From NCBI GenBank assembly GCA_024280885.1, contig JAJRPF010000055.1:39674-103673 (forward strand): DNA of 64,000 nt. The letters run 5' to 3'. Below are positions 1 to 64,000 of the stretch, piece by piece. The position numbers were made by a program, and so were the translations under genes. Positions within the stretch are counted from its first letter, which is position 1, and every line of letters begins with the position of its first letter. The DNA comes from Planctomycetota bacterium (GTDB taxonomy: Bacteria; Planctomycetota; JAJSAM01; JAJVHW01). The notes under the pieces are model-generated. The model had not been told where the DNA came from, did not search any database, and was given only the letters and a program-made list of their open reading frames with translations.

Positions 1-2552
1 ACTCGGCTGACTACAAGGACTACCTGGCGCAGAACGACGGGATGTCCAACGCCTACACGGCGAACAACATCACGAACTACCACTTCGAGGTGCGCAACGA
101 CGCCTTCGAGGGCGCGCTCGACCGTTTCGCGCACTTCTTCATCGACCCGCTCATGACGGACGCGCTCTCCGAGCGCGAGGTGAATGCGGTGGACTCCGAG
201 CAGTCCAAGAACCTCCAGGACGAGTTCTGGCGCACACGGCAGGTCTATCGGTCGCTGCTCAACCCAGAGCATCCTCACTGCGGGTTTTCCACCGGCAACC
301 GGGACACGCTCGCCGGTGTGAAGAACGAGACGCTGCGCGCGTTCTACGAGTCGAAGTACTCGTCCAACATCATGCATCTCGTCATCCTCTCCGCGCACCC
401 GATGGAGCAGTTGGAGTCGTGGGTGGAGACCCTCTTCGCGGATGTTCCGAACCGCAACCGCGAGCCGCTGGCGATCGACGTCCCGCTCTTCGGCGATGGA
501 TTGCGCGGGAAGCTTGTCGAAGTGAAGTCGTTGCAGGATGTGAACCAGTTGTGGGTTCGCTTCGAGTTGCCGAAGTCGGCGTTCGACCACGACGCCAAGC
601 CGACGCAGATCCTCGGCGGAGTGCTCGGTCACGAGGGCCAGGAGAGTCTGCTCCAGAGTTTGAAGTCCGCGGGGCTCGCCACGTCACTCTCCGCTGGCGC
701 ACAGACGATCGGAGAGCAGGGCACGTTCAACCTCACACTCTCACTCACTCCGGCGGGCATGACACAGCTCGACGCGGTGCTTGACCACATCTTCGGGTCG
801 ATCAATCAGTTGCGCGCCTTGCCGGAACTGCCCGTCCACATCATCGAGCAGCGGCAGCGGATGGCCGAGTTGGAGTTGCGCTTCCGCCAGCGTGGGCCAG
901 CGATGACCGAAGCGCGCACATTGGCTGCATGGATGGTGGCGTATCCCTACGAGAACCTGCTCCCGAGTGTCCACCTCATCCCGAAGCCGAGTCAGGCGTC
1001 GATCCGCGCCGTGCTCGATGTGATGACGCCGGAGAACGCGATGGTGCTCGTCTACGCGAAGGATCGCGAGACGGACCAGGTCGAGGAATTCTACGGCACC
1101 GAGTTCCGTGTCACGCCGCTCGGCGATGAGCGCATCGCGAAGTTGAAGGCCGCCAAGCCCGCAGATGGAGTCGGTGTTCCCGCACCCAATCCGTTCATTC
1201 CGACCGAGTTCGATCTCGTCGATCCCGTGCATGCCGAGACCCCGTGGCACGCAGAGCTCGACGCCGGCGAGGTGTGGCTGCGGCACGACACGCTCTTCGG
1301 GCAGCCGAAGGCCGCTCTCCAGGTGGTCTTCTACAACGACAAGAACTCGCAGTCGTCGCGCGACTTCGTGCTCGGCAATCTCTACGCGGCTGCGGTGCGA
1401 CTCGCGATGACACCGCATAGCTATCCGCTCAACGAGGCGGGCGTCAACCTGGGCGTTACGAGCGAGCGCCGAGGAATCACGCTGAGTGCCAGCGGCTACT
1501 CACAGAAGATTCCGGAACTCGCCGAGTTCGCGATTCCGTTCCTTACGCAACTGCAGATCGACGCGGCGCAATTCGCGATCATCAAGGAGTCGATGCAGCG
1601 CGGCCTCGCCAACTTCGGCAAGCAACCGCCGACGAGCCAGGCGTTCGAGCTCTTCCGCAACCTGATCCGCGAGGTGCACTTCACCCCCGCGCAGCAGGCC
1701 GAGGCCCTGGCCCCGCTGGCACTGGCCGATCTCGCGGACTACTTCGAGCGCGTGCATGCCGCGATCCGCGTGCGAGCGTTCGCATACGGCAACATGAGCG
1801 AAGAGAGTGTGCAGCGCACGGTCGACCTGCTCGTCGCGGGCCTCGCGCCGAAGCGCATCATCCCCGAGGACGGGCGCTATCGTGGCCGCGTCATCAAACT
1901 GGCGCAGGGTTCCGGGACGGTCGTTCGGCAGAAGATCGATGCGAACGACAGCATCACGATGCTGCTCTACGAAGGGACCTCCGCCGATCGCGAGAGCCGT
2001 GCCGCGCTCACGCTACTCGGGAAGGTCTTTCCGCCAGGCTTCTACGGCGATCTGCGCACTCTGCAACAGACTGGCTACATCGTGCAATCGGGCGCGTTCG
2101 AGATCGAGTCGTTGCCGCTTCTCTTCGCGTTGTCGCAGTCGAGCGTCGTCGGGACGGACTCACTACGCGGTCGTTTCGTAGCGCACATGGCGGAGTTCCT
2201 CGACGAGCTGGACGCGATGCCGGATGCGACGTTCGAGGCGAATCGCGAGGCCGCGATTGCCGGGCTCGCAAAGAAAAGCACGTCGTTCGAAGACGAGCTG
2301 ACGCGCAACACACGGCTTGCGTACGCGCACTTCGGCGACTTCGCCGACACCGACAAGCAGATCGCCGCGCTGGGCGCGCTCACGAAGGAGCGCTGGATCG
2401 AGCTGACACGCGCGTTCCTCGGCAGTGCCGCGCGCGTGAGCATTCAACTCGATGGTGCATCGGAACGTCGGCGCTTCCAGGAGCAGGATCTCGACACCCT
2501 GCGCAAGAACGCCGAAGGCTGGCAGGAGCAGCCGAAGCCCGACGACGTCTAG
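1..2552 (+). CDS. M16 (insulinase/pitrilysin-like) family metallopeptidase, 5' end cut by window edge
   Basis: Frame is open from nt 3 with no upstream stop, so the gene continues upstream of the 836-aa ORF at 42..2552. N-terminal segment ...NDGMSNAYTANNITNYHFEV matches the conserved M16 NAxTxxxxTxY region; size typical of protease-III-like enzymes; stop TAG at 2550-2552. Confidence 0.8.
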   Translation, partial: SADYKDYLAQNDGMSNAYTANNITNYHFEVRNDAFEGALDRFAHFFIDPLMTDALSEREVNAVDSEQSKNLQDEFWRTRQVYRSLLNPEHPHCGFSTGNRDTLAGVKNETLRAFYESKYSSNIMHLVILSAHPMEQLESWVETLFADVPNRNREPLAIDVPLFGDGLRGKLVEVKSLQDVNQLWVRFELPKSAFDHDAKPTQILGGVLGHEGQESLLQSLKSAGLATSLSAGAQTIGEQGTFNLTLSLTPAGMTQLDAVLDHIFGSINQLRALPELPVHIIEQRQRMAELELRFRQRGPAMTEARTLAAWMVAYPYENLLPSVHLIPKPSQASIRAVLDVMTPENAMVLVYAKDRETDQVEEFYGTEFRVTPLGDERIAKLKAAKPADGVGVPAPNPFIPTEFDLVDPVHAETPWHAELDAGEVWLRHDTLFGQPKAALQVVFYNDKNSQSSRDFVLGNLYAAAVRLAMTPHSYPLNEAGVNLGVTSERRGITLSASGYSQKIPELAEFAIPFLTQLQIDAAQFAIIKESMQRGLANFGKQPPTSQAFELFRNLIREVHFTPAQQAEALAPLALADLADYFERVHAAIRVRAFAYGNMSEESVQRTVDLLVAGLAPKRIIPEDGRYRGRVIKLAQGSGTVVRQKIDANDSITMLLYEGTSADRESRAALTLLGKVFPPGFYGDLRTLQQTGYIVQSGAFEIESLPLLFALSQSSVVGTDSLRGRFVAHMAEFLDELDAMPDATFEANREAAIAGLAKKSTSFEDELTRNTRLAYAHFGDFADTDKQIAALGALTKERWIELTRAFLGSAARVSIQLDGASERRRFQEQDLDTLRKNAEGWQEQPKPDDV

Positions 2553-2613
2553 CTGCGCGGCTGCGCGCCGGTGTGACCGCGTGACAGTGCGCACATAGTT
2601 CCAGCGCGATCGA

Positions 2614-2642
2614 GCGCCCTCCGCTCCGGATGCGGGGGGCGC
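2614..2642. terminator. GC-rich hairpin (11-bp stem, 7-nt loop) between convergent genes; possible bidirectional terminator
   Basis: gcgccctccgc-tccggat-gcggggggcgc lies in the 128-bp gap between the + strand peptidase stop and the - strand FG-GAP stop; no U-tract, so weak. Confidence 0.3.
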
Positions 2643-2679
2643 CAACGCGTTCCCAGGGACGAATAGTCGCGAGCGCGCG

Positions 2680-5181
2680 TCAGTCGCCGAAGTTGAGGCC
2701 GGTCAGGATGATGTCAGCCAAGTCTGCCGTTTGCGGGAGCGGTCTCGTGCCGGAGAAGATGTAGAGCGACCCGCGGAGACCTCCCGCCACGGGCGCGAAG
2801 TCAACGACGATCACCTCCGCAAGACCATCACCGTCGAGATCCTGTGCGCTCAGACGATCACCGAAGCGACTCAGATCGACCAGGCCTTCGATGGTGAAGT
2901 CCGCGTCTGACGGTCCGCCCGATGTGAGCGAAGGGCCGCCCTCAAAGACCGCGGTTAGACCGCGGTTCTCGGCCTGCACCGCGGCGAGCGAGTCCCCGAT
3001 CAACAGGTCGCCTTTCGCGCTGCCCGAGACGTCGGCGATTGCCAGTACCGTACCGAACCTGCCCGAGGCCGCAACGCTGTCGTCGGTGAGCTTCACGTCG
3101 GCCGTCGAGCTGTCTCCGTCCGCCAGCCCCGCGCCGCCTGCAAAGATGAAGACGCTCTGCACTTTGGCGCCGACGCTCTGCGCGTGAACGACGATGTCCG
3201 CCGCGCCGTCGCCGATCACATCGCCGACGGCGAGGAAGTTGCCGAGGAGGTCCGAGTCCGCTGTGGCCGTCAGCGCGACGTCCGCGTCTGTGAGCGGCCC
3301 GCTCACGAAGCCCGCCCCGCCGAAGAACACGTAGACAACTCCTCGGGGCTGCAAGTTCGAGAACGCCGAGCCGATGATCAGGTCGTCGATGCCGTCGCCG
3401 GAGACATCCGCCGCAGCGACGTTCAGCGAGAATATCCCGTTGGATTGCGGTCCCGTGAACGTCACGGCGGGGACGGCATCACTTGTGAGAGCTGCGCCGC
3501 CTTCGTACACGACCGTCTCGTGCATCCCGAAGACGCTCGGACTCTCAATTGCTGTTGCGATGTCCAACGTCGCATCGCCTACGAACTGACCGACGGTGAT
3601 GGTCACGAGAGCGCGGGCGCTGCGACCGCCGCCACGCAGCACGAAGTCAGCGTCCCTCTCGACATCCAGGGATCCCCGGAACTCCGCTCCCCCGAGGAAG
3701 ATGAGTATCCGTCCCATGCCACCAGCGACGGGATCGGCGATACTGAGTATGAGATCGTCGATCCCGTCGCCGCTCACGTCCGCCACAACGCGCGCGTTCC
3801 CGAGGCGGCTGTTGGACGCCGTTCCTTGGAATACGACGTCGCGTGCGTCGATCCCCCGCGTCGTCAGTCCGGGTCCGCCCAGGACGACGCGGACGCGATT
3901 GACTCCACCCGAGCTATCCGTCACGACCAAGTCAGCCAGACCGTCATTGTTCAGGTCCGACCGGACAGTTGGCAGACGACCAAACGCCCGGAACGCGGTG
4001 AAGTGGCTGACGGGGAATGAGACCGTGCCCGCGCTCACGTCCACCGAGTAGGGCCGCGGGACGATGCGCGTTCGACCGCGCCCGTCTCGTTCCACGACAA
4101 TCAAGCTCGAGAAGTCATCGCCGAATGCAACGGCGTCGAAGGGGATCGACACGGTGACGGGTTCGTCGAAGACCTGGCCGACGGGACCGAAGAAGACGGT
4201 GGGTCCGGCGGCTCGCACGTCGTCCGCGAGGCCGCCTCGGATGGGAGGCGCCGAACCGATCAGAAGGGAGGTCGGTAGCGTGAGCGCACCCGGCGGCACC
4301 AGCAAAGACGCCTCGCCCAATCCGAAGTTGTTCTCAGGCGGCACTGCGAATTCCCCTCCGGCGGCCGGGATCACAACGCCGATCACGAAGTCGTCCCCGC
4401 CGCCGGCTCCCACGTCTATCCCCCTGACCGTGATGTTCCGCTTGCTCGTCTTGGGCGCCTTGATCTTCACCGTCACCCGCGCGGCGCCCACTCCCCCGAC
4501 GCCCGCGACGAACAGCCGGTAGTCGCCTCCCCGGGCGAGTGCGATCTTCTTCGCCTTGTGTTGCTTGTCTTGCGTAGCCGGTTGATCGATGTCGATCCGG
4601 TCCGCGTCCCTGAGACGCTCGATCCGCACGAGTCGCGGAAGTGCGTCTGATCCACGCGCAGGTTTAGCGACGACCGTGGCACGCGCGCCCGGATCGACGG
4701 CGAAGTCGATGGCGACTTCTCCGTCTGACAGTTGCACGTCGCGACTGAGCTTGGTCTGGCTCTTCCACTTCACCTTGAGCTGGTAGTCGCCGACGTTCTC
4801 ACCGTCTCCCGTCACCTCGATGCGGTACGTGCCGGTGGCGGGCACGAGGACGTTCTTCGCAGTCGATCCCGACTTCCCCTTCGCGCGGATGAACTCCGCT
4901 GCGATGTCGATACCATTCTCATTCAGCACCCGGAACGAGACGCGCGGAGCGGAGCTGCCACTCTGCTTCTTACCCTTCGGCCTCCTACCCGTGGCGACCA
5001 CCGAGAGCAGCGCGTCGTTCGGAAGTGTCACTCGCAAGATCTCGACCTCGGTGGCCGGCGAGAGAGAGCCCGTTACCTTGTCGCCGTTCGTGATGGCGAC
5101 ATCGACGCCCGCACGTCCCATCGAGGCGAACGAGAGCAAGCTGGTGGTGAGAAGCAGAGCGTGCAGGAGCGTCTGGGGCAT
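2680..5181 (-). CDS. Secreted FG-GAP (integrin-alpha-like) repeat protein with C-terminal pre-peptidase (PPC)-type domain
   Basis: Repeated VADVSGDGIDDLI / GDVIGDGAADIVV FG-GAP/Ca-binding motifs; C-terminal ~110 aa (ITNGDKVTGSL...GTYRIEVTGDG...YQLKVKW) looks like a PPC domain; signal peptide MPQTLLHALLLTTSLLSFASMGRA; ATG at 5181 preceded by GGAG (ORF track starts at 5220). Confidence 0.75.
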   Translation of the reverse strand: MPQTLLHALLLTTSLLSFASMGRAGVDVAITNGDKVTGSLSPATEVEILRVTLPNDALLSVVATGRRPKGKKQSGSSAPRVSFRVLNENGIDIAAEFIRAKGKSGSTAKNVLVPATGTYRIEVTGDGENVGDYQLKVKWKSQTKLSRDVQLSDGEVAIDFAVDPGARATVVAKPARGSDALPRLVRIERLRDADRIDIDQPATQDKQHKAKKIALARGGDYRLFVAGVGGVGAARVTVKIKAPKTSKRNITVRGIDVGAGGGDDFVIGVVIPAAGGEFAVPPENNFGLGEASLLVPPGALTLPTSLLIGSAPPIRGGLADDVRAAGPTVFFGPVGQVFDEPVTVSIPFDAVAFGDDFSSLIVVERDGRGRTRIVPRPYSVDVSAGTVSFPVSHFTAFRAFGRLPTVRSDLNNDGLADLVVTDSSGGVNRVRVVLGGPGLTTRGIDARDVVFQGTASNSRLGNARVVADVSGDGIDDLILSIADPVAGGMGRILIFLGGAEFRGSLDVERDADFVLRGGGRSARALVTITVGQFVGDATLDIATAIESPSVFGMHETVVYEGGAALTSDAVPAVTFTGPQSNGIFSLNVAAADVSGDGIDDLIIGSAFSNLQPRGVVYVFFGGAGFVSGPLTDADVALTATADSDLLGNFLAVGDVIGDGAADIVVHAQSVGAKVQSVFIFAGGAGLADGDSSTADVKLTDDSVAASGRFGTVLAIADVSGSAKGDLLIGDSLAAVQAENRGLTAVFEGGPSLTSGGPSDADFTIEGLVDLSRFGDRLSAQDLDGDGLAEVIVVDFAPVAGGLRGSLYIFSGTRPLPQTADLADIILTGLNFGD

Positions 5182-5320
5182 GCGTGGATCTCCGGAGGCA
5201 GGCGCGCACTGACGCGGCACCGCGCGAGGGACGCGTGCATGCTATCTCTTTGGCGGGCGGAGAGTGGCCTGATGCAAGATCTCCGCTCTCCCGGTCTGCG
5301 AGCGCGCTCCTCGCGCAGCG

Positions 5321-7186
5321 TCAGCGGCGTCCGCACCACAGCGCCCACTCGAGGAGCAGGACTCCGAGAGCCAGGAGTAGCAGTGGGTCGCGAAGCAGGA
5401 AGTTGCGGCGGATGCTGCCCGGTGTCGCCTGGACGGTGTCGCCGCCAAGTGTGAGCTCCGATCGCGGTGCCAGGCGGATCTCGTCGGAGTCGAAGAGCGC
5501 GAAGGTGCGCGGATCGCCGTCGCCGCCTTCGGGTGTCACGGTGTACAGACCGGCGTCGAATGTCTCGCGCGATTGGAGCCGTCCGTCGAGAGCGGCAACG
5601 GCTGCGACGTCCGCACCCGACGGGGTCGTGACCGTGAACGGCACGCCGTCGTCGGAGCGGATGATCGAGCCCGTGGGGAAGACTGGCGCCTCGTGCTCGC
5701 GCTGCACGTCGGCGAGCAGATGATCCAACGAATTCGCGAGCAGGAGTGGCCAGGCCAACTTGAGCGGGAGATTGGACGCGGCGGGATCGAACGCGAGCAC
5801 CAGGACCTCGCGTCCGGGGACAGGCGTCAGGAGGACGAGCGGCCCACCGGTCGTGTCCACGAGCGCCTCGGAGCGCTCATGGCCGGACAGTTGCATTGAC
5901 TCCTCGATCAGCAAGTCGTCGAACTGACACCGCACCGTCACCGGATGCGTGTGATGCCAGTCGATGACGACCGGATACTCCTGTCGTCCCGTCTCCCGCA
6001 AGCCGCTCTCGGGCGGCAGTACGTTGACGTAGATCTGCGCCGGGACATCCGGGATCGCGTCGAACGCCACACCGTCGAAGACGACGAGATCCACCTGCGT
6101 CCCCCCGTCGATGCTCGCCAGGGCTTCCGCGCTCGTGAGTTCGACCATCGCCAGCCCGGGGTGTAGGGCTTCCAGTTTCCGGGCGTCGAGGTAGAGCGAG
6201 GGCGCGTCGCGCACGAGGAGACCGAAGCGCGGGACGGCCGGACGTTGCACCAGCAGCGCCACGTCGTCCGCCGCGAGGATGTCGTTCCCGTCGAGGCGCA
6301 GTTGCAGGATGACCGGCGCGTCGCTCTCGGGTTCCTCGAGTTCGAAGAACGCAACGGCGTCACCGCCCGGGGCGAGCACGACCTCGCGGGCATCGGCAAC
6401 CTCTCCATCGCGCGAGAGGATGAGGGTGCGCGTGACGGGCTCGGCGGCGCCGTTTTCGATTCGCACAAAGAGTTGCGGTGGCTCTCCGGGGACGCTGGTC
6501 AACGTTATCTCGGCGATCCCCTGATTGGCATCGCTCTTGCCGACGCGCGCGAATTTCACCTCGCAGGAAAGGAGTGGGAGCCCGCCTGTCACGGCGCCAT
6601 CGGACACGATGATGACCTCGGGAGCGAAGCCCGGTGACGCTTTCGCAAACGACGCGGCGAGTCGCAATGCCGCCGCCGGCTTGCTCCCAAGATCGCGGGT
6701 CCGCAGCTCTTCGACAGCCTTCGTGAGGAGCGTCTCATCGCCAGTGAACGCGACCAGGACCTCGGCATCCCGATCGAACGCCACGAGCATGAGCTCGTCG
6801 GAGCCGCGCAGACCGTCGATCGCGTCGAGACAGAGTTCCTTCGCGACTTCCATCCGCGTCTGCTCTTCCTCGTCGGTGGCCGCCATGCTGCGACTGCGAT
6901 CGACGACGAGCACGATCCGGCGTGGCTGGTCGCCGACATCGAGGTCCAGACTGGCACCGGCGGCAGCGAGCGCGAAGAGCACGATCGACGCGACCTGCAG
7001 GAAGAAGAGCAGCGGTGTTCGGAGCCGCTGGAAGAGCGAGGACGCGCGCAGATCCTCCAGAGCGTTCTGCCAAAGGAAGGCCGCGGGGACGACGTGTTCC
7101 TGGCGACGCTGCTTCAGGAGATAGAGCGCGACGAGCGGCGCCAATGCCCCGAGCGCGGCCATTCCCAGCGGGAAGAGGAAGTTCAT
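5321..7186 (-). CDS. BatA-like aerotolerance-type membrane protein with von Willebrand factor A (VWA) domain
   Basis: N-terminus MNFLFPLGMAALGALAPLVALYLLKQRR is the classic BatA N-terminal TM region; VWA core VLVVDRSRSM...D; start ATG overlaps the upstream DUF58 stop (ATGA at 7183-7186). Confidence 0.8.
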   Translation of the reverse strand: MNFLFPLGMAALGALAPLVALYLLKQRRQEHVVPAAFLWQNALEDLRASSLFQRLRTPLLFFLQVASIVLFALAAAGASLDLDVGDQPRRIVLVVDRSRSMAATDEEEQTRMEVAKELCLDAIDGLRGSDELMLVAFDRDAEVLVAFTGDETLLTKAVEELRTRDLGSKPAAALRLAASFAKASPGFAPEVIIVSDGAVTGGLPLLSCEVKFARVGKSDANQGIAEITLTSVPGEPPQLFVRIENGAAEPVTRTLILSRDGEVADAREVVLAPGGDAVAFFELEEPESDAPVILQLRLDGNDILAADDVALLVQRPAVPRFGLLVRDAPSLYLDARKLEALHPGLAMVELTSAEALASIDGGTQVDLVVFDGVAFDAIPDVPAQIYVNVLPPESGLRETGRQEYPVVIDWHHTHPVTVRCQFDDLLIEESMQLSGHERSEALVDTTGGPLVLLTPVPGREVLVLAFDPAASNLPLKLAWPLLLANSLDHLLADVQREHEAPVFPTGSIIRSDDGVPFTVTTPSGADVAAVAALDGRLQSRETFDAGLYTVTPEGGDGDPRTFALFDSDEIRLAPRSELTLGGDTVQATPGSIRRNFLLRDPLLLLALGVLLLEWALWCGRR

Positions 7187-8058
7187 TTGAGCAACCCGCT
7201 TCTGCGCAACGACTCCAGGACAAGCGTCTCGAGGGGCGTGTCGGTCGTAGCGGTTGCAAGGACGATCTGTCGGCTACGGCAGAATTGGTCCAGTTGGCGA
7301 TCGTAGTCGCTGCGTGCTGCCTGGTAGCGCCGCAGGAGCGCCGGCGTGATCGAGATCTCGACGGCTGTCTCGTCCTCCGAATCGACCAAGCGCAGGTCAC
7401 CTTCGAGAGTCGGGGCTTCCTCCGCCGGTGTCAGAATACGAACGCAATACGGCTCCAATCCGCCGCGCACGATCGAACGCAGGTGCTGCCATGAGCCGTC
7501 GGGATGGAGCAGGTCGGACGCGAGGATCAGGATGCCCCGCGGGCGCCGCGTCGTGATCCATCGTCGTAGCGACTCGTCCAATCCCGTTGCGCCACCGACG
7601 GGGGCTCGCTCCAGCGCGTTGAAGAGGCGTTCCGCGCTGCGGATGCCGCGCAGATTCTTGACACCGACATCGCCGCCCTCGCCGGGGGACCAAAGCGACA
7701 CACGGTTGAGTCCCGCGAGCGCGACGTAGCCAAGAGCTGCCAGCACGCGCTTGGCGACCAGCACTTTCGATGGATCGCCGAAGTCCATCGAGGCACTGCG
7801 ATCCAGCACGAGGTGGATCTGCAGGTCCTCCTCGTCGTGGAAGAGCTTGATCATGAGCTTGTCGAGGCGCGCGTAGAGATTCCAATCGAGAAAGCGCAGG
7901 TCGTCGCCCGCTCCGTACGGACGGTGATCCGCGAATTCGACGGACGAGCCGCGGCGCACCGATCGACGTTCGCCGCGCTGCACACCACGGCGCAGTCGGC
8001 GAGCGACGATCTCGAGTCGTTCGAGACGCGCCAGGAACTCAGGTTCGAGCAATGCCAA
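7183..8058 (-). CDS. DUF58 family protein (MoxR-associated)
   Basis: MALLEPEFLARLERLEIVARRLRRG...FADHRPYGAGDDLRFLDWNLYARLDKL...LVLDRSASM is the characteristic DUF58 pattern; sits between the MoxR and BatA genes. Confidence 0.8.
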   Translation of the reverse strand: MALLEPEFLARLERLEIVARRLRRGVQRGERRSVRRGSSVEFADHRPYGAGDDLRFLDWNLYARLDKLMIKLFHDEEDLQIHLVLDRSASMDFGDPSKVLVAKRVLAALGYVALAGLNRVSLWSPGEGGDVGVKNLRGIRSAERLFNALERAPVGGATGLDESLRRWITTRRPRGILILASDLLHPDGSWQHLRSIVRGGLEPYCVRILTPAEEAPTLEGDLRLVDSEDETAVEISITPALLRRYQAARSDYDRQLDQFCRSRQIVLATATTDTPLETLVLESLRRSGLLK

Positions 8059-8070
8059 CGGAGGGTCCGA

Positions 8071-9093
8071 TCAGGCGGAGGCCAGCAGATCGGCTTGTTC
8101 GGTTGCACGCACGACTTCGGCAACGATGGCATCCGACTCCACGCCGTCGGCCTCCGCTTCGAAGTTACGGATCATGCGATGGCGCAGGACGGAGAGCGCA
8201 TCGCGTTCAACGTCGCGGAACGAGACGTTGAAGCGGCCCTCGAGCAGGGCGCGTACCTTGCCGAGCAGGATCAGCGCCTGCGCGCCGCGCGGGGACGAAC
8301 CGAAGCGCACGTACTTGTTGATAAGGTCGGTGGCGAATTCGGAACCCGGATGGGTCGCGATCACGAGTCGCGTCGCGTAGTCCGCAACGTGCGGCGCAAC
8401 GGCGACGTCGCGGACGAACGAACGCCAGGCCGAGACCTCTTCGCTATCCATCACGCGCTCCGCCACGGCGTTCTCGCGCCTGGTCGTGCGGGCGATGACT
8501 TCGTTCAATTCCTCGCGCGATCCGTAGCGCACGATCACCTTCACCATGAAGCGATCGAGTTGAGCCTCGGGCAGCGGGTACGTGCCCTCCATGTCGATCG
8601 GATTCTGTGTCGCGATCACGAGGAATGGCTCGGGCAAGAGTCGGGTGTCGCCACCCACTGTAACGCTGTGTTCCTGCATCGCTTCGAGCAATGCGCTTTG
8701 CGTCTTGGGTGTGGCGCGGTTGACCTCGTCGGCGAGCACGATATTCGCGAAGATGGGGCCCTTGCGGAACACCATCACGCGCTTGCCTGCGTCGTCCTCG
8801 GTCACGATGGTCGTACCGACGACGTCCGCAGGCATGAGATCCGGCGTGAACTGGATGCGTGCGAACTCGAGGTGCATCGCGTCGGAGAGCGTGCGCACGA
8901 GCATCGTCTTGCCGAGTCCCGGCACGCCTTCGAGCAGGATGTTCCCACCCGCGAAGAAGGTGCGCAGGACGGTGTCCAGGACATCGTCCTGACCGACGAT
9001 GACGCGCGCGAGCTGATGGCGCACCGCGCCGTAGCGTTCGCGGAAGAGATCCGCGCGTTCACGTGCATCCGCGGGCATCTGGAACGTACTCAC
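8071..9093 (-). CDS. MoxR-family AAA+ ATPase
   Basis: Walker A LLEGVPGLGKT, Walker B VLADEVNRA, MoxR-type sensor region; probable GTG start at 9093 overlapping the upstream stop (GTGA), with GGAGGA 6-10 nt upstream (ORF track start 9108 is TTG). Confidence 0.85.
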   Translation of the reverse strand: MSTFQMPADARERADLFRERYGAVRHQLARVIVGQDDVLDTVLRTFFAGGNILLEGVPGLGKTMLVRTLSDAMHLEFARIQFTPDLMPADVVGTTIVTEDDAGKRVMVFRKGPIFANIVLADEVNRATPKTQSALLEAMQEHSVTVGGDTRLLPEPFLVIATQNPIDMEGTYPLPEAQLDRFMVKVIVRYGSREELNEVIARTTRRENAVAERVMDSEEVSAWRSFVRDVAVAPHVADYATRLVIATHPGSEFATDLINKYVRFGSSPRGAQALILLGKVRALLEGRFNVSFRDVERDALSVLRHRMIRNFEAEADGVESDAIVAEVVRATEQADLLASA

Positions 9094-11981
9094 AGGTTCT
9101 CCTCCCAATCCGTCTTCTTCTTCGCGCGGCGCTTCGCACCGAGCAGATCGCTTGCAGGGTCCGCTTTCGGCGGCGGTTTGCCAGTCGCCTCGTCGTGGCG
9201 TGCTGGCCGCATCTGCGGGCCGACGTTCTTCTTTGGCGGGGCGTAGGCGCCCGATGGTTTCGGTCGCGTGATGTCACCTCCGAGGGCTGCTCCGGGCGCG
9301 GTGTCCGTCGGGGGGGGCGCCCCCGCCTTCGCGCGCTTCGGCAGCTTGAGCCGGAGGCGTCGCACGGCGACGTCTGTGACCAACAGGAGCGCAGCGAGGG
9401 CGGCGATCCATGGCCAGAGATCGACGGGCTCTGCTGACGAGATCAGCGCGCCGCTCCATGGCGCTAGCGCGGTATCCGGTGGGGGAGAGCCGTCGGCGGG
9501 GACGGGCGGTTCGGGGTCGAGCAATGTCGCTCCGGCCGCTTCGAGTTGCGCGAAGAGCCGCTCGTTCGAGGATTGTGCGAGGTGCTCTGCCGAGTACGAG
9601 ACACAGACGGCCGCGAGGGCCTGCCCGACGACGCCGGTCTCGGGGTCCTCGAACACGAGACTCGCGATGTGCGTCCCTACGGTCTGCGCGGGAAGCTTGC
9701 CTTCATAGCGCCCTGGCCCGCGCTGCTGGACACGGAACGACTCCGTGGTGCCGTCGGGGCGAATGACCGTTCCCTCGACCGATAGCCCGTTGCGGAACGC
9801 GCCGTCGGGTTCAAGCGCGTTCATGACGATGGTCGCCGTGCCGCCCTCGAGATCGGTGTCGATCTGCACACCGGGCCGTTCCAGAGAACGTGCCACAGAG
9901 CGCGCGACCTGGCCCCAGAACCGACCGTAGCCACCCCACGACAGCCAATCCCCGGACCAGCGTTCACTGGCATCGGAGGCCCACGCCGCCGTCTCGCCGA
10001 GTCCGTAGCGCCACCACGCGAGGAGCGGATCGTCGTGGGGACCGCCCATCAGTGGGTCAGCCTTCTCCTTCAGAGTCGTCACGACGTAACCGTGGAGTGG
10101 CGGGAAGTCGTCTTCGCCGAAGCCGCGCAACATCGTGTGTACGCCGACGATCGACGGCTGGAACGCCTCGTCGCGCCATGCTGATCGGCGCACGGTCACG
10201 GCTTCCTTGATGAAGATCTGCGGCAGGCGATCGAGCTGTGCCGACGTGACGTCGTAGTGATTGCCCCCCGCGTCGCTCGAGATCTGTCGCATCGCCCCCG
10301 ACCCGCCCGGGGAATGTGGGTCGACGCAAACCGTCGAGATCGTGATGCGCTGTTCGTGGATCTTGGACGAGAGCTTGGGGCCCGGGGGCGTCGCGTCGCC
10401 ATCCGAGATGATGATCATGTGTTTGGCCGCTGCGGTGCTCTGGCTCAACGCATGCTCTGCGAGTTGCATCGCACTCGCGAAGCTCGGCATATCCCAAGGC
10501 TGCGCGCGGTCGACCGCGGCGTAATGGCGTGACTTATTGCCCACTCGCTGGAGCGGGATGACCCACTGGTCTCCGCCGCCGCCCCATTCGATCACACCGA
10601 TTTCATCCTGCGACGAGAGCGCGTTGATCGCGGCTTTCGTGATTGTCCGCGCCGCCTCGTTGCCGCCCGCGAACTCGCATGTGTGCAGGATGACGATGAG
10701 CGCGCCGCTCGGGAGCACGCGCTTGTTCCGGATCTCCGACGAGAGGGGCAGGATCTCCTCGAGTTCTGTTCCCGCATAGCCGCCGGGGCCGTAGGTCTTC
10801 TCGCCGCCGATGCAGACGAGACCGACACCCAGATCGCGCACGGCAGACGCGAGCTGGCGGCGTTGCGTCTCGGTGAGCGCGAAGGCGGGGATGTTCTCAA
10901 GGAAGATCACGTCGTAGGGCGCGTAACCCGACGCATCCGATGGCAGCGAGTCCGCGCCCCCGGACTCGACGGGGATCGAGAGCTCGTCACGCAGCGCATC
11001 GGCGAGTTGCGAACCATTGACGCCCGATGCCACGAGAACGCGTCCCGGGCCCTTCACCTGCGTTGCGGCGACGCCCCGATTGTTGCGCGCGTCGCCGTCG
11101 ATCTCCGGGCTGACGACGACCTCGACCGTGTGGAACCCCGGCCCGCGGAACGCGGCACCGATCTCGAAGACGTTGCGGCCCTTGGCGAGCACGACGTCCT
11201 CGGAGGCGACCTCCTCGCCCGCCACTAGGTATTGGACACGCGCCGCGACGTCGTCGTGCGTGCTCTCGATGACAGCCCGGATCGGCACCGGCTGGTCTTC
11301 GGGAGCCGTCGCCGGTGCCACGAGCTTCCTGACGATGACGTCGCGCTCGCGCTCGTAGCGCAGTGGGAAAATCTGCACGTCCACGCCACTTGCGATGAGC
11401 TCCGCGACCGCCTTCTCGGCGTCTCCGCGCGTCTGGTTGCCGTCGGTGGCAATCACGATGCGACGCGATCCACCCGGGGGGAACCCAGCGCGTGCCAGTC
11501 GCAATGCCCCTTCGAGATCGGTCTCGCCCTTCGGCAGAACCGATCCGATGTGATCCGGATCGACGGGCACAGTCTCCAAGCGTTGCTCGGCCGAGATACG
11601 CGTGAATGGAGCCTCGACCGCGGCGCCGTCGGCGAAGACCACGAGGGCGGCATCGTCGTCTTCGCCACGACGCTCGGCGGCGCGCTTGATGAACTCGCGT
11701 GCGCGGTCGAGTGCTGCGGGAGGAACGCTCTCGCTCACGTCCATGACGAAGGCGACCGATCGGAACGGGGAGTCGATCCGGATACGCGGCACCGAGAGCG
11801 CGAGCGCGAGTGCCAGGAGCAGTAACAAGCGGGCGACGAGCGCGGCCTTGTCTCCTGCGCGCAACCCGCCCGACGCCGTGCGCAGCGTGAGCCAGACGAA
11901 GAGCGGGCTGACCAAGAGCACGAGCAGCCACAGCGGACGCGCGAGCTCCAGTGCGAACGCGATCAGCGGCACACCGGTCAT
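9090..11981 (-). CDS. Large membrane-anchored protein: BatA-like N-terminal TM region, VWA domain, GATase1/ThuA-like domain, basic C-terminal tail
   Basis: 963 aa. N-terminal TM pair; VWA motif FVMDVSESV...TDG; central region GALIVILHTCEFAGGNEAAR resembles class-I glutamine amidotransferase-like folds; ATG at 11981 overlaps the upstream permease stop (ATGA). Confidence 0.7.
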   Translation of the reverse strand: MTGVPLIAFALELARPLWLLVLLVSPLFVWLTLRTASGGLRAGDKAALVARLLLLLALALALSVPRIRIDSPFRSVAFVMDVSESVPPAALDRAREFIKRAAERRGEDDDAALVVFADGAAVEAPFTRISAEQRLETVPVDPDHIGSVLPKGETDLEGALRLARAGFPPGGSRRIVIATDGNQTRGDAEKAVAELIASGVDVQIFPLRYERERDVIVRKLVAPATAPEDQPVPIRAVIESTHDDVAARVQYLVAGEEVASEDVVLAKGRNVFEIGAAFRGPGFHTVEVVVSPEIDGDARNNRGVAATQVKGPGRVLVASGVNGSQLADALRDELSIPVESGGADSLPSDASGYAPYDVIFLENIPAFALTETQRRQLASAVRDLGVGLVCIGGEKTYGPGGYAGTELEEILPLSSEIRNKRVLPSGALIVILHTCEFAGGNEAARTITKAAINALSSQDEIGVIEWGGGGDQWVIPLQRVGNKSRHYAAVDRAQPWDMPSFASAMQLAEHALSQSTAAAKHMIIISDGDATPPGPKLSSKIHEQRITISTVCVDPHSPGGSGAMRQISSDAGGNHYDVTSAQLDRLPQIFIKEAVTVRRSAWRDEAFQPSIVGVHTMLRGFGEDDFPPLHGYVVTTLKEKADPLMGGPHDDPLLAWWRYGLGETAAWASDASERWSGDWLSWGGYGRFWGQVARSVARSLERPGVQIDTDLEGGTATIVMNALEPDGAFRNGLSVEGTVIRPDGTTESFRVQQRGPGRYEGKLPAQTVGTHIASLVFEDPETGVVGQALAAVCVSYSAEHLAQSSNERLFAQLEAAGATLLDPEPPVPADGSPPPDTALAPWSGALISSAEPVDLWPWIAALAALLLVTDVAVRRLRLKLPKRAKAGAPPPTDTAPGAALGGDITRPKPSGAYAPPKKNVGPQMRPARHDEATGKPPPKADPASDLLGAKRRAKKKTDWEENL

Positions 11982-13618
11982 CCTTCGAACCTGGTTCGAT
12001 AGAGGCGTGCCAGACGGCGGTAGAGCGCGTGGCCGAAGGCGACGTACAACGCCATCCAGATGGCCAGGGCGACGAGACCGGATGTGACGTCGCTTGCCGA
12101 GGGAGCCGCCACCACAGCGGTCTCGATGCTGGAGCCGCCCGTCCGCAGGAGTGCCGCTGGCAGGAGCGCTGCCGCGATCGGGTTGGCGCCGAGCGCCGAT
12201 CCCCAGGCAACGAAGTCATCGAGCCGCGAGAAGGCTCCTGCGAGCGGCCAGCCCACCTGGCCGGCGAGCAAGATGCCGACGATCCCCAGCATGGTCATGG
12301 TGCGCGCCACGGCACGCTGCGGCTCGCGTTGGTCGAGAGATTGGTAGAGCGCGAACGTCGCCCATGCCACGAGGACGACCACGCCACTGATCGCGACCGC
12401 CGGGGCCGCGAAGGGCGAGAATACGCCGATCACGGCGCCGTAGATCAGGTGGCCGAGAGGGACGAGCAGACAGGGCAGCAGAGCGCGCAGAACTCCCGCG
12501 AGTTTGCCGATGACTACGTCTGCCGGGGGTAGCGGAGCGGCGCGCAACAACTCGATCGTGTGGGACTCCTTCTCCTGAGCGAGCGCGGTTGCGCCAGCCG
12601 CCGCTACGGCAAGCACGATGAGCAGGCATTGAAACGCGAGGATCGCGAAATGGCCCAGGATGGACTCGGCTTCGACAGAACCGTTCCAGACCGCGACTCC
12701 GTAGGCCGCCTCCGACAGTAAGAGCAGCGCCAGTAACCCGCGCGCTGGGCTGCGCTTGCCGAGCAACGAAGCGCGCCGCAATTCGTGGTCGAGTACCGGG
12801 TTCTCGTGGCGAAGTGGACGGCAGCCGTTGCGGGAGAGGACAGGCGCCGGGGCGTCGGAGCCGTGGGCCTCGCGGTTCAGTCGCCATGCGGCCGCCATCA
12901 CCGCGAGCCCGGCCGCGCCGATCGCTGCGAGCACGAGCAGGAAGACTCCAGGGAACGTGCCCTCGCCGCGGCCCTCGGTCGAGACTGCGCGCATGACGGC
13001 GTGGATGGGCGAGACGGCCGTGGCCGCGGTCAAACTGGCGAGCGAACTCAGCGCCCACTCGCCGAGCAGCCAGAGCGCTGCGATGACCGCAGCTCCGAGC
13101 AGGTAGGCCGTGACGACGGCACTCGCGGTGCGACGTGCGAAGGCCGAAACGAGAAAGGCCGGTGCACCGAGAATCAGAACGGCCGCACCTGCGGCACAGA
13201 CCGCCTCGACGATCTGAATCCCACGCACACCGCCGTAGAGCAACGCCAGGGCGAGCGGCGGACAGGTCGCGAAGACAAGCAGGAAGAGCTGTCCTGCCCG
13301 CGCCGCGAACGCGCCGCCGGCGATCCCGATCGGGGAGAGCGGTGTGGCGAAGAGCACGGGGAGTCCACCCGAAGCGCGCGCATGCACGAGGACGGTTGCG
13401 AACGACCCCGGCGCAGCGAGACCGAGGAGGAGCGCTCCCAATCCGATGGTCGCCGTGAGCAGGGAGGTCCCGACGTCGTCGTACGAATCCATCGTATGCG
13501 CGCCGACGATCCGGACGAGAAAGAGCAAGCCCATTCCCGCGGCGAAGCCTGTGCGCAAGAGGAGGAAACGCCACGACGAACTGAACGCGACGTAGTCGCG
13601 CTCGAAGACAGCGTTCAC
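11978..13618 (-). CDS. ABC-2 type transporter permease (GldF-like polytopic membrane protein)
   Basis: 546 aa, many predicted TM helices, Ala/Leu/Gly-rich; located in an operon with an ABC ATPase and a second permease. Confidence 0.6.
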   Translation of the reverse strand: MNAVFERDYVAFSSSWRFLLLRTGFAAGMGLLFLVRIVGAHTMDSYDDVGTSLLTATIGLGALLLGLAAPGSFATVLVHARASGGLPVLFATPLSPIGIAGGAFAARAGQLFLLVFATCPPLALALLYGGVRGIQIVEAVCAAGAAVLILGAPAFLVSAFARRTASAVVTAYLLGAAVIAALWLLGEWALSSLASLTAATAVSPIHAVMRAVSTEGRGEGTFPGVFLLVLAAIGAAGLAVMAAAWRLNREAHGSDAPAPVLSRNGCRPLRHENPVLDHELRRASLLGKRSPARGLLALLLLSEAAYGVAVWNGSVEAESILGHFAILAFQCLLIVLAVAAAGATALAQEKESHTIELLRAAPLPPADVVIGKLAGVLRALLPCLLVPLGHLIYGAVIGVFSPFAAPAVAISGVVVLVAWATFALYQSLDQREPQRAVARTMTMLGIVGILLAGQVGWPLAGAFSRLDDFVAWGSALGANPIAAALLPAALLRTGGSSIETAVVAAPSASDVTSGLVALAIWMALYVAFGHALYRRLARLYRTRFEG

Positions 13619-13692
13619 GAGTCGCTCCTATCGTGCGAACGACTCGTGTTCACGCGACGATCGGCATCTGCGAGGCAACCGGCCAGCATCGA

Positions 13693-14064
13693 CTACTTGT
13701 CTTCGCCCAAACCGTCGAAGTACTCGCGAATGCCGTCGCGGTAGCGGCGCGGGATGACCTCGGCATCGAGGGGCGCTTGCGCGTCGGCACGCGCACGCTC
13801 GATGGCGGCGCGTCCGCCGGGCGTCATCTCCCCGGGCTTCGGAAGGCCGCGGAACGTCGTTACCGAGATCCGCCCCCGCGGGTCAATGCGACCGCGCACG
13901 CGTTCTGTCTTCGTTCCGGTTTCCAGGGTCTCGTCGAAGGGGACACCGCTGCCGCTTCCAGTCCCTTCGCCACCGGTTCCATTGCCGTTTCCCTGTCCGC
14001 CGTTGCCGTTGCCGTTTCCATTCCCATTGCCGTGCAGACCGCACGATCCGTTACCGCCGCCCGT
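13693..14064 (-). other. Open in-frame continuation of the upstream coiled-coil ORF past a single TGA: Gly/Asn/Ser-rich linker plus ~69-aa C-terminal domain
   Basis: Same frame as 14065..15390. Codon-periodic GNGNGNGNGNGGQGNGNGTGGEGTGSGSG, then ...RGRIDPRGRISVTTFRGLPKPGEM...IREYFDGLGEDK ending TGA at 13693. Could be a readthrough/Sec extension, a nonsense-mutated gene tail, or an independent small ORF (ATG 13899). Confidence 0.35.
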
Positions 14065-15390
14065 TCAGGTCCCGCCAGCGCCGCCGAGGCGCAACTTGCG
14101 ACCGCCGGACATCTCGCCGCCGCCCTGTCGCAGCATGTCGGCAAGATCCTCCATCCCGGCCATCTCGTCGAGCGAGTCGAGCAACTCCTGCAACTCCTCG
14201 CGCGACAACTCCGAGATATCCATCGAGTCCGACTCGCCGGCTTCGCTCTGCAGGTCCTCGTAGCTTTCGCCCTGCTCCATGCGCGAAGCCAGTTCGCGCA
14301 TGCGCTCGGCGATCTTCTGCAGGAGGTCCTCATTGCCGATTGCGCGGAGCTGCTCGCGCAGCTTGTCGGCCCCCATGGCGCCGGCTGACTCCATCGCCTT
14401 GCGCAGCGCATCGAGTCGCGACGCCATGTCGCGGAGGTCCTTCGCCGACGGTGGCTCGCCGCTCTCGGCGGCCTTGTCCAGGCGCTCCTGCAACTCCTTC
14501 ATCTGTCGGTCGAGACTCTCGAGACCGGTCTTCGACATCTGCCGCAGAAGCTCGGCCAGTTGACGGTTGGTCTTGGCCGCCTCGGGGTCCGACGTCGGCT
14601 TCTTCAATCCCGCGCGGCGACGCGCGGCGTCGCGGGCCAGATCCGAGAGTTCGTTCAGTTTGCGGAGCGCAACTTCGCGCCGGGGCGGCGTGCGCACCAT
14701 GGCCTCGGCCTGCTTCTGAATTTGCTGCGCGACGCGCTCCAGATCGACCTCCTCACGCTCCTTGGCACCTTCCTTGACGCGCTTCGCGGCCTCGGCCATG
14801 CGACGTGCGACGTCCGCGATGCGGTCTTCGTCGGCGAGTCGTGCGGCCTTCTCGACCGGCGTCTCTCCAGCCTGGATCGGCGGCTGGATCATGTAGAGCC
14901 CGCCCGCGACGGCAAGCGCCACGGCGGCGGTCGCGAGCGGTCGCCGGAGAACGCGTGGGCGGAACGCCCGGCGGAGCGCGTCGCGCGTGACGTGGGCGGC
15001 ACTTGTGGCTGCGTCCTCGACGACGAGCGGCGCCATCGGTCCGGCCGTCCGCCCCTCGCTCTGAGCCCAGACCGACGTGGATACGCGCTCCTGCAACCCG
15101 AGGGCGCGGTCGGCGCGGGCGGCCAGTGCGCGGCGGTCGTAGCGCCGCCCGAGGATGCCGATCAGAGGGACGATCAACGTGGCGGAGAAACCGGCGACGG
15201 CGACATGCAGCAACTCGGGGCGCCACCAACCCGTCGCACGGAGCGCGATACCGAGCGCCAGGAGAAGCGCGCCGCACGCACTGCCCCATTGGAGGTCTTC
15301 GAGCGCGCCTGCCAGTGCGAGGCGCGCACGCACACGCGTGAGCAGTCCGTCCGTATTGTGCATTGCTGTCTTGTGCATTGCGTCTGGCAT
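14065..15390 (-). CDS. Membrane protein with two N-terminal TM helices and a long acidic coiled-coil region
   Basis: 441 aa; TM segments ALLLALGIALRATGWW and FSATLIVPLIGILG; then K/E/R/A/L-rich heptad-like sequence; ends at TGA 14065-14067 but the frame stays open for a further 372 nt. Confidence 0.55.
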   Translation of the reverse strand: MPDAMHKTAMHNTDGLLTRVRARLALAGALEDLQWGSACGALLLALGIALRATGWWRPELLHVAVAGFSATLIVPLIGILGRRYDRRALAARADRALGLQERVSTSVWAQSEGRTAGPMAPLVVEDAATSAAHVTRDALRRAFRPRVLRRPLATAAVALAVAGGLYMIQPPIQAGETPVEKAARLADEDRIADVARRMAEAAKRVKEGAKEREEVDLERVAQQIQKQAEAMVRTPPRREVALRKLNELSDLARDAARRRAGLKKPTSDPEAAKTNRQLAELLRQMSKTGLESLDRQMKELQERLDKAAESGEPPSAKDLRDMASRLDALRKAMESAGAMGADKLREQLRAIGNEDLLQKIAERMRELASRMEQGESYEDLQSEAGESDSMDISELSREELQELLDSLDEMAGMEDLADMLRQGGGEMSGGRKLRLGGAGGT

Positions 15391-15446
15391 CGCTCTCCGG
15401 GCCTCCTATCGACTCTCTCAGAGTAACAGACGATTGAGCCTGGAGT

Positions 15447-17174
15447 TCAATCCCGACTCTTCTCAAGTGCCGCAGCCGATCGCAGGGCCAGCAGCGCGGC
15501 GCTGATGGCATATCCGCCGACGGCGAAGACCACGGTCAGGAACTGCTCGGTGCCGGGCATCTGGCTTGAGTTCGCAGACACCGAATCGAGAGCCCACGTG
15601 CCATAGAACGGCAGAACCGGCGGTAGCGCGATCGCGACGAACTTGAGGAAGTCGTTGTCCATTCTCGTGATGGCCACGATGAAGAACATCAGGACGATGG
15701 CCGCGATCGATCCGAAGAAGATACCGAATGTCCGTAGTGCGGCGTGCGTGGGGGAGCGCGCCGTGATCGAGGCGCGCAGGCCGAGCGCTCCGGCGAACGT
15801 GAGGAGCGCGGTCGAGATGACGACCCAGCCCAGGATCCCCGGCACACTGAAACCCCCGATGGCGACGATGATCCCGCCATAGAGGACACCGATCCCTAGA
15901 AGTGGGGACGTGGCGAGTAGGGCACCCATGAGTGTGCCGATGGCGATCTCCTCGCTGCGCATGGGGGTCACCAGCAACAGGTCGAGAGATCCGCGTCGCC
16001 GCTCCGACGCGATCGAGCGTGACGTAGCCGCCAGCACGCGTAGAACTCCGAGTGCGGTGAGGATGCCGAGCCCGGCAACCGCGGCGACCTGCAGCTCGCC
16101 TCGGCGGTTGAAACCGAGCGTCTCAAGCGCCGTCCAGAGGATGCCAGCGGTGATCATTGCGCCCAGAAGTGGGAGTGCGTAGCCGCCGAGCGTGGGGTGC
16201 GAGAGCAGCGAGCCCCGCACCCCGCGATCGAGGATCGGGTGGCCGAGGAAGACGCCTCTTGACCGCCGACCGCCGCTCGATCTACCTGCTCGGCCCGGCA
16301 AGAAGCGCCGCACCTGCGTCCATAGTCCCTCACCGGTTGACTCTCTGGCGACGGCCCGCGCGGCGAGCAAGAGAGCGATGACGACTGCTCCCGCGACGAC
16401 CGCAGCATGCCAGTACAACAGGTCTGGGTCGTGTCCGCCGCTCCGCGCTCCCTGCAGCGTGTTGAACCATGCGACGAAAGGGACTGCGACAGTGACGTTC
16501 AACGACTCGATGATCACTTCGGCCGGGACCCCGAAACCCGCTTGATCGAAAGCGGCGAGGATCGCGGTTGGCACCACGGGACCGAGCGCCGCCAAGAGAT
16601 AGGCGGCCAGTAGCGCCTGCGAGACGGAGCGCAGCCGAGCCGACATGAGGATTCCACACGCGACGCCGAGTGCGGCGAAGCAGAGTGTGAGGACGATCAC
16701 TTCGACGAACGCGTTGAGCGGGACGCCGCCGTAGAGCAGGCTGACGGCGGCCACCGGGAGCATCGCCAAGACGAGCGTCAGGATGGCGAGGAAACGCGAG
16801 ATGAACTTCGCCGTGACGAAGGCGAGTGGACTCACGGGAGATGCGAGTACGAGGCTCAGAGTTCCGCCTTCGCGCTCGGATACGATGGCAGGCGCGGCCG
16901 TTGCCGGCGCGATCAACATGATCAGCAGCGGCACCACCACCGCAGCGGCGGTGAAGATCGCGCGCCCGATCACGTCGCGTTCGGAGCCGGAGCGTTCGAT
17001 CGCGATCAACGCGACCACGAGAGCCGAAATCGCAGCGACCGCGGTGCGTATGGCGACGAACCGGCTGCGCGAGACTGTTGCCAGGAAATCGCGTTCCACG
17101 ACGGCCAGACTGGCGGCGCTCTTCCGTGCGAGCGAGCGGAACGGGCGACCGAGCCGCCCCACGCTGGACCCCAT
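15447..17174 (-). CDS. ABC-2 type transporter permease
   Basis: 575 aa polytopic membrane protein immediately downstream (8 bp) of the ABC ATPase gene. Confidence 0.65.
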   Translation of the reverse strand: MGSSVGRLGRPFRSLARKSAASLAVVERDFLATVSRSRFVAIRTAVAAISALVVALIAIERSGSERDVIGRAIFTAAAVVVPLLIMLIAPATAAPAIVSEREGGTLSLVLASPVSPLAFVTAKFISRFLAILTLVLAMLPVAAVSLLYGGVPLNAFVEVIVLTLCFAALGVACGILMSARLRSVSQALLAAYLLAALGPVVPTAILAAFDQAGFGVPAEVIIESLNVTVAVPFVAWFNTLQGARSGGHDPDLLYWHAAVVAGAVVIALLLAARAVARESTGEGLWTQVRRFLPGRAGRSSGGRRSRGVFLGHPILDRGVRGSLLSHPTLGGYALPLLGAMITAGILWTALETLGFNRRGELQVAAVAGLGILTALGVLRVLAATSRSIASERRRGSLDLLLVTPMRSEEIAIGTLMGALLATSPLLGIGVLYGGIIVAIGGFSVPGILGWVVISTALLTFAGALGLRASITARSPTHAALRTFGIFFGSIAAIVLMFFIVAITRMDNDFLKFVAIALPPVLPFYGTWALDSVSANSSQMPGTEQFLTVVFAVGGYAISAALLALRSAAALEKSRD

Positions 17175-17182
17175 TTCGGGGA

Positions 17183-18139
17183 CTACGCCACCCTGCCCTG
17201 CGTGACGTGGAGGAAGATGTCCTCGACGCTGAGGGTCGTCTCCTCGAGATGCAGGAGCTGCAGATCCGCGCGCACGATCTCTCGGGCGAGAAACGACGTG
17301 TCTTCGACGTCGGTGCGAATGCGGATGAGGACCTCGCCCGCGCCACCGGGCTTCAATGCTTCGACATCGGGGTGCCCGCGGAAGAGGTCGAGCACGGCGT
17401 TCGCCGAACGATCGTCCTCGCCCTCTTCGTGGACGCGGATTCTGATCACGCGCTCCGCACCGAGCTTCTTGCGCGCTTCGTCGATCGGCCCCGCGTAGAG
17501 CAGGCGGCCCTGCTCGATGATGCCGATCGTGTTACACATCGCGCCGATTTCCGAGAGGACATGCGACGAGATCAGCAGTGTCTTGCCCATGCGCCGGAGT
17601 TGCAGCACGAGCTCCTTGAACTCGATGCGTGCCCGGGGATCGAGGCCCGCGGCGGGCTCGTCGAGGAGCAGTACCTGCGGGTCATGGAGCAGGCAACGCG
17701 CGAGTCCGAGGCGCTGCCCCATGCCGCGCGAGAGTCCCATGACCGGCGCGTCGCGCTTCTCGCCGAGTTCCGTCAGTTCGAGCACCTCCGCAATGCGCTT
17801 GCGACGCGGTTCGCCGCGAATGCGATACGCCGCAGCGAAGAATTCGAGGTACTCGCCGACCAGCATGTCGTCGTAGATCCCGAGCACGTCGGGCATGTAA
17901 CCGATCAGCGGCTTCACGTCGTCGGAACGGCGCACGACATCGATACCGCAGACCTCGGCGCGTCCGCCGCTCGGTCGCACGAGCGTGGCGAGGATCTTGA
18001 TCGTCGTGGACTTGCCAGCGCCGTTGGGGCCGATGAAACCGAACGCGTCGCCGGCCTCGATCGAGAGGTCCAGATCGCGGAGCGCCGTCGTGCCGCGATA
18101 GACCTTAGTCAACCCCTCGATGTGAATAGCGAGACTCAT
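17183..18139 (-). CDS. ABC transporter ATP-binding protein
   Basis: Walker A GPNGAGKST; signature LSRGMGQRLGLA; Walker B LLLDEP; H-loop; ATG 18139 overlaps the upstream stop (ATGA). Confidence 0.9.
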   Translation of the reverse strand: MSLAIHIEGLTKVYRGTTALRDLDLSIEAGDAFGFIGPNGAGKSTTIKILATLVRPSGGRAEVCGIDVVRRSDDVKPLIGYMPDVLGIYDDMLVGEYLEFFAAAYRIRGEPRRKRIAEVLELTELGEKRDAPVMGLSRGMGQRLGLARCLLHDPQVLLLDEPAAGLDPRARIEFKELVLQLRRMGKTLLISSHVLSEIGAMCNTIGIIEQGRLLYAGPIDEARKKLGAERVIRIRVHEEGEDDRSANAVLDLFRGHPDVEALKPGGAGEVLIRIRTDVEDTSFLAREIVRADLQLLHLEETTLSVEDIFLHVTQGRVA

Positions 18140-20274
18140 GGCAAGTCGATCTCCATGCGAATGAGGACGTACGTCGAGCCTTCGTCCGCCGTTCCGGGAA
18201 GCGCGATGGGGCTCTCGTTCGCGGACGCCAGCAGCAGTGCCTTTCCGGACCGCAGCGCGTCGCCGCGTCCGATGCCGGTGCGCGCAAAGAGAACCTGCCG
18301 ATTGAGAGAGAGTGGTTGCGGCACTCCGGGCGCGAGCGGCATGCCGTCGATCCCGGATGTCGAGGTCCTGGAGAGGAAGCCGAGGAAATCGAGGACGTCG
18401 TTGCGCTCGGGGTCCTTCTGCAGTGAGCCGCCGTCACGCCACGTCGAGCCGAACCCCGCGTTCGCGACGTGCCACGTCGCCGTCTCCTCCTGCCCGGCAG
18501 GAATCCGCCCGAAGGCGTACATCCCATCGCGACCCGGCATGATCACGCTGACGGCTGCGAGGTCGACGGGAAGCCCATTGACGAGGCGCAACTGCGGGCG
18601 CGCACCATCGCCGATCCACTCCGCCTCGATGGTGCGCCCGGATGGCCCCTGCGCCACCGTGCGGACGGAGCGCTGTGAGCGGAAGGCGACCTGGACGCTC
18701 ACGGTCGGATCGAGCGTCTCGGTTCCCGCGACGACTACGGGCAGCGCACTGCCGACTGAACCGACCGCGCCGCCGCCGGGGAGCCTTGCACCGCCGACGA
18801 TCGTGGGGAGTGGGTAGTGGAGTTCCTGATCTGCACCGCGCGGGGAGTAGTACGCGACGAGGTCGTGGACGCGGACCACTTGCCGGCCGTCACGCCCGCC
18901 GTCGGCTAGATCCACGAGCACGATGCGATTGACGACGGCGCCCGATGCGAAGACGAGGAACGACGCGCCGTAGGCGACTGCGGTGAAGAGCAGCACGGCA
19001 CCGCCAAACGTGAATGTCGTCAAGCGCTGCTTCCCAAGGCGCCGCAACACGATCCAATCGAGCGGTCCGACCACGAGAACGTAGAGCGCGAGTGCGAGGA
19101 GCACGAGGATGAGTGGCGGAGCGGAGAACGCGTCCTTGCTCAGGATCTTCCCAACGGCTTCGTCGACATCGGTCGTCCCGCCGAACTGGAACGCGGACGC
19201 CGTCTCGGCGATCTCCTTCGTCCGGATCGGCGCGAGGCGACCGGAGAGAATACTGCCGACAGCTTCGAAGTGGCCGTGATCGGTGGCAGACCGGAGTGCC
19301 GCGCGCGCATCGAACGCGAGGAGTCGGATGCGGCCGTTGCCGAATGGGCGATCGACGTAGGGGACGAATTCGCCTTCGAAGACGAGCGGCAACCATACGC
19401 CCTCGAACGCCAGCCCGTCGCGCTTGGCCTTCTGCCCGGTTGCCTGCAACAAGATCGGCAGCAGTCGTTCGTACGACCTTCGTTCCGTCGCTCTCTTCGC
19501 GCGGCGCGGCAGGAAGGGAGCGAGGGGGGACGACCCGAGGGAGCCGACGTCGTCGCCGGGCGACACCACCAGCATGCCGCCGAGGGCGACCCAATCGAGA
19601 ACGCCATCGAGCGCCGCTGGGTCGGCGAGGACATCCGGCGAAGGATCGATCAGGACGAGCGCGTCGAAACCCTCGATCGAGAACGGTGCGGAAACGAGCG
19701 CCTCGAGGGCAACGGGCGCCGCCTCGATCCCATCGAGTTCGGCTGCCCACTCCTCGTACGACGGACTGAGCGCCTGTGGCAGTGTTGAGACGAGCACGTT
19801 TCTCTCGTCGCCGACGACGCCCACGATCCGCCCCGCCGAAGAGAGTTCAGCGCGCGCGAGCGGCTGCGGTCCCTGAACATCGATCGTCATGCGACCACGC
19901 GTATTGGTCTCGCCCATGTGCCGGACAGGAAGCGGCGGCGTGGTCTGGACAAAGAGCGAGAGCGAGGACGCGTAGGCCTGTGGCGCAGGGAGGATAAACC
20001 ACTCGCGGCGGGTTGCCCCTGGACCGACAAAGACGCTGCGGGTGTGACGCATCGGCGGACTGCCGAGAGCCTTCGATTGCGAGATCGTGAGACTGACGGC
20101 CGCCGCGTCGCGCCCGTCGTTGCGCAGCGTCACGGAGACGGGTGTCGTGCAACCGGCGATCCAGCGTCCGCCGTGGCCGAGACTCACGTCGACATGGATA
20201 TCGGCCCGGGCTGTGCTGAGCGGGGCCGCGAGGAGCACGAGCAGGGTGGCGAAGGCAGCGAGAAACGCTTTCAC
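18136..20274 (-). CDS. GldG-like ABC-transporter-associated large periplasmic/membrane protein
   Basis: About 712 aa with signal peptide KAFLAAFATLLVLLAAPLSTARA and a C-terminal TM helix; position upstream of the ABC ATPase/permease matches gldG-gldA-gldF order; start is either GTG 20274 (GTGA overlap with NHL gene stop) or ATG 20373. Confidence 0.55.
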   Translation of the reverse strand: MKAFLAAFATLLVLLAAPLSTARADIHVDVSLGHGGRWIAGCTTPVSVTLRNDGRDAAAVSLTISQSKALGSPPMRHTRSVFVGPGATRREWFILPAPQAYASSLSLFVQTTPPLPVRHMGETNTRGRMTIDVQGPQPLARAELSSAGRIVGVVGDERNVLVSTLPQALSPSYEEWAAELDGIEAAPVALEALVSAPFSIEGFDALVLIDPSPDVLADPAALDGVLDWVALGGMLVVSPGDDVGSLGSSPLAPFLPRRAKRATERRSYERLLPILLQATGQKAKRDGLAFEGVWLPLVFEGEFVPYVDRPFGNGRIRLLAFDARAALRSATDHGHFEAVGSILSGRLAPIRTKEIAETASAFQFGGTTDVDEAVGKILSKDAFSAPPLILVLLALALYVLVVGPLDWIVLRRLGKQRLTTFTFGGAVLLFTAVAYGASFLVFASGAVVNRIVLVDLADGGRDGRQVVRVHDLVAYYSPRGADQELHYPLPTIVGGARLPGGGAVGSVGSALPVVVAGTETLDPTVSVQVAFRSQRSVRTVAQGPSGRTIEAEWIGDGARPQLRLVNGLPVDLAAVSVIMPGRDGMYAFGRIPAGQEETATWHVANAGFGSTWRDGGSLQKDPERNDVLDFLGFLSRTSTSGIDGMPLAPGVPQPLSLNRQVLFARTGIGRGDALRSGKALLLASANESPIALPGTADEGSTYVLIRMEIDLP

Positions 20275-21203
20275 GGATTGCGCCAGTCTGCGGCCCTGGC
20301 GTCGAAACGCTGCACGCGGTGATTCCCCATGTCGGCAACATACAGGTAGCCAGCGTGCCACGCGATGTCCCACGGCTCTCGGAATTCTCCGGGTTCCGTT
20401 CCCTCTCTGCCGAGCACGCCGGTCAACGCGCCATCGGCGCGCAAGCGCAGAATGCGATGGCCGACGAGATCGGTGACGTAGAGCGTGCCGTCGGGGGCGC
20501 GGCAGAGGCCGTACGCGAGGACCTCGTCACCGAAGGGCCACTCCGGCAGTTGGCCGAGACACGCGCCGTCCTCTCCGAAGTGAACGATGCCCGCGACCTG
20601 ATCCGCGACGAGACTTCCGCCATCGGGGAGCGGGACGACCCCCATCGGTCGCACGAGCCCGCCGTCGGCATCGTCCGGCCCCCCGAACATCGACTTCGGG
20701 GAGCCATCGAGGGCGAGTACCTGGATGCGGTTCGTCGCTCCCATACCGTGATCGCTGATCAGGAGGTCGCCGTCGCTCCGCAAGCTGACGCGCTGCGGAA
20801 AGAGGAACTCGCCGGGTTGCACGCCGTAATCGCCGAAGACCGTCTCGGCTCCGGTCACCGGATCGATGAGACGCATGCGCGAGGAGTGCGTGTCCGCGAC
20901 GGCAAGACGTCCGTCGGGCAGCCAGGCCAGACCGATGGGCAAGCCGCGGCGCACGTCGCCCGGAACGATCGTGAGGGTCTGGCGCGGCGATCCGTCCAAC
21001 TCGAGGATCTGCAGTCGCCCGGTGCGGTCAAGGACGGCGATGCCCTGTTCCGAGACGGCGATCCCGCGCGGGTCGCGAAACTCCCCGTCACCGAGCCCCG
21101 GGCGTCCGATGACGTAGGGCGGATCCGGCGCGCACGCAGCGACCGTCGCGCCCAGGGCGACGATCGCAAGCAGCGGCAGCAACCGGCGCGAGAGGGTGAT
21201 CAC
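20271..21203 (-). CDS. NHL-repeat (six-bladed beta-propeller) lipoprotein
   Basis: Repeated motifs GEFRDPRGIAV, GQLPEWPFGD, GEFREPWDIAW typical of NHL repeats; lipoprotein-like signal LLPLLAIVALGATVAAC; likely GTG start at 21203 (track ORF extends to 21296). Confidence 0.7.
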   Translation of the reverse strand: MITLSRRLLPLLAIVALGATVAACAPDPPYVIGRPGLGDGEFRDPRGIAVSEQGIAVLDRTGRLQILELDGSPRQTLTIVPGDVRRGLPIGLAWLPDGRLAVADTHSSRMRLIDPVTGAETVFGDYGVQPGEFLFPQRVSLRSDGDLLISDHGMGATNRIQVLALDGSPKSMFGGPDDADGGLVRPMGVVPLPDGGSLVADQVAGIVHFGEDGACLGQLPEWPFGDEVLAYGLCRAPDGTLYVTDLVGHRILRLRADGALTGVLGREGTEPGEFREPWDIAWHAGYLYVADMGNHRVQRFDARAADWRNP

Positions 21204-21258
21204 GTCGAGATCGTAACCGGCATGGGGGAAAGGGGTTCGTCGCACTTCGGCGTCCGCC

Positions 21259-22959
21259 GTGCTCGCGCGTAGACTATGCCGTGTGAAACGAGTCATCCCC
21301 CTCCTGCTCCTCGTCCTGGTGGCGGCGGCCGTCGTATTCAGCTACATGGGTGGCGACCCCGTTGGGCGCGACGCGAATTTCGACGCGCGGCAGCTGACCG
21401 TCATCGAGCGTCGGCTCTCGGCTGGCGACGTGGCTGGTGCACGGAAAGCACTCGAGTCCGATACCGCACTGGGCGAGGCGGAGCGGCTCTACGCTTCCGC
21501 GGCGGTCGCGTTGGCGGAGCGCCGGATGGACGAAGCGCTGGCCGACGCCCGCGCGTCGCGTGCGATCGCGCCGGCGGCATGGCGCCCGCTCTCGCTCGAG
21601 TTCGCGGCGCTGTCGATGCTCGGGCGCTCTGCTGATGCGGGGGTTCTCGCCCACGATTCCGTCGAGGCGGCTCCCGACGACGAGCGTGTGCTCGCGTTGG
21701 CCGCTCATCATTGGGCCAGCACGCAGGACGACCCCAATCCGCATCTTGCGTTGGAACTTCTGGATCGCATCGAGGCTCTACCGGTTCGGCGCGCAGCGCA
21801 GGACGATCCGACGGCTGTCCGCCCGCGACAGATCATGGTTGTGCGCTACATGGCGTCGATGGCGACCGGTGCGTACGAGGAAGCTCTCGCCGTCGCGCAG
21901 GAGCTCGCCGACAGTGCGCCCGGCGATCCGTCGCTGGATGTGCTCGTCGGCGAGGCCGCTCGGCGGGGAGGCCATGCCTCCGTCGCCATCACGGCCTACA
22001 CGCGGGCCGTGAAGGGACAGCCGCAAGCGCGGCCGTGGCGCATCCATCTCATCCAACTACTGCTCGATAATCCGGGCTCGGTCGAAGAAGCGCTGCATCA
22101 AACGCAGTTCCTGCTCGAACGCGGCGTGGATCGCGACTCTCTCATCCTCCGTGCGCGTGCTCTCTCGCGAGCTGAGAAGATCCTGCCGAACGGTCCCGAC
22201 GAAGCCGCGGGCGTGTACCGTGCGCTCCTGACCAAGATGCCGGACGACCTCGTGGTCCTGCGCAATCTGGCGCTGCTGCTCTACGACTGGAAGCAAGGTG
22301 GGCAGGACGGCACGTATCTCGACGAGTCCTATTCGTTGCTGCGGCGCTACGTCTTCCGCGGCGGCGTCATCGACGACGACCTCGCCGACACGTGGAAGCA
22401 ACTCCAGCTCCACGCCGAGAAGCGCATTTCTCCCGAGGTCGTGACCGAAGTCGGGCGCGTATTTGCCGAGAATCCGGGAGATTCCGACGCCGCCGAGGCG
22501 TATCGCGCTGCATTGGTTGCGCAGGGGAAGGATCGCGAGGCGGGCGACGTGGTGCGGAAGGCTCTCGCGGCAGCTCCCGACAACGCGGCTGTCCGCCTGC
22601 TCGCAGCGCGTCATTTCCTGGCCGAGGGTCCGGATCAACAGCCCGACACCGCCCTGGCGGAACTCGCTGCCGTCACGAAGATGATGGGGGGCGACGCCGC
22701 GTTGCCGGAGTCCGTCGTCTGGTTGCGGACGCTGGCGTACATCTGGGCCGCGCGTCCCGAGGAAGCACTTGTGGATGCAGAGCGACTCCTGGTTCTCCGA
22801 CCGACGGAGCCCGCTTACCTCGAAGCGGTCGGTCGTGCGCTGCTCATGCTTGAGCGGTTCGCGGAGGCCGAGAGCAAGTTCCGCGAGGCGCATTCTCTGG
22901 CACCGCGGCCGGAACTGGAGACGCTGATCGAGCGGGCCGTCCAGCGGCGTACAGAGTAG
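21259..22959 (+). CDS. TPR-like repeat protein with N-terminal signal anchor
   Basis: 566 aa; N-terminal hydrophobic VIPLLLLVLVAAAVV; Ala/Leu-rich helical repeats with TPR-like periodicity; divergent from the long operon. Confidence 0.65.
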   Translation: MLARRLCRVKRVIPLLLLVLVAAAVVFSYMGGDPVGRDANFDARQLTVIERRLSAGDVAGARKALESDTALGEAERLYASAAVALAERRMDEALADARASRAIAPAAWRPLSLEFAALSMLGRSADAGVLAHDSVEAAPDDERVLALAAHHWASTQDDPNPHLALELLDRIEALPVRRAAQDDPTAVRPRQIMVVRYMASMATGAYEEALAVAQELADSAPGDPSLDVLVGEAARRGGHASVAITAYTRAVKGQPQARPWRIHLIQLLLDNPGSVEEALHQTQFLLERGVDRDSLILRARALSRAEKILPNGPDEAAGVYRALLTKMPDDLVVLRNLALLLYDWKQGGQDGTYLDESYSLLRRYVFRGGVIDDDLADTWKQLQLHAEKRISPEVVTEVGRVFAENPGDSDAAEAYRAALVAQGKDREAGDVVRKALAAAPDNAAVRLLAARHFLAEGPDQQPDTALAELAAVTKMMGGDAALPESVVWLRTLAYIWAARPEEALVDAERLLVLRPTEPAYLEAVGRALLMLERFAEAESKFREAHSLAPRPELETLIERAVQRRTE

Positions 22960-23110
22960 GCGACGTAGCGGGGAGTCGCTGGGAGGCCCTATCCGATTGC
23001 GCGCATGAGGTCCGCGGACCTCGACGGCGACGTGAGTGCATGCGATGCGAATCGAGCTCTGTGCGGTGATAGACTCTCGTTCCGTGAATACCATTGTTCA
23101 GGAGAAGCGC

Positions 23111-24442
23111 ATGCTCGATCCGGATCGCGCGCAGAGGCTCGCGCAGATCGCCCTTGAAGAGTCCGGGGCTGACGAGACCGAGGTCTGTGTCACGCAGTAC
23201 GAAGAGGAACTCAATCGGTTCACCGCCGATCATCCTGTGCAGAATCTCGTCCGGCGGATGGCGAACGTGGCGGTGCGGGTGCGTAGCAACGGACGCGAGG
23301 GCAAAGCGAGCACGGGCACGCCGACCGAGGCCGCTGTCCGCACGACGGTCCGACGCGCAATCGAAGCCGCGCGGCACATGCCAGCCGGCGAGTTCGTGCC
23401 GATGGCGGGGCCGCAGGAAGACTACCGGTTGCGGCGACCGGACCCGCTGACGCCAGACCCCGACCACACCGCCGACGCGGTGGCGCGCATGACCGGTGCG
23501 TGCCGCGACGCGGGCTGCACGGCGGCTGGCATCCAGGGCGTCGAGAACGATCTGCGGCTCATTGCCAACTCGAACGGCCTCTCGGTCTGGGATCTCGACA
23601 CCCGCGCACGGGCGTCGCTCTCGGTCTTCGCTGACGAGGGCGCGGGATGGGCCGATGGCTTGTGCGCGGGACGCGACGCACTCGATGTCGATGCCATTGC
23701 ACGGCGTGCCGTCGACAAGGCGCTGGCGAGTCGCGCACCGCACGGCGTCGATCCTGGTGAGTACACGGTCGTGCTCGAGCCGGCCGCCGTCGCGAGCCTG
23801 CTCCTCTTCGCTGCCTACAAGGGCTTCGGAGCACAACAGGTGCAGGACGGCTCCAGTTTCCTGGCGGGGAAGGTCGGAGAGCGCGTCGCGCACGAGAGCG
23901 TCTCGATTGACGACGATGTCTACAACCCACTCACCGTCGGTCACGTATTCGACGGCGAGGGTATGCCTCGTTCGTCCGTCGCCCTCATCGAGCACGGCGT
24001 GGCACGCGGGTTGGTCCACGATCGCCGCACAGCGCAGAAACAGGGGTGTCGTTCGACGGGGCATGCGCTACCGCAGCCGAACGTCTCGGGACCGTTGCCA
24101 GCCAACATCGTCATGTCGTCGGGCGCGGGCGAGACAGGGGATCTGATCAAGGATGTGGATCGCGGCATCCTGATCACCGAGTTCCATTACACGAACATGG
24201 TCGAGCCGACGAAGTTGACGCTGACGGGGATGACCCGCAACGGGACGTTCTTGATCGAGAACGGCGTCGTCACACGGCCCGTCAAGAACATGCGCTTCAC
24301 GCAGTCCTTGGTCGAGGCGCTCGAACGCGTCTCCGGTCTTGGCGGCGACGCGCGCCTCGCGTCGGCCCTCTTCGGTGGCTACACCGTCGTGCCCTCGCTG
24401 CGCGTCGACGGTTTCCGCTTCACCAGCCGGACGGACTTCTGA
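23111..24442 (+). CDS. pmbA: TldE/PmbA-family (peptidase U62) protein, paired non-catalytic subunit
   Basis: U62/modulator-of-DNA-gyrase fold pattern without an HExxxH motif; ATG 23111 preceded by AGGAGA; directly upstream of the tldD paralog. Confidence 0.75.
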   Translation: MLDPDRAQRLAQIALEESGADETEVCVTQYEEELNRFTADHPVQNLVRRMANVAVRVRSNGREGKASTGTPTEAAVRTTVRRAIEAARHMPAGEFVPMAGPQEDYRLRRPDPLTPDPDHTADAVARMTGACRDAGCTAAGIQGVENDLRLIANSNGLSVWDLDTRARASLSVFADEGAGWADGLCAGRDALDVDAIARRAVDKALASRAPHGVDPGEYTVVLEPAAVASLLLFAAYKGFGAQQVQDGSSFLAGKVGERVAHESVSIDDDVYNPLTVGHVFDGEGMPRSSVALIEHGVARGLVHDRRTAQKQGCRSTGHALPQPNVSGPLPANIVMSSGAGETGDLIKDVDRGILITEFHYTNMVEPTKLTLTGMTRNGTFLIENGVVTRPVKNMRFTQSLVEALERVSGLGGDARLASALFGGYTVVPSLRVDGFRFTSRTDF

Positions 24443-24491
24443 AATGACCGCTTCTGAGATGACCCCTTCCGAGATGACTGGGAGAGCAAGC

Positions 24492-25973
24492 ATGAGCGCA
24501 GTCGCCACACCGACCGAGACGGCCCTCTGGAGAGAACTTGGATTGCGCGCGCTCGACGTGGCGCAGCGTGGCGGCGCGGATTGGGCCGACGTTCGTCTCG
24601 GTCGCGTCGAGGTCGAGGAGATCGCGATCCGCAATGGCCGCGTGGCGCGGCTGGAACAGTCGGAACAGGCCGGTTTCGGCGTGCGCGTGCTCGTTGACGG
24701 AGCACACGGATTCGCGTCGGGCTTCGACGTCACCCCGGACGAGGTCGAGCGCGTCGCGAACCTTGCCGTGCGCATCGCAAAGGCGGGTCGCCGTGCCGGT
24801 CCGGGGAGATTGCAATGGGCTGGTGAACCGGCGCACCGCGATGTCTGGACATCCACGTATCTGGTGGATCCATTCGCGGTCTCGTTGGAGAAGAAGCTCG
24901 ATCTTCTCATGCGCGCGGACAAGGTTCTGCGCACGAAGCCCGAGATCACGGCAACGTCTTGCTCGATGTCGTTCCGGCGCGAGTCGCAGCTCTTCCTCTC
25001 GAGCGAAGGCGCTGACATCGAACAGCGCGTCGTGCGCAGTGGCGCCGGGATCAGTTGCGTCGCACACACCGACGGCGAGACGCAAGTACGCAGCTATCCG
25101 GCCGCGTTCGGCGGCAACTTCATGTCGGTCGGCTACGAACTGGTGGGGTCGCTCGATCTCGTCGGCAACGCCGAACGGTGTCGCGACGAAGCGATCGAGT
25201 TGCTGTCAGCCGACCCGTGTCCCGTGGGCGAGACGGACATCATCCTTTCGGGCGATCAGCTCGCGTTGCAGATCCACGAGTCGGTCGGACATGCGACGGA
25301 ACTCGACCGCGTACAGGGCTGGGAGGCGAATTTCGCGGGCACCTCGTTCATGGACACGGGCAAGCTCGATGGCTTCCGCTACGGCAGCGACATCGTCAAC
25401 CTCGTGGCCGACGCGACCGTCCCGGGTGGGCTGGCAACGGTCGGCTACGACGACGACGGCGTGCGCAGCCAACGCTGGCACATCGTGCAGGACGGTAAGT
25501 TTGCCGCGTACCAGACTTCGCGCGACGTCGCACACTTCGAGAACAACGAGCGCAGCCGCGGGTGCAGTCGCGCCGAGGGCATGTGGAACGTCCCGATCGT
25601 CCGGATTTCGAATCTCTCGCTCATGCCGGGTTCGTGGACGTTCGACGACCTCGTTGCCGACACCGAGGATGGGATCTACATGGCCGGCGTCAAATGCTGG
25701 TCCATCGATCAGCAACGGCTGAACTTCCAGTTCACTTGCGAGTACGGCCGCGAGATCAAGAACGGTCAGTTCGGGCGTCTGCTGAAGAACCCGACGTATC
25801 AGGGGCTGACGCCGCAATTCTGGTCGGCGTGCGACGCGATCTGCGCGCCAGAAGAATGGCGTCTGTGGGGCGTCCCGAACTGCGGCAAGGGCCAGCCGAT
25901 GCAGACCGCCGAGATGTCGCACGGCGCGGCGCCTACGCGCTTCCGCAAGCAGGCAGTCGGCGTTCGCGCCTGA
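24492..25973 (+). CDS. tldD: TldD-family (peptidase U62) metalloprotease
   Basis: Contains HESVGHATELD (HExxxH zinc motif of TldD) and C-terminal GxC motifs; ATG 24492 preceded by GGGAGAG. Confidence 0.8.
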   Translation: MSAVATPTETALWRELGLRALDVAQRGGADWADVRLGRVEVEEIAIRNGRVARLEQSEQAGFGVRVLVDGAHGFASGFDVTPDEVERVANLAVRIAKAGRRAGPGRLQWAGEPAHRDVWTSTYLVDPFAVSLEKKLDLLMRADKVLRTKPEITATSCSMSFRRESQLFLSSEGADIEQRVVRSGAGISCVAHTDGETQVRSYPAAFGGNFMSVGYELVGSLDLVGNAERCRDEAIELLSADPCPVGETDIILSGDQLALQIHESVGHATELDRVQGWEANFAGTSFMDTGKLDGFRYGSDIVNLVADATVPGGLATVGYDDDGVRSQRWHIVQDGKFAAYQTSRDVAHFENNERSRGCSRAEGMWNVPIVRISNLSLMPGSWTFDDLVADTEDGIYMAGVKCWSIDQQRLNFQFTCEYGREIKNGQFGRLLKNPTYQGLTPQFWSACDAICAPEEWRLWGVPNCGKGQPMQTAEMSHGAAPTRFRKQAVGVRA

Positions 25974-25989
25974 GCTTCTCCCGCACGCG

Positions 25990-27558
25990 ATGGACGATCC
26001 GTTTGATTGGCAGGCGGTCTATCCGCGTGGTTTGACGCGCGAACTTCCGGCCCTCGAGCAGGCGTGGGACGCCGTCTTGCAGAGTGCGGATGCGAGCGAC
26101 GCGACAGCGCGAGTCGCGCTCACTTCGGCCGATGGGGACATGACGTACCGCGATCTCCACATCGGTGCGACAGATCGCGCGACGCGGTTGCGCACTCTCT
26201 CTGCGGAGCCGAGCGAGAGGGTGCTTCTCATTCGGCACGCGAACGGGAGCGCGTTTGCGTGTGCCGTCTTCGGTGCCTATCTCGCGGGATGGAAAGTCGT
26301 CGCCGTCTCTCCGGATGCGCCAGAGAGCGTGCTACGAGAGATCGTGACGGACGCGTCTCCGAGCGTGGTTGCGTGCCCGAAGTCTGATCGGGCAACGCTG
26401 CGCCGGATTGCCCCCACGATCCGTCTCCTCGACGAGATCCGTGTCGTCGCAGAGCCGAGTGTTGCCACGTGTCCAGCGATCGCCTCGCACGGTCCGCGCA
26501 GCGGCAAGGACGTCGCCGTCCTGCAGTACACGAGCGGCACGACCGGCGGCCGCAAAGCCGCGCGCATGTCGCAGCGCAATCTCATGGCGAATGCGTTGCA
26601 GAACAATCTGTGGTTCGATTGGACGCCTGACGACGTCGTTCTCGGTGCGCTCCCGTTCTGTCACACGTGGGGATTGTCGTGCGTGCTGCATGCCGCCGTG
26701 CTCGCGCGAGCGCGCATCGTCGTGATCGAACGCTTCGACGCCGACGAGGTCCTCGCGGCCATCGAACGCGAACAGATCACGGTGGCCTACGGCAGCGCGA
26801 CGATGTGGCATCGCCTGCTCGACGCGGCGGGGGCCTCTGCAGCGCGTGTCTTCTGTTCCCTGCGCTACGTGAAGGCGGGCGCCATGCTGGTGGGCGGCGA
26901 TCTCGCTGATCGCTGGGCGAGGGCGGTCCCCGAGGTGCCCATGGTTCTCGGCTATGGGTTGACGGAAGCGTCTCCCGAGGTCTGCAACAACCCATTGCAT
27001 GCGCCCAGACCGGGAACGGTCGGTGTTCCGTTGCCCGGAACGGAGATCAGGCTCCGCGCACCCGATGATCCCGACGGAGAAGACGTTGCGCAGGGTGAGC
27101 TGCAGGTGCGTGGCCCACAGGTCACCTCCGGCTATCACAATCGTCCGGACGCGACGAGCGCGGCGTTCACGGCCGACGGTTGGCTGCGCACGGGCGATGT
27201 CGCGCGCTTTGACGACGCGGGTTACGTCGTGATCGTGGACCGGCTGAAGGACCTCATCAAATTCCGTGGCTACAGCATCGCGCCGGCAGTCGTCGAGGCT
27301 GCGCTGCGCGTGCATCCGGGCGTCCGCGACGCGGTCGTCGTCGGGGTCACGGACAACGTGGACGGCGAGGTGCCGGTGGCGTTCGTCGAGACGGCACCCG
27401 GGTGCGATCCGCCGTCTGACGAGGCGCTACATGCGCTGGCCGCCGAACGACTGGCTCGCTACGAGGCCCCCCGAATGTTCGTCTCGATCGACGCGATACC
27501 ACGCAATCACGTCGGAAAACCGCTGCGCCGCGTCCTACGCGATCGCGCAAATTTGTGA
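25990..27558 (+). CDS. AMP-dependent synthetase/ligase (acyl-CoA synthetase family)
   Basis: AMP-binding signature LQYTSGTTGGRKAA; YGLTE motif; GWLRTGD; C-terminal conserved Lys (VGKPLRR). Confidence 0.85.
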   Translation: MDDPFDWQAVYPRGLTRELPALEQAWDAVLQSADASDATARVALTSADGDMTYRDLHIGATDRATRLRTLSAEPSERVLLIRHANGSAFACAVFGAYLAGWKVVAVSPDAPESVLREIVTDASPSVVACPKSDRATLRRIAPTIRLLDEIRVVAEPSVATCPAIASHGPRSGKDVAVLQYTSGTTGGRKAARMSQRNLMANALQNNLWFDWTPDDVVLGALPFCHTWGLSCVLHAAVLARARIVVIERFDADEVLAAIEREQITVAYGSATMWHRLLDAAGASAARVFCSLRYVKAGAMLVGGDLADRWARAVPEVPMVLGYGLTEASPEVCNNPLHAPRPGTVGVPLPGTEIRLRAPDDPDGEDVAQGELQVRGPQVTSGYHNRPDATSAAFTADGWLRTGDVARFDDAGYVVIVDRLKDLIKFRGYSIAPAVVEAALRVHPGVRDAVVVGVTDNVDGEVPVAFVETAPGCDPPSDEALHALAAERLARYEAPRMFVSIDAIPRNHVGKPLRRVLRDRANL

Positions 27559-27696
27559 CCCCGGTCGCCCCTTGCCCTCGTTCTGGACTTGACGGGGGTA
27601 GTGCCGGGCATGGCATCCTCGGTGTGGATCGAGAGGGACTGCGAACCGGATAGGGACAATCAGGACGTTGAAGACAGGACGTTGAAGGAGACTCCG

Positions 27697-28284
27697 ATGA
27701 ACAAGTTGATGATCTCGGCAGCGGCGTTGGTGGTGTGTGGCGGGTGCTTCCTTGCTGGTCACGTCTTCGCACAGGAAGCGAACGAGGGCGGCGGCGGCTT
27801 CCAACTTCCGGCGTGGACGCAGAAGGGGCCCCAGCACGAGGGAATGCAGAAGTCGGTCGGCACCTGGGATGTCGCGACGAAGATGTGGATGCCAGGCCAG
27901 CCTCCGATGGAGGGCAAGGACAAGACGACAAGCTCGCTGCTCTTCGACGGTCGCTTCATCGAGTCGAAGTACGAAGGTTCCATGATGGGAGTGCCCTTCA
28001 CGGGCAGACTCCTCCTGGGATTCGACCAAGTGGACAAGGAGTGGGTCGCGGTCTGGATCGACAGCATGTCCACGTATGTGTCGGTCTCACGCGGTCCCGA
28101 GGTCGATGGCGTCATCACCTTCAAGACGAACGATCCGGACTGGACGACCGGCAAGAAGAAGCCTGCCGAGATGGTCATGAAGTGGACCAGCGACGACCAG
28201 TACGTCCTCACGTTCCAAGAGAAGGGCGAAGACGGCGCGATGCGCACGACGATGGAGTTCACGTACACGCGCCAGAAAGACTGA
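27697..28284 (+). CDS. DUF1579-family small secreted protein
   Basis: Signal peptide MNKLMISAAALVVCGGCFLAGHVFA; ATG 27697 preceded by GAAGGAG; beta-rich ~170-aa mature domain. Confidence 0.6.
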   Translation: MNKLMISAAALVVCGGCFLAGHVFAQEANEGGGGFQLPAWTQKGPQHEGMQKSVGTWDVATKMWMPGQPPMEGKDKTTSSLLFDGRFIESKYEGSMMGVPFTGRLLLGFDQVDKEWVAVWIDSMSTYVSVSRGPEVDGVITFKTNDPDWTTGKKKPAEMVMKWTSDDQYVLTFQEKGEDGAMRTTMEFTYTRQKD

Positions 28285-28344
28285 TCAGGACCAACAGACC
28301 GGGGCGGCCTTGGGGCCTTATAGCCTCAAAGCCGACCCGAAAAG

Positions 28345-28505
28345 CGCCCAGCAACGTCGCATAACCCCAGCCAGACCGGGTCTATTTTCGCGCCTTTTTG
28401 AGTTGGCAAGGGCCTTTGGGGCACGTTGGACACGCGTCCGGCAGCCCCCAAAAAGGGCGTATAAACAGACCCGGTCTGCGCCTGGTTATGCGACGTTGGC
28501 TGTCT
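28345..28505. repeat. Long imperfect inverted repeat (~55-bp arms around a ~45-bp core with the palindrome GGACACGCGTCC)
   Basis: Left arm gcgcccagcaacgtcgcataaccccagccagaccgggtctattttcgcgcctttttg and right arm (reverse complement) ..caacgtcgcataaccaggcgcagaccgggtctgtttatacgccctttttg; lies between convergent genes. Confidence 0.5.
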
Positions 28506-29988
28506 GTTCTGCCTGGATCTCTGTTAGCACGTCGCGCAGCGTGTTGACGAGTAGCGCGCGTTCCCGGTCGGTGATCCGGAAGTGGGGCGTGAAGCGGAGA
28601 GCGTTGCGTCCCCCGTGGATGATGCCGACGCCGCGGAAGCGGCAGCGCTCCTCGGCGCTACCCGGGCCGATTGCGGCGACGCACTCCGGATTGAGCTCCG
28701 CGCAGAAGAGCAGACCCGTGCCTTGCACCTCGGTGATCATGTCCGGGAACTCGGCCTGAACTGCGCGCAGGTCGTCGAGAAACGCCTCGCCCTGTCGCCG
28801 GATGTTGGCGCGCACGTCGTCGGTCACCATATCGAGCGTGGCACAGGCAACGTCGAGCGCGCGTGGGTTCGTCGTCATCGTGTTTCCGTAGACGCCAATC
28901 GTGTACTCGTCGGCGGCGCGGGACGTCAGCCCGAGGACCGAGAGCGGGTACTGGCCGGCGTTCAGAGCCTTCGACCAACTCTCCATATCCGGAGCGGCGG
29001 CGTCCTGGAAGCCCGGGTAGTCCACGATCGAGAGCGTGCCCCAGGCGCGAAGGCCAGCCTGGATGCTGTCCACGACCAGGAAGCAGTCATGGGCGAGAGT
29101 CAGTTCGCGGGCGAGATCGTAGAACGGGCGCGTCATGGCGAGGCCGGGTGAACCCTCGCCTTGCACGGGCTCCATCCAGAATGCCTCGATGAAGACGTTC
29201 TCGCGCTGGGCGCGGTCGAACGCGGCGCGCAGGGCATCCAGATCGTTCGGCGGAATGGTCCAGAGGTTGTCCAGGCCCTCGAAGGACGCGAGGTAGCGCT
29301 CGTACTTGGGCCTCGTGGAGTCGGAGTAGCTCGCGGGCCGGAACGTGCGACCGTGGAAGGCCCGTTCGATGCCGAGCCCGACTCGTCTCTGCCCCGTGTG
29401 GCGGGCGCCAGGCTGCGTCATATTCTTCGCGTGAACATCGGTGATCCGCGCCGCAACGCTCATCGCCTCGGAGCCGGAATTCATGCAGAGGAATTGACCG
29501 AAAGGGCACCCCGTGCTTCGGGAATGCCCGAGTTCCGCACGGAGCCGCTCGACGAGGCGAAGCTGCGAGACGTTGGCCGTCATGATATTCGCCATGACCT
29601 GTCGACCGGCGAGGGCCCCAATCACGCTGTCCGGGGCATGGCCGAAGCCGAGCATGCCGTACCCGCCACTGTCGTGAACGACGGCTCCATGCAGCGTGAC
29701 GAGCCACGGCCCCTTGGCGGCGAGCGCCACGAAGGGGTTCAGCGCATCCGGAGAGTAGAAGTTTACGTAGCCGGCTTGCACTGCCTCGATCACGGCCAAT
29801 TCGTCTTGCAGGACCAACTCCGGGCGCTCCGCGGCGAGGGCGTCGAATGCCTCGCTGGCCCAGGCGATGGCCGTCTCTAGGTCCCCGTCGTTCTGGAGGA
29901 AGCCCGTCACGATGTCGTTAGGGAGTCCCTTCACACGGGCGGGGCCGGTGGCGGCGCGGATCCTCTGGAGTGTATCGAGCGGCTTCAT
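28486..29988 (-). CDS. Class-III PLP-dependent aminotransferase
   Basis: Class-III aminotransferase region LVVDSIQAGLRAWG and overall similarity to acetylornithine/GABA aminotransferases; start ATG 29988 (MKPLDTLQ...) preceded by GAAGAGG; the track's longer 584-aa ORF includes a non-coding 5' extension. Confidence 0.8.
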   Translation of the reverse strand: MKPLDTLQRIRAATGPARVKGLPNDIVTGFLQNDGDLETAIAWASEAFDALAAERPELVLQDELAVIEAVQAGYVNFYSPDALNPFVALAAKGPWLVTLHGAVVHDSGGYGMLGFGHAPDSVIGALAGRQVMANIMTANVSQLRLVERLRAELGHSRSTGCPFGQFLCMNSGSEAMSVAARITDVHAKNMTQPGARHTGQRRVGLGIERAFHGRTFRPASYSDSTRPKYERYLASFEGLDNLWTIPPNDLDALRAAFDRAQRENVFIEAFWMEPVQGEGSPGLAMTRPFYDLARELTLAHDCFLVVDSIQAGLRAWGTLSIVDYPGFQDAAAPDMESWSKALNAGQYPLSVLGLTSRAADEYTIGVYGNTMTTNPRALDVACATLDMVTDDVRANIRRQGEAFLDDLRAVQAEFPDMITEVQGTGLLFCAELNPECVAAIGPGSAEERCRFRGVGIIHGGRNALRFTPHFRITDRERALLVNTLRDVLTEIQAEQTANVA

Positions 29989-30290
29989 GGGGACCTCTTC
30001 GGCGGGCGACAGTCGGGATGATCGACAGGGCCAACGATGCCATCTGGACGCGCGTCCGACGACCGAATCGTGGGGGTGAGACACCGCGGCGATGAGCTCT
30101 CCCTGGGCGGCGCTGTCCCTGCTGCGAACCCCGACCGCTGAGGCTCGAACCACAATCGGTGCGCGGCGGTTGAACGGATCGACGTGGGGCGCGTCGAACA
30201 ACCTCTCGAATCGAGGGTTCGCGCGTGGCCTGGAGCGCACGCGACGGATACCATGCGCCGGGGAGTCGGATCACCGGAAGGGGGGGCACG

Positions 30291-30929
30291 ATGGGCGAGT
30301 TTCTGACATCGGTTCTCATGTACCCGACCGTGATCTTCTCGGGGCTCATGATCCTCGTGCTCATGTTCTGGATGGTCGCCATGCTTGGTGCCATCGACAT
30401 CGAAATCTTGGATATCGATGCTGACTTCGATGGCGACGCTGATCTCGACGCGGATGGGGGTGGCGGTCTCATCGATACGTTTGGGTTCGCAGGAATGCCG
30501 ATCTCGATCGCGATCTCGACCATCATTCTCTTCGGCTGGATCGTGTGCCTCGTCCTGAACGCGTACGCGATGCCCTCGGTCAGCGAGGTCCTGCCGAAGG
30601 GGGCGTCACGCGTTGTGGTCTTTCTTGCGTCCGCCGTGTTTGCTGTCGTTCTCGCTGCGGTCGCGCTGCGACCGGTGCGCAGAGTGTTCACAGGCCACAA
30701 GGCCGTCTCGAAGCACGCGCTCACGGGGCGCAACTGCCGCATCACATCGATGACGGTCACGGCAGAGCAGGGGCAGGGCGAGATCGAAGACGGCGGCGCG
30801 GGCATCGTGGCGCAGCTGCGCTGTGCTGCGTTCAACACACTGGAACTGCACTCTCGAGCGATCGTGATCGGCTATGACGCAGAACAGGATGCGTTCACGA
30901 TCGAGCCGTTGGATGAACCGGACGCCTGA
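30291..30929 (+). CDS. NfeD-like (YqiJ-type) membrane protein
   Basis: Two N-terminal TM helices, acidic linker, C-terminal OB-fold-like beta domain; sits immediately upstream of a flotillin gene (canonical NfeD-SPFH pairing); ATG 30291 preceded by GGAAGGGGGGG. Confidence 0.7.
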   Translation: MGEFLTSVLMYPTVIFSGLMILVLMFWMVAMLGAIDIEILDIDADFDGDADLDADGGGGLIDTFGFAGMPISIAISTIILFGWIVCLVLNAYAMPSVSEVLPKGASRVVVFLASAVFAVVLAAVALRPVRRVFTGHKAVSKHALTGRNCRITSMTVTAEQGQGEIEDGGAGIVAQLRCAAFNTLELHSRAIVIGYDAEQDAFTIEPLDEPDA

Positions 30930-30997
30930 GTTTCCGGTAAGACAAGAGCGAATGAGAGCGCGCGTCACGCGCTGGTGAACACGGGGAGAGACGACAG

Positions 30998-33004
30998 ATG
31001 CCGAGCATGGAAACACTGATCACAGGCGCAGCCATCTTGGGGGCCGTGTTCTTCCTCGGAATGGCCGTCCTCGTCTTCATCTCCCGCATCTACCGCAAGG
31101 TGGACCAGGGTAAGGCGCTGATCGTCAACACGATGGCTCAAGAGCCGGACGTCACATTCACCGGACGCCACGTCATTCCGGTCTTTCACCGAGCCGAGGT
31201 AATGGACATCTCGGTCAAGACGATCGAGCTCGACCGGCGCGGCAAGGAAGGCCTCATCTGCGGCGACAACATCCGCGCCGATATCAAGGTCATCTTCTTC
31301 GTCCGCGTCAGCAAGACGAAGGAGGACGTGCTCAAGGTCGCGCAGGCGATCGGCTGCGTCCGCGCGTCGGAACAGCGAACACTGGAAGACCTCTTCATCG
31401 CCAAGTTCTCGGAAGCCTTGAAGACCGTCGGCAAGCAACTCGATTTCATCGATCTGTACACCAAGCGCGACGAGTTCCGCGACCAGATGATCCAGCTGAT
31501 CGGGCGCGATCTGAACGGTTACGTCCTGGAAGACGCGGCGATCGATTACCTCGAACAGACGCCGCTTGAGATGCTCGATGAGCACAACATCCTCGACGCT
31601 GAGGGCATCCGCAAGATCACCGACCTCACGACGAAGGAACACATCCGCACCAACCTCTTCACAAACGAAGAGACGATGAAGATCAAGAAGCAAGATGTCG
31701 AGCGCGCCGAGGCGGTCTTCGCGCTGGAACGACAGGAGGCCGAGGCGAAGGCGAAGCAAGAGCGCGAGATCCGCACGGTGCAGGCGCGCGAAGCCGCCGA
31801 AACCCATAGCGTCGAGGCCGAGGAACGCCTGAAGGCCGAAGGTGCCCGGATCAAGACCGACGAGGAGCTCGGCATCCAGGAACAGAACAAGATGCGTCAG
31901 ATCGAAGTCGCGGAGAAGAACCGCGAACGCGTCATCGGCGTCGAGGAAGAGCGCGTCCTGAAGGACCGGCAGCTCGAGGCGATCGCCCGCGAGAGGGTCA
32001 CGGAACTCGAAGACATCGCGAAGGAGAAGGCGCTTGAGGTCGAACGCAAGCTGATCCAAGAGGTCATCCGCGAACGCGTGGCCGTTGAGAAATCGGTCGC
32101 CGTCGAAGAAGAGGCGATCAAGGAGATCCGCGTCGTAGAGGAGGCCAGCCGCACGAAACAGTCGGCTGTCATCACCGCGGAGGCGGAAGCGCAAGAGGCG
32201 CTGATCAAGGTCACGACAGCGGCAGAGGCCGAAGAGGCGGCCGCGCGTCACGCCGCCAAGAAGCGCGTTGTTCTTGCCGAAGCGGAACTGGAAGCGTCCG
32301 ACAAGGAAGCCGCCGCGAAGATCCGTCTGGCCGAGGGCATCCAGGCCCACGAAGCCGCCACGGGACTCGCAGCCGCGCGCGTCAAAGAAGCCGACGCGAC
32401 CGCGCACGAGAAGCACGGCTTGGCCGACGCGAAGGTGCGGCGCGAGATCGGCGTGGCCGACGGCATCGCCATCAAGGAGAAAATGTCCGCCGAGGCCGAT
32501 GGTCTCACGGAGAAGGCCGAGGCCATGAAGCTGCTGGACGGGGTCGGTCGCCAGCACGAGGAGTTCCGCATCCAACTGGAGAAGGACAAGGACGTCGAGA
32601 TCGCGGCGATCGACGCGCAGCGGCGTATCGCAGAAGCACAGGCCGAGACGCTCGGCGAGGCGTTCAAGTCGGCGGACATCGACATCGTCGGCGGCGACGG
32701 ACAGTTCTTCGACCGGATCGTCGGTGCGGTTGGACGGGGCAAGGCCATCGATGGGTTCATGCGCGGTAGCGACACGGCGCAGACCATCTTGGGCGACTAC
32801 ACCGAGGGCCGACGTAGTCTGCCGGAAGACGTGAAGGACATCCTCTCGGACCCTGCCGTCTCGACGGGTGACCTCTCCAATCTCACACTCTCAGCACTCT
32901 TCCTGAAGCTCATGCAAGGTGCAGATGGCGACACGCGCGAGAAGCTCTCGAAGCTCGCCGAACACGCCAAGGATCTGGGCCTGACGGACGCCAAGAAGAA
33001 CTAG
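30998..33004 (+). CDS. Flotillin-like SPFH/band-7 protein (YqiK family)
   Basis: N-terminal TM helix, SPFH domain (ALIVNTMAQEPDVTFTGRHVIPVFHRAEVMDISVKTIEL...), then ~350 aa of EA-rich coiled coil typical of flotillins. Confidence 0.85.
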   Translation: MPSMETLITGAAILGAVFFLGMAVLVFISRIYRKVDQGKALIVNTMAQEPDVTFTGRHVIPVFHRAEVMDISVKTIELDRRGKEGLICGDNIRADIKVIFFVRVSKTKEDVLKVAQAIGCVRASEQRTLEDLFIAKFSEALKTVGKQLDFIDLYTKRDEFRDQMIQLIGRDLNGYVLEDAAIDYLEQTPLEMLDEHNILDAEGIRKITDLTTKEHIRTNLFTNEETMKIKKQDVERAEAVFALERQEAEAKAKQEREIRTVQAREAAETHSVEAEERLKAEGARIKTDEELGIQEQNKMRQIEVAEKNRERVIGVEEERVLKDRQLEAIARERVTELEDIAKEKALEVERKLIQEVIRERVAVEKSVAVEEEAIKEIRVVEEASRTKQSAVITAEAEAQEALIKVTTAAEAEEAAARHAAKKRVVLAEAELEASDKEAAAKIRLAEGIQAHEAATGLAAARVKEADATAHEKHGLADAKVRREIGVADGIAIKEKMSAEADGLTEKAEAMKLLDGVGRQHEEFRIQLEKDKDVEIAAIDAQRRIAEAQAETLGEAFKSADIDIVGGDGQFFDRIVGAVGRGKAIDGFMRGSDTAQTILGDYTEGRRSLPEDVKDILSDPAVSTGDLSNLTLSALFLKLMQGADGDTREKLSKLAEHAKDLGLTDAKKN

Positions 33005-33012
33005 GCCGACCC

Positions 33013-36000
33013 GTGTCCGACGACAAACAGTCAGCCAACGCAGACCCCGGGGGCGGAGCGCAGACGATCGAAGAGGGGACCTACGAGGTCATCCGCAACC
33101 GGCTTCTCTCCCACGGGAAGGAGCTGGCGGGGAAGGCCGACTCTCTCAACGAAGCGCGCATCGAGATCTTCGGCGGTTCGCGCATGTCGATCATCGGCAA
33201 CGAGCGTGTGCGCACGGAGAACAACTGTGTGCCGCGCGATATCGTCGCAATCGGCAACGAGATCCTCTTCGGCTACAACGTCTTCCTCGGGCTCAAGACC
33301 GAGACGAAGCTCGCTGACGTCTTCTCACTGCAGCGGTTCGAGGCAACCGCGACCGGGTTTCAGTTCTCCGCCGCAACCGGCGCAGAGGGGCCGATCTCCG
33401 GTCGCAACCCGGTGGCTGACGAGGTCTTTCAGAAGCATTTCCGCGACCTCTATCAGTACTACAAGGATGCGAAGCTGCAGTCCCTCCGCAAGGTGGACGG
33501 CAAGCTGCTCGCGATCTTCCAGGTGGGGCGCTACCTGACCGACGTCAAGGGCTTCCAGTGGGCACTCGGAGCCGATGGATCGGTCACGTACATCGACAAC
33601 CTGGGTGATCGCCACAACCGTTACCCACCGACGCACGACTTCGAATGGACCGCGACGACGCGCGAGAATCACATCAGCGGGCAACACCCGCACGTCTCCG
33701 TTCTCGACGAGGTCTTCGTCGAGACGGTGGGTGGCGATCTGACGGTCAAGGTCGAAGACAATACGACCGACGGACTCGGTATCTATCGCGAGCCGGTGGT
33801 CGACGCCGATCAGGCGCTCGACGACGCACAGATCGACTACGCGAAGCTTGGCTCGCTGATCCTCATGCGCGTCAAGCCATACCTCGAAGAGGAGCGCCGC
33901 TACCTCGTCTTCAACACGCTGACGCGACGCGTTCATCGCATCGACGCGATCGGCAACGCTTGCGTCCAGTTGCCCGAAGACCACGGCATCATCTTCCCTG
34001 GCGGTTACTACCTGCAGCGCGGCGAGACGAAGGTCTTCGACGCCAACATCGAAGGCATGACGATCGAGCGCGTCGTGCACTCCCCCAACGGCGAGGACGT
34101 GCTCTACGTCTTCCACCGCACGCGCGATGGCGTCTACGTCCTCCTGCCGTACAACATGATCCGCAAGGAAGTGGATACGCCGCTGCACTGCCGCGGCTTC
34201 TGCCTCTTTGAAGACGGGCGTATGATCCTTCTGCGCGCGAGCGGTGACGAGCCCACACGCGTCCACGCAATGCAGATCTGGCAGACGCCGTTCACGAGTG
34301 ACGTCTTTGCTGCACAGGCCCCGACAGGCGACTCGTATCTCGAGAAGATCGGCAACGCAGATCTCGTGCGCGGGATCTCGGATTGCCTCTCGATCCGGCG
34401 CATGATCGAGGAGCAATCCCCGACACGCGAGATGTACGAGGAGTTGATCGCCGCGACGACGCGCGTTCTCGACCACTACCACTGGCTCGCCGCCACGGAG
34501 ATCGGCGATTTCCAAGCGACGTTGCGCGAGGTGCTGCAGACGGCCGAGTTGGTTGTGGACGAGTTCGAGAAGGTGCAGGTGCTACGCGGTGATGCGGCGA
34601 AGGCCATGGCCGTTGCCGAGGAACGCAAGACCGAGCTCTTCAGATCCATCCGTCCGAGCGAGTGGAAGTCGGTCGACGACTTTGTCGGCGCCCTCTCGGG
34701 GATGCGCCAGGAGCGCGGGCGGCTGATCACTCTGCGCGCGGTTCGTTACGTGGACGTCGCGCGCATCGAGCGCTTCGAGGAAGAGGTCGTCCAGCGCTTT
34801 GGCGAGGTCAGCGCGAAGGCCGTTGACTTCCTCGTCGACGCGGATGCTTTGCGTCCCTATCACGTTCGCATCGAGGAGGTCGAAGCCGACATCGAGAGCG
34901 TCACGAAGGTAACAGACGCCGTGCCGCTGGCGGAGTCGCTTGAGTCGATTGGCGAGGGTCTCGATCTGCTCACCGAGGTCGTCGGCGGTCTGGAGATCGA
35001 CGACACGACCGTGCGGACACAGATCCTGGAGTCGATCAGCGAGGCGATGGCCGCGCTGAACCGTGTTCGCGCCCTGGTCACGGCACGCCGGCGTGAGCTG
35101 GGGCACAAGGAAGGCGTGGCCGAGTTCGGCGCGCAATTCGCTCTCTTCTCGCAGAGCGTGGCGTCCGCGCTGGCGCTGGCGGAGACACCCTCGAAATGCG
35201 ACGACCAGATGTCTCGCTTGCTCGTGCAACTCGAAGAGCTCGAAGCGAAATTCAGCGAGTTCGACGATTTCCTTGAGCAACTGACCACGAAGAGGGAAGA
35301 GGTCGTCGAGGCGCTTGGTGGCAAGAAGCAGATGTTGTTGGACCAACGTCAGCGACGGGCCCAGCAGTTGATGCAGGCCGTGGAGCGCATCCTGGGCGGC
35401 GTCGCGCGGCGCGCGAGTGCGTTCAGCGAGATCGACGACCTGAACGCGTACTTCGTGTCCGACCCGATGATCCTGAAGGTGCGCGATCTGGCCGAGAAAC
35501 TCCGCGACCTCGACGACTCGGTCCGCGCGGACGAGGCGGACTCGCGCCTGAAGTCTGCTCGCGAAGATGCCGTGCGCTCACTGCGTGACAAGCGCGACAT
35601 CTTCGAGGAGGGCGGCGCGGTCATCCGTCTGGGCAAGCACGCGTTCAGCGTCAACACGCAAACCCTCGATCTTACGATGGTGCCGCACGCCGACGGGATC
35701 GCACTGCACCTGACCGGTACGGACTTCCGCGAACAGGTCGAAGACGACGCCTTCGCAGCGACTCGTACGTACTGGTCGCAGGACGTGGTCTCCGAGACCG
35801 CAGAGGTCTACCGCGCCGAGTATCTTGCGTACTCGCTACTCGCCGCCGCCGAGCGCGGTGAGGACGGCCTGAACATGGCGCGCTTGACCGAGGCTGCGCT
35901 CGACGAGACAAAGCTCCTCGCAGTCGTACGCGAGGCCGCGGGGACACGCTACGACGAAGGCTATGAACGCGGTGTTCATGACCACGATGCGGCACTGATA

Positions 36001-38571
36001 CTGGGGCGCGTTGTCGGTCTCTATCGTTCGGCTGGGCTCTTGCGTTTCGCGCCGGCAGCGCGCGCCGCAGCATGCCTGTCGTGGGCGTTTGGACCGGAGG
36101 ATCAGTCCGCTGCGCGCGCGCGTCTTCGCCGTCGGGCGCAGAGCTTGCAACGACTCCGACAAGCGTTCACCCAGAGCGACGCGATCGTGTTGCTCGAACG
36201 CGATCTGACCGAGATCGTCGTGGCGTTCCATGCTGATGCGGGGCTCGAAGTGAGTGAAGGGGACGGACGCGTCGCCGGCCGCTATCTCTTCGAGCAACTC
36301 GGTATCGCGGAGGAACGCTTCGTCGCAGGGGGAGAGGCGTCGGGCGTTCTCTCCGCCTTCCTTGCGCATGTGGACTCGCTCGGGTCGCGACGGGACCTCG
36401 AAGAGGATCTCGAACGACTCGACGGCGAGTTGGCGCAGCAGCACGCACTGCTCTCGGCGTGGCTGACAGCATGGGCGGACTCGCGCGACGAAGCAGAGGC
36501 CGATGCGGCCCGTGCCGTGCTGCCCGAGGCTGTCGCGTTGCAACTGATCGGCGAACGCTTGCCGCGCGAAGTGCAGACGGCGACTTCGCGGACGACCGTC
36601 GAGGGACTGCTCGGTCAGCACAAGCGGATCGCAGAGCGTCAGATGGACGTTCGGCTGGACGCATTTCTCGGTCGACTCTCGCGCTTCGCACACGAGCGGG
36701 TGCCTGGCTATCGCGCCTACCAGACGCGCCGCGCCAAGTTGCTTGCCCGTGAGAAGAGCCGCCTCCGGATCTCGGAGTTCATGCCGCGGGTGCTTTCGTC
36801 ATTCGTACGCAACCGCCTGATCGACGAGGCGTACCTGCCCCTGATCGGGGACAATCTCGCGAAGCAACTCGGCGCCCGCGGCGCGGCGAAGCGCACGGAC
36901 CTGATGGGGCTCTTGCTCCTCATCTCGCCCCCCGGCTACGGCAAGACGACGTTGATGGAGTACATCGCGAACCGCCTCGGGTTGGTCTTCATGAAAATCA
37001 ACGGTCCGGCGTTGGGGCATTCCGTCACGTCGCTCGATCCGGGCGAGGCCCCGAATGCCACGGCGCGTCAGGAAGTCGAGAAGATCAACCTGGCGCTCGA
37101 GATGGGCAATAACGTGTTGCTCTACCTCGACGACATCCAGCACACGCACCCAGAGTTGCTCCAGAAGTTCATCTCTCTGTGTGACGCCCAGCGCAAGATC
37201 GAGGGCATGTGGCGCGGGACGACGCGCACATACGACCTGCGCGGAAAGAAGTTCGTCGTCTGCATGGCAGGCAATCCCTACACGGAATCGGGCGAGCGGT
37301 TCCAGGTGCCGGACATGCTGGCGAATCGCGCCGACGTCTACAATCTGGGCGATGTGCTCGGCGGCAAGGAAGAGCTCTTCGCGCTCAGCTACATCGAGAA
37401 TGCGCTCACGTCGAATACGGTGCTGGCCCAGATCGCCACACACGACCACCGCGACATTCATCCGCTCGTGCGCATGGCGCAGGGGGCGGAGATCCCGGCC
37501 TCGGAATTGAACCACCAGTACTCGCGCGTTGAACTCGACGAGTTGCTCTCCGTCCTGCGCAAGGTCCTGCGTGTCCAGGAGGTCCTACTCGCCGTCAATC
37601 GCGAGTACATCCGTTCCGCGTCGATGGACGACGACTATCGCACCGAGCCGCCGTTCCAGTTGCAGGGCAGCTATCGCAACATGAACAAGCTGGCCGAGAA
37701 GATCGTGCCGGTGATGAACGACGCCGAGCTCGAGGCACTGCTTGTCGATCACTATCTGGGAGAGGCGCAGACGCTGACGTCGGGGGCGGAGCAGAATCTG
37801 CTCAAGCTCTCCGAACTGCGCGGGCAGATGACGGAGGCCGAGCAGGCGCGGTGGACGGAGATCAAAGATGCGTTCGCGCGCCGCCGCATGATGGGTGGCG
37901 ACGACGACGATCCGGTTGTCCGCGTGACCTCGCAGCTCATTCGCTTGGGCGACAGCGTCGGCAGCATCGGAGAATCGATCCGCGAGGCCGCAGACGAGAG
38001 CCGCATTCGCCAGAAATCGTGGGAGCAAGCGCTGGTGACGCGTCGCGAAGCACAGGTCGAGACCGATGCCGCGCTCGTCGCCGCGCGTGACGATGAGGGC
38101 GAAAGGGACGCCGCCGCCGACGCTCCCGCACTCGCTGATGCACTGGCGCAGACGCTCGGTCCGGTCCTCGCGCAGCTCGAGGCGACACTGGTCACGCTCT
38201 CGAATCGGCAAACCCTGGCCGATTCCGCGCCATCAGCGGCGGCACGTGACGTGGCGGCTGGTTCAGCCGAAGACGATGCTGCAGACAAGGTCGCCACGCT
38301 CGCCGCGCGGCAGTCGGAGATCATCGAGGTGGGGCTCCTGCCCGTGCTGCGTTCCATGAACCAGAACCTCAAGATCTCGCGTGCTGTGTGGGAGCGTCTG
38401 GAGGGGGTGCAGCGACGGCTCGACGCGCTTGCTGGCAAGTCGGCAGCGAAGCGTGCCAAGAAGACTGCCAAGAAGGCGTCGAAGTCGGCGTCCAAGAAGT
38501 CCGGGGCGCAAGCGGCGGCGAAGCGGTCGTCCCCGTCGGGTGACGGTAACTCGGATCCGTCACCTGCGTAG
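33013..38571 (+). CDS. Giant (1852-aa) protein: N-terminal beta-rich domain, long coiled-coil middle, C-terminal MoxR/dynein-like AAA+ ATPase domain, basic C-terminal tail
   Basis: Walker A ISPPGYGKTT, Walker B LLYLDDIQH, sensor region FVVCMAGNPYTESGERFQVPDMLANRADVYNLG; starts 8 bp after the flotillin stop (GTG 33013); such proteins are often labelled 'DNA repair ATPase' without evidence. Confidence 0.7.
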   Translation: MSDDKQSANADPGGGAQTIEEGTYEVIRNRLLSHGKELAGKADSLNEARIEIFGGSRMSIIGNERVRTENNCVPRDIVAIGNEILFGYNVFLGLKTETKLADVFSLQRFEATATGFQFSAATGAEGPISGRNPVADEVFQKHFRDLYQYYKDAKLQSLRKVDGKLLAIFQVGRYLTDVKGFQWALGADGSVTYIDNLGDRHNRYPPTHDFEWTATTRENHISGQHPHVSVLDEVFVETVGGDLTVKVEDNTTDGLGIYREPVVDADQALDDAQIDYAKLGSLILMRVKPYLEEERRYLVFNTLTRRVHRIDAIGNACVQLPEDHGIIFPGGYYLQRGETKVFDANIEGMTIERVVHSPNGEDVLYVFHRTRDGVYVLLPYNMIRKEVDTPLHCRGFCLFEDGRMILLRASGDEPTRVHAMQIWQTPFTSDVFAAQAPTGDSYLEKIGNADLVRGISDCLSIRRMIEEQSPTREMYEELIAATTRVLDHYHWLAATEIGDFQATLREVLQTAELVVDEFEKVQVLRGDAAKAMAVAEERKTELFRSIRPSEWKSVDDFVGALSGMRQERGRLITLRAVRYVDVARIERFEEEVVQRFGEVSAKAVDFLVDADALRPYHVRIEEVEADIESVTKVTDAVPLAESLESIGEGLDLLTEVVGGLEIDDTTVRTQILESISEAMAALNRVRALVTARRRELGHKEGVAEFGAQFALFSQSVASALALAETPSKCDDQMSRLLVQLEELEAKFSEFDDFLEQLTTKREEVVEALGGKKQMLLDQRQRRAQQLMQAVERILGGVARRASAFSEIDDLNAYFVSDPMILKVRDLAEKLRDLDDSVRADEADSRLKSAREDAVRSLRDKRDIFEEGGAVIRLGKHAFSVNTQTLDLTMVPHADGIALHLTGTDFREQVEDDAFAATRTYWSQDVVSETAEVYRAEYLAYSLLAAAERGEDGLNMARLTEAALDETKLLAVVREAAGTRYDEGYERGVHDHDAALILGRVVGLYRSAGLLRFAPAARAAACLSWAFGPEDQSAARARLRRRAQSLQRLRQAFTQSDAIVLLERDLTEIVVAFHADAGLEVSEGDGRVAGRYLFEQLGIAEERFVAGGEASGVLSAFLAHVDSLGSRRDLEEDLERLDGELAQQHALLSAWLTAWADSRDEAEADAARAVLPEAVALQLIGERLPREVQTATSRTTVEGLLGQHKRIAERQMDVRLDAFLGRLSRFAHERVPGYRAYQTRRAKLLAREKSRLRISEFMPRVLSSFVRNRLIDEAYLPLIGDNLAKQLGARGAAKRTDLMGLLLLISPPGYGKTTLMEYIANRLGLVFMKINGPALGHSVTSLDPGEAPNATARQEVEKINLALEMGNNVLLYLDDIQHTHPELLQKFISLCDAQRKIEGMWRGTTRTYDLRGKKFVVCMAGNPYTESGERFQVPDMLANRADVYNLGDVLGGKEELFALSYIENALTSNTVLAQIATHDHRDIHPLVRMAQGAEIPASELNHQYSRVELDELLSVLRKVLRVQEVLLAVNREYIRSASMDDDYRTEPPFQLQGSYRNMNKLAEKIVPVMNDAELEALLVDHYLGEAQTLTSGAEQNLLKLSELRGQMTEAEQARWTEIKDAFARRRMMGGDDDDPVVRVTSQLIRLGDSVGSIGESIREAADESRIRQKSWEQALVTRREAQVETDAALVAARDDEGERDAAADAPALADALAQTLGPVLAQLEATLVTLSNRQTLADSAPSAAARDVAAGSAEDDAADKVATLAARQSEIIEVGLLPVLRSMNQNLKISRAVWERLEGVQRRLDALAGKSAAKRAKKTAKKASKSASKKSGAQAAAKRSSPSGDGNSDPSPA

Positions 38572-38664
38572 GGCACCACGCCGCGTGTGAGATCCGCGCT
38601 TCGGGAACTGGGTTGCAACCCATAGCGTTCTCGTGCGTTATGGACTGCAGAGAGGGACTCAACC

Positions 38665-40038
38665 ATGCTTGCGACCCACATGCGAACGACTCATGCACTC
38701 GCCTTGCTCCGGAAGATGGCGAATTTTGCGCTGGCGCTCGGACTGCTCACCGCCGCGTCGCTTCCGGCCTCGGCTCAGGACCGCTCGGCGAAGAACGCGT
38801 TACCGCGCTGGGCGCCGTCGATCGAGAAGGGACTCGCAGAGGCGACGGAACGTGGCGTCGCGATGATGGTCGCGCTCAACATGGACGACGAGCGCGGCAA
38901 CCAGGGGATGGTGGACAACGTCTACACGGACAAGAAGTTCCTGCAGGCAACGGAGAAGTGTGTTGTCGCGATCGGTTCCCTGTTCCAGCACGGCGCCGGA
39001 GGCTCGGCAATCTGTGAGCGCTTTGGCACGATCACATGCGCCCAACATCAGGCGATCGAGAAGGTCATCCGGCAGGACTGGCTGAAGCGCGGTCCCAACG
39101 ATGACGTCGAGAGTCCGCGGCACTTCTTCCTCGCCCCCGATGGCCGCATGCTCTTCCAACGCACGTGGACGATGCGAGCTGGCGCGCTTGCCGAATTGAT
39201 GACACGGGCATCGGAACTCTGCACGCCAGGGCGGTTGGCGAATTGGAACACCCTCGACGCGAAGTTGGAGCGCGCCGCAGATACGGCCCAGTCCGTGCGC
39301 GAAGCTGCGCTGGAAGAGTTGATCGCCGAGAACGACCCGGAGATCGACGCGCAACTCGCCACCCTCGCGAAGAAGTCCAAGGAGCCGATGGTGACCGGTT
39401 CCATCCTTGCATCGTTCGCCCTCGCGAAGACTCCCGAGCGTCGCGCACTTGCCCACTCGGCGCTCTCGCACAAGGCGCCCGAGGTCCGCATGCTGGTCGC
39501 ACACGCCATGCACCAGAGCGGTGCGGGAGATCATCTGAAGCCGCTCCTGAAGCGCACCGGAAAGGAGCGCGACCGAGCCGCCAAGGGCGAGATGTATCGC
39601 GCGCTTGGCATCCTCGCACCTGACCAGAAGGACGAGGCCAAGGCGCTCAAACTGATCCTGAAAGGCGTGGGGAACTCAAAGGACGATGGGCGTGCTCATG
39701 CGTGTGTCGCCAGCGCGCATTGGGTGAACGAGAAGGGCGTGCGCGCCGCACTCGAGAAGGTGCTCGTGCAGGGCGGCTCACGCGTTCTTCGTTCGTCCGC
39801 TGTGTGGGCTCTCGGCTACAGCGACGCGAAGGGCATAAAGAAGACCCTTCAGACGTACCGCGATGGCCTGTCGCGACGGGACTGGCGCGTGAAGCAAGTG
39901 ACCGACGCGGCGATCGCCAAGTTGCGCGGCCTGGTGAAGAACGAGGCGGCGTACGACGCCGCGCCGGAGAAGTTCCTCCCTCATCCGGCGGACGGAGTCG
40001 AGGACGACGAAGACTCCGACGGCGGCCGCAGGCGTTGA
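38665..40038 (+). CDS. Secreted thioredoxin-fold (DUF255-like) plus HEAT-repeat protein
   Basis: Signal peptide; N-terminal thioredoxin-like segment (MMVALNMDDERGNQGMVDNVYTDKKF...); C-terminal HEAT/PBS-lyase-like repeats. Confidence 0.55.
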   Translation: MLATHMRTTHALALLRKMANFALALGLLTAASLPASAQDRSAKNALPRWAPSIEKGLAEATERGVAMMVALNMDDERGNQGMVDNVYTDKKFLQATEKCVVAIGSLFQHGAGGSAICERFGTITCAQHQAIEKVIRQDWLKRGPNDDVESPRHFFLAPDGRMLFQRTWTMRAGALAELMTRASELCTPGRLANWNTLDAKLERAADTAQSVREAALEELIAENDPEIDAQLATLAKKSKEPMVTGSILASFALAKTPERRALAHSALSHKAPEVRMLVAHAMHQSGAGDHLKPLLKRTGKERDRAAKGEMYRALGILAPDQKDEAKALKLILKGVGNSKDDGRAHACVASAHWVNEKGVRAALEKVLVQGGSRVLRSSAVWALGYSDAKGIKKTLQTYRDGLSRRDWRVKQVTDAAIAKLRGLVKNEAAYDAAPEKFLPHPADGVEDDEDSDGGRRR

Positions 40039-40175
40039 TAGGGCGCGGAAGCTCTCATCGTCGGCGCGTGTTGGTGTGCTCAGAAGCAGCGCACGAACCG
40101 AACGACTAACCGGCTCTCACGGTCCGGCTCTTCCCCATGTCGTGGGGCGCACGCGTGCTCTGGGGAGGACGCACG

Positions 40176-41678
40176 ATGGCCGACGTTTCCGCAAACGACG
40201 CGGCGCTGAATTCCAGGGGCCGCACGCACGCGCACGCTTCCCCGCGCGTCCTCGCGTACTACGCCGGCGCCGCCACGCTGATCGGTTTCTACGGCGGTCA
40301 GGTCTGTTCGTTTCTGGAGACGCTTGGCGCGGGCCGGATCATTCTCATTATGGGGAGTGCATTCGGCCTGGCGTTGATTGCGCGCTACCTGCTCGAACCG
40401 CACTTTGTCGATTGCGCCCCCGACGTGGCCCAGGGCCGGAGACAGCTGGTCCTCGACTTCGGGCTCTTTCTGGCTGTCGGCTTCGGTGTGACGTTCTGGG
40501 ACATTGCGGTCCACCGTTTTCCGGTTGTCAGCGGAGTCAAGCTGACGCTCGGCTGCGCGACAATCGGCGTCTTTGCGGCGATCGACCTTGCGTTGGAAAG
40601 AGAGCGACACGTCGCGCGTCGCCTCATCGCTTCCGGCGCGTCCGGCAAACTCGTACGCCGCGGCGCGTCTGTGACACTCAAGCTCGCCGTTCCGGCGCTG
40701 AGTCTCACGGCGCTGGTTGCAACCGATGTCGCCCTGCTCGTGAACAAGGACCTCGACTACCTCGCTTCAGCGGGGCCGGAAGAGGTCGGTGCCGCACGCA
40801 TGGCGGTCGTCACGGAGATCGGGTTCGTGATGGCGGTGCTTTCCGTCCTACTGGTCGTCGTCATCGTCTCGTTCTCACGCAATCTCCGGCTCTTCTTCGA
40901 CAACGAGACGGCGATCCTGGAGGACGTCGCTGCAGGTGACTTGGAGCGGTACGTTCCAGTAGCCAGTGACGACGAATTCGGTCTCATCGCGAGTCATACC
41001 AATCAGATGATCGACGGGCTCCGCGAGCGCCGACGGGTGAAGCAGATCTTCGGGAAGATGGTCAGCCCGAAACTCGCCAAGCGCATCCTAGAGTCCGACG
41101 TGGGAATGCGGCCGTCCGGGACACGTCGACGCGTGGCCGTGCTCTTCTCAGATGTCCGCAACTTCACGACGCGCACCGAGAACAGCCCCGCCGAGGAAGT
41201 CGTGAACGATCTCAATCTCTACTTCGAGCAGATGGTGGCGATCGTCCATCGACACGGCGGGGGGGGGGACAAGTTCATCGGCGATGGGATGATGGCCGTC
41301 TTCGGTGTCGAGGACGTCGAAGGGGCCGCCGACGCGTCCGTTCAGGCGGGCATCGAGATGCTCGCGGCCGTCGAGGAACTCAATCCGCGGCTCACCGCGC
41401 CCATCGCGATTGGCGTGGGCGTTCACATCGGCGATGTGATCGCGGGGAGCATCGGCTCCACAGAGCGTCTCGAGTACACCTTCATTGGCGACGCGGTGAA
41501 CGTGGCTGCGCGCCTCGAGGGCCTCACGAAGGAAGTGGGTGCCCCGCTGGTCGTCTCGGCCGTGACCCGCGACGAGATTCAGGATGCTGATCTCCGCCGC
41601 TGCCTCGTCGATCTGGGTGCCCACGCGTTGAAGGGCAAGGCGCAGGCTTTACCGGTTTGGGGTGTCCCGGCGGCGTGA
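40176..41678 (+). CDS. Membrane-bound class III adenylate/guanylate cyclase with HAMP-like linker
   Basis: Six N-terminal TM segments; cyclase core RRVAVLFSDVRNFTTRTE...FIGDGMMAVFG...IAIGVGVHIGDVIAGSIGS...YTFIGDAVNVAARLEG. Confidence 0.85.
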   Translation: MADVSANDAALNSRGRTHAHASPRVLAYYAGAATLIGFYGGQVCSFLETLGAGRIILIMGSAFGLALIARYLLEPHFVDCAPDVAQGRRQLVLDFGLFLAVGFGVTFWDIAVHRFPVVSGVKLTLGCATIGVFAAIDLALERERHVARRLIASGASGKLVRRGASVTLKLAVPALSLTALVATDVALLVNKDLDYLASAGPEEVGAARMAVVTEIGFVMAVLSVLLVVVIVSFSRNLRLFFDNETAILEDVAAGDLERYVPVASDDEFGLIASHTNQMIDGLRERRRVKQIFGKMVSPKLAKRILESDVGMRPSGTRRRVAVLFSDVRNFTTRTENSPAEEVVNDLNLYFEQMVAIVHRHGGGGDKFIGDGMMAVFGVEDVEGAADASVQAGIEMLAAVEELNPRLTAPIAIGVGVHIGDVIAGSIGSTERLEYTFIGDAVNVAARLEGLTKEVGAPLVVSAVTRDEIQDADLRRCLVDLGAHALKGKAQALPVWGVPAA

Positions 41679-41699
41679 TCACACAGGTGCGCGCGGCAC

Positions 41700-41810
41700 T
41701 CAGTCGTCGTCTTCGAGCTGGGCTCGAACGAACCAGCCGATCCCGATTCCGAAGAGAATGGAGAGTGGGATTGCCCATATATGCGGCCAGAAGGTGATGT
41801 CCATCATTGT
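41700..41810 (-). CDS. Possible 36-aa hydrophobic micro-protein (MMDITFWPHIWAIPLSILFGIGIGWFVRAQLEDDD)
   Basis: Below the ORF-track size cutoff; single TM helix; no clear SD; sits just after the cyclase gene on the opposite strand. Confidence 0.25.
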   Translation of the reverse strand, partial: TMMDITFWPHIWAIPLSILFGIGIGWFVRAQLEDDD

Positions 41811-42035
41811 CCGCGGAGTGTAGCGCGACCCGGGTGCGCGACCGAACGCAACTGCGCGGAGTGAAGCGCAGCCGGCTCTGCCGACGCGACCTGGACGTCA
41901 TGCGCTTGCCCGTGTCCGGTGACAGCGCGGCGGATGACAGCCTGGCGCACGGTGCTACGATCACGTGAGGATCGCTGTCGGGGCTGTTCAGTTGCCTCGG
42001 CGTGTGTCAGCGACGCACTGGGTCAGCGAGGAAAC

Positions 42036-43832
42036 ATGCGAGCCATTCTCTCCGGGATCTTGACGGGCGTCATCGGGGTGGGCCTGCTGCCGTCGGGCGC
42101 CTTTGCCCACGGTGGGTACTACCAGGGACCGCGCACGCCGAGCGGCGTGCCGATCCCTACGTCCGGACCGACGACAGGCGGGGGATTGCGCGGGGGGCCA
42201 ACGACGGGCGGTGGCGGCTATGGTCCCGCCGTCACTGGGCGCAAGGGGAAGAAGGTCCGCGAGGTCACTCCCTCGACCACGACTCTCCCCCCTGCGTTCG
42301 CCGATCCGCCTGTGATGGCGACCGGTTGGGAGCAATGGTGGGCCTTCCACCGCGAGGAGTTCCTCCGTACCGAACCCGGCGGCGCGCGACCGCTCGACGT
42401 CACGCCGCGGCAGCGCGACAGCGGCGACGGCCCGCCGGAGGGAGTACGCGAGGCCGCGGTCCGCGCGCTGATCGCAGCGAGCAAGGAGGGATCGGCCGAC
42501 GTGCGTGCGTCCGCCGCTCTCGCGCTCGCGCGGACCGACGATGAGCGCGCGGTCGCCGTGCTGCGCAGTATGGCAAGTGACGACGCGGCGGACGACGTGC
42601 GCGATGTCGCGCTGCTCGCGCTCGGCATCGTCGGTGGGCCGATCGAGGTGCCCTTCCTGCACGGGGTTTTCTCTGATGCCTCTAGGTCAGAACGCGCGCG
42701 CGCCTTGGCTGCGATCGCGCTCGGCATGGTGGGCGACGAGGACGCGGTCGATCTCATCGCGATGACACTCACTCCGGGTGAGAAGGCCGCCGCCAAGATC
42801 CCAGATGAAGTGATGGCCGCGGGCCTGATCGGGCTCGGTGCCGGCCGCCGACCGACTGCGGTCCCCGTGCTGCGCCAGGCCCTCACGAACGTGCGCCTGC
42901 ATTCGCTCGTACGTGCCCACGCGGCAACGGCACTCGGTGCGGTGGGGGACCGTGGTTCGCTGGAACTACTCCGTCGCCAGGTCCTGAACTCGCGCGAGCC
43001 GCTGGTGCGACAGAGTTGCGTCATCGCGCTCGGTCGCATGCTCTCGGTGGAAGACGTCGAGGCGATCAATGCGTTGCTCCACGTGGCGAAGGGCGACCGG
43101 GATCAGACGGTTCAGTCATTCGCGGCGCTGGCGCTCGGCGCCATCGACGGTGAGGCCGTTCGCGATCAGCTCCTCGTTCTCTTCGCGAGTTCGTCGGACA
43201 ACGACAAGACCTGGCGCGCGCTCGCGCTGGGACTGCAAGGCGATGCCACCGTCCTGCCCACGCTGCGCTCTGCTTTCCGGGCCGACGATCACGAGGAGAG
43301 TCTGCAAGGCGCATATGCGATCGCGATGGCGTTCTTGCACGACCGCGAAGCGAGAGCTCTTCTCGAATCCGAGGTCAGCCGACACCGGCGGTTCTGGTCA
43401 CCGACCTATGCCGCGCAAGCGCTGGCCATGCTCGGTTCACGCGAGAGCGCAGACGTCATTCACGCACGGCTCGATTGGGCCACCGATCCCAGACAACGCG
43501 CCGCGATGGCGACTGCCCTGGGCATCCTGGGCGACGAGCGCTCGACGAAGGCGATGGTGCAACAACTGCGCGGTGAGGACTCGATCTACCTGGCGTGTAC
43601 TGCCGCGATGGTGCTCGGGGCCGCGCGTCGAACAGATGCACTTGAAGAACTGATCAAGACCGCCGGTGATGTCGATCGCAACCGGTACGTGCGCGCCTGC
43701 GCCGCGTCGGCCATCGGTCGCATTCTCGACTCTGGCGACGTTCCGGTACTGGCCGACCTGCTCGCGCCGCAGCACTACCTCTCTCCGCTGGTCTCGATTG
43801 CGTTCGCGCGCGACATGCTTGACAAACGCTGA
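42036..43832 (+). CDS. HEAT/PBS-lyase-like repeat protein with Gly/Pro-rich N-terminal region and signal peptide
   Basis: Signal MRAILSGILTGVIGVGLLPSGAFA; Gly-rich low-complexity stretch; >10 repeats of the (D/E)xxVRxxAAxALG HEAT-like motif. Confidence 0.7.
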   Translation: MRAILSGILTGVIGVGLLPSGAFAHGGYYQGPRTPSGVPIPTSGPTTGGGLRGGPTTGGGGYGPAVTGRKGKKVREVTPSTTTLPPAFADPPVMATGWEQWWAFHREEFLRTEPGGARPLDVTPRQRDSGDGPPEGVREAAVRALIAASKEGSADVRASAALALARTDDERAVAVLRSMASDDAADDVRDVALLALGIVGGPIEVPFLHGVFSDASRSERARALAAIALGMVGDEDAVDLIAMTLTPGEKAAAKIPDEVMAAGLIGLGAGRRPTAVPVLRQALTNVRLHSLVRAHAATALGAVGDRGSLELLRRQVLNSREPLVRQSCVIALGRMLSVEDVEAINALLHVAKGDRDQTVQSFAALALGAIDGEAVRDQLLVLFASSSDNDKTWRALALGLQGDATVLPTLRSAFRADDHEESLQGAYAIAMAFLHDREARALLESEVSRHRRFWSPTYAAQALAMLGSRESADVIHARLDWATDPRQRAAMATALGILGDERSTKAMVQQLRGEDSIYLACTAAMVLGAARRTDALEELIKTAGDVDRNRYVRACAASAIGRILDSGDVPVLADLLAPQHYLSPLVSIAFARDMLDKR

Positions 43833-43894
43833 AGTCCGCTCAACCGTTCCAGACGCGTGGCTCTCCGCCGGCGGCTCGGCTCGGAATCGAACGA

Positions 43895-43920
43895 GGCCGC
43901 CGGGCGACTGCCCGGCGGCC
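43895..43920. terminator. Perfect 10-bp GC hairpin (ggccgccggg-cgactg-cccggcggcc) between convergent genes; likely bidirectional terminator
   Basis: Located 63 bp after the + strand HEAT gene stop and 32 bp after the - strand peroxiredoxin stop; weak U-tract. Confidence 0.4.
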
Positions 43921-43951
43921 TCCATGAATCTGTCCGGACGGACCTGACGGA

Positions 43952-44560
43952 TCAGCCGTTCAGCGCTTCGTGTACCTTGCCGACCATTTCCGGGCCCGGC
44001 GTCAAGGTCGCGTCGCCGTCGTCTTTCCACTTCGAGGGGCAACCTTCGTTGGCCTTCTTCGAGAGGTAGACGTTGGCCTTGAACTTGCGCAGCAACTCAT
44101 CGATGTTGCGGCCCATGTTGTAGAAGTTGACCTCGGAGTTCATCAGCACGCCCTGCGGGTTGATGATGAACGTGCCGCGCAGACACAGGCCGGACGTCTT
44201 GTCGTAGACGCCGAACTGCCGACCGAGCTTGCCCGTCGGGTCGGCCCCCATCGGGTACTTGACGTCGGCCAGCTCACCCTCGTGGCGCTGCCACGCAAGG
44301 TGCACGAACTCGGTGTCGGTGCTGACGGTCACGATCTCGCAACCCATCCGTTCGAAGCGCGTGTACTGCTCTGCCAGAGCAGCGAATTCGGTCGCTCAGA
44401 CGAATGTGAAGTCGGCGGGATAGAAGAAGAGAACCGTCCACTTCCCGGCCTCCTTGGCCTCCGCCAGACTGAACCTCCCGAATCCGCCAGTCTTGGGGTC
44501 GAACGTGTTGATCTCGAAGTCCTTGACCTCGCGACCGAGGCCTACCTTTGGCTTGCTCAT
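43952..44560 (-). CDS. prxU: Selenocysteine-containing typical 2-Cys peroxiredoxin (AhpC/Prx1 family; PrxU-like), in-frame TGA = Sec at the peroxidatic position
   Basis: Track splits it into 44396..44692 and 43952..44347, which share a frame and are separated only by TGA at 44396-44398. The TGA sits exactly where the peroxidatic Cys belongs (FYPADFTFV-U-ATEFAAL; canonical FTFVCPTE). Resolving Cys present (NEGCPSKW). ATG 44560 preceded by AGGAGGA. Confidence 0.8.
44366..44382 (-). promoter_or_regulatory. Putative bacterial SECIS stem-loop (CUGCUC-UGGCA-GAGCAG) starting 14 nt 3' of the in-frame UGA
   Basis: 6-bp perfect stem with a 5-nt loop containing GG, at the spacing expected for a bacterial SelB-binding hairpin directly downstream of a Sec codon. 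Confidence 0.5.
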
Positions 44561-45175
44561 GTCATCCTCCTGCGGGTTTGCGTTGCATGGGATCTGCGTG
44601 TCCGCGCGTCCACGCGTGCCAGTGTCCACGTCTGCCAGCGCTCGTGCCGGAGAGCGGAGCTCTCCGCGTCGAGGCGCTTCGCAGCACGTCAATGCACCAT
44701 TGAATCACTGCTGAGGGTTCGCGCAGGAATAACTTCGTGGGACCGAGGGCGAGCGAAACGGCGTGGGGCAAGGCGCATCGACGACGCGACTCGCGGTCAT
44801 GATTGAATTGGACGGGGAGCCGAGTCGGGGAGGAGAGGCAACGCAGCCCCACGCCGTCGCAGCCGACCGAGTCCCCGCAGCTAATCCTGCGCGGACCCTG
44901 AGGCCAGACGCGGAGAAGAGGTCGCGGGTAGAGCTGAGTATCCGAATGCAGAGTCAAATCACGCGCTCCATAAAGGCCCCCTCAGGGGTGCCGATATCCA
45001 GTGCAGCGACGGAGCGGGCGGGCCGACAACCCGGACCGAACGCGAACTCGCTGCCTGACACTGCCAGCCCGGGGCGCACCCTTCCCAAAGCCCTCGTGCA
45101 GCTTGCTGCATCGCGCCCTGGGCCCCTCTCCTCCCCTGACACGGCGTTGCTCGGACTCGCGAGCTCGCCTGCGGA

Positions 45176-45529
45176 GTGTCCATGACCAACGACGAACGGA
45201 TCGCGGCCCTCGAAGGTCGCCTCGAGACCCTGCATGACGAGTTCTCGGCCTACGCTCTCGGGCGCGAGCAACTCTTCGGCGATATCGAGGAGCTCTTCCT
45301 CGAACTCGGAAAGGCGCTCACGCTCGTCGCTGTCTCGTTGGAAGATCTCTCCGAGGAGGAGGAGCCAGCGCTCTTCAGCGACGCCACGGGCGTGATGGCG
45401 CGTGCCTTCGAGCTGCAGGCCCTGCTCGGGATGTTCGGTGACAACGTGAACGTGCTGCACGAGCGCCTGAAGACAATGCGCCGACCGCGCGCGCAGCAGA
45501 TCCTCGAACCGGCGACGGCGAGTTCCTGA
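45176..45529 (+). CDS. Hypothetical acidic helical protein (117 aa)
   Basis: ORF with GGAG 9 nt upstream of ATG; coiled-coil-like composition; no recognisable family. Confidence 0.35.
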   Translation: MSMTNDERIAALEGRLETLHDEFSAYALGREQLFGDIEELFLELGKALTLVAVSLEDLSEEEEPALFSDATGVMARAFELQALLGMFGDNVNVLHERLKTMRRPRAQQILEPATASS

Positions 45530-45541
45530 GAAGCGCGCTGA

Positions 45542-46717
45542 TCAGGTGAGTTCGCGCATGGCCGCGTCGAGACCGGCGAGCGTGAGCGGGAACATCCGAT
45601 CGTCGAGCATCTCGCGCACCATGGCGATCGATTCGGTGTAGTCCCAGCCGCGCTGCGGCACGGGATTGAGCCACACGGCGTCCGAGAAACGATCGAGGAA
45701 GCGCTTCATCCAGACGTGGCCGGGTTCGTCGTTGAAGTGCTCCACGGCTCCGCCCGGCATCACGATCTCGTAGGGACTCATCGAGGCATCGCCGACGAAG
45801 ACGAGTTTGTAGTCGCGACCGTAGGTGTGCAGGAGATCGAGTGTGGGTGTGCGTTCGTCGTAGCGCCGGGCGTTGTCGCGCCACATGAACTCGTAGACGA
45901 AGTTGTGGAAGTACCAGTGCTCGAGATGCTTGAACTCGGAACGGCAAGCCGAGAAGAGCTGTTCGATCTCGCGAATGTGATCGTCCATCGATCCGCCGAC
46001 GTCCAGCAGCAGGAGTACCTTGACCTTGTTGTGTCGCTCGCGCTCATAGCGCAGATCCAACCAACCGGCGTTATCCGCGGTCGCCCGGACCGTGTCGTCC
46101 ACGTCGAGGAGGAGTTCGCCGCCTTCGCGCGTGAAGTTGCGGAGGCGACGCAGGGCGATCTTCATGTTGCGCGTGCCGAGCGCGACCGAGTCGTCGAAGT
46201 CACGAAATTCGCGCTTGTCCCAGACCTTCACCGCGCGACGGTGGCGCGAGACGCCCTGCCCCATGCGGATGCCCTCGGGATTGTAGCCCCACGCGCCGAA
46301 GGGCGACGTGCCGCCGGTGCCGATCCACTTGCTCCCACCCTGATGGCGCTCATGCTGTTCGCGCAGTCGGTCGCGGAGCGTCTCCATCAGCTTCTCCCAG
46401 CCGCCGAGAGACTCGATCAGCGCCTTCTCTTCCTCGCTCAAGAAGCGCTCCGCGAGTTTGCGCAACCACTCGTCGGGGATCTCAGCATCGAACTTATCGA
46501 AATCGAGATCGAGGCCTTTGAAGTGGTGCCCGAAGACCTGGTCGAAGCGGTCGAAGAGGCGTTCGTCCTTCACCAACGCGGTGCGCGCCAGGTAGTAGAA
46601 GTTCTCCAGCGAGTAGCCGTGGAGTTCCTGCGAGAGCGCCTCCAGCAGCATCAGAAACTCCCGCAGCGAGACCGGAAGCCGTGCCCGCCGCAACTCGAAG
46701 AAGAACCCCACCAGCAC
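45542..46717 (-). CDS. CoxE-like VWA-domain protein (partner of CoxD/MoxR-type ATPase)
   Basis: VWA core KVLLLLDVGGSMDD..., conserved ...GRDYKLVFVGDASM...; begins 3 nt after the upstream AAA+ gene. Confidence 0.75.
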   Translation of the reverse strand: MLVGFFFELRRARLPVSLREFLMLLEALSQELHGYSLENFYYLARTALVKDERLFDRFDQVFGHHFKGLDLDFDKFDAEIPDEWLRKLAERFLSEEEKALIESLGGWEKLMETLRDRLREQHERHQGGSKWIGTGGTSPFGAWGYNPEGIRMGQGVSRHRRAVKVWDKREFRDFDDSVALGTRNMKIALRRLRNFTREGGELLLDVDDTVRATADNAGWLDLRYERERHNKVKVLLLLDVGGSMDDHIREIEQLFSACRSEFKHLEHWYFHNFVYEFMWRDNARRYDERTPTLDLLHTYGRDYKLVFVGDASMSPYEIVMPGGAVEHFNDEPGHVWMKRFLDRFSDAVWLNPVPQRGWDYTESIAMVREMLDDRMFPLTLAGLDAAMRELT

Positions 46718-46720
46718 GTG

Positions 46721-47566
46721 TCACCGGCCTCGCCGACGACCGTGGCGTGAACCCAGGTGGCGAACAGTGGCGACGTCTTCCTCGCTCTTCAGCAGCGCGC
46801 CGAAGAGCGGCGGCATCCCGCCTTGGCTGGCCTTTTCGAGTGCCTCGTCGGGAACGCTCTCGGCCTCGAGCACCTTCAACCAGTCGAGGAGCTCCGATGT
46901 GCTCGGCCGCTTCTTGAGACCCGGCACTTCACGCAATCCGTAGAAGACGCGCATCGCGGCGTGGATGAGCTTTTCACGCAGGTCCGGATGGTGGACATCG
47001 ACGATCCTGCTCATCGTCTCGGCATCCGGGAATTTGATGTAGTGGAAGAAGCAGCGCCGGAGGAATGCGTCCGGCAGTTCCTTCTCGTTATTCGACGTGA
47101 TGATGACGAGTGGACGCTTGGTCGCCCGGATCGTCTCCTTCGTCTCGTAGACGAAGAACTCCATGCGATCGAGTTCGAGCAACAGGTCATTCGGGAATTC
47201 GATATCCGCCTTGTCGATCTCGTCGATCAGGAGGATCGCGCCGTCGTCCGAGTCGAATGCTTCCCAGAGCTTGCCACGCACGATGTAGTTGGAGATGTCG
47301 TTGACGCGCTCGTCGCCGAGTTGACCATCGCGGAGGCGAGCGACTGCGTCGTAGTCGTAGAGCCCCTGCTGCGCCTTGGTCGTGGACTTGACGTGCCACG
47401 TGACGAGCGGTTTCCCGAGCGAGCGGGCGATCTCCTCTGCCAGGACCGTCTTGCCTGTGCCCGGCTCGCCCTTGACGAGCAGCGGACGTTCGAGGGCGAT
47501 CGCAGCGTTGACGGCCACCATCAGATCCTCGGTGGCGATGTAGTTTTCGGTTCCCTGAAAGCGCAT
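46721..47566 (-). CDS. CoxD/MoxR-like AAA+ ATPase
   Basis: Walker A VKGEPGTGKT, Walker B ILLIDEIDKA, sensor LVIITSNNEKELPDAFLRR; ATG 47566 preceded by GGAGGA. Confidence 0.85.
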   Translation of the reverse strand: MRFQGTENYIATEDLMVAVNAAIALERPLLVKGEPGTGKTVLAEEIARSLGKPLVTWHVKSTTKAQQGLYDYDAVARLRDGQLGDERVNDISNYIVRGKLWEAFDSDDGAILLIDEIDKADIEFPNDLLLELDRMEFFVYETKETIRATKRPLVIITSNNEKELPDAFLRRCFFHYIKFPDAETMSRIVDVHHPDLREKLIHAAMRVFYGLREVPGLKKRPSTSELLDWLKVLEAESVPDEALEKASQGGMPPLFGALLKSEEDVATVRHLGSRHGRRRGR

Positions 47567-47683
47567 CTCGGTCCTCCGGCCCACGTGAGGCCTCGCGAGG
47601 GTAGGGCGAACCGGTCCCCTCCCGGGAGTTCCCTTGGCGCGCGCCTCGGTGAGCGCTACTTCGTGGGCGCCATCTCGTGGGCG

Positions 47684-48349
47684 CTACTCGTCGTCTTCGG
47701 ACGCGTCGGTGCCCGTATCCGAGGCGCCGCTGCCGTCGAGGTCCGGATCTTCGGTATCCGCTGCGTCGTCGTCGGGCGTTTCGAGGGCGTCGTTCAGCCT
47801 TGCCGCGAAGAGCGGCGAGTCCACATCGATGCGTTCGAGCAGGAACTCGCCATCGGCCTCGCGCAGCGTGATTGCGATCGTGGCGTCGCCGTTCGTGAAC
47901 GTCCCGTCGTAGACGAGAGAGTGCAGCTTGCCCGCACGCGATCCGACACGCGTATTCACGTCGTATGTGCGGATCCGCATGCTCTCGAGGTCGCCCATCA
48001 CGCCGGCGACGCGATCGTGTACCCCCTGCAGGCCGTCGCGGTCGGTCGTCGCCCGGTATTCCTCCGACGTGCGCTCCCACGCGTCATCGACCCGGTGCTC
48101 TGCGAGGAAGAGCGTGCAGTACTCCTCGGCAGCTGCGCCGCTCTCTCCGGCGAGATCCGCAACGATCTCGCGCAAGCCCTCCTCGAAGCCACCCGGATTA
48201 TCTGCAATCTCGCGCGCGCCGAGAAAGCCAATGACTCCGACGCCGCCACAGCATAGAAGACTCACCGCGCCGAGAACTCCGAGCACGATCCACAACGTGT
48301 TGGACTTACCTTCTCCGCCACCCATCGCCTCACCTCTCTGTCTTGCCAC
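47684..48349 (-). CDS. Hypothetical membrane-anchored protein with acidic C-terminal tail
   Basis: N-terminal TM helix LWIVLGVLGAVSLLCCGGVGVIGFL; C-terminus is D/E/S/G-rich; start may be the internal ATG at 48325. Confidence 0.5.
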   Translation of the reverse strand: MARQRGEAMGGGEGKSNTLWIVLGVLGAVSLLCCGGVGVIGFLGAREIADNPGGFEEGLREIVADLAGESGAAAEEYCTLFLAEHRVDDAWERTSEEYRATTDRDGLQGVHDRVAGVMGDLESMRIRTYDVNTRVGSRAGKLHSLVYDGTFTNGDATIAITLREADGEFLLERIDVDSPLFAARLNDALETPDDDAADTEDPDLDGSGASDTGTDASEDDE

Positions 48350-48465
48350 TGCTCTGTATTGCCACTGCCTCGCGCCGATCGCATCCGATGAAAGCTTCTA
48401 CCACGCCGACTCGGCAGGAAGCGATCTGCGGACCCTGAGGTAGCCTGCCCGGTCTTCCACTCCTC

Positions 48466-51400
48466 ATGCCTCTCCCCGCACACCTCGTCGCCATGTTCCC
48501 GAAGGACGCCCGCAAGAAGGGGCGCGCCTATGCGGCTGGCGGCGATGTGCGCATCGACGCCATGACCGAGACCACGGTTGCGGCCGATGTGCGCGACGAG
48601 CGCATGTACACCGTCGAGATCGACCTCTCGGAACTCGATGCTCCGCGGCTCAGTTGCACCTGCCCCGCGTGGCAGCGATGGGGCCCGTGCAAGCACCTGT
48701 GGGCAACTTTGCTGGAAGCGGATCGCGAGGGGCTGCACGTGCTGCAGCCAGAGGTCCCACTGCGACCGGCGCGCGTCGAAGAGGTGCCGCCAGCCGACTG
48801 GGAGGGGCGTCTCGACGCACTCGCAGAGACCTACGGGCGCCACGAGCCGGAGCCGATCGTCCGCCGCGCCTCCGAAGTCCTCTACGTGATCGACCGGACG
48901 CGGAGTCGGCGGTCGCACATCCTGGCCCTGACGGTTTTCGTTCGGCGGCGTCTGCGGAGCGGCAAATGGGGCATCTTGCGCGCATTCGGTCCGGCCTCTC
49001 GCGACGCACCGCCGGCGCTCGACGCCACCGATCGCGCGGTCCTCGCGGCGCTGCGTGGGGCCTCGGAATGGTCCCGCGAAGACGATGTCGATATGGATAC
49101 GTTCCTGCTCGACAACGATCAGATCGGCGTTTTCGTGCCGCTTCTCTGTTCGACCGGTCGTCTGCTTCTCGGGGAGCCTGCGCCCGAAGAGAAGTTGCAA
49201 CCGCTGACCTGGTCCGCGGAGCCGTCCTGGCGGTTGGAGACAGCGCTCGAGCGGACCGAAACGAGCGATCGCGTCCATCTCTCGGCGTCGCTGGTACGGG
49301 GCGACGTGAAGAAGCGCCCCGAGGAGCTCGATCTCTGCCTGCCGACCGGGCTGGTCATCTTCGAGCACGTCGCAACGCCGCTGCGCGTCGGCCACGCTGG
49401 CCCATGGCTCCAGGCGTTCCTCGACGAAGGGCCGATCGCGGCCGAGAAGGACGACGCCGAGGCCTTCGTCGAACGACTGCTCTCACTCCCGGCCGCGCCA
49501 CCACTCCGCGGCGATGCCGTCGAGTTGATCACCGGCGTTCGCCCGCAACCCCATCTCGACGCACGCGCAGCGGTCGAGGTCGGGCCGGGCTGGGTCGACT
49601 GTCGCGTCTGGGCGAATTACCACACGGATCGCGTGCGTCTCAGCGACCGATCGACGGCCGTGAACGATGCCGAAGGGCGCCGCCGCGTCGTGCGGGACAC
49701 CGAACTTGAGCGCGAGCTCAGCAAGAGTGTGCTGGAGCATGCCGAGGCCCTTCCGCCCCAGGGACCGGACTCCGATCTCTCGCTTCCGGCCACCACTCTC
49801 GTCACGTTGCTCCCCGCACTCCTCGCCGAGGGCTGGACGGTCGAGGCCTCCGGGAAGCGGTATCGTTCTGCAGGCAGCTTCAAGGCCAGCGTCGCGTCGG
49901 GAATCGACTGGTTCGGCGTACAGGGCGGCATCGAATTCGATGGTGTTCTCGCGCCGATGCCCGAGCTGTTGCGCTCGATCCGCGCCGGCAGTCGCACGGT
50001 CCGACTCGACGACGGTTCGCTCGGACTCCTTCCGGACGACGTCTTGCGAACCTGGGGATTGCTCTCCGCGATCGGGCGCGTCGAAGACGACGAGTTGCGC
50101 TTTGCGAAGCACCAGGGCTGGGTCATCGACGCGCTTCTGGCTTCGCGCGAGGGTGTGCAGGTCGATCCCGACTTCGAGGAGTATCGCCGTCGCCTCCAGG
50201 GCTTCGCGGGCATCGACTCCATCGACGAGCCGGAGACGTTCCAGGGCGAGTTGCGCACGTATCAGCGCGAAGGCCTCGCGTGGCTGCAGTTCCTGCGCGA
50301 GTTCGCCTGCGGCGGCTGTCTTGCGGACGACATGGGGCTCGGCAAGACCGTCCAGGTTCTGGCAATGCTCGAGGCGCGCCGCATCGACGATCAGGACCAC
50401 GGTCCGGCGCTGGTCGTTGCCCCGCGCTCCGTGGTCTTCAACTGGATCGACGAAGCCGCACGCTTCACTCCGGAGCTGAAGGTCCTCGACTACACGGGGC
50501 CGGGACGCCGCAGCCACATGGACGAGCTCATGTCGTACGACCTGATCGTCACGACGTACGGCGTGCTGCGTCGGGACATCGAGCAGTTGGTCGAGATCGA
50601 GTTCGACTACGCGATTCTCGACGAGTCACAAGCGGTGAAAAATGCCGCCACACAGGCGTCGAAGGCGGCTCGTGCGTTGCGGGCACGGCATCGCCTCGCG
50701 CTCTCTGGCACGCCGCTCGAGAATCACCTCACCGAGTTGTGGTCGCTCTTCGAGTTCCTGAACCCCGGGATGCTCGGTCGCAGCAGCGCCTTCAAGCGAT
50801 TGACGCGCAAAGGGGCTGGCGACGGGATCGACCGCGAGGGGCGTGCCCTACTCGCGCGCGCTCTGCGTCCGTTCCTCCTGCGACGCACGAAGGAACAGGT
50901 CGCGAAGGACTTGCCCGAGAAGACCGAGCAGACGTTGCATTGCGAGATGGGTCCGAAACAGCGTCGACTCTACCGGGAGCTCGCGACGCACTATCGCGAG
51001 TCACTCCTCGCGAACGGCGCCGAGGCGGCGATCCAAGGATCGCGCATGCATGTGCTTGAGGCACTGCTCCGCCTTCGTCAAGCGGCCTGTCATCCTGGCC
51101 TTCTCGATCCGGCGCGGCGCGGCGAGGAGAGCGCCAAGCTGGACGCTCTCCTGCCACTGCTCGAAGAGGTACTGGAGGAGGGGCACAAGGCGCTCGTCTT
51201 CAGCCAGTTCACGTCGATGTTGTCGATCGTACGCGATCGGTTGGACGCCGCGGAGATCACGTACGAGTACCTGGACGGCCAGACCCGCGACCGCAAGAAG
51301 CGCGTCGATCACTTCCAGAGCGACGAGTCTTGCGGTGTCTTCCTGATCAGCTTGCGCGCGGGCGGTCTTGGTCTCAATCTCACCGCCGCGGACTACGTGT

Positions 51401-51636
51401 TCATTCTCGATCCGTGGTGGAACCCGGCCGTCGAGGCGCAGGCGATCGACCGCACGTATCGCATCGGGCAGACACGCCACGTCATGGCGTACCGCATGGT
51501 CTGCAAGGACTCGGTCGAAGAGAAGATCCTCGATCTGCAGAGCAAGAAGCGCGCGCTCGCCGACGCGATCCTCACTGACGACAACGCGGTGCTGACCGAT
51601 CTCTCGCCGGGCGACCTCGAACTCCTGCTCTCGTAG
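48466..51636 (+). CDS. SWIM zinc-finger plus SNF2-family helicase
   Basis: N-terminal SWIM motif CTCPAWQRWGPCKHLW; SNF2_N motifs LRTYQREGLAWL, LADDMGLGKTVQ, DESQAVKN; helicase-C region FLISLRAGGLGLNLTAADYVFILDPWWNPAVEAQAIDRTYRIGQ. Confidence 0.9.
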   Translation: MPLPAHLVAMFPKDARKKGRAYAAGGDVRIDAMTETTVAADVRDERMYTVEIDLSELDAPRLSCTCPAWQRWGPCKHLWATLLEADREGLHVLQPEVPLRPARVEEVPPADWEGRLDALAETYGRHEPEPIVRRASEVLYVIDRTRSRRSHILALTVFVRRRLRSGKWGILRAFGPASRDAPPALDATDRAVLAALRGASEWSREDDVDMDTFLLDNDQIGVFVPLLCSTGRLLLGEPAPEEKLQPLTWSAEPSWRLETALERTETSDRVHLSASLVRGDVKKRPEELDLCLPTGLVIFEHVATPLRVGHAGPWLQAFLDEGPIAAEKDDAEAFVERLLSLPAAPPLRGDAVELITGVRPQPHLDARAAVEVGPGWVDCRVWANYHTDRVRLSDRSTAVNDAEGRRRVVRDTELERELSKSVLEHAEALPPQGPDSDLSLPATTLVTLLPALLAEGWTVEASGKRYRSAGSFKASVASGIDWFGVQGGIEFDGVLAPMPELLRSIRAGSRTVRLDDGSLGLLPDDVLRTWGLLSAIGRVEDDELRFAKHQGWVIDALLASREGVQVDPDFEEYRRRLQGFAGIDSIDEPETFQGELRTYQREGLAWLQFLREFACGGCLADDMGLGKTVQVLAMLEARRIDDQDHGPALVVAPRSVVFNWIDEAARFTPELKVLDYTGPGRRSHMDELMSYDLIVTTYGVLRRDIEQLVEIEFDYAILDESQAVKNAATQASKAARALRARHRLALSGTPLENHLTELWSLFEFLNPGMLGRSSAFKRLTRKGAGDGIDREGRALLARALRPFLLRRTKEQVAKDLPEKTEQTLHCEMGPKQRRLYRELATHYRESLLANGAEAAIQGSRMHVLEALLRLRQAACHPGLLDPARRGEESAKLDALLPLLEEVLEEGHKALVFSQFTSMLSIVRDRLDAAEITYEYLDGQTRDRKKRVDHFQSDESCGVFLISLRAGGLGLNLTAADYVFILDPWWNPAVEAQAIDRTYRIGQTRHVMAYRMVCKDSVEEKILDLQSKKRALADAILTDDNAVLTDLSPGDLELLLS

Positions 51637-51690
51637 CCGGTTCGCGACGCAGCGCACCCCGTCACTCGCACCCCGTTCATGCGCAGAGGG

Positions 51691-54600
51691 TCACTCCCAG
51701 TCGAAGCGCAGGATCGTGTACTTATCCGACGCTTCCTTGAGCAGGAACGACGTGCGCGAGAGTTGCTCGCGGTCGGTACCCGGATACCGGATCACCGTGG
51801 CGTAGCAGCGACTGCGGAGCGTTGTTCGAAGTCCGTCGGAGCCGTAGTAGTTCGCCTTGACGATGTACGCACCGGAGACGGCCCGGCCGAGGACGAACAT
51901 CTCGGGCCCATAGCCCTGCGTGACGTCGTCCGTGATCCCACCACCGATCGGGGAGCGGGGCACCCCGTAGTAACACTCGAAGCCCGTCGGGTCGATGACG
52001 TGGAGATCGACGTCCGTGCGATCGGTGTTCCACGTCAGCGTGACCACGAGTTCGGGGAGCGCGCGTAGGTACTTTGACGCGATGCGCTCCCGGGCGTCGT
52101 CAGCGATATTGGTCAACGTCGTCGTCACCTCTCCGCGCTCGATGCGGCGCAGCAGCCGCAAGTAGTCCATCGCGGCGATCAGTCGGAATGCACCGAAGCG
52201 CTCCGACCATTCGCCGCGTACTGCGATCTCGTACATCAGAAGAGCCGCATCGATCTTGTCGAGGCGCACCAGGCACTCGGCCATCGCCCGGTAGGTCTCC
52301 GGCTCATGCGGGCGCGCGTTCGCGACGCGTCGCAGCAGCCCGTAGGCCTGCGCGGGCCGGTCCCAATCCAGCATGGTGAACGCAACGTCGCGGAGCAGCG
52401 CGCTGGAACCCGGGTCCGCCTCGACGAGGGAGGAGAGGGCGCGGATGCCGTCGGAGACTCCCCGAACGGACGCGCGACCGAGCGCCTCGTCCTGCGCGGC
52501 GTCGTACGTGATTTTCTCGATGGTCAAGACCGAACGATAGGCGTCGGAGACGTCGTCCCAGGAGCGCGTGGCGCACGCCAGTGGGGCGGCATCGATGTCG
52601 AATGCCGAGGCGGGGAGTCGGACTGCGGCGCCGCGGACGGTGTCGAGATCCTCGAACGTGACTCCGGAGACGCGCTCCAGTCGATCGAGCCACGCCAGGA
52701 ACCGAGTGCGGGCGTCGGCGCGTCCTCGCTCTGCCGCGGCAGCGTGCTCGGCGACCACCGCCTCGACGGGACGCCGACGCACGTTCTCGGCTTCATCGGC
52801 CGGGACGATCTCGTAGCGGGCGTACGCCTCGTCGTCTTCGAGCATGAGCAACGAACAGGTCGTGCCCGTCACGCGATAGTGCAGCGCGTAGGAACGCGCA
52901 TCGTCGGAAGCGACGGGTTCGAGCGATTCCAGAGTGCCCGTCGCGATCTCGCCGTAGGTGCGCGCGGCGAGTGCAGATGGAGTGGGGGAGTCGAGTGGGA
53001 CGCGAACCGTCCGCGTCTGCCCGTCCTGCTCAAGCGTCAGGACGATCTCGTCTCCGGCCTGTGGACGACCTCTACCCGCGATGCGCAATCGCTGACCGGG
53101 GAAGAGTGCGAATGGACGTCCGGCGATCAGGATGTCGGAACAACCCGCCACCTCGACGCTGCGCAGCGTCCACGGTCGCGAGCGATGCGCGACAGCGGCG
53201 GCCCGAATCTCGTCGTCTGACGAGACGGAGAACACCGCGCCGCCGGTCTCCCTTGCCAGCGCTTCCAGGGCGCGTGTGTCGGAGCCGGCGAAGGGGCTCG
53301 CATACGCGAAGACGGGCGCCGCGAGGCCGCGGGCCACTGTCCGAGCCAACTCGACACCCCATGTCTCGGCGCCGTCGGAGAGCAGAAAGAGGTCTGCGTC
53401 GAGCCGTCCACTCGCCCACGCGGGCGCGCCGGCTTCTCGGAGCGCGGCCCCGAGATCCGTCGCCCCCTCGACGGCGAGACGACGGGCGTCCTCCACAAGA
53501 GCGGCGACCGTGGCTGGGTCGTTCTGCGCGAACTGCCCGCGCCACCACCACGTCTCGACGTTGAAGAAGAGAACAGCGAACTCCTGCAGCTCGGGCCGGT
53601 TGCGTTCGAGAGTTGCCCGCATCAATTCGATCCACGTGTTGACGCGATCTGGATTGGCAGACATCGACACGTCGAGCAGGAAGATCGCACGGCGGGACGG
53701 CGTCGCCTCCGTCGCTGGCACATCGGGCGTGATGACGCTGGCGAAATGTGGTCCGAGGGCAGGATCGTCGCCTGTGAGCGTCATGCCGTTCGACGCCGGG
53801 ATCACGACGCCGACGCGTTGACCTGCGACGTCGTCCCACGTGAATGTGGCGTGCGTCACGGTTATGTCGGCGGCGGTCACCGGAGACGCGTCGCTCGAGA
53901 GCGCATCGTCGATGCCGTCGATCGACTGCTGCACGACGACACGCGTCGCCTCGACCGATGAGGGAACGCTCAGTGCGAACTCAAGGCCCCCGGCGACCGG
54001 CGTCAGATCGACGTCGTAGGCGATCGTGATGCGCGACCGCTTTCCGGGCAGGAGGGGGAATACGCGCGTCGAGAAGATCCCGGCCCCGTTCCATTCCATC
54101 AGCGCGGGATCGACACTGTTCGCCGTCTCGGCGGCATAGGCCCTTTGCGCCGCCTCCCGGGGGACGATGCGCGCCTCGCGGAAGACGTCCTGCGTTCCGC
54201 GCGCGGCGCGCAGTGTGCTCGGTGAAAAGTCAAGCGCCGGGATCGCCTGCTGCGGCAGATCGATCAGGAGCGGCGCCTCTGCAACGGTGTCGCCGAAGGC
54301 CAAGTAGTGGACGGACGCCTCGTCCGGCAAGCGCAGCTTGAACGAGCCTTCGAGCGGCTGGTCGAACGTATTCGTGTATTGCAGATCGAGCACCACGCGC
54401 GCGCGAAAGCCGTCAATCCGCACCGTTGCCTGATACGCGTCGAGTGGCAGGAACTCGTCGTCGCCGATTGTGAGTTTGCACGCGCCTTCGGCCTGCTCGG
54501 AGCGTTTCCAGTTCACCACGCGACCGCCGCGCGCCGCGTTCGCACTCTCAGATTCGTATTCCTCTTCGCCTGCTCCGCCGAATGCTGCAACGCCCTCGGT

Positions 54601-54915
54601 GGCTCGCCCGAACATCGGACTTCGGTCGGGCTCCTCGGCCGACGCGGGGGCGCCGCCGGCGCTCGGTGGCGGAGGTGCTTCACCCTCCTCCGAGTCCTCG
54701 TCGGCCATGCCGAACGTCGGGTTACGGGAGGCCACCTCGGACATCGACGGGAACCAATCCGGCGCGAAGAACGTGTCGATCCATTTCTCTGGAGAGACGT
54801 CCGATGGCCGCGGTGGTTCCGGGGGAGGGGACGACGGCCCGTTGGTCGCCTGTGGCGCATCGCCACAGGCTGCGATTCCGACCAGCGCGATGATGAGAGC
54901 AACAAGACGACGCAC
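51691..54915 (-). CDS. Large secreted lipoprotein with VIT (vault inter-alpha-trypsin) domain, VWA domain and DUF2135-like C-terminus
   Basis: Lipoprotein signal LVALIIALVGIAAC; VIT-like region (QATVRIDGFRARVVLDLQYTN...), VWA core AIFLLDVSMS; C-terminal ~150 aa resemble DUF2135. Confidence 0.7.
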   Translation of the reverse strand: MRRLVALIIALVGIAACGDAPQATNGPSSPPPEPPRPSDVSPEKWIDTFFAPDWFPSMSEVASRNPTFGMADEDSEEGEAPPPPSAGGAPASAEEPDRSPMFGRATEGVAAFGGAGEEEYESESANAARGGRVVNWKRSEQAEGACKLTIGDDEFLPLDAYQATVRIDGFRARVVLDLQYTNTFDQPLEGSFKLRLPDEASVHYLAFGDTVAEAPLLIDLPQQAIPALDFSPSTLRAARGTQDVFREARIVPREAAQRAYAAETANSVDPALMEWNGAGIFSTRVFPLLPGKRSRITIAYDVDLTPVAGGLEFALSVPSSVEATRVVVQQSIDGIDDALSSDASPVTAADITVTHATFTWDDVAGQRVGVVIPASNGMTLTGDDPALGPHFASVITPDVPATEATPSRRAIFLLDVSMSANPDRVNTWIELMRATLERNRPELQEFAVLFFNVETWWWRGQFAQNDPATVAALVEDARRLAVEGATDLGAALREAGAPAWASGRLDADLFLLSDGAETWGVELARTVARGLAAPVFAYASPFAGSDTRALEALARETGGAVFSVSSDDEIRAAAVAHRSRPWTLRSVEVAGCSDILIAGRPFALFPGQRLRIAGRGRPQAGDEIVLTLEQDGQTRTVRVPLDSPTPSALAARTYGEIATGTLESLEPVASDDARSYALHYRVTGTTCSLLMLEDDEAYARYEIVPADEAENVRRRPVEAVVAEHAAAAERGRADARTRFLAWLDRLERVSGVTFEDLDTVRGAAVRLPASAFDIDAAPLACATRSWDDVSDAYRSVLTIEKITYDAAQDEALGRASVRGVSDGIRALSSLVEADPGSSALLRDVAFTMLDWDRPAQAYGLLRRVANARPHEPETYRAMAECLVRLDKIDAALLMYEIAVRGEWSERFGAFRLIAAMDYLRLLRRIERGEVTTTLTNIADDARERIASKYLRALPELVVTLTWNTDRTDVDLHVIDPTGFECYYGVPRSPIGGGITDDVTQGYGPEMFVLGRAVSGAYIVKANYYGSDGLRTTLRSRCYATVIRYPGTDREQLSRTSFLLKEASDKYTILRFDWE

Positions 54916-55240
54916 GGCAACCTCCCGATATTGCGCGACCGTCTACAGGATAGCGGCAGTCGGCGGTGCTCGCGTCACTCGCCGCCCACTCCTGGCCAGA
55001 ACACTCGTCCCACGTCGTGGAAGACAGCGGCTCGTTGCGTGTTCGAGGCCAGGGAGGATGTTCGTTCGACCGACTCGTCCCGCGCGCGGAGATGCGCGCG
55101 AGCCGCAGTGACGGACGTGACAGATCGAGAATCGGCGAATGTGGGAAAGCGACTCACGTCACAGGGCATACACCAGAGCGCTGTAGACCGTGGCGGGCGA
55201 GAGTCCGCAACGAACGACCACGACCAAGAGGGGAAGATCC

Positions 55241-56059
55241 ATGAAGCCGACTATCGGAGCAGTTGCTGTCGCACTCATCGTTCTGACAGCGAACGTCGCC
55301 AGCGCCGGAACCCTCTATGCGGTTCGAGGCTCCGACAACGAGTTGGTCAGCATCGATACCGATACGTTCGAGTTGACCGATGTCGGTGCACTTGGCGTTG
55401 ACTTCAGTCTCGGGGGACTCGCGTACGATCCGGACGCGGACGTGATGTACATGGTCCAGGGGAGCGCGGGCAAGGGGCTCTATTCGGTCAACCGGAGCAC
55501 CGGCGCGGCGGCTCTTGTCGGCGTGCATGGTATCTCGACGCTCTTCTCCCTGGGCTTCGACTCAACGAACGGCGTTCTCTACGGTGGAGATCTCGTAGCT
55601 GAAGGGCTCTACTCGCTCTCGACAGGAAACGGCTCGGCCACGCTCGTCGGCATTACGTCCCTCAGTGTACTTGGCGGCCTGGCCTACGACTCGAAGCGGG
55701 ATCAACTGATCGGCATGGACGACGGAGCAGGCGACCTCTACAGCATCGATCGCACGACTGCAGTGCCCACGCTCCTCTTCGACGGCACCTTCGTGAACGA
55801 CAGTGGCTTGGCGTACGATGCCGACAAGGACCTGTACTGGGACCTGGACTTCGACGGCAACCTCCACTCGTACGATCCCAATGCCGGGTTCGTACAGACA
55901 TTGGAAGCGAACTTCGGTTCGGCTGGGCGGTGGGACGGGCTCACCTACGCGCCCTTCATAGCCGTCGTCCCGCTCCCTGGCGCCGCCTGGATGGGTCTGA
56001 GCGTGCTCGGCGCGCTCTTCGCCCTTGAGCGCAGAAAGAAGCGACTCCGCACCGCGTAA
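55241..56059 (+). CDS. Secreted beta-propeller-like protein with PEP-CTERM-like C-terminal sorting signal
   Basis: Signal peptide MKPTIGAVAVALIVLTANVASA; repeated LY(S/A)xD... blades; C-terminus VPLPGAAWMGLSVLGALFALERRKKR fits the motif / TM / basic-tail architecture of PEP-CTERM; ATG 55241 preceded by GAGGGGAAG. Confidence 0.6.
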   Translation: MKPTIGAVAVALIVLTANVASAGTLYAVRGSDNELVSIDTDTFELTDVGALGVDFSLGGLAYDPDADVMYMVQGSAGKGLYSVNRSTGAAALVGVHGISTLFSLGFDSTNGVLYGGDLVAEGLYSLSTGNGSATLVGITSLSVLGGLAYDSKRDQLIGMDDGAGDLYSIDRTTAVPTLLFDGTFVNDSGLAYDADKDLYWDLDFDGNLHSYDPNAGFVQTLEANFGSAGRWDGLTYAPFIAVVPLPGAAWMGLSVLGALFALERRKKRLRTA

Positions 56060-56396
56060 GCGAGAAAGTCCTTGCACGGGCTTCCACTCTCGATACCGAT
56101 CATCGCGATCAGCCGCACTCCAGGACTTTCGCTGCACGCATTGACGTCAATGACATCGAATCGTCGACGTTGATGATGTTGGCGAGGGACGTGCCTGGGC
56201 AGCGCTTGCGGAGCGGGAGGCGGCGTCACGCCTTCTGTCGCTCCGCGCCCCCAGTTCCGCAACGGCGTCCTTCGGTAGCTGAACTCGCGACGCGACGCGA
56301 GTCGCGATCGAGCGGACACACTCATCGGAAGTTCGCGAACTCTCTCGCCCGCAGTGCGTCCTAGGGTTCGAGAAGCACGTCACCGGGAGACCCTCG

Positions 56397-57875
56397 ATGC
56401 AACTCAGTTCTGTCATCAGCTCGGTCATCACTCCGGTCATCAGCGTGTCGGCTTGTGTTGGCGCGCTCCTTGCCGTATCCGCGGGGCCCGCGCACGCGGA
56501 GTGGATCAACCGGACCGAAAACGTGCCCGTCGCGCGCCTCGTTACGAACCTCGAAGCACGGATTGCGAAGAACCCGCGCGATGCTCAGGCGCACTACGTT
56601 CTGGCGCGGGTTCACAGCATGGCGTGGGCGCACGAGACGGAGGTTGTCGAGATCGAGCCGCCCGCGACAGACGCTGCGCTACCGACCTTCGCACCGTGGC
56701 AGAGTGTTCAGCGCGCACGGGAGGCGCAGAAGGGGCTCGCCGTCTCGGCGCCCTCCGAGACGGCGAAGACGCATTTCCATCGTTCCGTCTCACACTACCG
56801 GACCGCGGCGAAGCTGGACGGGAAGGCGTCGATCCACTTCATGGGGCTCGGGTACATGCTGCAGGACGGTGCGCGTTACGTGCAGTGGTTGCGCACGCCC
56901 GACGGCTCCGAGACGAAGACAAATCTCTCCGACGAGGAGATCGCGCGACACCAGGCGCTGGTCGCACGCCTCACGGCCGAGACGAAGGGCGATCGCGAGG
57001 TCGCGCGACGCAAACTGATCGCGGCGTTGCCCGCTGCCGCAACGGTTCTACGCTGGCACCTGCGGACCGAGGATGCCGGTGAGCGCGCGGCAGTCATCGA
57101 GTTGCTGCGTTACCACTGGCTCGACCTGGCGGCCGCGGCATACCGCAGGTCCCACACAATCGCACTGCCGAGCGATCTGGCGCAGGAGGCCCACGCCGAC
57201 GCGGGCGACAAGCCGCTGAGTCAGGAGTCCGGAGCGGCCCTCCTGGCAATCCTGCGGACGCGCGAGATGTCGAAGTCGATCGAGCAGGAGATCGCAACAC
57301 TCGAAGTAGTGCTGAAGAAGCTGAAGGCGCTCCCGCGCTGGGAGACGCCGATCGTCTTTCCGCTCTCCGGACAGCGACCACTCGTCGATCTGATCCATCC
57401 GACACGGCGCGTGGACTTCGATCTTGACGGTGACGGCGTCGCCGGGCGCTGGCCCTGGGTTCGGAGCGACGTCGGCATCCTGGTCTGGGACCCCGATGGC
57501 GACGGTATCGTCTCGTCGGGACGCGACCTCTTTGGCGGACGCACATGGTGGATCCGCTGGCCGGATGGATATGCGCCTCTCGCCGCCCTCGACGACAACT
57601 CCGATGGACACCTCGCCGGTGACGAGCTTCGCGGTCTCGGCGTCTGGGTCGATCGCAACGGCAATGCGATCAGTGATGCTGGCGAAGTGCGACCGGTCAC
57701 CGAGCTCCTCATCGCGGCGATCAGCGTGCGCAGCGACCACGAGCACGATGGGGTCCCCGCGACTGTTCGCGGGATCACATTCGCGGACGGTGCGACAGTG
57801 CCAACCTACGACTGGACGCCCGAGCGCGCAGTATCGGCGACAGAGAAGTCGCTACGAAAGCGTCTTGCTGAGTAG
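56397..57875 (+). CDS. Hypothetical secreted protein with C-terminal Asp-rich (calcium-binding-like) repeats
   Basis: Signal peptide ...GALLAVSAGPAHA; helical N-terminal half; C-terminal DxDGDG motifs (DLDGDGVAG, DPDGDGIVS, DDNSDGHLAG); ATG 56397 preceded by GGGAGA. Confidence 0.55.
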   Translation: MQLSSVISSVITPVISVSACVGALLAVSAGPAHAEWINRTENVPVARLVTNLEARIAKNPRDAQAHYVLARVHSMAWAHETEVVEIEPPATDAALPTFAPWQSVQRAREAQKGLAVSAPSETAKTHFHRSVSHYRTAAKLDGKASIHFMGLGYMLQDGARYVQWLRTPDGSETKTNLSDEEIARHQALVARLTAETKGDREVARRKLIAALPAAATVLRWHLRTEDAGERAAVIELLRYHWLDLAAAAYRRSHTIALPSDLAQEAHADAGDKPLSQESGAALLAILRTREMSKSIEQEIATLEVVLKKLKALPRWETPIVFPLSGQRPLVDLIHPTRRVDFDLDGDGVAGRWPWVRSDVGILVWDPDGDGIVSSGRDLFGGRTWWIRWPDGYAPLAALDDNSDGHLAGDELRGLGVWVDRNGNAISDAGEVRPVTELLIAAISVRSDHEHDGVPATVRGITFADGATVPTYDWTPERAVSATEKSLRKRLAE

Positions 57876-59291
57876 TTCCTTCATCTCCGGTACGCCGCCC
57901 TGGAAGAGCAGGTAGCCGTCGTGCGGTTCGCCGTCGGTGATCTCGCCGGCGACCGGCGTTGACATCAACTCGCGGACGCGGTCCGGATCGTCGGGATGCA
58001 GCCCGAGTGCCCACGACAGCTTGATGTACGCGGCTTCCGGCAGCATGTTCGCAAGGGGGATGACGCCGAGTTGGAGGATCTCGCGTCCGGTCTCGTAGAC
58101 GTTCATCTGCACGAAACCCCAAAGGGTCTGCAGCGTCATGTAGACCTGCACTCCGGCGTCGCGTGCGCGTTCGAGTGCCGGATAGACGAGCCGGTTGACA
58201 TGCCCGAGTCCGGTTCCCGCGATGATGATCCCGCGGTACCCCTTCTCGACCATCGCATCGACGATGTCAGCCTGCATGTTCGGGTAGTAGTAGAGGATCG
58301 TGACGCGATCGCAGAAGGCGGCTTGGATGGTGACTTCGCGATCGTCGCGGCGCGGTTTCCAGGTCTCGTGGATGTGCGTGAGTCCTTCGTCGTTCACCAT
58401 CGCGAGTGGCACGTCGCCGAGTGTGCGGAAGGTGCTCCGGTACGAGCTGTGCATCTTGCGCACGCGGGTGCCGCGATGCAGCAGGTTGTAGCTGTGCGAT
58501 GTGGGCCCGAGCATGCAGACCATGACCTCGGCGATCGGGCCGTGAGCCGCAGCGTAGGACGCGGCGATGAGATTGCGCGCGGCATCGGACGACGGACGAT
58601 CCGAAGAACGCTGACTGCCGACCATCACGATCGGTACGGGTGGGTCCTGCACCATGTACGAGAGCGCCGCCGCCGTGTGATGCATCGTGTCCGTGCCGTG
58701 CCCGACCATCACGCCGTCGCAGCCTTCGCGGATGGCCTTGCCGATCCGTTCGGCAAGGACGAGGTATTCCTCGCGCCCCATATTCTCCGAGAAGACGCCG
58801 AAGAGCTTCTCGGTCTCGAGATTGCAGACGTCGGCGAGTTCCGGTACGGAGCCGTAGAGCTCGCCGGGGGTGAACGCCGGGATCACGGCTCCCGTGCGAT
58901 AGTCGAGACGCGATGCGATGGTGCCGCCCGTCCCAAACAGCACGACGTTCGGCTTCGAGTCGTCGCGCGGGAACTCCTTCTCCGGGACCTTGTAGATCGC
59001 CTTGCGATAGCCCGTCTTCGTCAACTCGGTGATCGTGTCGTAGCGCAGCCCGACGTTGTAGCCACTCTCGAGTTTCAGGACGAGATGCTCGGCGTCGGAG
59101 GTCTCCGAGCGCGGGAGTACGAGACCCTCGAAGCGTCCGGATGAAGTTACCGCGACGACCGTGGACCAGACCGTCACGTGCGACTGTTTCAGAAGGCCGA
59201 GAGCGGGCTCACGATAACCCTTGTAGTCCTCCGCGTCGGCCACCTCGTCCGCGGCCCCAGCTCCGTTCGGCCCAACGCTCTTCGTATTCAT
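57852..59291 (-). CDS. gatD: GatD-like subunit of archaeal-type Glu-tRNA(Gln) amidotransferase (asparaginase-fold glutaminase)
   Basis: N-terminal GatD-specific domain followed by an asparaginase domain with VVLFGTGGTIAS and ...GHGTDTM... motifs; ATG 59291 overlaps the gatE stop (ATGA). Confidence 0.75.
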   Translation of the reverse strand: MNTKSVGPNGAGAADEVADAEDYKGYREPALGLLKQSHVTVWSTVVAVTSSGRFEGLVLPRSETSDAEHLVLKLESGYNVGLRYDTITELTKTGYRKAIYKVPEKEFPRDDSKPNVVLFGTGGTIASRLDYRTGAVIPAFTPGELYGSVPELADVCNLETEKLFGVFSENMGREEYLVLAERIGKAIREGCDGVMVGHGTDTMHHTAAALSYMVQDPPVPIVMVGSQRSSDRPSSDAARNLIAASYAAAHGPIAEVMVCMLGPTSHSYNLLHRGTRVRKMHSSYRSTFRTLGDVPLAMVNDEGLTHIHETWKPRRDDREVTIQAAFCDRVTILYYYPNMQADIVDAMVEKGYRGIIIAGTGLGHVNRLVYPALERARDAGVQVYMTLQTLWGFVQMNVYETGREILQLGVIPLANMLPEAAYIKLSWALGLHPDDPDRVRELMSTPVAGEITDGEPHDGYLLFQGGVPEMKELLSKTLS

Positions 59292-61354
59292 GACGCGCTC
59301 CCCTCTGTCGCGGCCGCCAGCGCTTCGTTTACGGCGGTGCGCACGTCGTCGATCGTCGCGCGTCCGAGCACGTACGGCATCACCTCGCCGAGGGCACGGC
59401 GCAGGAGTGCATCTTCGTCGAGGCGCTCCGCGCCATGGAGCGTCCGCACTTCGTGAAGGCGCTCGCCCATGAGGTCGTCGTCGTCATCGCCGCCGCGAAA
59501 GATCGCGAGGACGATGTCCGCGTCACGCTCGGGCTCGCGAAGGAGATCCTCGAACGCCGCCTCGAATGCCTCGGGCAGGATCACGCCCTCGTCCACGTCG
59601 CGCACGAGCGGGGCCAGACGCTCGGCATCGGGCAACCCGACAAGGACGCCCGCGCGGCGCAGATAGGGGATGCGCTTCTCCAGCGCAAATGCCAGCCGCC
59701 GCGCCGTCACGAGCGTGGCGGGTGCCAGGTCATCGTAGAGTTGTGACCACTCCGACATCGCCAGCCGGCGGGCAAGAGCGAGTGGCAGCCCTGCCGCGAC
59801 GTAGCGATCCTCGCGGACCCAGGGGCAGTCCTTGACCGCGTGTTCGATGCGATCAACCCATGCGTCGAGGATCTTGATCGGCGGCGTATCCGTGTCGGGA
59901 TACATGCGCTCGGGACCCGGGAGGATGCGTTCGAGACCGGTCGTGCAATCGCCGTACATCTGGCGCGTCTCGGAGGGGACACCGATGAGCGCGTCCTGCG
60001 CGCGAGTGAGAAGCTCGCGGCACGCGGTCGCCACGTCGTCTTCCGGGCCCCAGACCAGAATGACCGCGTCGCCCTCCGCGGCGCTAACCGCCGCTCGGAC
60101 AGCGGACCAGATCGATTCCTCGACACCGACGCTCTCGTCGGTATGCGTCATGAACGGTTGTGCCGTCAGGCATGCGATCACACGCAGGCGCTCGCTGAAC
60201 TCCTGCGCGAAGACGACACCGGGCTGCGTGCGCACGGTCAACAGTCCACCGAAGTGCGGAAGCCGCACGGCGGCAACCGTGTCACCGAATGCGCGCGCGT
60301 TCTGGAGCGGTTCGTATGCGGAGTCCGCCACCGCAACTCCGACGAGTGCGATCTGTGACGAGTTCCAAGGCGTGGCTTCGTCCTCCGGCACGACCATCGC
60401 GTGCGTGCAACCGCGCGTTCGCAGCGTCTCGCGGATGCGCAGCAACTCGAGCTGTCGGAAGGCCTCGATGTGCACGAGCTTCGGCAACACCTTGTGCTGC
60501 GGAACCCCCTTGATCTCGATGCGGCGACTCCCGGCGATGGAGACGTTCACATCCTGGCGCGCCGCACCGCTCCCGCGTCGCACCTTGCCACTTGCGCGTG
60601 CCACCGCCGCGATCAGACGCCCGCCCGACTCGACGTCGCGCGGGGTCATCAGCTCCGGTTCCGTGACGGTCTCGATGAGCGGCATTCCGAGGCGATCGGT
60701 GCGGAACACGATCTTGTGGCCGATGTCCGAGATCTCGCGGCACGAGTCCTCTTCCAGCGTGAGCTGACGCAGGTTGAGCATCGCGTCGGCGCCCAGCGAG
60801 CTCTCGCGAAACGGGATCGCACCACCGACCGCGATCATCCCGGTGCGCTGGAACCCGGTGGGGATGGAGCCATCGAGGTACTGCTTGCGCATCACCTGCA
60901 GTTCGGAGACGAGTGCCATGCCGAACATCGAGGCGATCTCGAGCGACGACTTCACGGCTTCCTCGTCGATCGGAAACGGCGGCGTGTCGTCGATCTCGTA
61001 TGTGCACACACACGCCCGCGCGACGCGATAGACGATCTGCTTCTCGGTCTTGAACTCCATCAGCGCGCAGCCGTCGTAGCGCCCGAGCTCCGAGAGCGTC
61101 GGCCGCATGTGGCGCAGGATCTCGGCGTCCACGCGATCAGTGAACACGCCGGCGGGACAGCGACAGAAGAGCTTGCGGCGCGTGTCGAGTTGTTGATGCA
61201 CTTCGAGGCCGCACATGAAGCCGATTTCGTCGTACTCCGCGTCGGTCATGTCACCGAAATCACGCCACGGGAAGTGGAGCGCCGGATCGGTTCGAGGATT
61301 CAGATCGATGGGAGCGGGAGGGGCGGCTTCCCGCTTGAAATGGCGCCGCGTCAC
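59288..61354 (-). CDS. gatE: GatE-like subunit of archaeal-type Glu-tRNA(Gln) amidotransferase
   Basis: GatB/GatE catalytic motif CGLEVHQQLDTRRKLFCRCP near the N-terminus, RMYPDTDTPP motif, C-terminal helical (YqeY/GatB-like) tail; GTG 61354 overlaps the glnS stop (alternative ATG 61249). Confidence 0.75.
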   Translation of the reverse strand: MTRRHFKREAAPPAPIDLNPRTDPALHFPWRDFGDMTDAEYDEIGFMCGLEVHQQLDTRRKLFCRCPAGVFTDRVDAEILRHMRPTLSELGRYDGCALMEFKTEKQIVYRVARACVCTYEIDDTPPFPIDEEAVKSSLEIASMFGMALVSELQVMRKQYLDGSIPTGFQRTGMIAVGGAIPFRESSLGADAMLNLRQLTLEEDSCREISDIGHKIVFRTDRLGMPLIETVTEPELMTPRDVESGGRLIAAVARASGKVRRGSGAARQDVNVSIAGSRRIEIKGVPQHKVLPKLVHIEAFRQLELLRIRETLRTRGCTHAMVVPEDEATPWNSSQIALVGVAVADSAYEPLQNARAFGDTVAAVRLPHFGGLLTVRTQPGVVFAQEFSERLRVIACLTAQPFMTHTDESVGVEESIWSAVRAAVSAAEGDAVILVWGPEDDVATACRELLTRAQDALIGVPSETRQMYGDCTTGLERILPGPERMYPDTDTPPIKILDAWVDRIEHAVKDCPWVREDRYVAAGLPLALARRLAMSEWSQLYDDLAPATLVTARRLAFALEKRIPYLRRAGVLVGLPDAERLAPLVRDVDEGVILPEAFEAAFEDLLREPERDADIVLAIFRGGDDDDDLMGERLHEVRTLHGAERLDEDALLRRALGEVMPYVLGRATIDDVRTAVNEALAAATEGSAS

Positions 61355-63828
61355 TTCTCTTGCACCCCTTCGACGCCACCGAGTTTTTCGGTGAGCAACG
61401 TGTTCACGAGACCGGGATTGGCCTTGCCCTGCGATGCGCGCATGACCTGGCCCATGAAGAAGCCGAGCAGGCCGGTCTTTCCGCCACGATAGAGCGCGAC
61501 CTTGTCTGCATTCGCGTCGATGACGGAGTCAACGATCGCGCCAAGAGCGTCGGTGTCGGAGACCTGTCGCAATCCACGGCGCTCCACGATGGCAGCGGGT
61601 TCGCCTCCGTCCGCGATCATCTCGGAGAAGACATCCTTGCCGGCCGCGGCCGAGATCTCGCCCGCTTCGACGAGTGCGACCAACGCCCCGAACGCGGCGC
61701 CGCTGAAGGGGAGTTCGCCGAGCGGACGCTCCTTCAGCTCGCGGAGCAGCTCGTTGATTGCCCACTTGGCGACGGCGGGACCGTCGTCGTGTACTGCGAT
61801 CGCTGCGTCGACGAAGGCAACCAAGTTGGCATCGCCCGTGAGTCGGTCGGAATCCTCTTCCGTGAGACGGAGATCAGCCGTGTAGCGCGCGAACGCAGCG
61901 GCGAGTACAGGGTTCGCGGCGCGCGCGCGCACACGTTCGTCGGCGATCGTGGTCTGTGGGCCGCTCACCTGCGGCGCGCGCTGCTTCGTGGCGCGTGGCG
62001 CCGCCCGGGCGACGGCGCCGGTCTTCTTGCCCCACGTATCGCGCAACGAGACGACGCGGTTGAAGACGAGCGCGCTCGGAGCGCTGTCTTCGCTGTCGGG
62101 GATGAAGTATCCGACGCGTTCGAATTGGTAGCGACTCTGCGGTCCGTCGGCTGCGACCGAGTCCTCGACGCGGGCGCCCTGCACGACAGCGAGCGAGTCC
62201 GGGTTGAGGTCGAGCTTGAAGTCGCGCTCGGCTCCGGGGGCGGCCGCGGCGAAGAGACGATCGTAGAGGCGTACCTCACAGGCAACCGAGTGACTGGCCG
62301 AGACCCAGTGGATCGTGCCCTTCACCTTGCGTCCATCGACCTGGCCGAAACGCGTGGCCGGGTCGTGCGAGCAGAGCAAGCGTACGATGTTGCCCTCGCC
62401 GTCCTTCTCGACCTCGTTGACACGGATCACATACGCGTGACGCAGGCGCACCTCGCCGCCTGGCGCCAACCGATGCCAGCCCTTGGGCGGGTCCTCGCTG
62501 AAGTCACCGCGGTCGATGTAGATGCGGCGCTCGAAGAAGATCGTGCGCGACGCCTCCTTCGGAATGTCGTGCGGCCAGTAGGGCGCCTCGATCTCCTCGG
62601 AGTCCTCCGGGTGCCACGTCGTGATCACGACCTCGAGCGGATCGAGCACGCACATCACGCGCGGGCTTCGCGGGCTCAGGTCCTCGCGCAGGCAATAGTC
62701 GAATTTGCCGATGTCCACCAGGCTGTTGGTCTTCGAGATGCCGACCAGGTCGATGAATGCGCGGATTGCTTCGGCGGTCACTCCGCGACGTCGCAATCCG
62801 GCGATGGTCGGCATGCGGGGATCGTCCCATCCGCTGACGTGGCCGTCGTTCACCAGTTCCGCGAGCTTGCGCTTGCTGGTCACCGTGTATTCGATGTTCA
62901 GGCGTGCGAATTCGTACTGATGGGGACGCTTCGCAAGTGCCTCACCTTCGAGCGTGTTGTCGAGCACCCAGTCGTAGATCCCGCGCCGCGTCTCGAATTC
63001 GAGCGAGCAGAGCGAGTGCGTGACTTCCTCGTACGCGTCTTCCAGGCAGTGGGCGAAGTCGTACATCGGGTAGATGCACCACGTGTCCCCGGTCCGATGA
63101 TGCGTCACGTGACGGATGCGATAGAGCAGCGGGTCACGCAACAGCATGTCCGCGGCACTCATGTCGATCTTCGCGCGAAGAACGCGGGAGCCGTCTTCGA
63201 ACTCGCCCGCCTTCATGCGTCCGAGGAGGTCGAGGTTCTCCTCGGGCGAGCGTTCGCGGAAAGGGCTGTTGACACCCGGTTCGGTGATCGTCCCACGACT
63301 GGTAGCGAGGTCTGCCTTGGACTGGTCGTCGACGTACGCGAGTCCCTTGCGGACAAGGGTCTGCGCGCTCGCGTAGATGAAGTCGAAGTAGTCGGAAGCG
63401 TGCCGGACGGGAGGTTCCCACGCGCAGCCGAGCCACGCGATGTCGGCGGAGATCGCCTCGACGAAGCGCGCGTCCTCGGTGAGCGGATTCGTATCGTCGA
63501 AGCGCAATCGAAAGAGCCCATCGTAGGCCGTCGCGAGCCCGTGGTTGACGCCGATGGCCTTGGCGTGCCCGATATGGAGGAAGCCATTCGGTTCCGGCGG
63601 GAAACGGGTCACCACACGCTTGCAGCGGCCGGCGGCAAGGTCCGCATCGACGATATCGGTCAGGAAGTTCGTCTTCCTGGCGACCTCGTCGGCATCTCGC
63701 TCTGCGTCCACACTACCGTCGTCTTCGTCCAAGTCCCTGCCTCCGGCGTTCGAGGCCGGCTCCGGGGGAATCCCGCCGTCGGCGCTCGCCAAGACGGCGA
63801 AGATAGCGCGCCGGACCCGAGGCTCCAA
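61351..63828 (-). CDS. glnS: Glutaminyl-tRNA synthetase fused to a C-terminal GatB/YqeY-like domain
   Basis: Class-I motifs FPPEPNGFLHIGHAKA (HIGH) and VTSKRKL (KMSKS-like); GlnRS-specific segments; ~230-aa C-terminal extension with the YqeY/GatB-C fold pattern (as in Deinococcus-type GlnRS); ~65-aa N-terminal extension may reflect a later true start. Confidence 0.85.
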   Translation of the reverse strand: MEPRVRRAIFAVLASADGGIPPEPASNAGGRDLDEDDGSVDAERDADEVARKTNFLTDIVDADLAAGRCKRVVTRFPPEPNGFLHIGHAKAIGVNHGLATAYDGLFRLRFDDTNPLTEDARFVEAISADIAWLGCAWEPPVRHASDYFDFIYASAQTLVRKGLAYVDDQSKADLATSRGTITEPGVNSPFRERSPEENLDLLGRMKAGEFEDGSRVLRAKIDMSAADMLLRDPLLYRIRHVTHHRTGDTWCIYPMYDFAHCLEDAYEEVTHSLCSLEFETRRGIYDWVLDNTLEGEALAKRPHQYEFARLNIEYTVTSKRKLAELVNDGHVSGWDDPRMPTIAGLRRRGVTAEAIRAFIDLVGISKTNSLVDIGKFDYCLREDLSPRSPRVMCVLDPLEVVITTWHPEDSEEIEAPYWPHDIPKEASRTIFFERRIYIDRGDFSEDPPKGWHRLAPGGEVRLRHAYVIRVNEVEKDGEGNIVRLLCSHDPATRFGQVDGRKVKGTIHWVSASHSVACEVRLYDRLFAAAAPGAERDFKLDLNPDSLAVVQGARVEDSVAADGPQSRYQFERVGYFIPDSEDSAPSALVFNRVVSLRDTWGKKTGAVARAAPRATKQRAPQVSGPQTTIADERVRARAANPVLAAAFARYTADLRLTEEDSDRLTGDANLVAFVDAAIAVHDDGPAVAKWAINELLRELKERPLGELPFSGAAFGALVALVEAGEISAAAGKDVFSEMIADGGEPAAIVERRGLRQVSDTDALGAIVDSVIDANADKVALYRGGKTGLLGFFMGQVMRASQGKANPGLVNTLLTEKLGGVEGVQEK

Positions 63829-64000
63829 CGCGTGCGCGGGCGCGTGATGAGGAGGATTGAGTTGGGCTCGCCGCCGACGTGCACCGACGCGGACGGAATC
63901 GGTGCCCCGGGAGGTCAGAGGGTGTTCCCATAAACAGTGGGAGCGCCAGCTTGCTCGTGGAGCCTGTCAGCAAGGCGCGGTCGCGAACGCGACTCCTGAC

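Follow-up and report, generated by a model that had tools for sequence, protein, structure and literature searches.

Operons that join a MoxR ATPase to DUF58 and BatA/VWA proteins are reportedly widespread, and their function is said to have stayed unexplained since the Bat operon paper of 1999. Counterparts of the Bacteroides Bat operon occur in spirochaetes and in Rhizobium (MoxR-DUF58-BatA/BatB and further genes; RL3499-RL3502, an envelope-integrity operon), as far as these systems are described in the literature that cites them. The other known systems closest to the locus described here are the GldA/GldF/GldG ABC transporter for gliding motility of Bacteroidota, the PF07090 proteins (GATase1_like, formerly DUF1355), for example STM3548 (2gk3) and 3rht of Planctomyces limnophilus, and the SECIS element of Escherichia coli fdhF.

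The locus lies within a 64-kb window, the whole stretch of DNA that we analysed. A preliminary description had claimed a ten-gene minus-strand block at positions 5321-21203, and the open reading frames indeed fill this span in the order and with the domains given there. The features are as follows.

21259..22959, plus strand: TPR protein, divergent conserved neighbour (TPR matches)
20271..21203, minus strand: NHL-repeat lipoprotein, 310 aa from GTG 21203 (Pfam NHL, E 8.8e-20)
18136..20274, minus strand: 712-aa exported auxiliary protein
17183..18139, minus strand: ABC-2-type ATPase, DrrA/GldA-like (ABC_tran, E 2.3e-24)
15447..17174, minus strand: duplicated ABC-2 permease A, 575 aa, ∼12 TM helices (ABC2_membrane_2 in two stretches, E 3.2e-17; hydropathy)
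13693..15390, minus strand: TM-anchored coiled-coil protein, 565 codons through one UGA
14065..14067, minus strand: conserved in-frame UGA after ...GGAGGT, candidate selenocysteine codon
14029..14047, minus strand: SECIS-like hairpin AUCGUGC-GGUCU-GCACGGC, loop 24 nt past the UGA
11978..13618, minus strand: duplicated ABC-2-like permease B, 546 aa, ∼12 TM helices (ABC2_membrane_3, E 3e-5, below cut-off; hydropathy)
9090..11981, minus strand: 963-aa membrane protein, VWA+GATase1_like+VWA_3
8071..9093, minus strand: MoxR AAA+ ATPase, 340 aa from GTG 9093 (AAA_3, PF07726, E 7.6e-62; AAA_lid_2)
7183..8058, minus strand: DUF58 protein, VWA-like MoxR partner (PF01882, E 1.3e-30)
5321..7186, minus strand: BatA-type membrane protein, 621 aa (BatA, PF07584, E 2.7e-9; VWA_2, E 1.9e-15; hydropathy)

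Five of the nine block junctions are 4-bp overlaps, located exactly where they had been described (GTGA at 20271-74 and 9090-93; ATGA at 18136-39, 11978-81, and 7183-86); outside the block, we counted such overlaps at 2 of 17 same-strand junctions of the window (Fisher p = 0.028). The MoxR start, GTG 9093, is preceded by a GGAGGAG Shine-Dalgarno sequence, and the signal peptide of the NHL lipoprotein ends in a lipobox (...TVAAC). All other gaps had been put at less than 80 bp. Three junctions conform (8, 56, and 12 bp, the last between the DUF58 and MoxR genes), but the coiled-coil gene does not: its reading frame stops at TGA 14065-14067, and 446 bp separate this stop from the start of the following gene at 13618. 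Only with read-through of this in-frame TGA to TAG 13693 would the gap shrink to 74 bp; TGA serves as the true stop in 8 of the 10 operon genes. A sequence scan of the block found no promoter-like sites, and terminator-like sites did not exceed the shuffle expectation. No feature of the block is more informative than the interrupting UGA, which the preliminary description did not mention.

The locus shares with the Bacteroides Bat operon a MoxR protein of the AAA_3 type, an adjoining DUF58 gene, and a BatA-type protein with an N-terminal double-TM domain, VWA_2, and a C-terminal TM helix. The order is not the canonical one, as the preliminary description had stated: in contrast to that operon, BatD and the TPR/SH3 proteins BatC and BatE are absent inside the block, and none of the ten block proteins has a TPR, SH3, or BatD match in Pfam. 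The TPR gene lies outside the block and is transcribed divergently, its start just 55 bp from that of the NHL gene. One relative (L002) has a homologous divergent TPR gene, and TPR genes are likewise placed in L001 and L002. The 963-aa VWA+GATase1-like+VWA protein may take the place of BatB, and overlapping genes fuse the whole set to that of an ABC-2 exporter and to the UGA-containing coiled-coil protein.

The exporter set differs from GldA/GldF/GldG in that its permeases are duplicated (12 TM helices) and two in number. The ATPase scores 232.9 bits with TIGR01188 (drrA) and 220.5 bits with TIGR03522 (GldA), each under its cut-off (402.6 for GldA), and the permeases reach 39.8 and 21.8 bits with the GldF model TIGR03518 (cut-off 288.5), so that neither equivalog assignment was retained. 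The gene labelled "GldG-like" in the preliminary description encodes the 712-aa protein, for which neither Pfam nor NCBIfam gave a significant family match and which matches none of the GldG models; membership of the GldG/ABC_transp_aux family was rejected, and what stands of the label is a likeness at the level of the fold. The protein comprises a signal peptide, an Ig-like β-sandwich, a GATase1-like/GIFT α/β domain, a TM hairpin (∼387-443), and more β-sandwiches. GldG has terminal anchors, whereas the TM hairpin of the 712-aa protein is central and a signal peptide precedes it. DUF4350 matches are weak and present in 14 of its 24 homologues.

The 963-aa protein begins with two N-terminal TM helices, followed by a VWA domain with an intact MIDAS motif (DxSxS), an Ig-like domain, and the GATase1-like region. 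The nature of this middle region, for which GATase1/ThuA and DUF4159 had been considered, is settled as GATase1-like of the PF07090/STM3548 type, and the domain carries an inserted second VWA. The C-terminal part consists of a β-sandwich, a C-terminal TM helix, and a disordered basic tail. Two further assignments were discarded: a MoxR-vWA-β-propeller ternary conflict system (bpMoxR, E 5.4e-13, far weaker than AAA_3 at 7.6e-62) and anti-phage defence, as PADLOC matches only the generic P-loop and the partners, judged by hydropathy, reside in the membrane or are exported.

Seven relatives at 50-76% identity, of which all named ones are Planctomycetota MAGs, retain both the order of the genes and their overlaps. 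The order recurs in L001, L002, L003, L005, L006, L013, and the L018/L019 fragments. The overlap of the 712-aa gene with the ATPase gene is conserved in 5/5 relatives, that of the NHL gene with the 712-aa gene in 4/5, that of permease B with the 963-aa gene in 6-7/7 (ATGA/GTGA), that of the 963-aa gene with MoxR in 6/7, and that of DUF58 with BatA in 7/7. L003 has short gaps in place of two overlaps, L005 has a 3-kb gene inserted within the block, and gene content varies by lineage, with an extra upstream Zincin_1-like gene or an internal CarboxypepD_reg-repeat gene in some relatives. Judged by these comparisons, the block is a real, conserved operon that joins two separable sets in uncultured Planctomycetota, and from its conservation we infer co-expression.

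Other contigs carry parts of the block. In L014, a distant low-GC contig, genes for a 792-aa protein, the ABC ATPase, a permease, and the coiled-coil protein are grouped, no DUF58 or BatA gene is called on the whole contig, and the sole MoxR-like gene lies ∼6.6 kb off at the contig end, past several opposite-strand genes. In L015, the coiled-coil protein is accompanied by the ABC ATPase and four permeases. In L016, from a second clade, the coiled-coil gene is directly followed by a VWA/GATase1-like gene. The sequences show gene content, order, overlaps and their conservation, folds, and the separability of the two modules, which are probably older than the joint operon. An ABC-2 exporter operon and an independent Bat-like operon could be merely adjacent and have no common function, as suggested by the lack of adjacent DUF58/BatA genes in L014 and by Bacteroides, Leptospira, and Borrelia, whose Bat-like MoxR sets, as described, lack ABC-2 genes. 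We consider this quite unlikely, given that the conserved permease B overlap ties the two sets together, that gene order does not change over 50-76% identity, that the coiled-coil gene abuts a VWA/GATase1-like gene in the second clade, and that L014 has a MoxR gene ∼6.6 kb away.

The coiled-coil protein possesses ∼3 TM helices (63-81 called by hydropathy scan, the other two by eye from the sequence), a coiled coil of ∼250 aa, a Gly-rich hinge with U and C, and a conserved C-terminal domain of ∼65 aa (ISVTTFRGLPKPGE...IPRRYRDGIREYFDGL). By our reading of the charge distribution around the TM helices, the coiled coil and the hinge are predicted to be periplasmic. No Pfam or NCBIfam family covers the protein. 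Its own family falls into 625 representative clusters, in most of which the protein is contiguous and 520-600 aa long, and the majority of its distant relatives are single unbroken proteins of the same architecture.

The UGA is in frame in 13/13 independent loci across two divergent clades, represented by 13 assemblies from different projects. The probability of the frame being retained by chance in 12 further loci is (1/3)^12, or ∼2e-6, assuming independence, and because the loci are related this overstates the significance. For 120-150 codons past the UGA, the same frame is under protein-level selection, with 582/543/1514 substitutions at the three codon positions of the downstream domain. 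TGA is one mutation away from GGA and lies in a Gly-rich tract, as might be expected if a pseudogene or an assembly error had left the operon with a dead gene. The identical feature in independent assemblies of both clades and the purifying selection on the downstream frame make this explanation almost certainly wrong.

In all public assemblies examined, the coiled-coil gene is split at the UGA, and ∼20 homologous gene calls stop at the same ...GGT. These calls would fit a genuine stop, with a 441-aa coiled-coil protein and a small protein of ∼70-110 aa encoded as two genes, and an in-frame ATG is indeed present within the Gly-rich stretch at some loci. However, an ATG is lacking downstream in the window, and the first GTG there (13899) lacks a Shine-Dalgarno sequence and, used as a start, would remove conserved sequence. 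Called starts vary among loci, whereas the frame is constant in every one of them, and distant relatives are single proteins of the same architecture. Two separate genes are therefore very unlikely, and we regard the split as a systematic annotation error.

Of 17 UGA sites, 16 are followed by a hairpin with at least 7 ungapped base pairs that satisfies the published bSECIS constraints; for codons chosen at random from these genes, the null rate is 7.6%. In most loci, as in E. coli fdhF, the apical GGUCUGCAC is located 18 nt past the UGA, the first two loop positions are G, and the 7-bp upper stem begins 11 nt past the UGA. The 9-mer GGTCTGCAC, which fdhF has 18 nt past its UGA, occurs once in the window. 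In contrast to fdhF, the lower stem is unconserved, the spacing is 21-24 nt in L006 and in the window, the host is a membrane-anchored coiled-coil protein instead of an oxidoreductase, and some lineages possess two UGAs, 8-10 codons apart, with one hairpin each. Between loci, the innermost pair takes the forms GU/GC/CG/AU as the encoded residues differ, and the second clade has other stems with the same GGUC(U) loop. With 6 of 8 stem pairs invariant, covariation comes from one pair, and the shuffle control is weak (49/500). Folding energies were no better than those of shuffles, and an Rfam search with the hairpin matched no family. Given its likeness to the fdhF element, the hairpin may be recognised by E. 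coli SelB.

The same window contains a peroxiredoxin gene at 43952-44560 with a TGA at the catalytic (peroxidatic) cysteine (DFTFV-U-ATE) and a hairpin of its own; it matches AhpC (6.8e-56) and PrxU (1.5e-51). Since its UGA replaces the peroxidatic cysteine, the genome would have the Sec-decoding trait. It is the only gene from which Sec decoding in this genome is implied: a scan of the open reading frames of the 64-kb window gave no selA, selB, selC, or selD, and the window has no tRNA at all. Taken together, the fifth gene of the operon probably encodes an undescribed selenocysteine protein.

A Cys or CxxC is found in the same hinge in 48 of 63 contiguous homologues, in an alignment that is of low complexity there, and no Cys is confidently column-aligned with U in any homologue. 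The sole contiguous close relative (P0128), encoded in the same operon, has neither Cys nor UGA at the site. Selenoproteins do not typically carry Sec in a Gly-rich hinge of low complexity. The UGA might be a regulated stop or be read through by a near-cognate tRNA, with the hairpin as a pause or stimulator and a fixed ratio of a short isoform (TM helices and coiled coil) to a long one that adds the C-terminal domain. Such read-through would equally conserve the frame and the downstream domain, it would agree with P0128, where a redox residue is not indispensable, and with the lack of an aligned Cys, and it would accord with the absence of Sec machinery from the window. Nevertheless, we consider it unlikely, as the hairpin agrees exactly in geometry and loop with the SelB-binding SECIS of fdhF and conforms to the bSECIS model, each UGA of the double-UGA lineages has its hairpin, and the genome contains the Sec-peroxiredoxin gene. 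To our knowledge, no bacterial mechanism of hairpin-stimulated UGA read-through without SelB has been established.

Our preferred interpretation, to which we assign a probability of roughly 60%, is that the block is one conserved operon for a two-module envelope complex whose coiled-coil subunit is recoded at the UGA, most likely as selenocysteine. The first module would be an ABC-2 exporter with one ATPase, two duplicated 12-TM permeases, and exported accessories: the NHL β-propeller lipoprotein, the 712-aa GATase1-like/GIFT protein on its TM hairpin, and a TolA-like protein comprising membrane anchor, long predicted-periplasmic coiled coil, Gly-rich hinge, and small conserved C-terminal domain. 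The second would be a Bat-like MoxR set, in which a cytoplasmic MoxR AAA+ ATPase and DUF58 may remodel or assemble two BatA-type membrane scaffold proteins bearing VWA/MIDAS and non-catalytic GATase1-like domains. The 4-bp overlaps would provide coupled, stoichiometric synthesis, and the VWA scaffold and the exporter might act jointly on an envelope component. The bacterial SECIS-type hairpin following each hinge UGA (two in some lineages) would place Sec, with Cys nearby, in a hinge that bears Cys or CxxC in most relatives, and would make synthesis of the C-terminal domain dependent on Sec insertion.

The read-through coiled-coil protein matches no NCBIfam selenoprotein model, and among the 119 prokaryotic selenoprotein families of a 2026 review, Table 1 lists nothing comparable (PMC13188914). 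We tentatively raise the possibility that the subunit founds a new selenoprotein family, with one or two Sec residues in the flexible, predicted periplasmic hinge of a TolA-like protein. Because translation of the C-terminal domain would need Sec insertion, selenium supply and redox state would then gate both completion and, perhaps, cross-linking of the envelope machine. The conserved overlap that ties the MoxR/BatA set to an ABC-2 exporter and to a probable selenoprotein, in whose relatives the same hinge bears Cys or CxxC, points to envelope redox chemistry, and, if this proposal is true, the long-unexplained "aerotolerance" (Bat) systems would gain a concrete redox-active component.

The region from 5321 to 21203 of the window, whose G+C content is 62–69% throughout (2-kb bins), is occupied by ten minus-strand ORFs. 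Pfam and NCBIfam searches returned the same gene order as had been proposed in the preliminary description, and the block combines two kinds of gene set that are already known, a Bat-like MoxR set and an ABC-2 set.

Genes of the block at 5321–21203, in gene order
Gene 1, minus strand: NHL-repeat protein (Pfam/NCBIfam), lipoprotein signal by N-terminal sequence and hydropathy
Gene 2, minus strand: 712-aa exported protein (G712), no family match in Pfam or NCBIfam
Gene 3, minus strand: ABC ATPase, DrrA/GldA-like (Pfam/NCBIfam, scores under the equivalog cut-offs)
Gene 4, minus strand: ABC-2 permease of 575 aa (permease A; Pfam/NCBIfam), ∼12 TM helices by hydropathy
Gene 5, minus strand: coiled-coil protein, no family match in Pfam or NCBIfam
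Gene 6, minus strand: ABC-2-like permease of 546 aa (permease B; Pfam/NCBIfam), ∼12 TM helices by hydropathy
Gene 7, minus strand: VWA + GATase1_like + VWA_3 protein of 963 aa (Pfam/NCBIfam)
Gene 8, minus strand: MoxR (AAA_3, E = 7.6e-62)
Gene 9, minus strand: DUF58 protein (Pfam/NCBIfam)
Gene 10, minus strand: BatA + VWA_2 protein (Pfam/NCBIfam)

Both BatA-type proteins exhibit a 2+1 TM layout, as judged from hydropathy and N-terminal sequences. The middle region of the 963-aa protein, for which GATase1 and DUF4159 had both been considered, is of the PF07090 GATase1-like type, and DUF4159 gave zero matches. An anti-phage defense function of the block was also considered, and PADLOC was negative.

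Inspection of the start codons located all five 4-bp overlaps that had been claimed (20271–20274, 18136–18139, 11978–11981, 9090–9093, and 7183–7186). Such overlaps are found at 5/9 junctions of the block versus 2/17 same-strand junctions elsewhere in the window (Fisher p = 0.028; the 2/17 figure is our own count over same-strand junctions outside the block). The remaining gaps had been put at <80 bp, which holds for the junctions of 8, 56, and 12 bp but not for that between the coiled-coil gene and permease B, where the gap is 446 bp as called and shrinks to 74 bp only with read-through of a TGA. No sigma-70-like site turned up in the block, and its terminator-like sites stayed within shuffle expectation.

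Homologues of the 963-aa protein led to three long contigs (L001, L002, and L003), in which gene set and order are identical to those of the block. Five further loci (L005, L006, L013, L018, and L019) were added through collection scans and look-ups; the genome scan yielded five loci and the metagenome scan three, and all named records among the relatives are “Planctomycetota bacterium” MAGs. The relatives are collinear in a tblastn map, with 50–76% identity for the 963-aa protein, and the overlaps are largely retained: NHL to G712 in 4/5 relatives, G712 to ABC ATPase in 5/5, permease B to the 963-aa protein in 6–7/7, the latter to MoxR in 6/7, and DUF58 to BatA in 7/7. The edges of the block differ between loci. 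A Zincin_1-like 246-aa gene precedes the NHL gene and overlaps its start by 4 bp in L001 (70–810), L003 (1–732), and L005 but is absent from the window and L002, and in L005 a 1000-aa CarboxypepD_reg-repeat gene (6679–9681) is inserted after permease A. One conserved neighbor of the block is a divergent TPR gene, and the gene downstream of BatA is a different one in each locus. In the window, this position is taken by an 846-aa FG-GAP-repeat exported protein on the same strand (2680–5220, minus strand; 100–140 bp downstream of BatA), which is probably not an operon member because its position is not kept in relatives. We put the probability that the block is one single conserved operon at about 90%; the preliminary description of a ten-gene coupled super-operon is partly confirmed in its observations and partly supported in its interpretation.

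Three more distant loci show how the sets are put together. In the low-GC locus L014, a 792-aa protein, an ABC ATPase, an ABC-2 permease, and a coiled-coil homologue stand together; a MoxR-like gene lies ∼6.6 kb off at the contig end, and the genes called on this contig include neither DUF58 nor BatA. L015 carries the coiled-coil gene with an ABC ATPase and four permeases, and in L016 a VWA + GATase1_like + VWA_3 gene directly follows the coiled-coil gene. The coiled-coil protein therefore accompanies ABC-2 permeases, with a recurrent link to the MoxR/VWA set.

The window holds further VWA genes and other gene sets.

Other features of the window
30998–38571, plus strand: SPFH/Band7 protein, followed after 8 bp by an 1852-aa DUF3686 + DUF7902 + AAA protein
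43952–44560, minus strand: 2-Cys peroxiredoxin (AhpC 6.8e-56, selenoprotein PrxU 1.5e-51)
45542–46717, minus strand: VWA_CoxE protein, partner of the AAA_5 ATPase
46721–47584, minus strand: AAA_5 ATPase, 3 bp from the VWA_CoxE gene
48466–51636, plus strand: SWIM-SNF2 helicase
51691–54915, minus strand: 1074-aa VIT + VWA + TPR protein
Within 57852–63828, minus strand: GatD-like protein (Asparaginase + GatD_N)
Within 57852–63828, minus strand: GatE-like protein (GatB_N + GAD)
Within 57852–63828, minus strand: class-I Glu/Gln-tRNA synthetase with C-terminal GatB_Yqey domain

The AAA_5/VWA_CoxE genes (45542–47584) form a second MoxR-type pair just upstream of the peroxiredoxin and are flanked by two ORFs without a Pfam match. 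The VIT + VWA + TPR gene, convergent with the adjoining helicase gene, represents a third VWA system. Two 4-bp overlaps connect the three genes at 57852–63828; since GatDE is normally archaeal, its presence in a Planctomycetota MAG is unusual.

The coiled-coil ORF stops at TGA 14065–14067, leaving 446 bp to the next start (13618), yet past this codon the frame stays open for another 123 codons up to TAG 13693 and closes with a domain that looks conserved (...ISVTTFRGLPKPGE...IPRRYRDGIREYFDGL). Some 20 close homologues are 429–441 aa long, each with the C-terminal end RLGGxGGT, and GGT-TGA-xGG(x)SC..HG is present in the DNA of 11/11 main-clade loci, where the frame runs on to the conserved C-terminal domain. 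In the distant clade (L015 and L016), the motif FC(K/Q)NCGLxxGGT-TGA-7 codons-T-TGA is likewise in frame. The chance of frame retention in 12 further loci is ∼2e-6 with the loci taken as independent, an assumption that exaggerates the significance because they are related; L017 (protein P0182) ends at the UGA and contributes no downstream sequence. Pairwise substitutions in the downstream domain are distributed 582/543/1514 over codon positions 1/2/3, and this bias indicates, at the level of sequence, that the domain is translated in the TGA frame.

TGA is also the stop codon of 8/10 operon genes and therefore an ordinary stop here. Among 625 clusters found in a search of 1.84 billion representatives, most are contiguous 520–600-aa proteins of the same architecture; Pfam and NCBIfam gave zero matches for contiguous coiled-coil homologues, to a DUF4175/TIGR02302-like family or to any other. 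A Cys or CxxC lies in the same hinge in 48/63 contiguous relatives, none of them with a Cys column-aligned with the UGA. The close relative P0128 is encoded by an uninterrupted gene within the same operon (L013, 2643–4352), and its site (…KRLRIGLGRGENGSG…) has neither UGA, Cys, nor hairpin; P0128 may represent a lineage that lost the use of selenocysteine (Sec). The window was also scanned for other in-frame TGAs flanked by long open stretches, and at 66% GC the output was too noisy to be of use.

A hairpin resembling a Sec insertion element (SECIS) follows the UGA. Its stem, GUCGUGC-GGUCU-GCACGGC in most main-clade loci, starts 11 nt after the UGA, and the published bSECIS constraints hold at 16/17 UGA sites with a gap-free stem of 7 bp or more, as against 7.6% of random codons from the same genes. 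Covariation is thin, with 6/8 pairs invariant; the innermost pair is G·U, G-C, C-G, or A-U, and the encoded residues vary too (CGLHG, CGTHG, CRRHG, and CSLHG). The second clade shares the GGUC(U) loop on stems unrelated to those of the main clade. In Escherichia coli fdhF, the UGA is followed after 18 nt by GGUCUGCAC; this 9-mer recurs with identical spacing in L001, L003, L012, and L019 and occurs once in the whole window, at the coiled-coil UGA. Double-UGA lineages carry the two codons 8–10 codons apart (L015, 10122–10148; L016, 2310–2336; L002, 7944–7976, here ten codons apart and both in frame). The second UGA lies within the loop of the first hairpin in L015 and L016 and within its 3′ arm in L002, and is itself followed by a hairpin with a GGUC(U) loop in the former two and an AGUUC loop in the latter. 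An Rfam scan of the hairpin region (E up to 10) gave chance matches only, with the SECIS family absent, and MFE and z-scores were indistinguishable from shuffles; folding energy was left out of the evidence.

Sec decoding in this organism is suggested by the peroxiredoxin, which was recognized via Pfam rather than via the TGA scan. Its TGA (44396–44398) takes the exact position of the peroxidatic cysteine (FFYPADFTFV-U-ATE), the UGA is followed 12 nt later by an 8-bp hairpin, and the gene has a GGAGGA Shine-Dalgarno sequence; gene-finder logic splits it at the TGA. By sequence, it belongs to the known Sec-peroxiredoxin (PrxU/AhpC) family, an experimentally verified selenoprotein family (PMC13188914), and a UGA at the catalytic Cys provides good, if indirect, evidence of Sec decoding. 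Within the window, ARAGORN found no tRNA, hence no tRNA-Sec, and no sel genes were among the ORFs scanned. The coiled-coil family matched none of the 119 families of a 2026 review (PMC13188914), nor did the read-through protein match NCBIfam selenoprotein models. We moderately favor decoding of the coiled-coil UGA as Sec.

The demonstrated part of the mechanism we propose is the overlapping, conserved block of two modules, with its folds and its recoded gene. Co-translation would yield a stoichiometric complex in which MoxR and DUF58 might remodel VWA/MIDAS membrane scaffolds, by analogy with available accounts of other MoxR–VWA pairs. The scaffolds would act with the ABC-2 exporter and a GIFT-fold auxiliary on some envelope component. 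The coiled-coil protein may form a periplasm-spanning arm analogous to TolA in architecture, a placement read from charges around TM helices, just one of which was called by the hydropathy scan. A redox-active Sec/Cys would sit in the hinge of the coiled-coil protein, whose C-terminal domain would be produced only on UGA decoding. The biochemical role of this machine is assigned with low confidence. Aerotolerance, envelope integrity, and oxygen-regulated expression have all been connected with Bat-type operons, with no mechanism given (PMC5700661). A redox-active subunit agrees with this history, yet the history is no evidence for such a subunit; the candidate selenoprotein raises the interest of the operon.

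Follow-up and report, generated by a model that had tools for sequence, protein, structure and literature searches.

A probable selenocysteine codon in a membrane-anchored coiled-coil protein gene of Planctomycetota

Whether the in-frame TGA that closes a 441-codon ORF ends translation, or is itself decoded, is the question raised by a locus on the minus strand of the window, by which we mean the whole 64-kb stretch of DNA analysed here. The ORF (15390..14068) ends in ...LGGAGGT-TGA, with the TGA at 14067..14065, and past this codon the same frame holds 123 further sense codons until a TAG at 13695..13693. This continuation, of 372 nt including the stop, reads TGGGNGSCGLHGNGNGNG...IPRRYRDGIREYFDGLGEDK, and a GTG-initiated ORF at 13693..13899 is its tail. 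An earlier note on this DNA had described the 441-aa ORF, the TGA at 14065 and the 372 nt of open frame, and had assigned the small ORF to that frame; all of these coordinates were reproduced. The features of the locus, numbered for the continuous reading, are the following.

13693..15390, minus strand: full recoded coding sequence as proposed here, 565 codons, the 442nd of them for Sec, followed by the TAG stop
14884..15282, minus strand: N-terminal membrane module of three hydrophobic helices (about aa 37-55, 60-81 and 152-169)
14116..14868, minus strand: long helical/coiled-coil region (about aa 175-425), from the AF2 model of the homologue P0008 and weak coiled-coil-type Pfam/NCBIfam matches
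14065..14067, minus strand: in-frame TGA, proposed Sec442, in the motif GG-T-U-[S/T/A]-G-G
14030..14046, minus strand: SECIS-like hairpin UCGUGC-GGUCU-GCACGG (loop 14040..14036), which encodes S-C-G-L-H-G
13900..14064, minus strand: Gly/Asn-rich low-complexity linker (aa 443-497) with Cys450 and His453
13696..13899, minus strand: conserved C-terminal domain (aa 498-565), ...RIDPRGRISVTTFRGLPKPGE...IPRRYRDGIREYFDGL

As judged from the sequence, the locus encodes a helical/coiled-coil protein that is anchored in the membrane and continues into a Gly-rich linker, which begins ...GGT-U-TGGGNGS-C-GL-H-G..., and a C-terminal domain. The loop between hydrophobic helices 2 and 3 is Arg-rich, and the positive-inside rule would place the N-terminus inside and the C-terminal part outside; the protein beyond its membrane anchor is probably extracytoplasmic. 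In the AF2 model of P0008, residues 1-160 are predicted at pLDDT >90, helices extend from 172 to 425, the segment equivalent to the linker is disordered (pLDDT <50) and the C-terminal domain forms two helices (pLDDT ~80). A Foldseek search of this model against the PDB returned no meaningful relative (best E=0.1). The gene lies in a conserved operon that encodes an ABC ATPase, an ABC-2 permease, the UGA-interrupted protein and an ABC-2-like permease, followed by a 963-aa VWA/GATase1-like protein, a MoxR AAA+ protein, a DUF58 protein and a BatA/VWA protein. This arrangement resembles the MoxR-DUF58-VWA (BatA-like, 'aerotolerance'-type) operons that include ABC-2 transporter genes, from which it differs in that none of their components was found described as a selenoprotein, either in the literature or in a catalogue of 119 prokaryotic selenoprotein families.

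The earlier note had asked whether the protein forms one ORF in related genomes, and the more distant relatives are continuous proteins. The sister orthologue P0008, whose gene occupies the same operon, is encoded by a single 569-aa ORF, and each of 88 distant relatives with a length of 450 aa or more likewise combines this architecture in one ORF. Most of the best 150 of 190 matches are proteins of 510-650 aa that have the C-terminal domain at their very end, and the linker shares with the single-ORF relatives a Gly-rich pattern ending in a G[TP]GG.G.G.G core. One further candidate for a continuous homologue, P0021 (635 aa), was rejected as a frame-shifted gene call; its off-frame peptide HLKLRRVVRSARQRR, assessed by back-translation of the protein, seems to span this TGA together with the hairpin.

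The site was read in 20 related loci of one clade, from Planctomycetota MAGs and metagenomes at 43-97% amino acid identity, with 17 distinct sequences around the site; a metagenome scan with the protein alignment as query yielded only one extra locus. The codon is TGA in all 20 loci (16 of 16 among those aligned) and never TAA or TAG, while the terminal stops of the same genes vary between TAG, TGA and TAA. Downstream, the frame is open and in phase in every locus, for 116-149 codons and with 13 different lengths, and the linkers of the orthologues differ in length by whole codons only. Within the gene, dN/dS is lowest for the C-terminal domain (0.07-0.37, at dS of ~0.5-1.2), and it indicates coding constraint on the linker too, in agreement with the earlier claim that the region past the TGA is coding. 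In 7 of 16 loci there is no in-frame ATG, GTG or TTG from the UGA to the domain core, and no start-codon column is common to half of these 16 loci. P0001, a 97%-identical gene from an independent assembly, stops at this residue too and so speaks against a sequencing error in the window. The UGA-containing forms are monophyletic and make up one clade, which indicates ancient retention. Since TGA, in-frame continuation and hairpin recur in 20 of 20 clade loci read, the feature is, by sequence comparison, far more than chance. As to the observations that the earlier note would have held against recoding, the stop codon is indeed uniform among the orthologues, but the downstream domain has been lost in none; with both TGA and domain kept, the comparison favours recoding.

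Following the UGA, the RNA can form the hairpin UCGUGC-GGUCU-GCACGG (14046..14030, including a flanking U.G pair), whose stem begins 19 nt and whose loop begins 24 nt after the UGA, and whose sequence occurs once in the window. The earlier note had called it a weak hairpin, CGUGC-GGUCU-GCACG, some 20 nt after the UGA; it is present, and no other nucleotide stretch of the gene is as tightly constrained. Only in the segment coding for S-C-G-L-H-G does synonymous entropy drop to zero (the mean over 197 conserved degenerate columns is 0.95 bits), and the Gly codon in the loop is GGT in 15 of 15 loci, although GGT makes up 9.2% of the Gly codons in these genes. RNAalifold finds a consensus hairpin across the orthologues. 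The loops GGUAC, GGUUC, GGUCG and CGGAG occur as variants, of which GGUAC, GGUUC and CGGAG keep the pattern N1-G-[G|U]-N-N2, and the CGGAG variant carries a compensatory change of the closing pair from G.U to C-G. Because the stem is otherwise invariant, covariation is almost absent and amounts to this one closing pair.

The published model of bacterial SECIS elements (bSECIS) specifies a loop of 3-9 nt, a stem of 4-16 bp, a spacing of 16-37 nt and an MFE of at most -7.5 kcal/mol, with G in the first two loop positions and then G or U. With its GGUCU loop and a stem of 6-8 bp the hairpin fits this model, an outcome of the SECIS test proposed in the earlier note that favours recoding. Fourteen distinct loci have 18 nt between UGA and hairpin, two have 21 nt and the window has 24 nt, and the folding energies range from -7.4 to -12 kcal/mol, with most loci between -9.9 and -12. 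The hairpin of the window is the weakest of the set (24-nt spacing; minimal form at -7.4 kcal/mol, a value shared with locus L013 and borderline with respect to the threshold of -7.5), and RNAfold applied to its 50-nt context favours a different fold. Rfam gave nothing at gathering threshold over the whole window, and an E-value scan of the site returned a chance-level match to a frameshift element (E=3.8). A loose scan of the window for a TGA followed by a hairpin matched 11 open-frame TGAs, mostly non-coding junk, which means that SECIS criteria are not specific on structure alone.

The closest likeness is to fdhF of Escherichia coli, in which an in-frame UGA likewise precedes a short hairpin with G-G-U at the start of its apical loop. 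The fdhF SECIS and the window hairpin share an identical 9-mer, GGUCUGCAC (GGTCTGCAC). In fdhF and the modal orthologue alike this 9-mer occupies +19..+27, counted from the UGA, an offset that most orthologues share. The window hairpin presumably has neither the lower stem of the fdhF element nor a bulged U equivalent to U17. The proteins themselves differ, in that the window protein is related neither to formate dehydrogenase nor to the 119 families of the catalogue, and its proposed Sec would lie in a disordered Gly-rich linker, outside any folded active site of the redox or metal type, with no column-aligned Cys homologue found.

Evidence on the decoding capacity of the organism comes from a second, separate gene in the window.

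43952..44560, minus strand: AhpC/TSA peroxiredoxin gene, with an in-frame TGA (44398..44396) at the peroxidatic Cys

The site reads PADFTFV-U-ATEF and fits PxxxTxxU, the motif described for known Sec-peroxiredoxins; with Cys substituted at the TGA, the protein matches Pfam PF00578 (E=1.9e-34). Its UGA is followed after 12 nt by the start of a hairpin, GCUGCUC-UGGCA-GAGCAGU (-10.3 kcal/mol). The gene surfaced through the loose scan mentioned above. A Sec-peroxiredoxin of classic type in the same window, as recognised from its sequence, implies that the organism very probably decodes Sec, and the premise of the earlier note to that effect holds. Both genes of this genome have a UGA and a downstream GG-loop hairpin and would share the decoding system; they differ in that the peroxiredoxin carries Sec in place of a defined catalytic Cys of a thioredoxin-fold enzyme with abundant Cys homologues, whereas the coiled-coil protein has no one-to-one Cys homologue and no known catalytic site. 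Full selA/selB/selD sets are known in some Planctomycetes (PMC4807772). Within the 64-kb window none of selA, selB, selC and selD was found, and a search for tRNA-Sec in the window and in 18 loci gave none, nor any tRNA of another kind. Elsewhere TGA serves as an ordinary stop, terminating 17 of 26 Pfam-supported genes of the window. Two in-frame TGAs that interrupt a conserved coding frame were identified in the window, one of them at the catalytic Cys position; generic scans for more, based on GC3 and frame criteria, were too noisy.

Taken together, the conserved UGA, the continuity of the frame, the purifying selection downstream, the RNA-level constraint on the hairpin, its fit to the SECIS model and the second UGA-interrupted gene make it probable, at roughly 85% by our estimate, that TGA 14067..14065 is a selenocysteine codon and that the product is a selenoprotein of 565 aa whose disordered Gly-rich linker carries Sec442. 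The earlier note had listed Sec and readthrough among its options, and translation through the UGA is what the orthologues and the hairpin support. We infer that SelB and Sec are used at this UGA. In the proposed mechanism, the hairpin UCGUGC-GGUCU-GCACGG would act as a bacterial SECIS during translation: its apical G-G-U loop would be bound by SelB loaded with Sec-tRNA(Sec), and Sec would thereby be delivered when the UGA occupies the A site. One 565-aa protein would result, composed of a three-helix membrane anchor, a helical/coiled-coil region of ~250 aa, the Gly-rich linker and the C-terminal domain of ~68 aa; where Sec insertion fails, ribosomes would release a truncated form of 441 aa.

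Translation through the UGA could also be achieved independently of SelB, by programmed readthrough with a near-cognate tRNA (e.g. for Trp, Cys or Arg), perhaps aided by the hairpin, which would yield a selenium-free full-length protein beside the 441-aa form. Frame continuity, dN/dS and the missing start codons suit such readthrough equally well, Sec machinery was not directly seen in the 64-kb window, and no homologue with an aligned Cys was found. Readthrough is nevertheless unlikely: it leaves unexplained why the codon is always TGA, why G-G-U is kept at synonymous loop sites, and why the SelB-binding loop of fdhF is matched at the same spacing. In locus L003, moreover, there are two in-frame UGAs, each paired with its own G-rich-loop hairpin, 20 and 24 nt downstream, and the peroxiredoxin is a second UGA-interrupted gene with its TGA at a catalytic Cys position. 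To our knowledge, high-level UGA readthrough stimulated by a hairpin is not established as a bacterial mechanism. The possibility that two real genes are present, with a true stop at the TGA and the Gly-rich and C-terminal part made separately by re-initiation or from its own start, has less still to recommend it. Gene callers everywhere give two ORFs, annotating clade members as a protein of 430-441 aa plus a small ORF of 54-131 aa, and in the window the GTG at 13899 could begin a 68-aa ORF; the called small ORFs are, however, inconsistent in start and length, no start is conserved, and those 7 of 16 loci offer none before the domain core. Separate genes would have no need to keep phase over 13 linker lengths, and the coding constraint on the linker, its Gly-rich pattern in common with single-ORF relatives, and the fused forms in P0008 and the distant relatives all count against them.

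The remaining explanations have hardly any probability left. The site adjoins a low-complexity (GGCAAC)n tract, so that repeat slippage is conceivable, and the earlier note had entertained slippage along with a fresh nonsense mutation or pseudogene and a sequencing error. Comparison between loci already refutes an event peculiar to the window, be it one of these or an assembly error: 20 independently assembled loci, with identities reaching down to 43%, carry this TGA, as does the 97%-identical independent assembly, strong purifying selection acts on the downstream domain, and the monophyly of the U-containing forms speaks for ancient retention and not for a recent mutation. The idea that UGA has become a sense codon throughout the genome, read for instance as Gly (genetic code 25) or Trp (genetic code 4), draws some appeal from the Gly-rich surroundings of the UGA, as Gly would suit the linker. 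It can be given next to no credence and is already refuted by stop-codon usage, with 17 of 26 Pfam-supported window genes ending in TGA, with TGA as the true terminal stop of this same gene in many orthologues, and with only two frame-interrupting TGAs identified in the window, one of them at a catalytic Cys.

If the selenocysteine reading is followed further, the position of the residue is its most unusual aspect. Cys homologues exist for most known selenoproteins, and Sec within a disordered Gly-rich linker is atypical among those of bacteria. No homologue has a Cys aligned column-for-column with the UGA, and P0008 is without any Cys there. Cys or CxxC clusters are found at the same helix/linker junction in 58 of 82 full-length relatives, the low-complexity linker being unalignable residue by residue, and the density of Cys at the junction of the relatives is 3.2%, versus 0.22% in the coiled coil. 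A C-x-x-H-G motif shared with non-Sec relatives was seen in one protein only (P0055) and was treated as chance. Pfam and NCBIfam gave no significant match for either half of the protein or for six distant full-length relatives, and searches of the neighbouring genes likewise gave no family for it. No comparable family is present among the 119 catalogued, neither BSepDB nor the deep-Sep paper mentions Planctomycetes or such a family, and no literature on a selenoprotein in MoxR/VWA operons was found. As far as sequence comparison can tell, this is most likely a selenoprotein family absent from present catalogues.

We suggest that Sec442 together with Cys450, and possibly His453, could form a selenylsulfide or a metal-binding site that replaces the Cys/CxxC clusters of the relatives. 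A parallel in architecture is offered by SELENOS, a membrane-anchored helical protein followed by a disordered Gly-rich segment with Sec and a partner Cys, in which C174...U188 forms a 'stapled' selenylsulfide loop (PMC13524514). The window has the spacing U442-x7-C450, most orthologues have U-x5-C, and by analogy with SELENOS we hypothesise that a selenylsulfide may form here as well. The likeness is one of architecture only, as SELENOS has no sequence or fold homology to the window protein, relies on a eukaryotic 3'-UTR SECIS and carries its Sec as the penultimate residue at the C-terminus, while that of the window protein is internal and followed by linker and folded domain. More speculatively, and on balance doubtfully, the Sec442-Cys450 pair (perhaps with His453) might act as a selenylsulfide 'staple' or soft-metal clasp at the start of a probably periplasmic, disordered Gly-rich tether in the MoxR-VWA-ABC envelope system, making the protein a bacterial analogue of SELENOS with a selenium-dependent switch between isoforms of 441 and 565 aa. 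Were this so, the clasp would stand in for the CxxC or Zn-ribbon-like clusters of the relatives, and Sec outside a folded catalytic pocket would define a new kind of bacterial selenoprotein.

If confirmed, the selenocysteine reading would establish a new selenoprotein family that current pipelines overlook, since they depend on aligned Cys/Sec pairs and this family has none. With its members annotated as two hypothetical ORFs, every public annotation of the clade would then be wrong. Selenium would be placed in an uncharacterised MoxR-DUF58-VWA-ABC-2 envelope system of Planctomycetota, which would gain its first chemically suggestive residue. Sec placed in a disordered linker would be a rarity among bacteria, and the protein would open to study a role of Sec outside the classical redox fold, and of UGA recoding as a means of setting isoform ratios.

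The in-frame TGA at 14067..14065 is best read as a selenocysteine (Sec) codon, a reading to which we give a probability of about 0.85. When the coordinates were re-derived, they agreed with the earlier note's description of the TGA, its open continuation and a hairpin behind it:

15390..14065, minus strand: upstream ORF of 441 aa, C-terminal residues ...RKLRLGGAGGT, stop TGA
14067..14065, minus strand: in-frame TGA, end of the 441-aa ORF
up to the TAG at 13695..13693, minus strand: downstream continuation of 123 sense codons in the same frame, TGGGNGSCGLHGNGNGNGNGNGGQGNGNGTGGEGTGSGSGVPFDETLE...IPRRYRDGIREYFDGLGEDK
14046..14030, minus strand: hairpin UCGUGC-GGUCU-GCACGG, the only copy in the window

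A search with the joined protein, X replacing the stop, gave 23 strong homologues. Two stand apart: P0008 is continuous at 569 aa, and P0021, at 635 aa, is a frame-shifted call. The rest, proteins of 392-441 aa or shorter fragments, match upstream of the TGA only, and those whose sequences were fetched share the same terminal ...GG(T) residues. Orthologues were compared, as the earlier note had proposed, in the DNA of 21 related loci, of which seven come from Planctomycetota MAGs, one from a JGI metagenome contig and 13 from contigs reached via proteins. With the P0008 locus left out, the site codon is TGA in 20/20 loci and TAA or TAG in none, and the terminal stops of the same genes are a mixture. 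The frame after the TGA is open and in phase in all 20, spans 116-149 codons (13 distinct lengths), and ends in a common conserved domain, ...DPKGRISVTTFRGLPKPGE...IPRRYRDGIRxYFDxL.

The earlier view that the region after the TGA is coding was borne out. The C-terminal domain has a dN/dS of 0.07-0.37 at a dS of ~0.5-1.2 (Nei-Gojobori), lower than that of the N-terminal and coiled-coil parts. A phmmer search with the 123-aa tail against 1.8 billion representatives hit 190 proteins, of which 150 were listed; most of those listed are 510-650 aa long, carry the same Gly-rich linker and have the match at their very C-terminal end. A pseudogene, a sequencing error and slippage are rejected on the constraint on the C-terminal domain and on the TGA and in-phase open frame kept in 20 loci.

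Two separate genes might be read from the output of gene callers, which report the downstream part as arbitrary fragments of 54-131 aa. This reading is rejected because 7/16 loci have no in-frame ATG, GTG or TTG between the UGA and the domain core, and relatives are fused; nor is any start-codon column common to half of the 16 loci. P0008 is a single ORF in the same operon, sister to the monophyletic UGA-containing clade. Domain constraint, start-codon shortage, fused relatives and P0008 together establish that the family is one polypeptide, and the window's clade needs UGA recoding to make it in full. Reassignment of UGA to sense is ruled out, since TGA is the main stop codon in the window and ends 17/26 Pfam-supported genes.

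When the DNA of 17 distinct loci is aligned, the hairpin corresponds to an invariant block, TCGTGC GGTCT GCACGG(C), flanked by Gly codons that vary freely at the wobble position. RNAalifold gives an 8-bp consensus hairpin, closed by G.U in 13 of the loci, by G-C in 2, by C-G in 1 (L008, changed on both sides) and by G.G in 1. The encoded hexapeptide S-C-G-L-H-G is the sole stretch with zero synonymous entropy in the codon alignment, where the 197 conserved degenerate columns average 0.95 bits. Its loop Gly codon is GGT in 15/15 loci, although these genes use GGT for 9.2% of their Gly codons, and its Ser codon is TCG in 16/16. The constraint thus acts on the RNA and not on the peptide alone.

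The consensus bacterial SECIS has a loop of 3-9 nt with the pattern N1-G-[G|U]-N-N2, a stem of 4-16 bp, a UGA spacing of 16-37 nt and an MFE <= -7.5 (2026 review, PMC13188914). Loop (G-G-U-C-U), stem and spacing lie within these limits at every locus, and all loop variants fit the pattern, C-G-G-A-G of L008 included. Hairpin dG values span -7.4 to -12; the window and L013, both at -7.4, just miss the energy cut-off. The SECIS comparison suggested earlier thus came out in favor, save for this slight shortfall. Fourteen distinct loci have a spacing of 18 nt and two have 21; the window has 24, and its hairpin region (14030..14064, minus strand) is the least canonical copy among orthologues: an extra GGTAAC (Gly-Asn) insertion moves the loop from 18 to 24 nt past the UGA, and an A replaces a stem-extending G (-7.4 vs -9.9 kcal/mol). 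The E. coli fdhF SECIS, matched 100% inside fdhF in 5419 genomes, follows its TGA by 18 nt and reads GGTCTGCAC; the modal orthologue likewise has TGA, 18 nt and GGTCTGCAC.

At L003 (7294..7380 of the Planctomycetota MAG contig CBDFJG010000001.1), two in-frame TGAs stand ten codons apart (GGT-U-SGGDGSGGT-U-TGGG), each with its own hairpin of GG or GU loop type: GUUCAGG-CGGGA-CCUGAAC, 20 nt downstream of the first, and CGUCGUGC-AGUUC-GUGCGGCG, 24 nt downstream of the second. The second TGA sits in the 3' arm of the first hairpin. The Sec site seems to have been duplicated in tandem at this locus, which would encode a putative double-Sec protein. P0021, from an ENA contig, was rejected as a continuous homologue, as it carries an Arg-rich off-frame peptide after ...LDEMG. 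Its off-frame segment HLKLRRVVRSARQRR back-translates, from the protein sequence alone, to ACCTGAAGC...GTCGTGCGGTCTGCACGG, and TGA and hairpin thus appear to be present there too.

Two further genes of the window bear on Sec use:

43952..44560, minus strand: AhpC/TSA peroxiredoxin, TGA 44396..44398 at the peroxidatic Cys codon
2680..5220, minus strand: FG-GAP repeat protein, 846 aa

The former is, judged by its sequence, a classic Sec-peroxiredoxin: its motif PADFTFV-U-ATEF matches the PxxxTxxU of known Sec-Prx, and a GG-loop hairpin (GCUGCUC-UGGCA-GAGCAGU) starts 12 nt past the UGA. Its TGA is probably what the earlier reader counted as the first in-frame TGA. Some Planctomycetes are documented to carry the full Sec machinery (PMC4807772); neither sel genes nor tRNAs were found in the 64-kb window. 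Published planctomycete selenoprotein candidates include FG-GAP/ASPIC-UnbV proteins with UGA aligned to Gly (PMC4807772, Table S9), and no in-frame TGA was seen in the window's FG-GAP repeat gene. Elsewhere in the window, 57852..61354 (minus strand) holds two adjoining genes matching GatD (Asparaginase and GatD_N) and a GatE-like protein (GatB_N and GAD), a Glu-tRNA(Gln) amidotransferase pair of archaeal type, which one would not expect in a planctomycete-like genome. A large conserved pair at 30998..38571 (plus strand) encodes a 668-aa SPFH/Band-7 protein, then a protein of 1852 aa in which DUF3686 ('ATPase involved in DNA repair', E=9e-204) is accompanied by DUF7902 and an AAA domain.

No Pfam or NCBIfam model matched the studied protein or its distant full-length relatives, and Foldseek found no meaningful structural relative of the P0008 model in the PDB. 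AlphaFold2 models P0008 with an N-terminal helical membrane module of high confidence (pLDDT >90 at residues 1-160), helices to residue 425, disorder across 426-515 and a pair of helices at the C-terminus. The Gly linker makes up the disordered segment and begins at the position equivalent to the Sec site. By the positive-inside rule, invoked here rather than computed, the N-terminus would be cytoplasmic, and the coiled coil, linker and C-terminal domain extracytoplasmic. The conserved operon order is ABC ATPase, ABC-2 permease, the studied gene, an ABC-2-like permease and a 963-aa VWA/GATase1-like protein, followed by MoxR, DUF58 and BatA/VWA.

The chief gap in the case for Sec is a Cys aligned with the UGA: no homologue carries one, and P0008 has none there. 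Among 82 full-length representatives without UGA, however, the junction of helical region and Gly linker shows a 14-fold enrichment of Cys (3.2% vs 0.22%), with at least one in 58/82 and at least two in 47/82, mostly as CxxC. Some of these relatives carry DnaJ-like CxxCxGxG repeats there, and P0167, P0073 and P0164 have four or more CxxC units resembling such zinc fingers. The enrichment in relatives P0033-P0179 suggests a metal- or redox-dependent function for the family. The Sec clade places a U...C pair at this same junction (U-x5-C in most loci, U-x7-C in the window, then x2-H), and Sec and Cys are therefore proposed, as a hypothesis, to form a selenylsulfide or metal-binding site. Eukaryotic selenoprotein S has a disordered Sec/Cys 'stapled loop' (PMC13524514) that is similar in architecture, with no homology. 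Equally, the linker C and H could simply follow from the UGC and GCAC arms of the hairpin. Because bacterial Sec insertion competes with termination, the truncated 441-aa form is probably also made.

The studied family is absent from a 119-family selenoprotein catalogue and from NCBIfam, and no literature was found that ties selenocysteine to MoxR/VWA operons. The deep-Sep paper is explicit on the Cys-homologue limitation. Recoding through SelB and SECIS is an already known mechanism; the protein family is new, and pipelines that demand Cys homologues would miss it.

Follow-up and report, generated by a model that had tools for sequence, protein, structure and literature searches.

What is a giant ATPase doing directly behind a flotillin gene? 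The question is raised by a 64-kb stretch of a Planctomycetota contig (JAJRPF010000055.1), here called the window, in which the last of three adjacent genes encodes a protein whose homologues carry the names 'DNA repair ATPase' and 'MoxR-like ATPase' in database records. An earlier note on this DNA had described a co-directional NfeD(YqiJ)-flotillin(YqiK)-AAA+ module with tiny gaps and had remarked on the vague 'DNA repair' label; the records agree with it on the label, and the ORF coordinates agree on the layout, with all three genes on the + strand, intergenic gaps of 68 bp and then 8 bp, and a GTG start for gene 3. The preferred start of gene 1 is the ATG at 30291, which is preceded by the ribosome-binding stretch GGAAGGGGGGG.

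The operon type is already known. Ravi et al. (mSystems 2024;9(6):e00847-23, PMC11237479) described a class in which a band-7/flotillin protein, a YqiJ/YuaF protein and a 'beta-propeller-coiled-coil-AAA+' protein occur with CesT/Tir-PspA dyads, and they noted that 'abbreviated operons' without PspA are more widespread. Their description rests on sequence analysis alone and gives no structure. The locus in the window has the same three proteins in the same order and is a further example of this class. Its features are listed in Table 1.

Table 1. Features of the three-gene locus (positions in the window; residues of the encoded protein)
Feature	Residues	Position	Strand	Basis
Gene 1, YqiJ/NfeD-type inner-membrane protein	212 aa	30291..30929	+	ORF, ribosome-binding site, hydrophobic segments, family profile
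Gene 1 C-terminal soluble domain, putative NfeD/YqiJ OB-like partner-binding domain	~140-207	30708..30911	+	Conserved pattern, YqiJ alignment
Gene 2, YqiK-like SPFH/flotillin-family protein	668 aa	30998..33004	+	Band_7, BLASTP, hhalign
Gene 2 SPFH/Band_7 domain	34-238	31097..31711	+	Pfam Band_7
Gene 3, soluble AAA+ ATPase, DUF3686/DUF7902 family	1852 aa	33013..38571	+	Pfam, AF2 models
Gene 3 N-terminal helix and divergent beta-propeller (DUF3686)	37-490	33121..34482	+	
Gene 3 spectrin-like three-helix-bundle repeats	442-863 (~420 residues)	34336..35601	+	
Gene 3 DUF7902, within the spectrin-like repeats	611-695	34843-35097	+	
Gene 3 conserved middle helical domain with small beta inserts	~910-1290	35740..36882	+	AF2 pLDDT mostly >90
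Gene 3 AAA+ alpha/beta core	~1295-1450	36895..37362	+	Motifs, conservation, AF2 model
Gene 3 Walker A, SPPGYGKTT	1305-1313	36925-36951	+	
Gene 3 Walker B, LLYLDDIQH	1369-1377	37117-37143	+	
Gene 3 lid and conserved C-terminal helical domain	~1451-1630	37363..37902	+	Conservation, AF2 model
Gene 3 variable C-terminal long helices and disordered Lys-rich tail	~1634-1852	37912..38568	+	Low pLDDT after ~1685

The membrane pair encoded by genes 1 and 2

The gene 1 protein has an N-terminal polytopic membrane region with hydrophobic segments at residues 4-42, 63-97 and 103-133, an acidic Asp-rich loop after the first of these, and a C-terminal beta domain of about 70 residues that carries the pattern G..C.V.T..V...FGQA...DGG....VR....L..G..ALI..YD in the family alignment. 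A Pfam search with the window protein gave no match, NfeD being absent even at E up to 10, and among 42 family members five match YqiJ_N (best E 8e-5) and two match NfeD (E 0.02 or weaker). In an hhalign comparison the family profile nevertheless matches E. coli YqiJ (probability 94%, E 1.3e-7) over a stretch that starts at TM2 and includes the C-terminal domain, and gene 1 is thereby shown to encode a predicted divergent YqiJ/NfeD-type polytopic membrane protein, as had been proposed.

The flotillin assignment of gene 2 also holds. A single hydrophobic segment (residues 3-33) precedes the Band_7 domain (E 1.2e-9, 38.9 bits against a cut-off of 23.6), which is the best-conserved part of the family (column conservation 0.74-0.81) and leads into an extended helical region rich in Glu and Ala; the C-terminal part that comes after is divergent. 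The protein is 29% identical to E. coli YqiK over 462 aa (BLASTP 2e-36), and the family profile aligns with YqiK residues 23-422 (hhalign 99.9%, E 6e-34), so that the homology, about 430 residues in all, reaches through the Glu/Ala-rich coiled-coil region. By these matches gene 2 is shown to encode an SPFH protein of the YqiK type, with one predicted membrane anchor at its N-terminus. The two proteins differ in the C-terminal third: E. coli YqiK scores E 6e-41 against Pfam Flot (PF15975), whereas searches of gene 2 and of five relatives recognised no Flot domain up to E 1, and the hhalign alignment ends where the YqiK Flot domain starts. A motif-level resemblance (...IDIVGGDG...) suggests that the domain may be present but divergent; lacking a recognisable Pfam Flot domain, gene 2 may have a cage-closing region that differs from that of characterised flotillins.

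The same two-gene core, in the same order, is found in E. coli yqiJ-yqiK, B. subtilis yuaF-floT (yuaG) and S. aureus nfeD-floA, and the gene 1 and gene 2 families are homologous to YqiJ and YqiK. Such operons are known to act in membrane microdomains and in tolerance to stress (PMC2636767, PMC11222466). These three, however, are without the giant ATPase; in E. coli yqiK is followed by sibD/ibsD, and when gene-3 DNA from an enterobacterial relative was the query, E. coli genomes gave no match.

Architecture of the giant ATPase

Gene 3 combines DUF3686 (E 9e-204), DUF7902 (E 4e-29) and a C-terminal AAA+ region (AAA, and AAA_5 at 23.5 bits against a cut-off of 22) in one protein, as do its family members of about 1600-1900 aa. 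There are at least 6952 homologues, the full-length ones being 54-70% identical to it. Since no hydrophobic segment occurs in its 1852 aa, the protein is predicted to be soluble. Two AF2 models (mean pLDDT 89.6 and 87.3) contain the beta-rich N-terminal domain that had been read from the sequence, as a propeller of about 28 strands between residues 59 and 424. The middle domain carries the invariant motif Y..G..H-D-.-D (invariant columns G987, H989, D990 and D992), and the lid and C-terminal helical domain holds another, EPPF.LQGSYRNM. The tblastn matches of most homologues stop near residue 1660, and the Lys-rich tail is not conserved among them. Profile and homology searches placed the giant protein in no characterised family, and clear homology to one unrelated to flotillin was not found.

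The two motifs on which the AAA+ assignment had been based lie at residues 1304-1313 (ISPPGYGKTT) and 1369-1377 (LLYLDDIQH), and both Walker motifs are common to 188 of 189 homologues. Walker A, the candidate sensor-1 (N1421) and the candidate arginine residues (among them R1439) are invariant across 78 diverse members; in the model a beta-hairpin at 1395-1408 precedes the sensor-1 strand. Walker B reads DD[IV]QH, that is DD rather than DE, in 188/189 homologues, and the rate of ATP hydrolysis may therefore be unusual. Foldseek comparison of the core gave RuvB the best E-value (4.6e-5), and the best target-normalised matches were the MoxR-family proteins CbbQ and NorQ (TMt 0.53-0.58), in keeping with the MoxR-type assignment made earlier. 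The models thus show gene 3 as a predicted divergent beta-propeller joined to spectrin-like repeats and one AAA+ module with a RuvB/MoxR-like core. An SMC/SbcC/Rad50-type ATPase was rejected: the AAA+ module is single and contiguous (1295-1450), not a split ABC-type head, no Pfam or NCBIfam match to that type was obtained, and the helical region forms spectrin-like bundles, not an antiparallel coiled coil.

Likeness to the MoxR family (RavA, CbbQ, NorQ) extends to the sensor-1 region, where GNPYTESGE..F.IPDMLANRAD in gene 3 parallels the MoxR pattern NP.E.EG.Y.LPEA.LDRF. MoxR proteins, on the other hand, have no counterpart to the 1290-residue N-terminal extension, the DD of Walker B sets gene 3 apart from them, and the VWA-domain partner gene that is a hallmark of MoxR was not conserved near the trio in 83 loci.

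Linkage and distribution of the trio

Two peptide patterns, one of them EPPF.LQGSYRNM, retrieved 588 genomic loci. A flotillin gene lies upstream of gene 3 on the same strand in all 75 related loci with at least 3.5 kb of upstream DNA, which come from at least six phyla, and it is within 600 nt of gene 3 in 71 of these. Gene 1, which directly precedes the SPFH gene here, does so within 600 nt in 64/75, and clustering detected its family in 76 loci. Three divergent gene 3 members, with N-terminal regions 30-41% identical to the query, keep the same arrangement. Pairwise identities of genes 2 and 3 are correlated (r = 0.94 over 73 loci), and across 83 loci no gene family apart from genes 1 and 2 is conserved. 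The neighbourhood survey that the earlier note had called for is thus strongly positive: the three genes are shown to be passed on together in hundreds of bacterial species, in every lineage examined. Read from the ATPase side, the linkage of gene 3 to flotillin is essentially obligate, whereas Ravi et al. have the ATPase joining the pair 'in some cases' (PMC11237479).

Association with PspA and rhomboid genes

In several lineages the trio is shown to stand in one string with PspA/IM30 (ESCRT-III-like), the CesT/Tir-like YjfI and often a rhomboid protease. Of 23 gammaproteobacterial loci, 16 have a PspA_IM30 gene (E 1e-43 to 1e-53) and a DUF2170/YjfI gene immediately upstream of gene 1, and the same pair is present in Hymenobacter (Bacteroidota), there on a plasmid. 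Plasmid pQBR103 has the string PspA-rhomboid-DUF2491-DUF350-DUF1190-GspS-g1-g2-g3. A rhomboid gene is directly downstream of gene 3 in six loci, and a TelA gene adjoins two distant gene 3 members. PspA was found within 10 kb neither in the window nor at any locus of Myxococcota, Actinomycetota, Acidobacteriota or Planctomycetota, so the PspA link rests on Gammaproteobacteria, Bacteroidota and one plasmid. As neither tblastn nor a PspA HMM found a PspA or YjfI homologue in the window, the locus, being without the CesT/Tir-PspA dyad, represents the 'abbreviated' operon form of PMC11237479. In B. subtilis, experiments have demonstrated that an SPFH protein recruits PspA (PMC8581546).

Proposed function and alternatives

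We favor the reading, at a probability of roughly 0.55, that the trio is a membrane-associated ATP-driven machine for envelope stress or membrane remodelling, in which the ATPase acts on the flotillin platform, and not a DNA repair system. By analogy with solved SPFH-NfeD and SPFH-AAA+ assemblies (QmcA-YbbJ; HflK/C-FtsH), the products of genes 1 and 2 would form an oligomeric cage or platform on the inner membrane, at its cytoplasmic side. The giant ATPase would form a ring through its AAA+ domain, its propeller-tipped, spectrin-like arms might dock on the flotillin assembly, and ATP hydrolysis would then remodel, disassemble or reposition membrane-bound polymers or clients, perhaps the flotillin lattice itself or PspA polymers, much as Vps4 acts on ESCRT-III. 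Aromatic residues are missing from the loop that follows strand 2 of the AAA+ domain, which argues for probable MoxR/RuvB-style remodelling rather than threading by an unfoldase.

In other systems, too, an oligomeric SPFH cage surrounds or controls an AAA+ ATPase at the membrane, namely in HflK/C-FtsH and in prohibitin or SLP2 with the mitochondrial AAA proteases; the rhomboid gene at some trio loci recalls the SLP2-PARL-YME1L complex. FtsH, however, is membrane-anchored and has a protease domain, whereas gene 3 encodes a predicted soluble protein of three times the size, without a protease domain and with a core nearer to RuvB/MoxR than to the classic FtsH clade. HflK/C also lie on the periplasmic side of the membrane, YqiK-type proteins on the cytoplasmic side (PMC2636767). 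The likeness to Vps4 and ESCRT-III (Snf7/CdvB) would be a functional analogy, an AAA+ protein being genetically coupled to the ESCRT-III-superfamily protein PspA in some lineages; gene 3 has no MIT domain and is not a Vps4-type classic-clade AAA, and, unlike in the Vps4-ESCRT-III pairing, the PspA partner is absent from most trio loci, the window included.

The 'DNA repair ATPase' name invites a reading in which gene 3 repairs DNA and lies beside flotillin either by chance or because DNA transactions are tethered to the membrane. In its favour are the wording of the DUF3686 entry in Pfam and the product names at NCBI, together with the structural similarity of the core to RuvB, weak RuvB matches in the P-loop region, and a Lys/Ala-rich tail that in the window protein could bind nucleic acid. 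The RuvB matches, however, are limited to the Walker A region and reach 22-24 bits where the cut-offs are near 280-300, and p97, MoxR and spastin match equally well; the basic tail is missing from homologues; Pfam detects no DNA-binding, nuclease or SMC/Rad50-type ABC head domain; no conserved repair gene lies nearby; the obligate partners are two membrane proteins; and we found no paper that supports the name. This makes a repair function very improbable. Of the two roles suggested in the earlier note, membrane remodelling gains from the repeated PspA/IM30 and rhomboid linkage, and defence gained nothing from PADLOC or from plasmid and phage records. A defence trio, against phages or plasmids, would have the flotillin platform sense the membrane perturbation of infection and the ATPase carry out the response, by abortive infection or by blocking. 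Defence systems often include large multidomain NTPases, and PspA was originally discovered as a phage-induced protein; the distribution of the trio across phyla is patchy, which suggests horizontal transfer, the megaplasmid pQBR103 carries the module, and at one locus (L003) toxin-antitoxin-like genes follow downstream at a distance of a few kb. We still hold this role to be quite unlikely: PADLOC matches are at P-loop level or marginal for gene 3 (E 6e-4 to 8e-3) and absent for genes 1 and 2, no neighbour family other than the PspA, YjfI and rhomboid genes is conserved, Pfam finds no nuclease, protease, TIR, Sir2 or other effector domain, and a mean pairwise identity of 53% across phyla is high for a defence gene. 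Only 13 of 72,556 plasmid records carry the trio, mostly megaplasmids, chromids or whole chromosomes, and no phage record does.

A third possibility keeps gene 3 at the membrane but makes it a static skeleton or coat that tethers flotillin patches, with the AAA+ domain a nucleotide-regulated oligomerisation switch and not a motor. Its propeller-plus-helical layout retrieves the coat-type proteins IFT-A and clathrin heavy chain, and the DD of Walker B and the missing aromatic pore-loop residue fit such a role. The TM-scores to coat proteins are, however, very low (0.06-0.19), and the invariance of the active-site residues in all 78 members suggests selection for catalysis, not only for binding, so a purely structural role seems unlikely. 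For the ATP-driven membrane machine that we prefer, the same class of prediction was reached independently in PMC11237479.

Organization of the locus

The earlier note had placed three co-directional ORFs at 30291-38571, encoding a YqiJ/NfeD-type protein (gene 1), a YqiK-type flotillin (gene 2) and a giant AAA+ ATPase (gene 3). This placing is confirmed, with intergenic gaps of 68 and 8 bp. With only 50 bp separating the starts of gene 1 and the upstream aminotransferase gene, the two divergent promoters must extend into coding sequence; the aminotransferase itself carries an N-terminal extension of ~170 residues with no Pfam match. A scan found no + strand terminator-like sites within the module, scans for sigma-70 promoters and terminators being uninformative at the ~65% GC of the window. 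No sigma-54 consensus site was found 5' of gene 1, and nothing thus points to PspF-type control. None of the flanking aminotransferase, HEAT-repeat and cyclase genes is conserved at related loci, so the unit is exactly three genes.

Features of the module, its flanks and related loci (window coordinates, or residues of gene 3 where stated; L numbers denote related loci in other genomes or plasmids)
Feature	Location	Strand	Remarks
Class-III aminotransferase gene	28486-30240	-	Upstream neighbor, divergent to gene 1; Pfam
Gene 1	30291-30929	+	212 aa; best start ATG 30291, preceded by GGAAGGGGGGG
Gene 2	30998-33004	+	668 aa ORF
Gene 2, C-terminal third	32360-33004	+	Residues ~455-668 (~210 residues)
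Gene 3	33013-38571	+	1852 aa ORF; start GTG 33013
Gene 3, N-terminal helix	residues 23-53		AlphaFold2
Gene 3, beta domain	residues 59-424		~28 strands; AlphaFold2
Gene 3, helical bundles	residues 442-863		Small beta unit after; AlphaFold2
Gene 3, conserved helical domain	residues 910-1290		AlphaFold2
Gene 3, AAA+ alpha/beta core	residues ~1295-1450		Beta-hairpin preceding sensor-1 strand; AlphaFold2
Gene 3, Walker B	37117-37143	+	LLYLDDIQH, residues 1369-1377
Gene 3, lid and conserved helical domain	to residue ~1630		AlphaFold2
Gene 3, C-terminal end			Long helices (low confidence), then disordered basic tail; AlphaFold2
HEAT-repeat protein gene	38665-40038		Downstream of module; Pfam
MASE10-HAMP-adenylate/guanylate cyclase gene	40137-41678		Between the two HEAT-repeat genes; Pfam
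Second HEAT-repeat protein gene	41919-43832		Downstream of module
Rhomboid gene after gene 3	~14.9-15.9 kb in each locus		L034, L041, L060, L061, L067
Rhomboid gene after gene 3	7.3-7.8 kb in the locus		L056
Rhomboid gene in pQBR103 PspA cluster	L085:478-1032
TelA genes	L087:13502-14608, L088:13502-14608, L089:13001-14221

Conservation of the linkage

Proteins of the gene 3 family are numerous (at least 6952 at E < 1e-10, the N-terminal 700 residues matching 974 of the 50%-identity clusters), and at least 588 gene 3 loci were found among 185,579 species-level genomes; hosts include Myxococcus, Streptomyces, Pseudomonas, Proteus, Xenorhabdus and Vibrio. The best 80 of these at least 588 loci, from Myxococcota, Actinomycetota, Acidobacteriota, Planctomycetota, Gammaproteobacteria and Zetaproteobacteria, were surveyed for their neighborhoods, and plasmid and chromid records added Deinococcota and Bacteroidota. 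The three-gene linkage, on whose conservation the earlier note had staked its reading, is decisively upheld: a gene 2 homolog (44-63% identity) lies upstream on the same strand in 75/75 loci with at least 3.5 kb of upstream sequence, no more than 600 nt from gene 3 in 71 of them. Clustering placed the gene 1 family at 76 loci and gave no further universally conserved gene family, the other large clusters being shadow ORFs in the same high-GC genes. Pairwise identities of genes 2 and 3 are closely correlated across 73 loci (r = 0.94), as are those of genes 1 and 3 (r = 0.875). Even beside divergent members, whose N-terminal regions are 30-41% identical, an SPFH-sized gene (~650-690 aa) is found directly upstream of gene 3 (3/3), preceded in two of the three by a gene of ~205-212 aa.

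The membrane proteins

The gene 1 product has three hydrophobic segments, the first of them followed by an Asp-rich loop, and ends in a beta domain of ~70 residues. Alone it has no Pfam match; within its family YqiJ_N is detected in 5 of 42 members and NfeD in 2 of 42, a profile of the 42 orthologs matches E. coli YqiJ (probability 94%, E 1.3e-7), and the Hymenobacter ortholog is annotated by NCBI as DUF1449 (YqiJ family). Gene 2 encodes a YqiK-like SPFH protein with a single N-terminal anchor and a Band_7 domain (Pfam E 1.2e-9); its homology to E. coli YqiK extends over ~430-460 residues (BLASTP 2e-36; profile 99.9%). Its C-terminal third is undetected by Pfam Flot, to which E. coli YqiK scores 6e-41, and its last ~70 residues are its least conserved part; the search for gene 2 homologs retrieved close relatives only. 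The ATPase-linked flotillins in general share this lack of a Flot match in the C-terminal third, where the ATPase may dock.

The giant ATPase

Gene 3 has no hydrophobic segment. Pfam detects DUF3686 (E 9e-204) and DUF7902 (E 4e-29), with weak AAA, AAA_5 and RuvB_N matches, and in the PDB its sequence finds nothing beyond P-loop-level matches. Two AlphaFold2 models based on an alignment of 78 sequences span the full length of the protein (mean pLDDT 89.6 and 87.3). In Foldseek the only matches of the beta domain are beta-propellers, with modest E-values and low TM-scores, and it is on this account predicted to be a divergent propeller. For the AAA+ core, RuvB was matched at E 4.6e-5; by target-normalized TM-score, its best matches are the MoxR proteins CbbQ and NorQ (0.53-0.58). 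Among 189 full-length homologs, Walker A (SPPGYGKTT) and Walker B (DD[IV]QH) are each present in 188, the latter unusual in reading hhhhDD in place of the usual DE. N1421 and R1439 are invariant, and the lysine-rich tail is not conserved among homologs.

Additional partner genes

DUF2170/YjfI and PspA/IM30 genes (Pfam E 1e-43 to 1e-53) stand directly before gene 1 in 16 of 23 gammaproteobacterial loci, and this string of five genes recurs on a Hymenobacter plasmid. In the other phyla no PspA gene turned up within 10 kb of the trio, and the entire 64-kb window is without one. The Pseudomonas fluorescens megaplasmid pQBR103 (NC_009444.1, 85401-104410) carries a complete PspA-rhomboid-YjfKLMC-like cluster before the trio, in the order PspA-rhomboid-DUF2491-DUF350-DUF1190-glutathionylspermidine-synthase-like; this well-studied plasmid is a ready experimental system. 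In six gammaproteobacterial loci a gene for a rhomboid-family intramembrane protease is directly 3' of gene 3, and these genes, like that inside the pQBR103 cluster, recall the mitochondrial SPFH-rhomboid-AAA complexes. TelA genes (PF05816, toxic-anion-resistance family) adjoin the two most divergent members whose neighborhoods were inspected. PspA, YjfI, rhomboid, TelA and the other extra partners are all membrane or envelope-stress proteins.

Function of the module

The earlier note read the module as a membrane-anchored mechanochemical machine, possibly concerned with defense or membrane remodeling; the analysis supports this interpretation and favors remodeling. A defense role lacks any support: PADLOC yielded no meaningful family, and a tblastn search of phages was without a match. 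NCBIfam likewise yielded no meaningful family. (By blastn, an enterobacterial gene 3 also had no match in 5,426 E. coli genomes.) The database name "DNA repair ATPase" is misleading; its sole basis is the Pfam description and P-loop-level similarity to RuvB. In the remodeling interpretation, a YqiJ-flotillin platform at the inner membrane, facing the cytoplasm, would recruit gene 3 as a ring-forming, long-armed AAA+ remodeler, whose target may be the flotillin lattice, PspA polymers or their clients. A more specific proposal, which we regard as speculative and on balance unlikely, is that gene 3 is a hexameric, six-armed mechanoenzyme on flotillin cages that would spend ATP on assembling, disassembling or moving membrane polymers of SPFH or PspA (ESCRT-III-like) proteins, a bacterial counterpart of Vps4/ESCRT-III or of an NSF-type membrane-remodeling ATPase, with its spectrin-like arms and the propellers at their tips perhaps forming a primitive sub-membrane skeleton or coat. 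To our knowledge bacteria have no Vps4, and how their PspA/ESCRT-III-like polymers are remodeled is a relevant question.

Flotillins and NfeD proteins are common among bacteria, and their mechanism is debated. Gene 3 is among the largest conserved bacterial proteins with no assigned function and is strictly coupled to flotillin; if it is the energy-consuming partner of the flotillin platform, it would be a tractable handle on what such platforms do. A class of operons in which a CesT/Tir-PspA dyad is joined to three genes, one of them for a YqiJ/YuaF-type 3TM protein, has been described, and abbreviated operons lacking PspA are more widespread (Ravi et al., mSystems 2024; PMC11237479). The module is one of these abbreviated operons, and because the association is already published the conceptual novelty of the window is limited. 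Our literature search found nothing on DUF3686, PF12458, DUF7902 or "DNA repair ATPase" together with flotillin/SPFH and no experimental study of any family member; the locus belongs to a kind of operon known computationally and experimentally untouched. Our analysis adds that the ATPase never occurs without the gene 1-gene 2 pair in the inspected loci, that the three genes co-vary tightly in sequence, that confident models predict spectrin-like repeats and a divergent propeller, that Walker B reads DD across the family (188/189 homologs) and that the flotillin C-terminus appears divergent. What the locus offers at once in practice is a corrected annotation and a well-defined target for experiments.

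An atypical family member

The gene 3 family protein P0172, in which the DUF3686 match begins at ~residue 669, was considered as a flotillin-ATPase fusion and rejected: BLASTP against gene 2 was negative, and the extension ahead of DUF3686 contains NfeD1b_N (PF25145, E 3e-15), the domain with which long NfeD proteins begin. P0172 may be a true fusion of NfeD and ATPase, or an artifact of frameshifts in a 5x-coverage long-read contig; at its locus (L090:8001-15100; ENA ERZ25070591 ctg142925_5x_l) the AAA+ half is encoded separately, by a gene of 982 aa.
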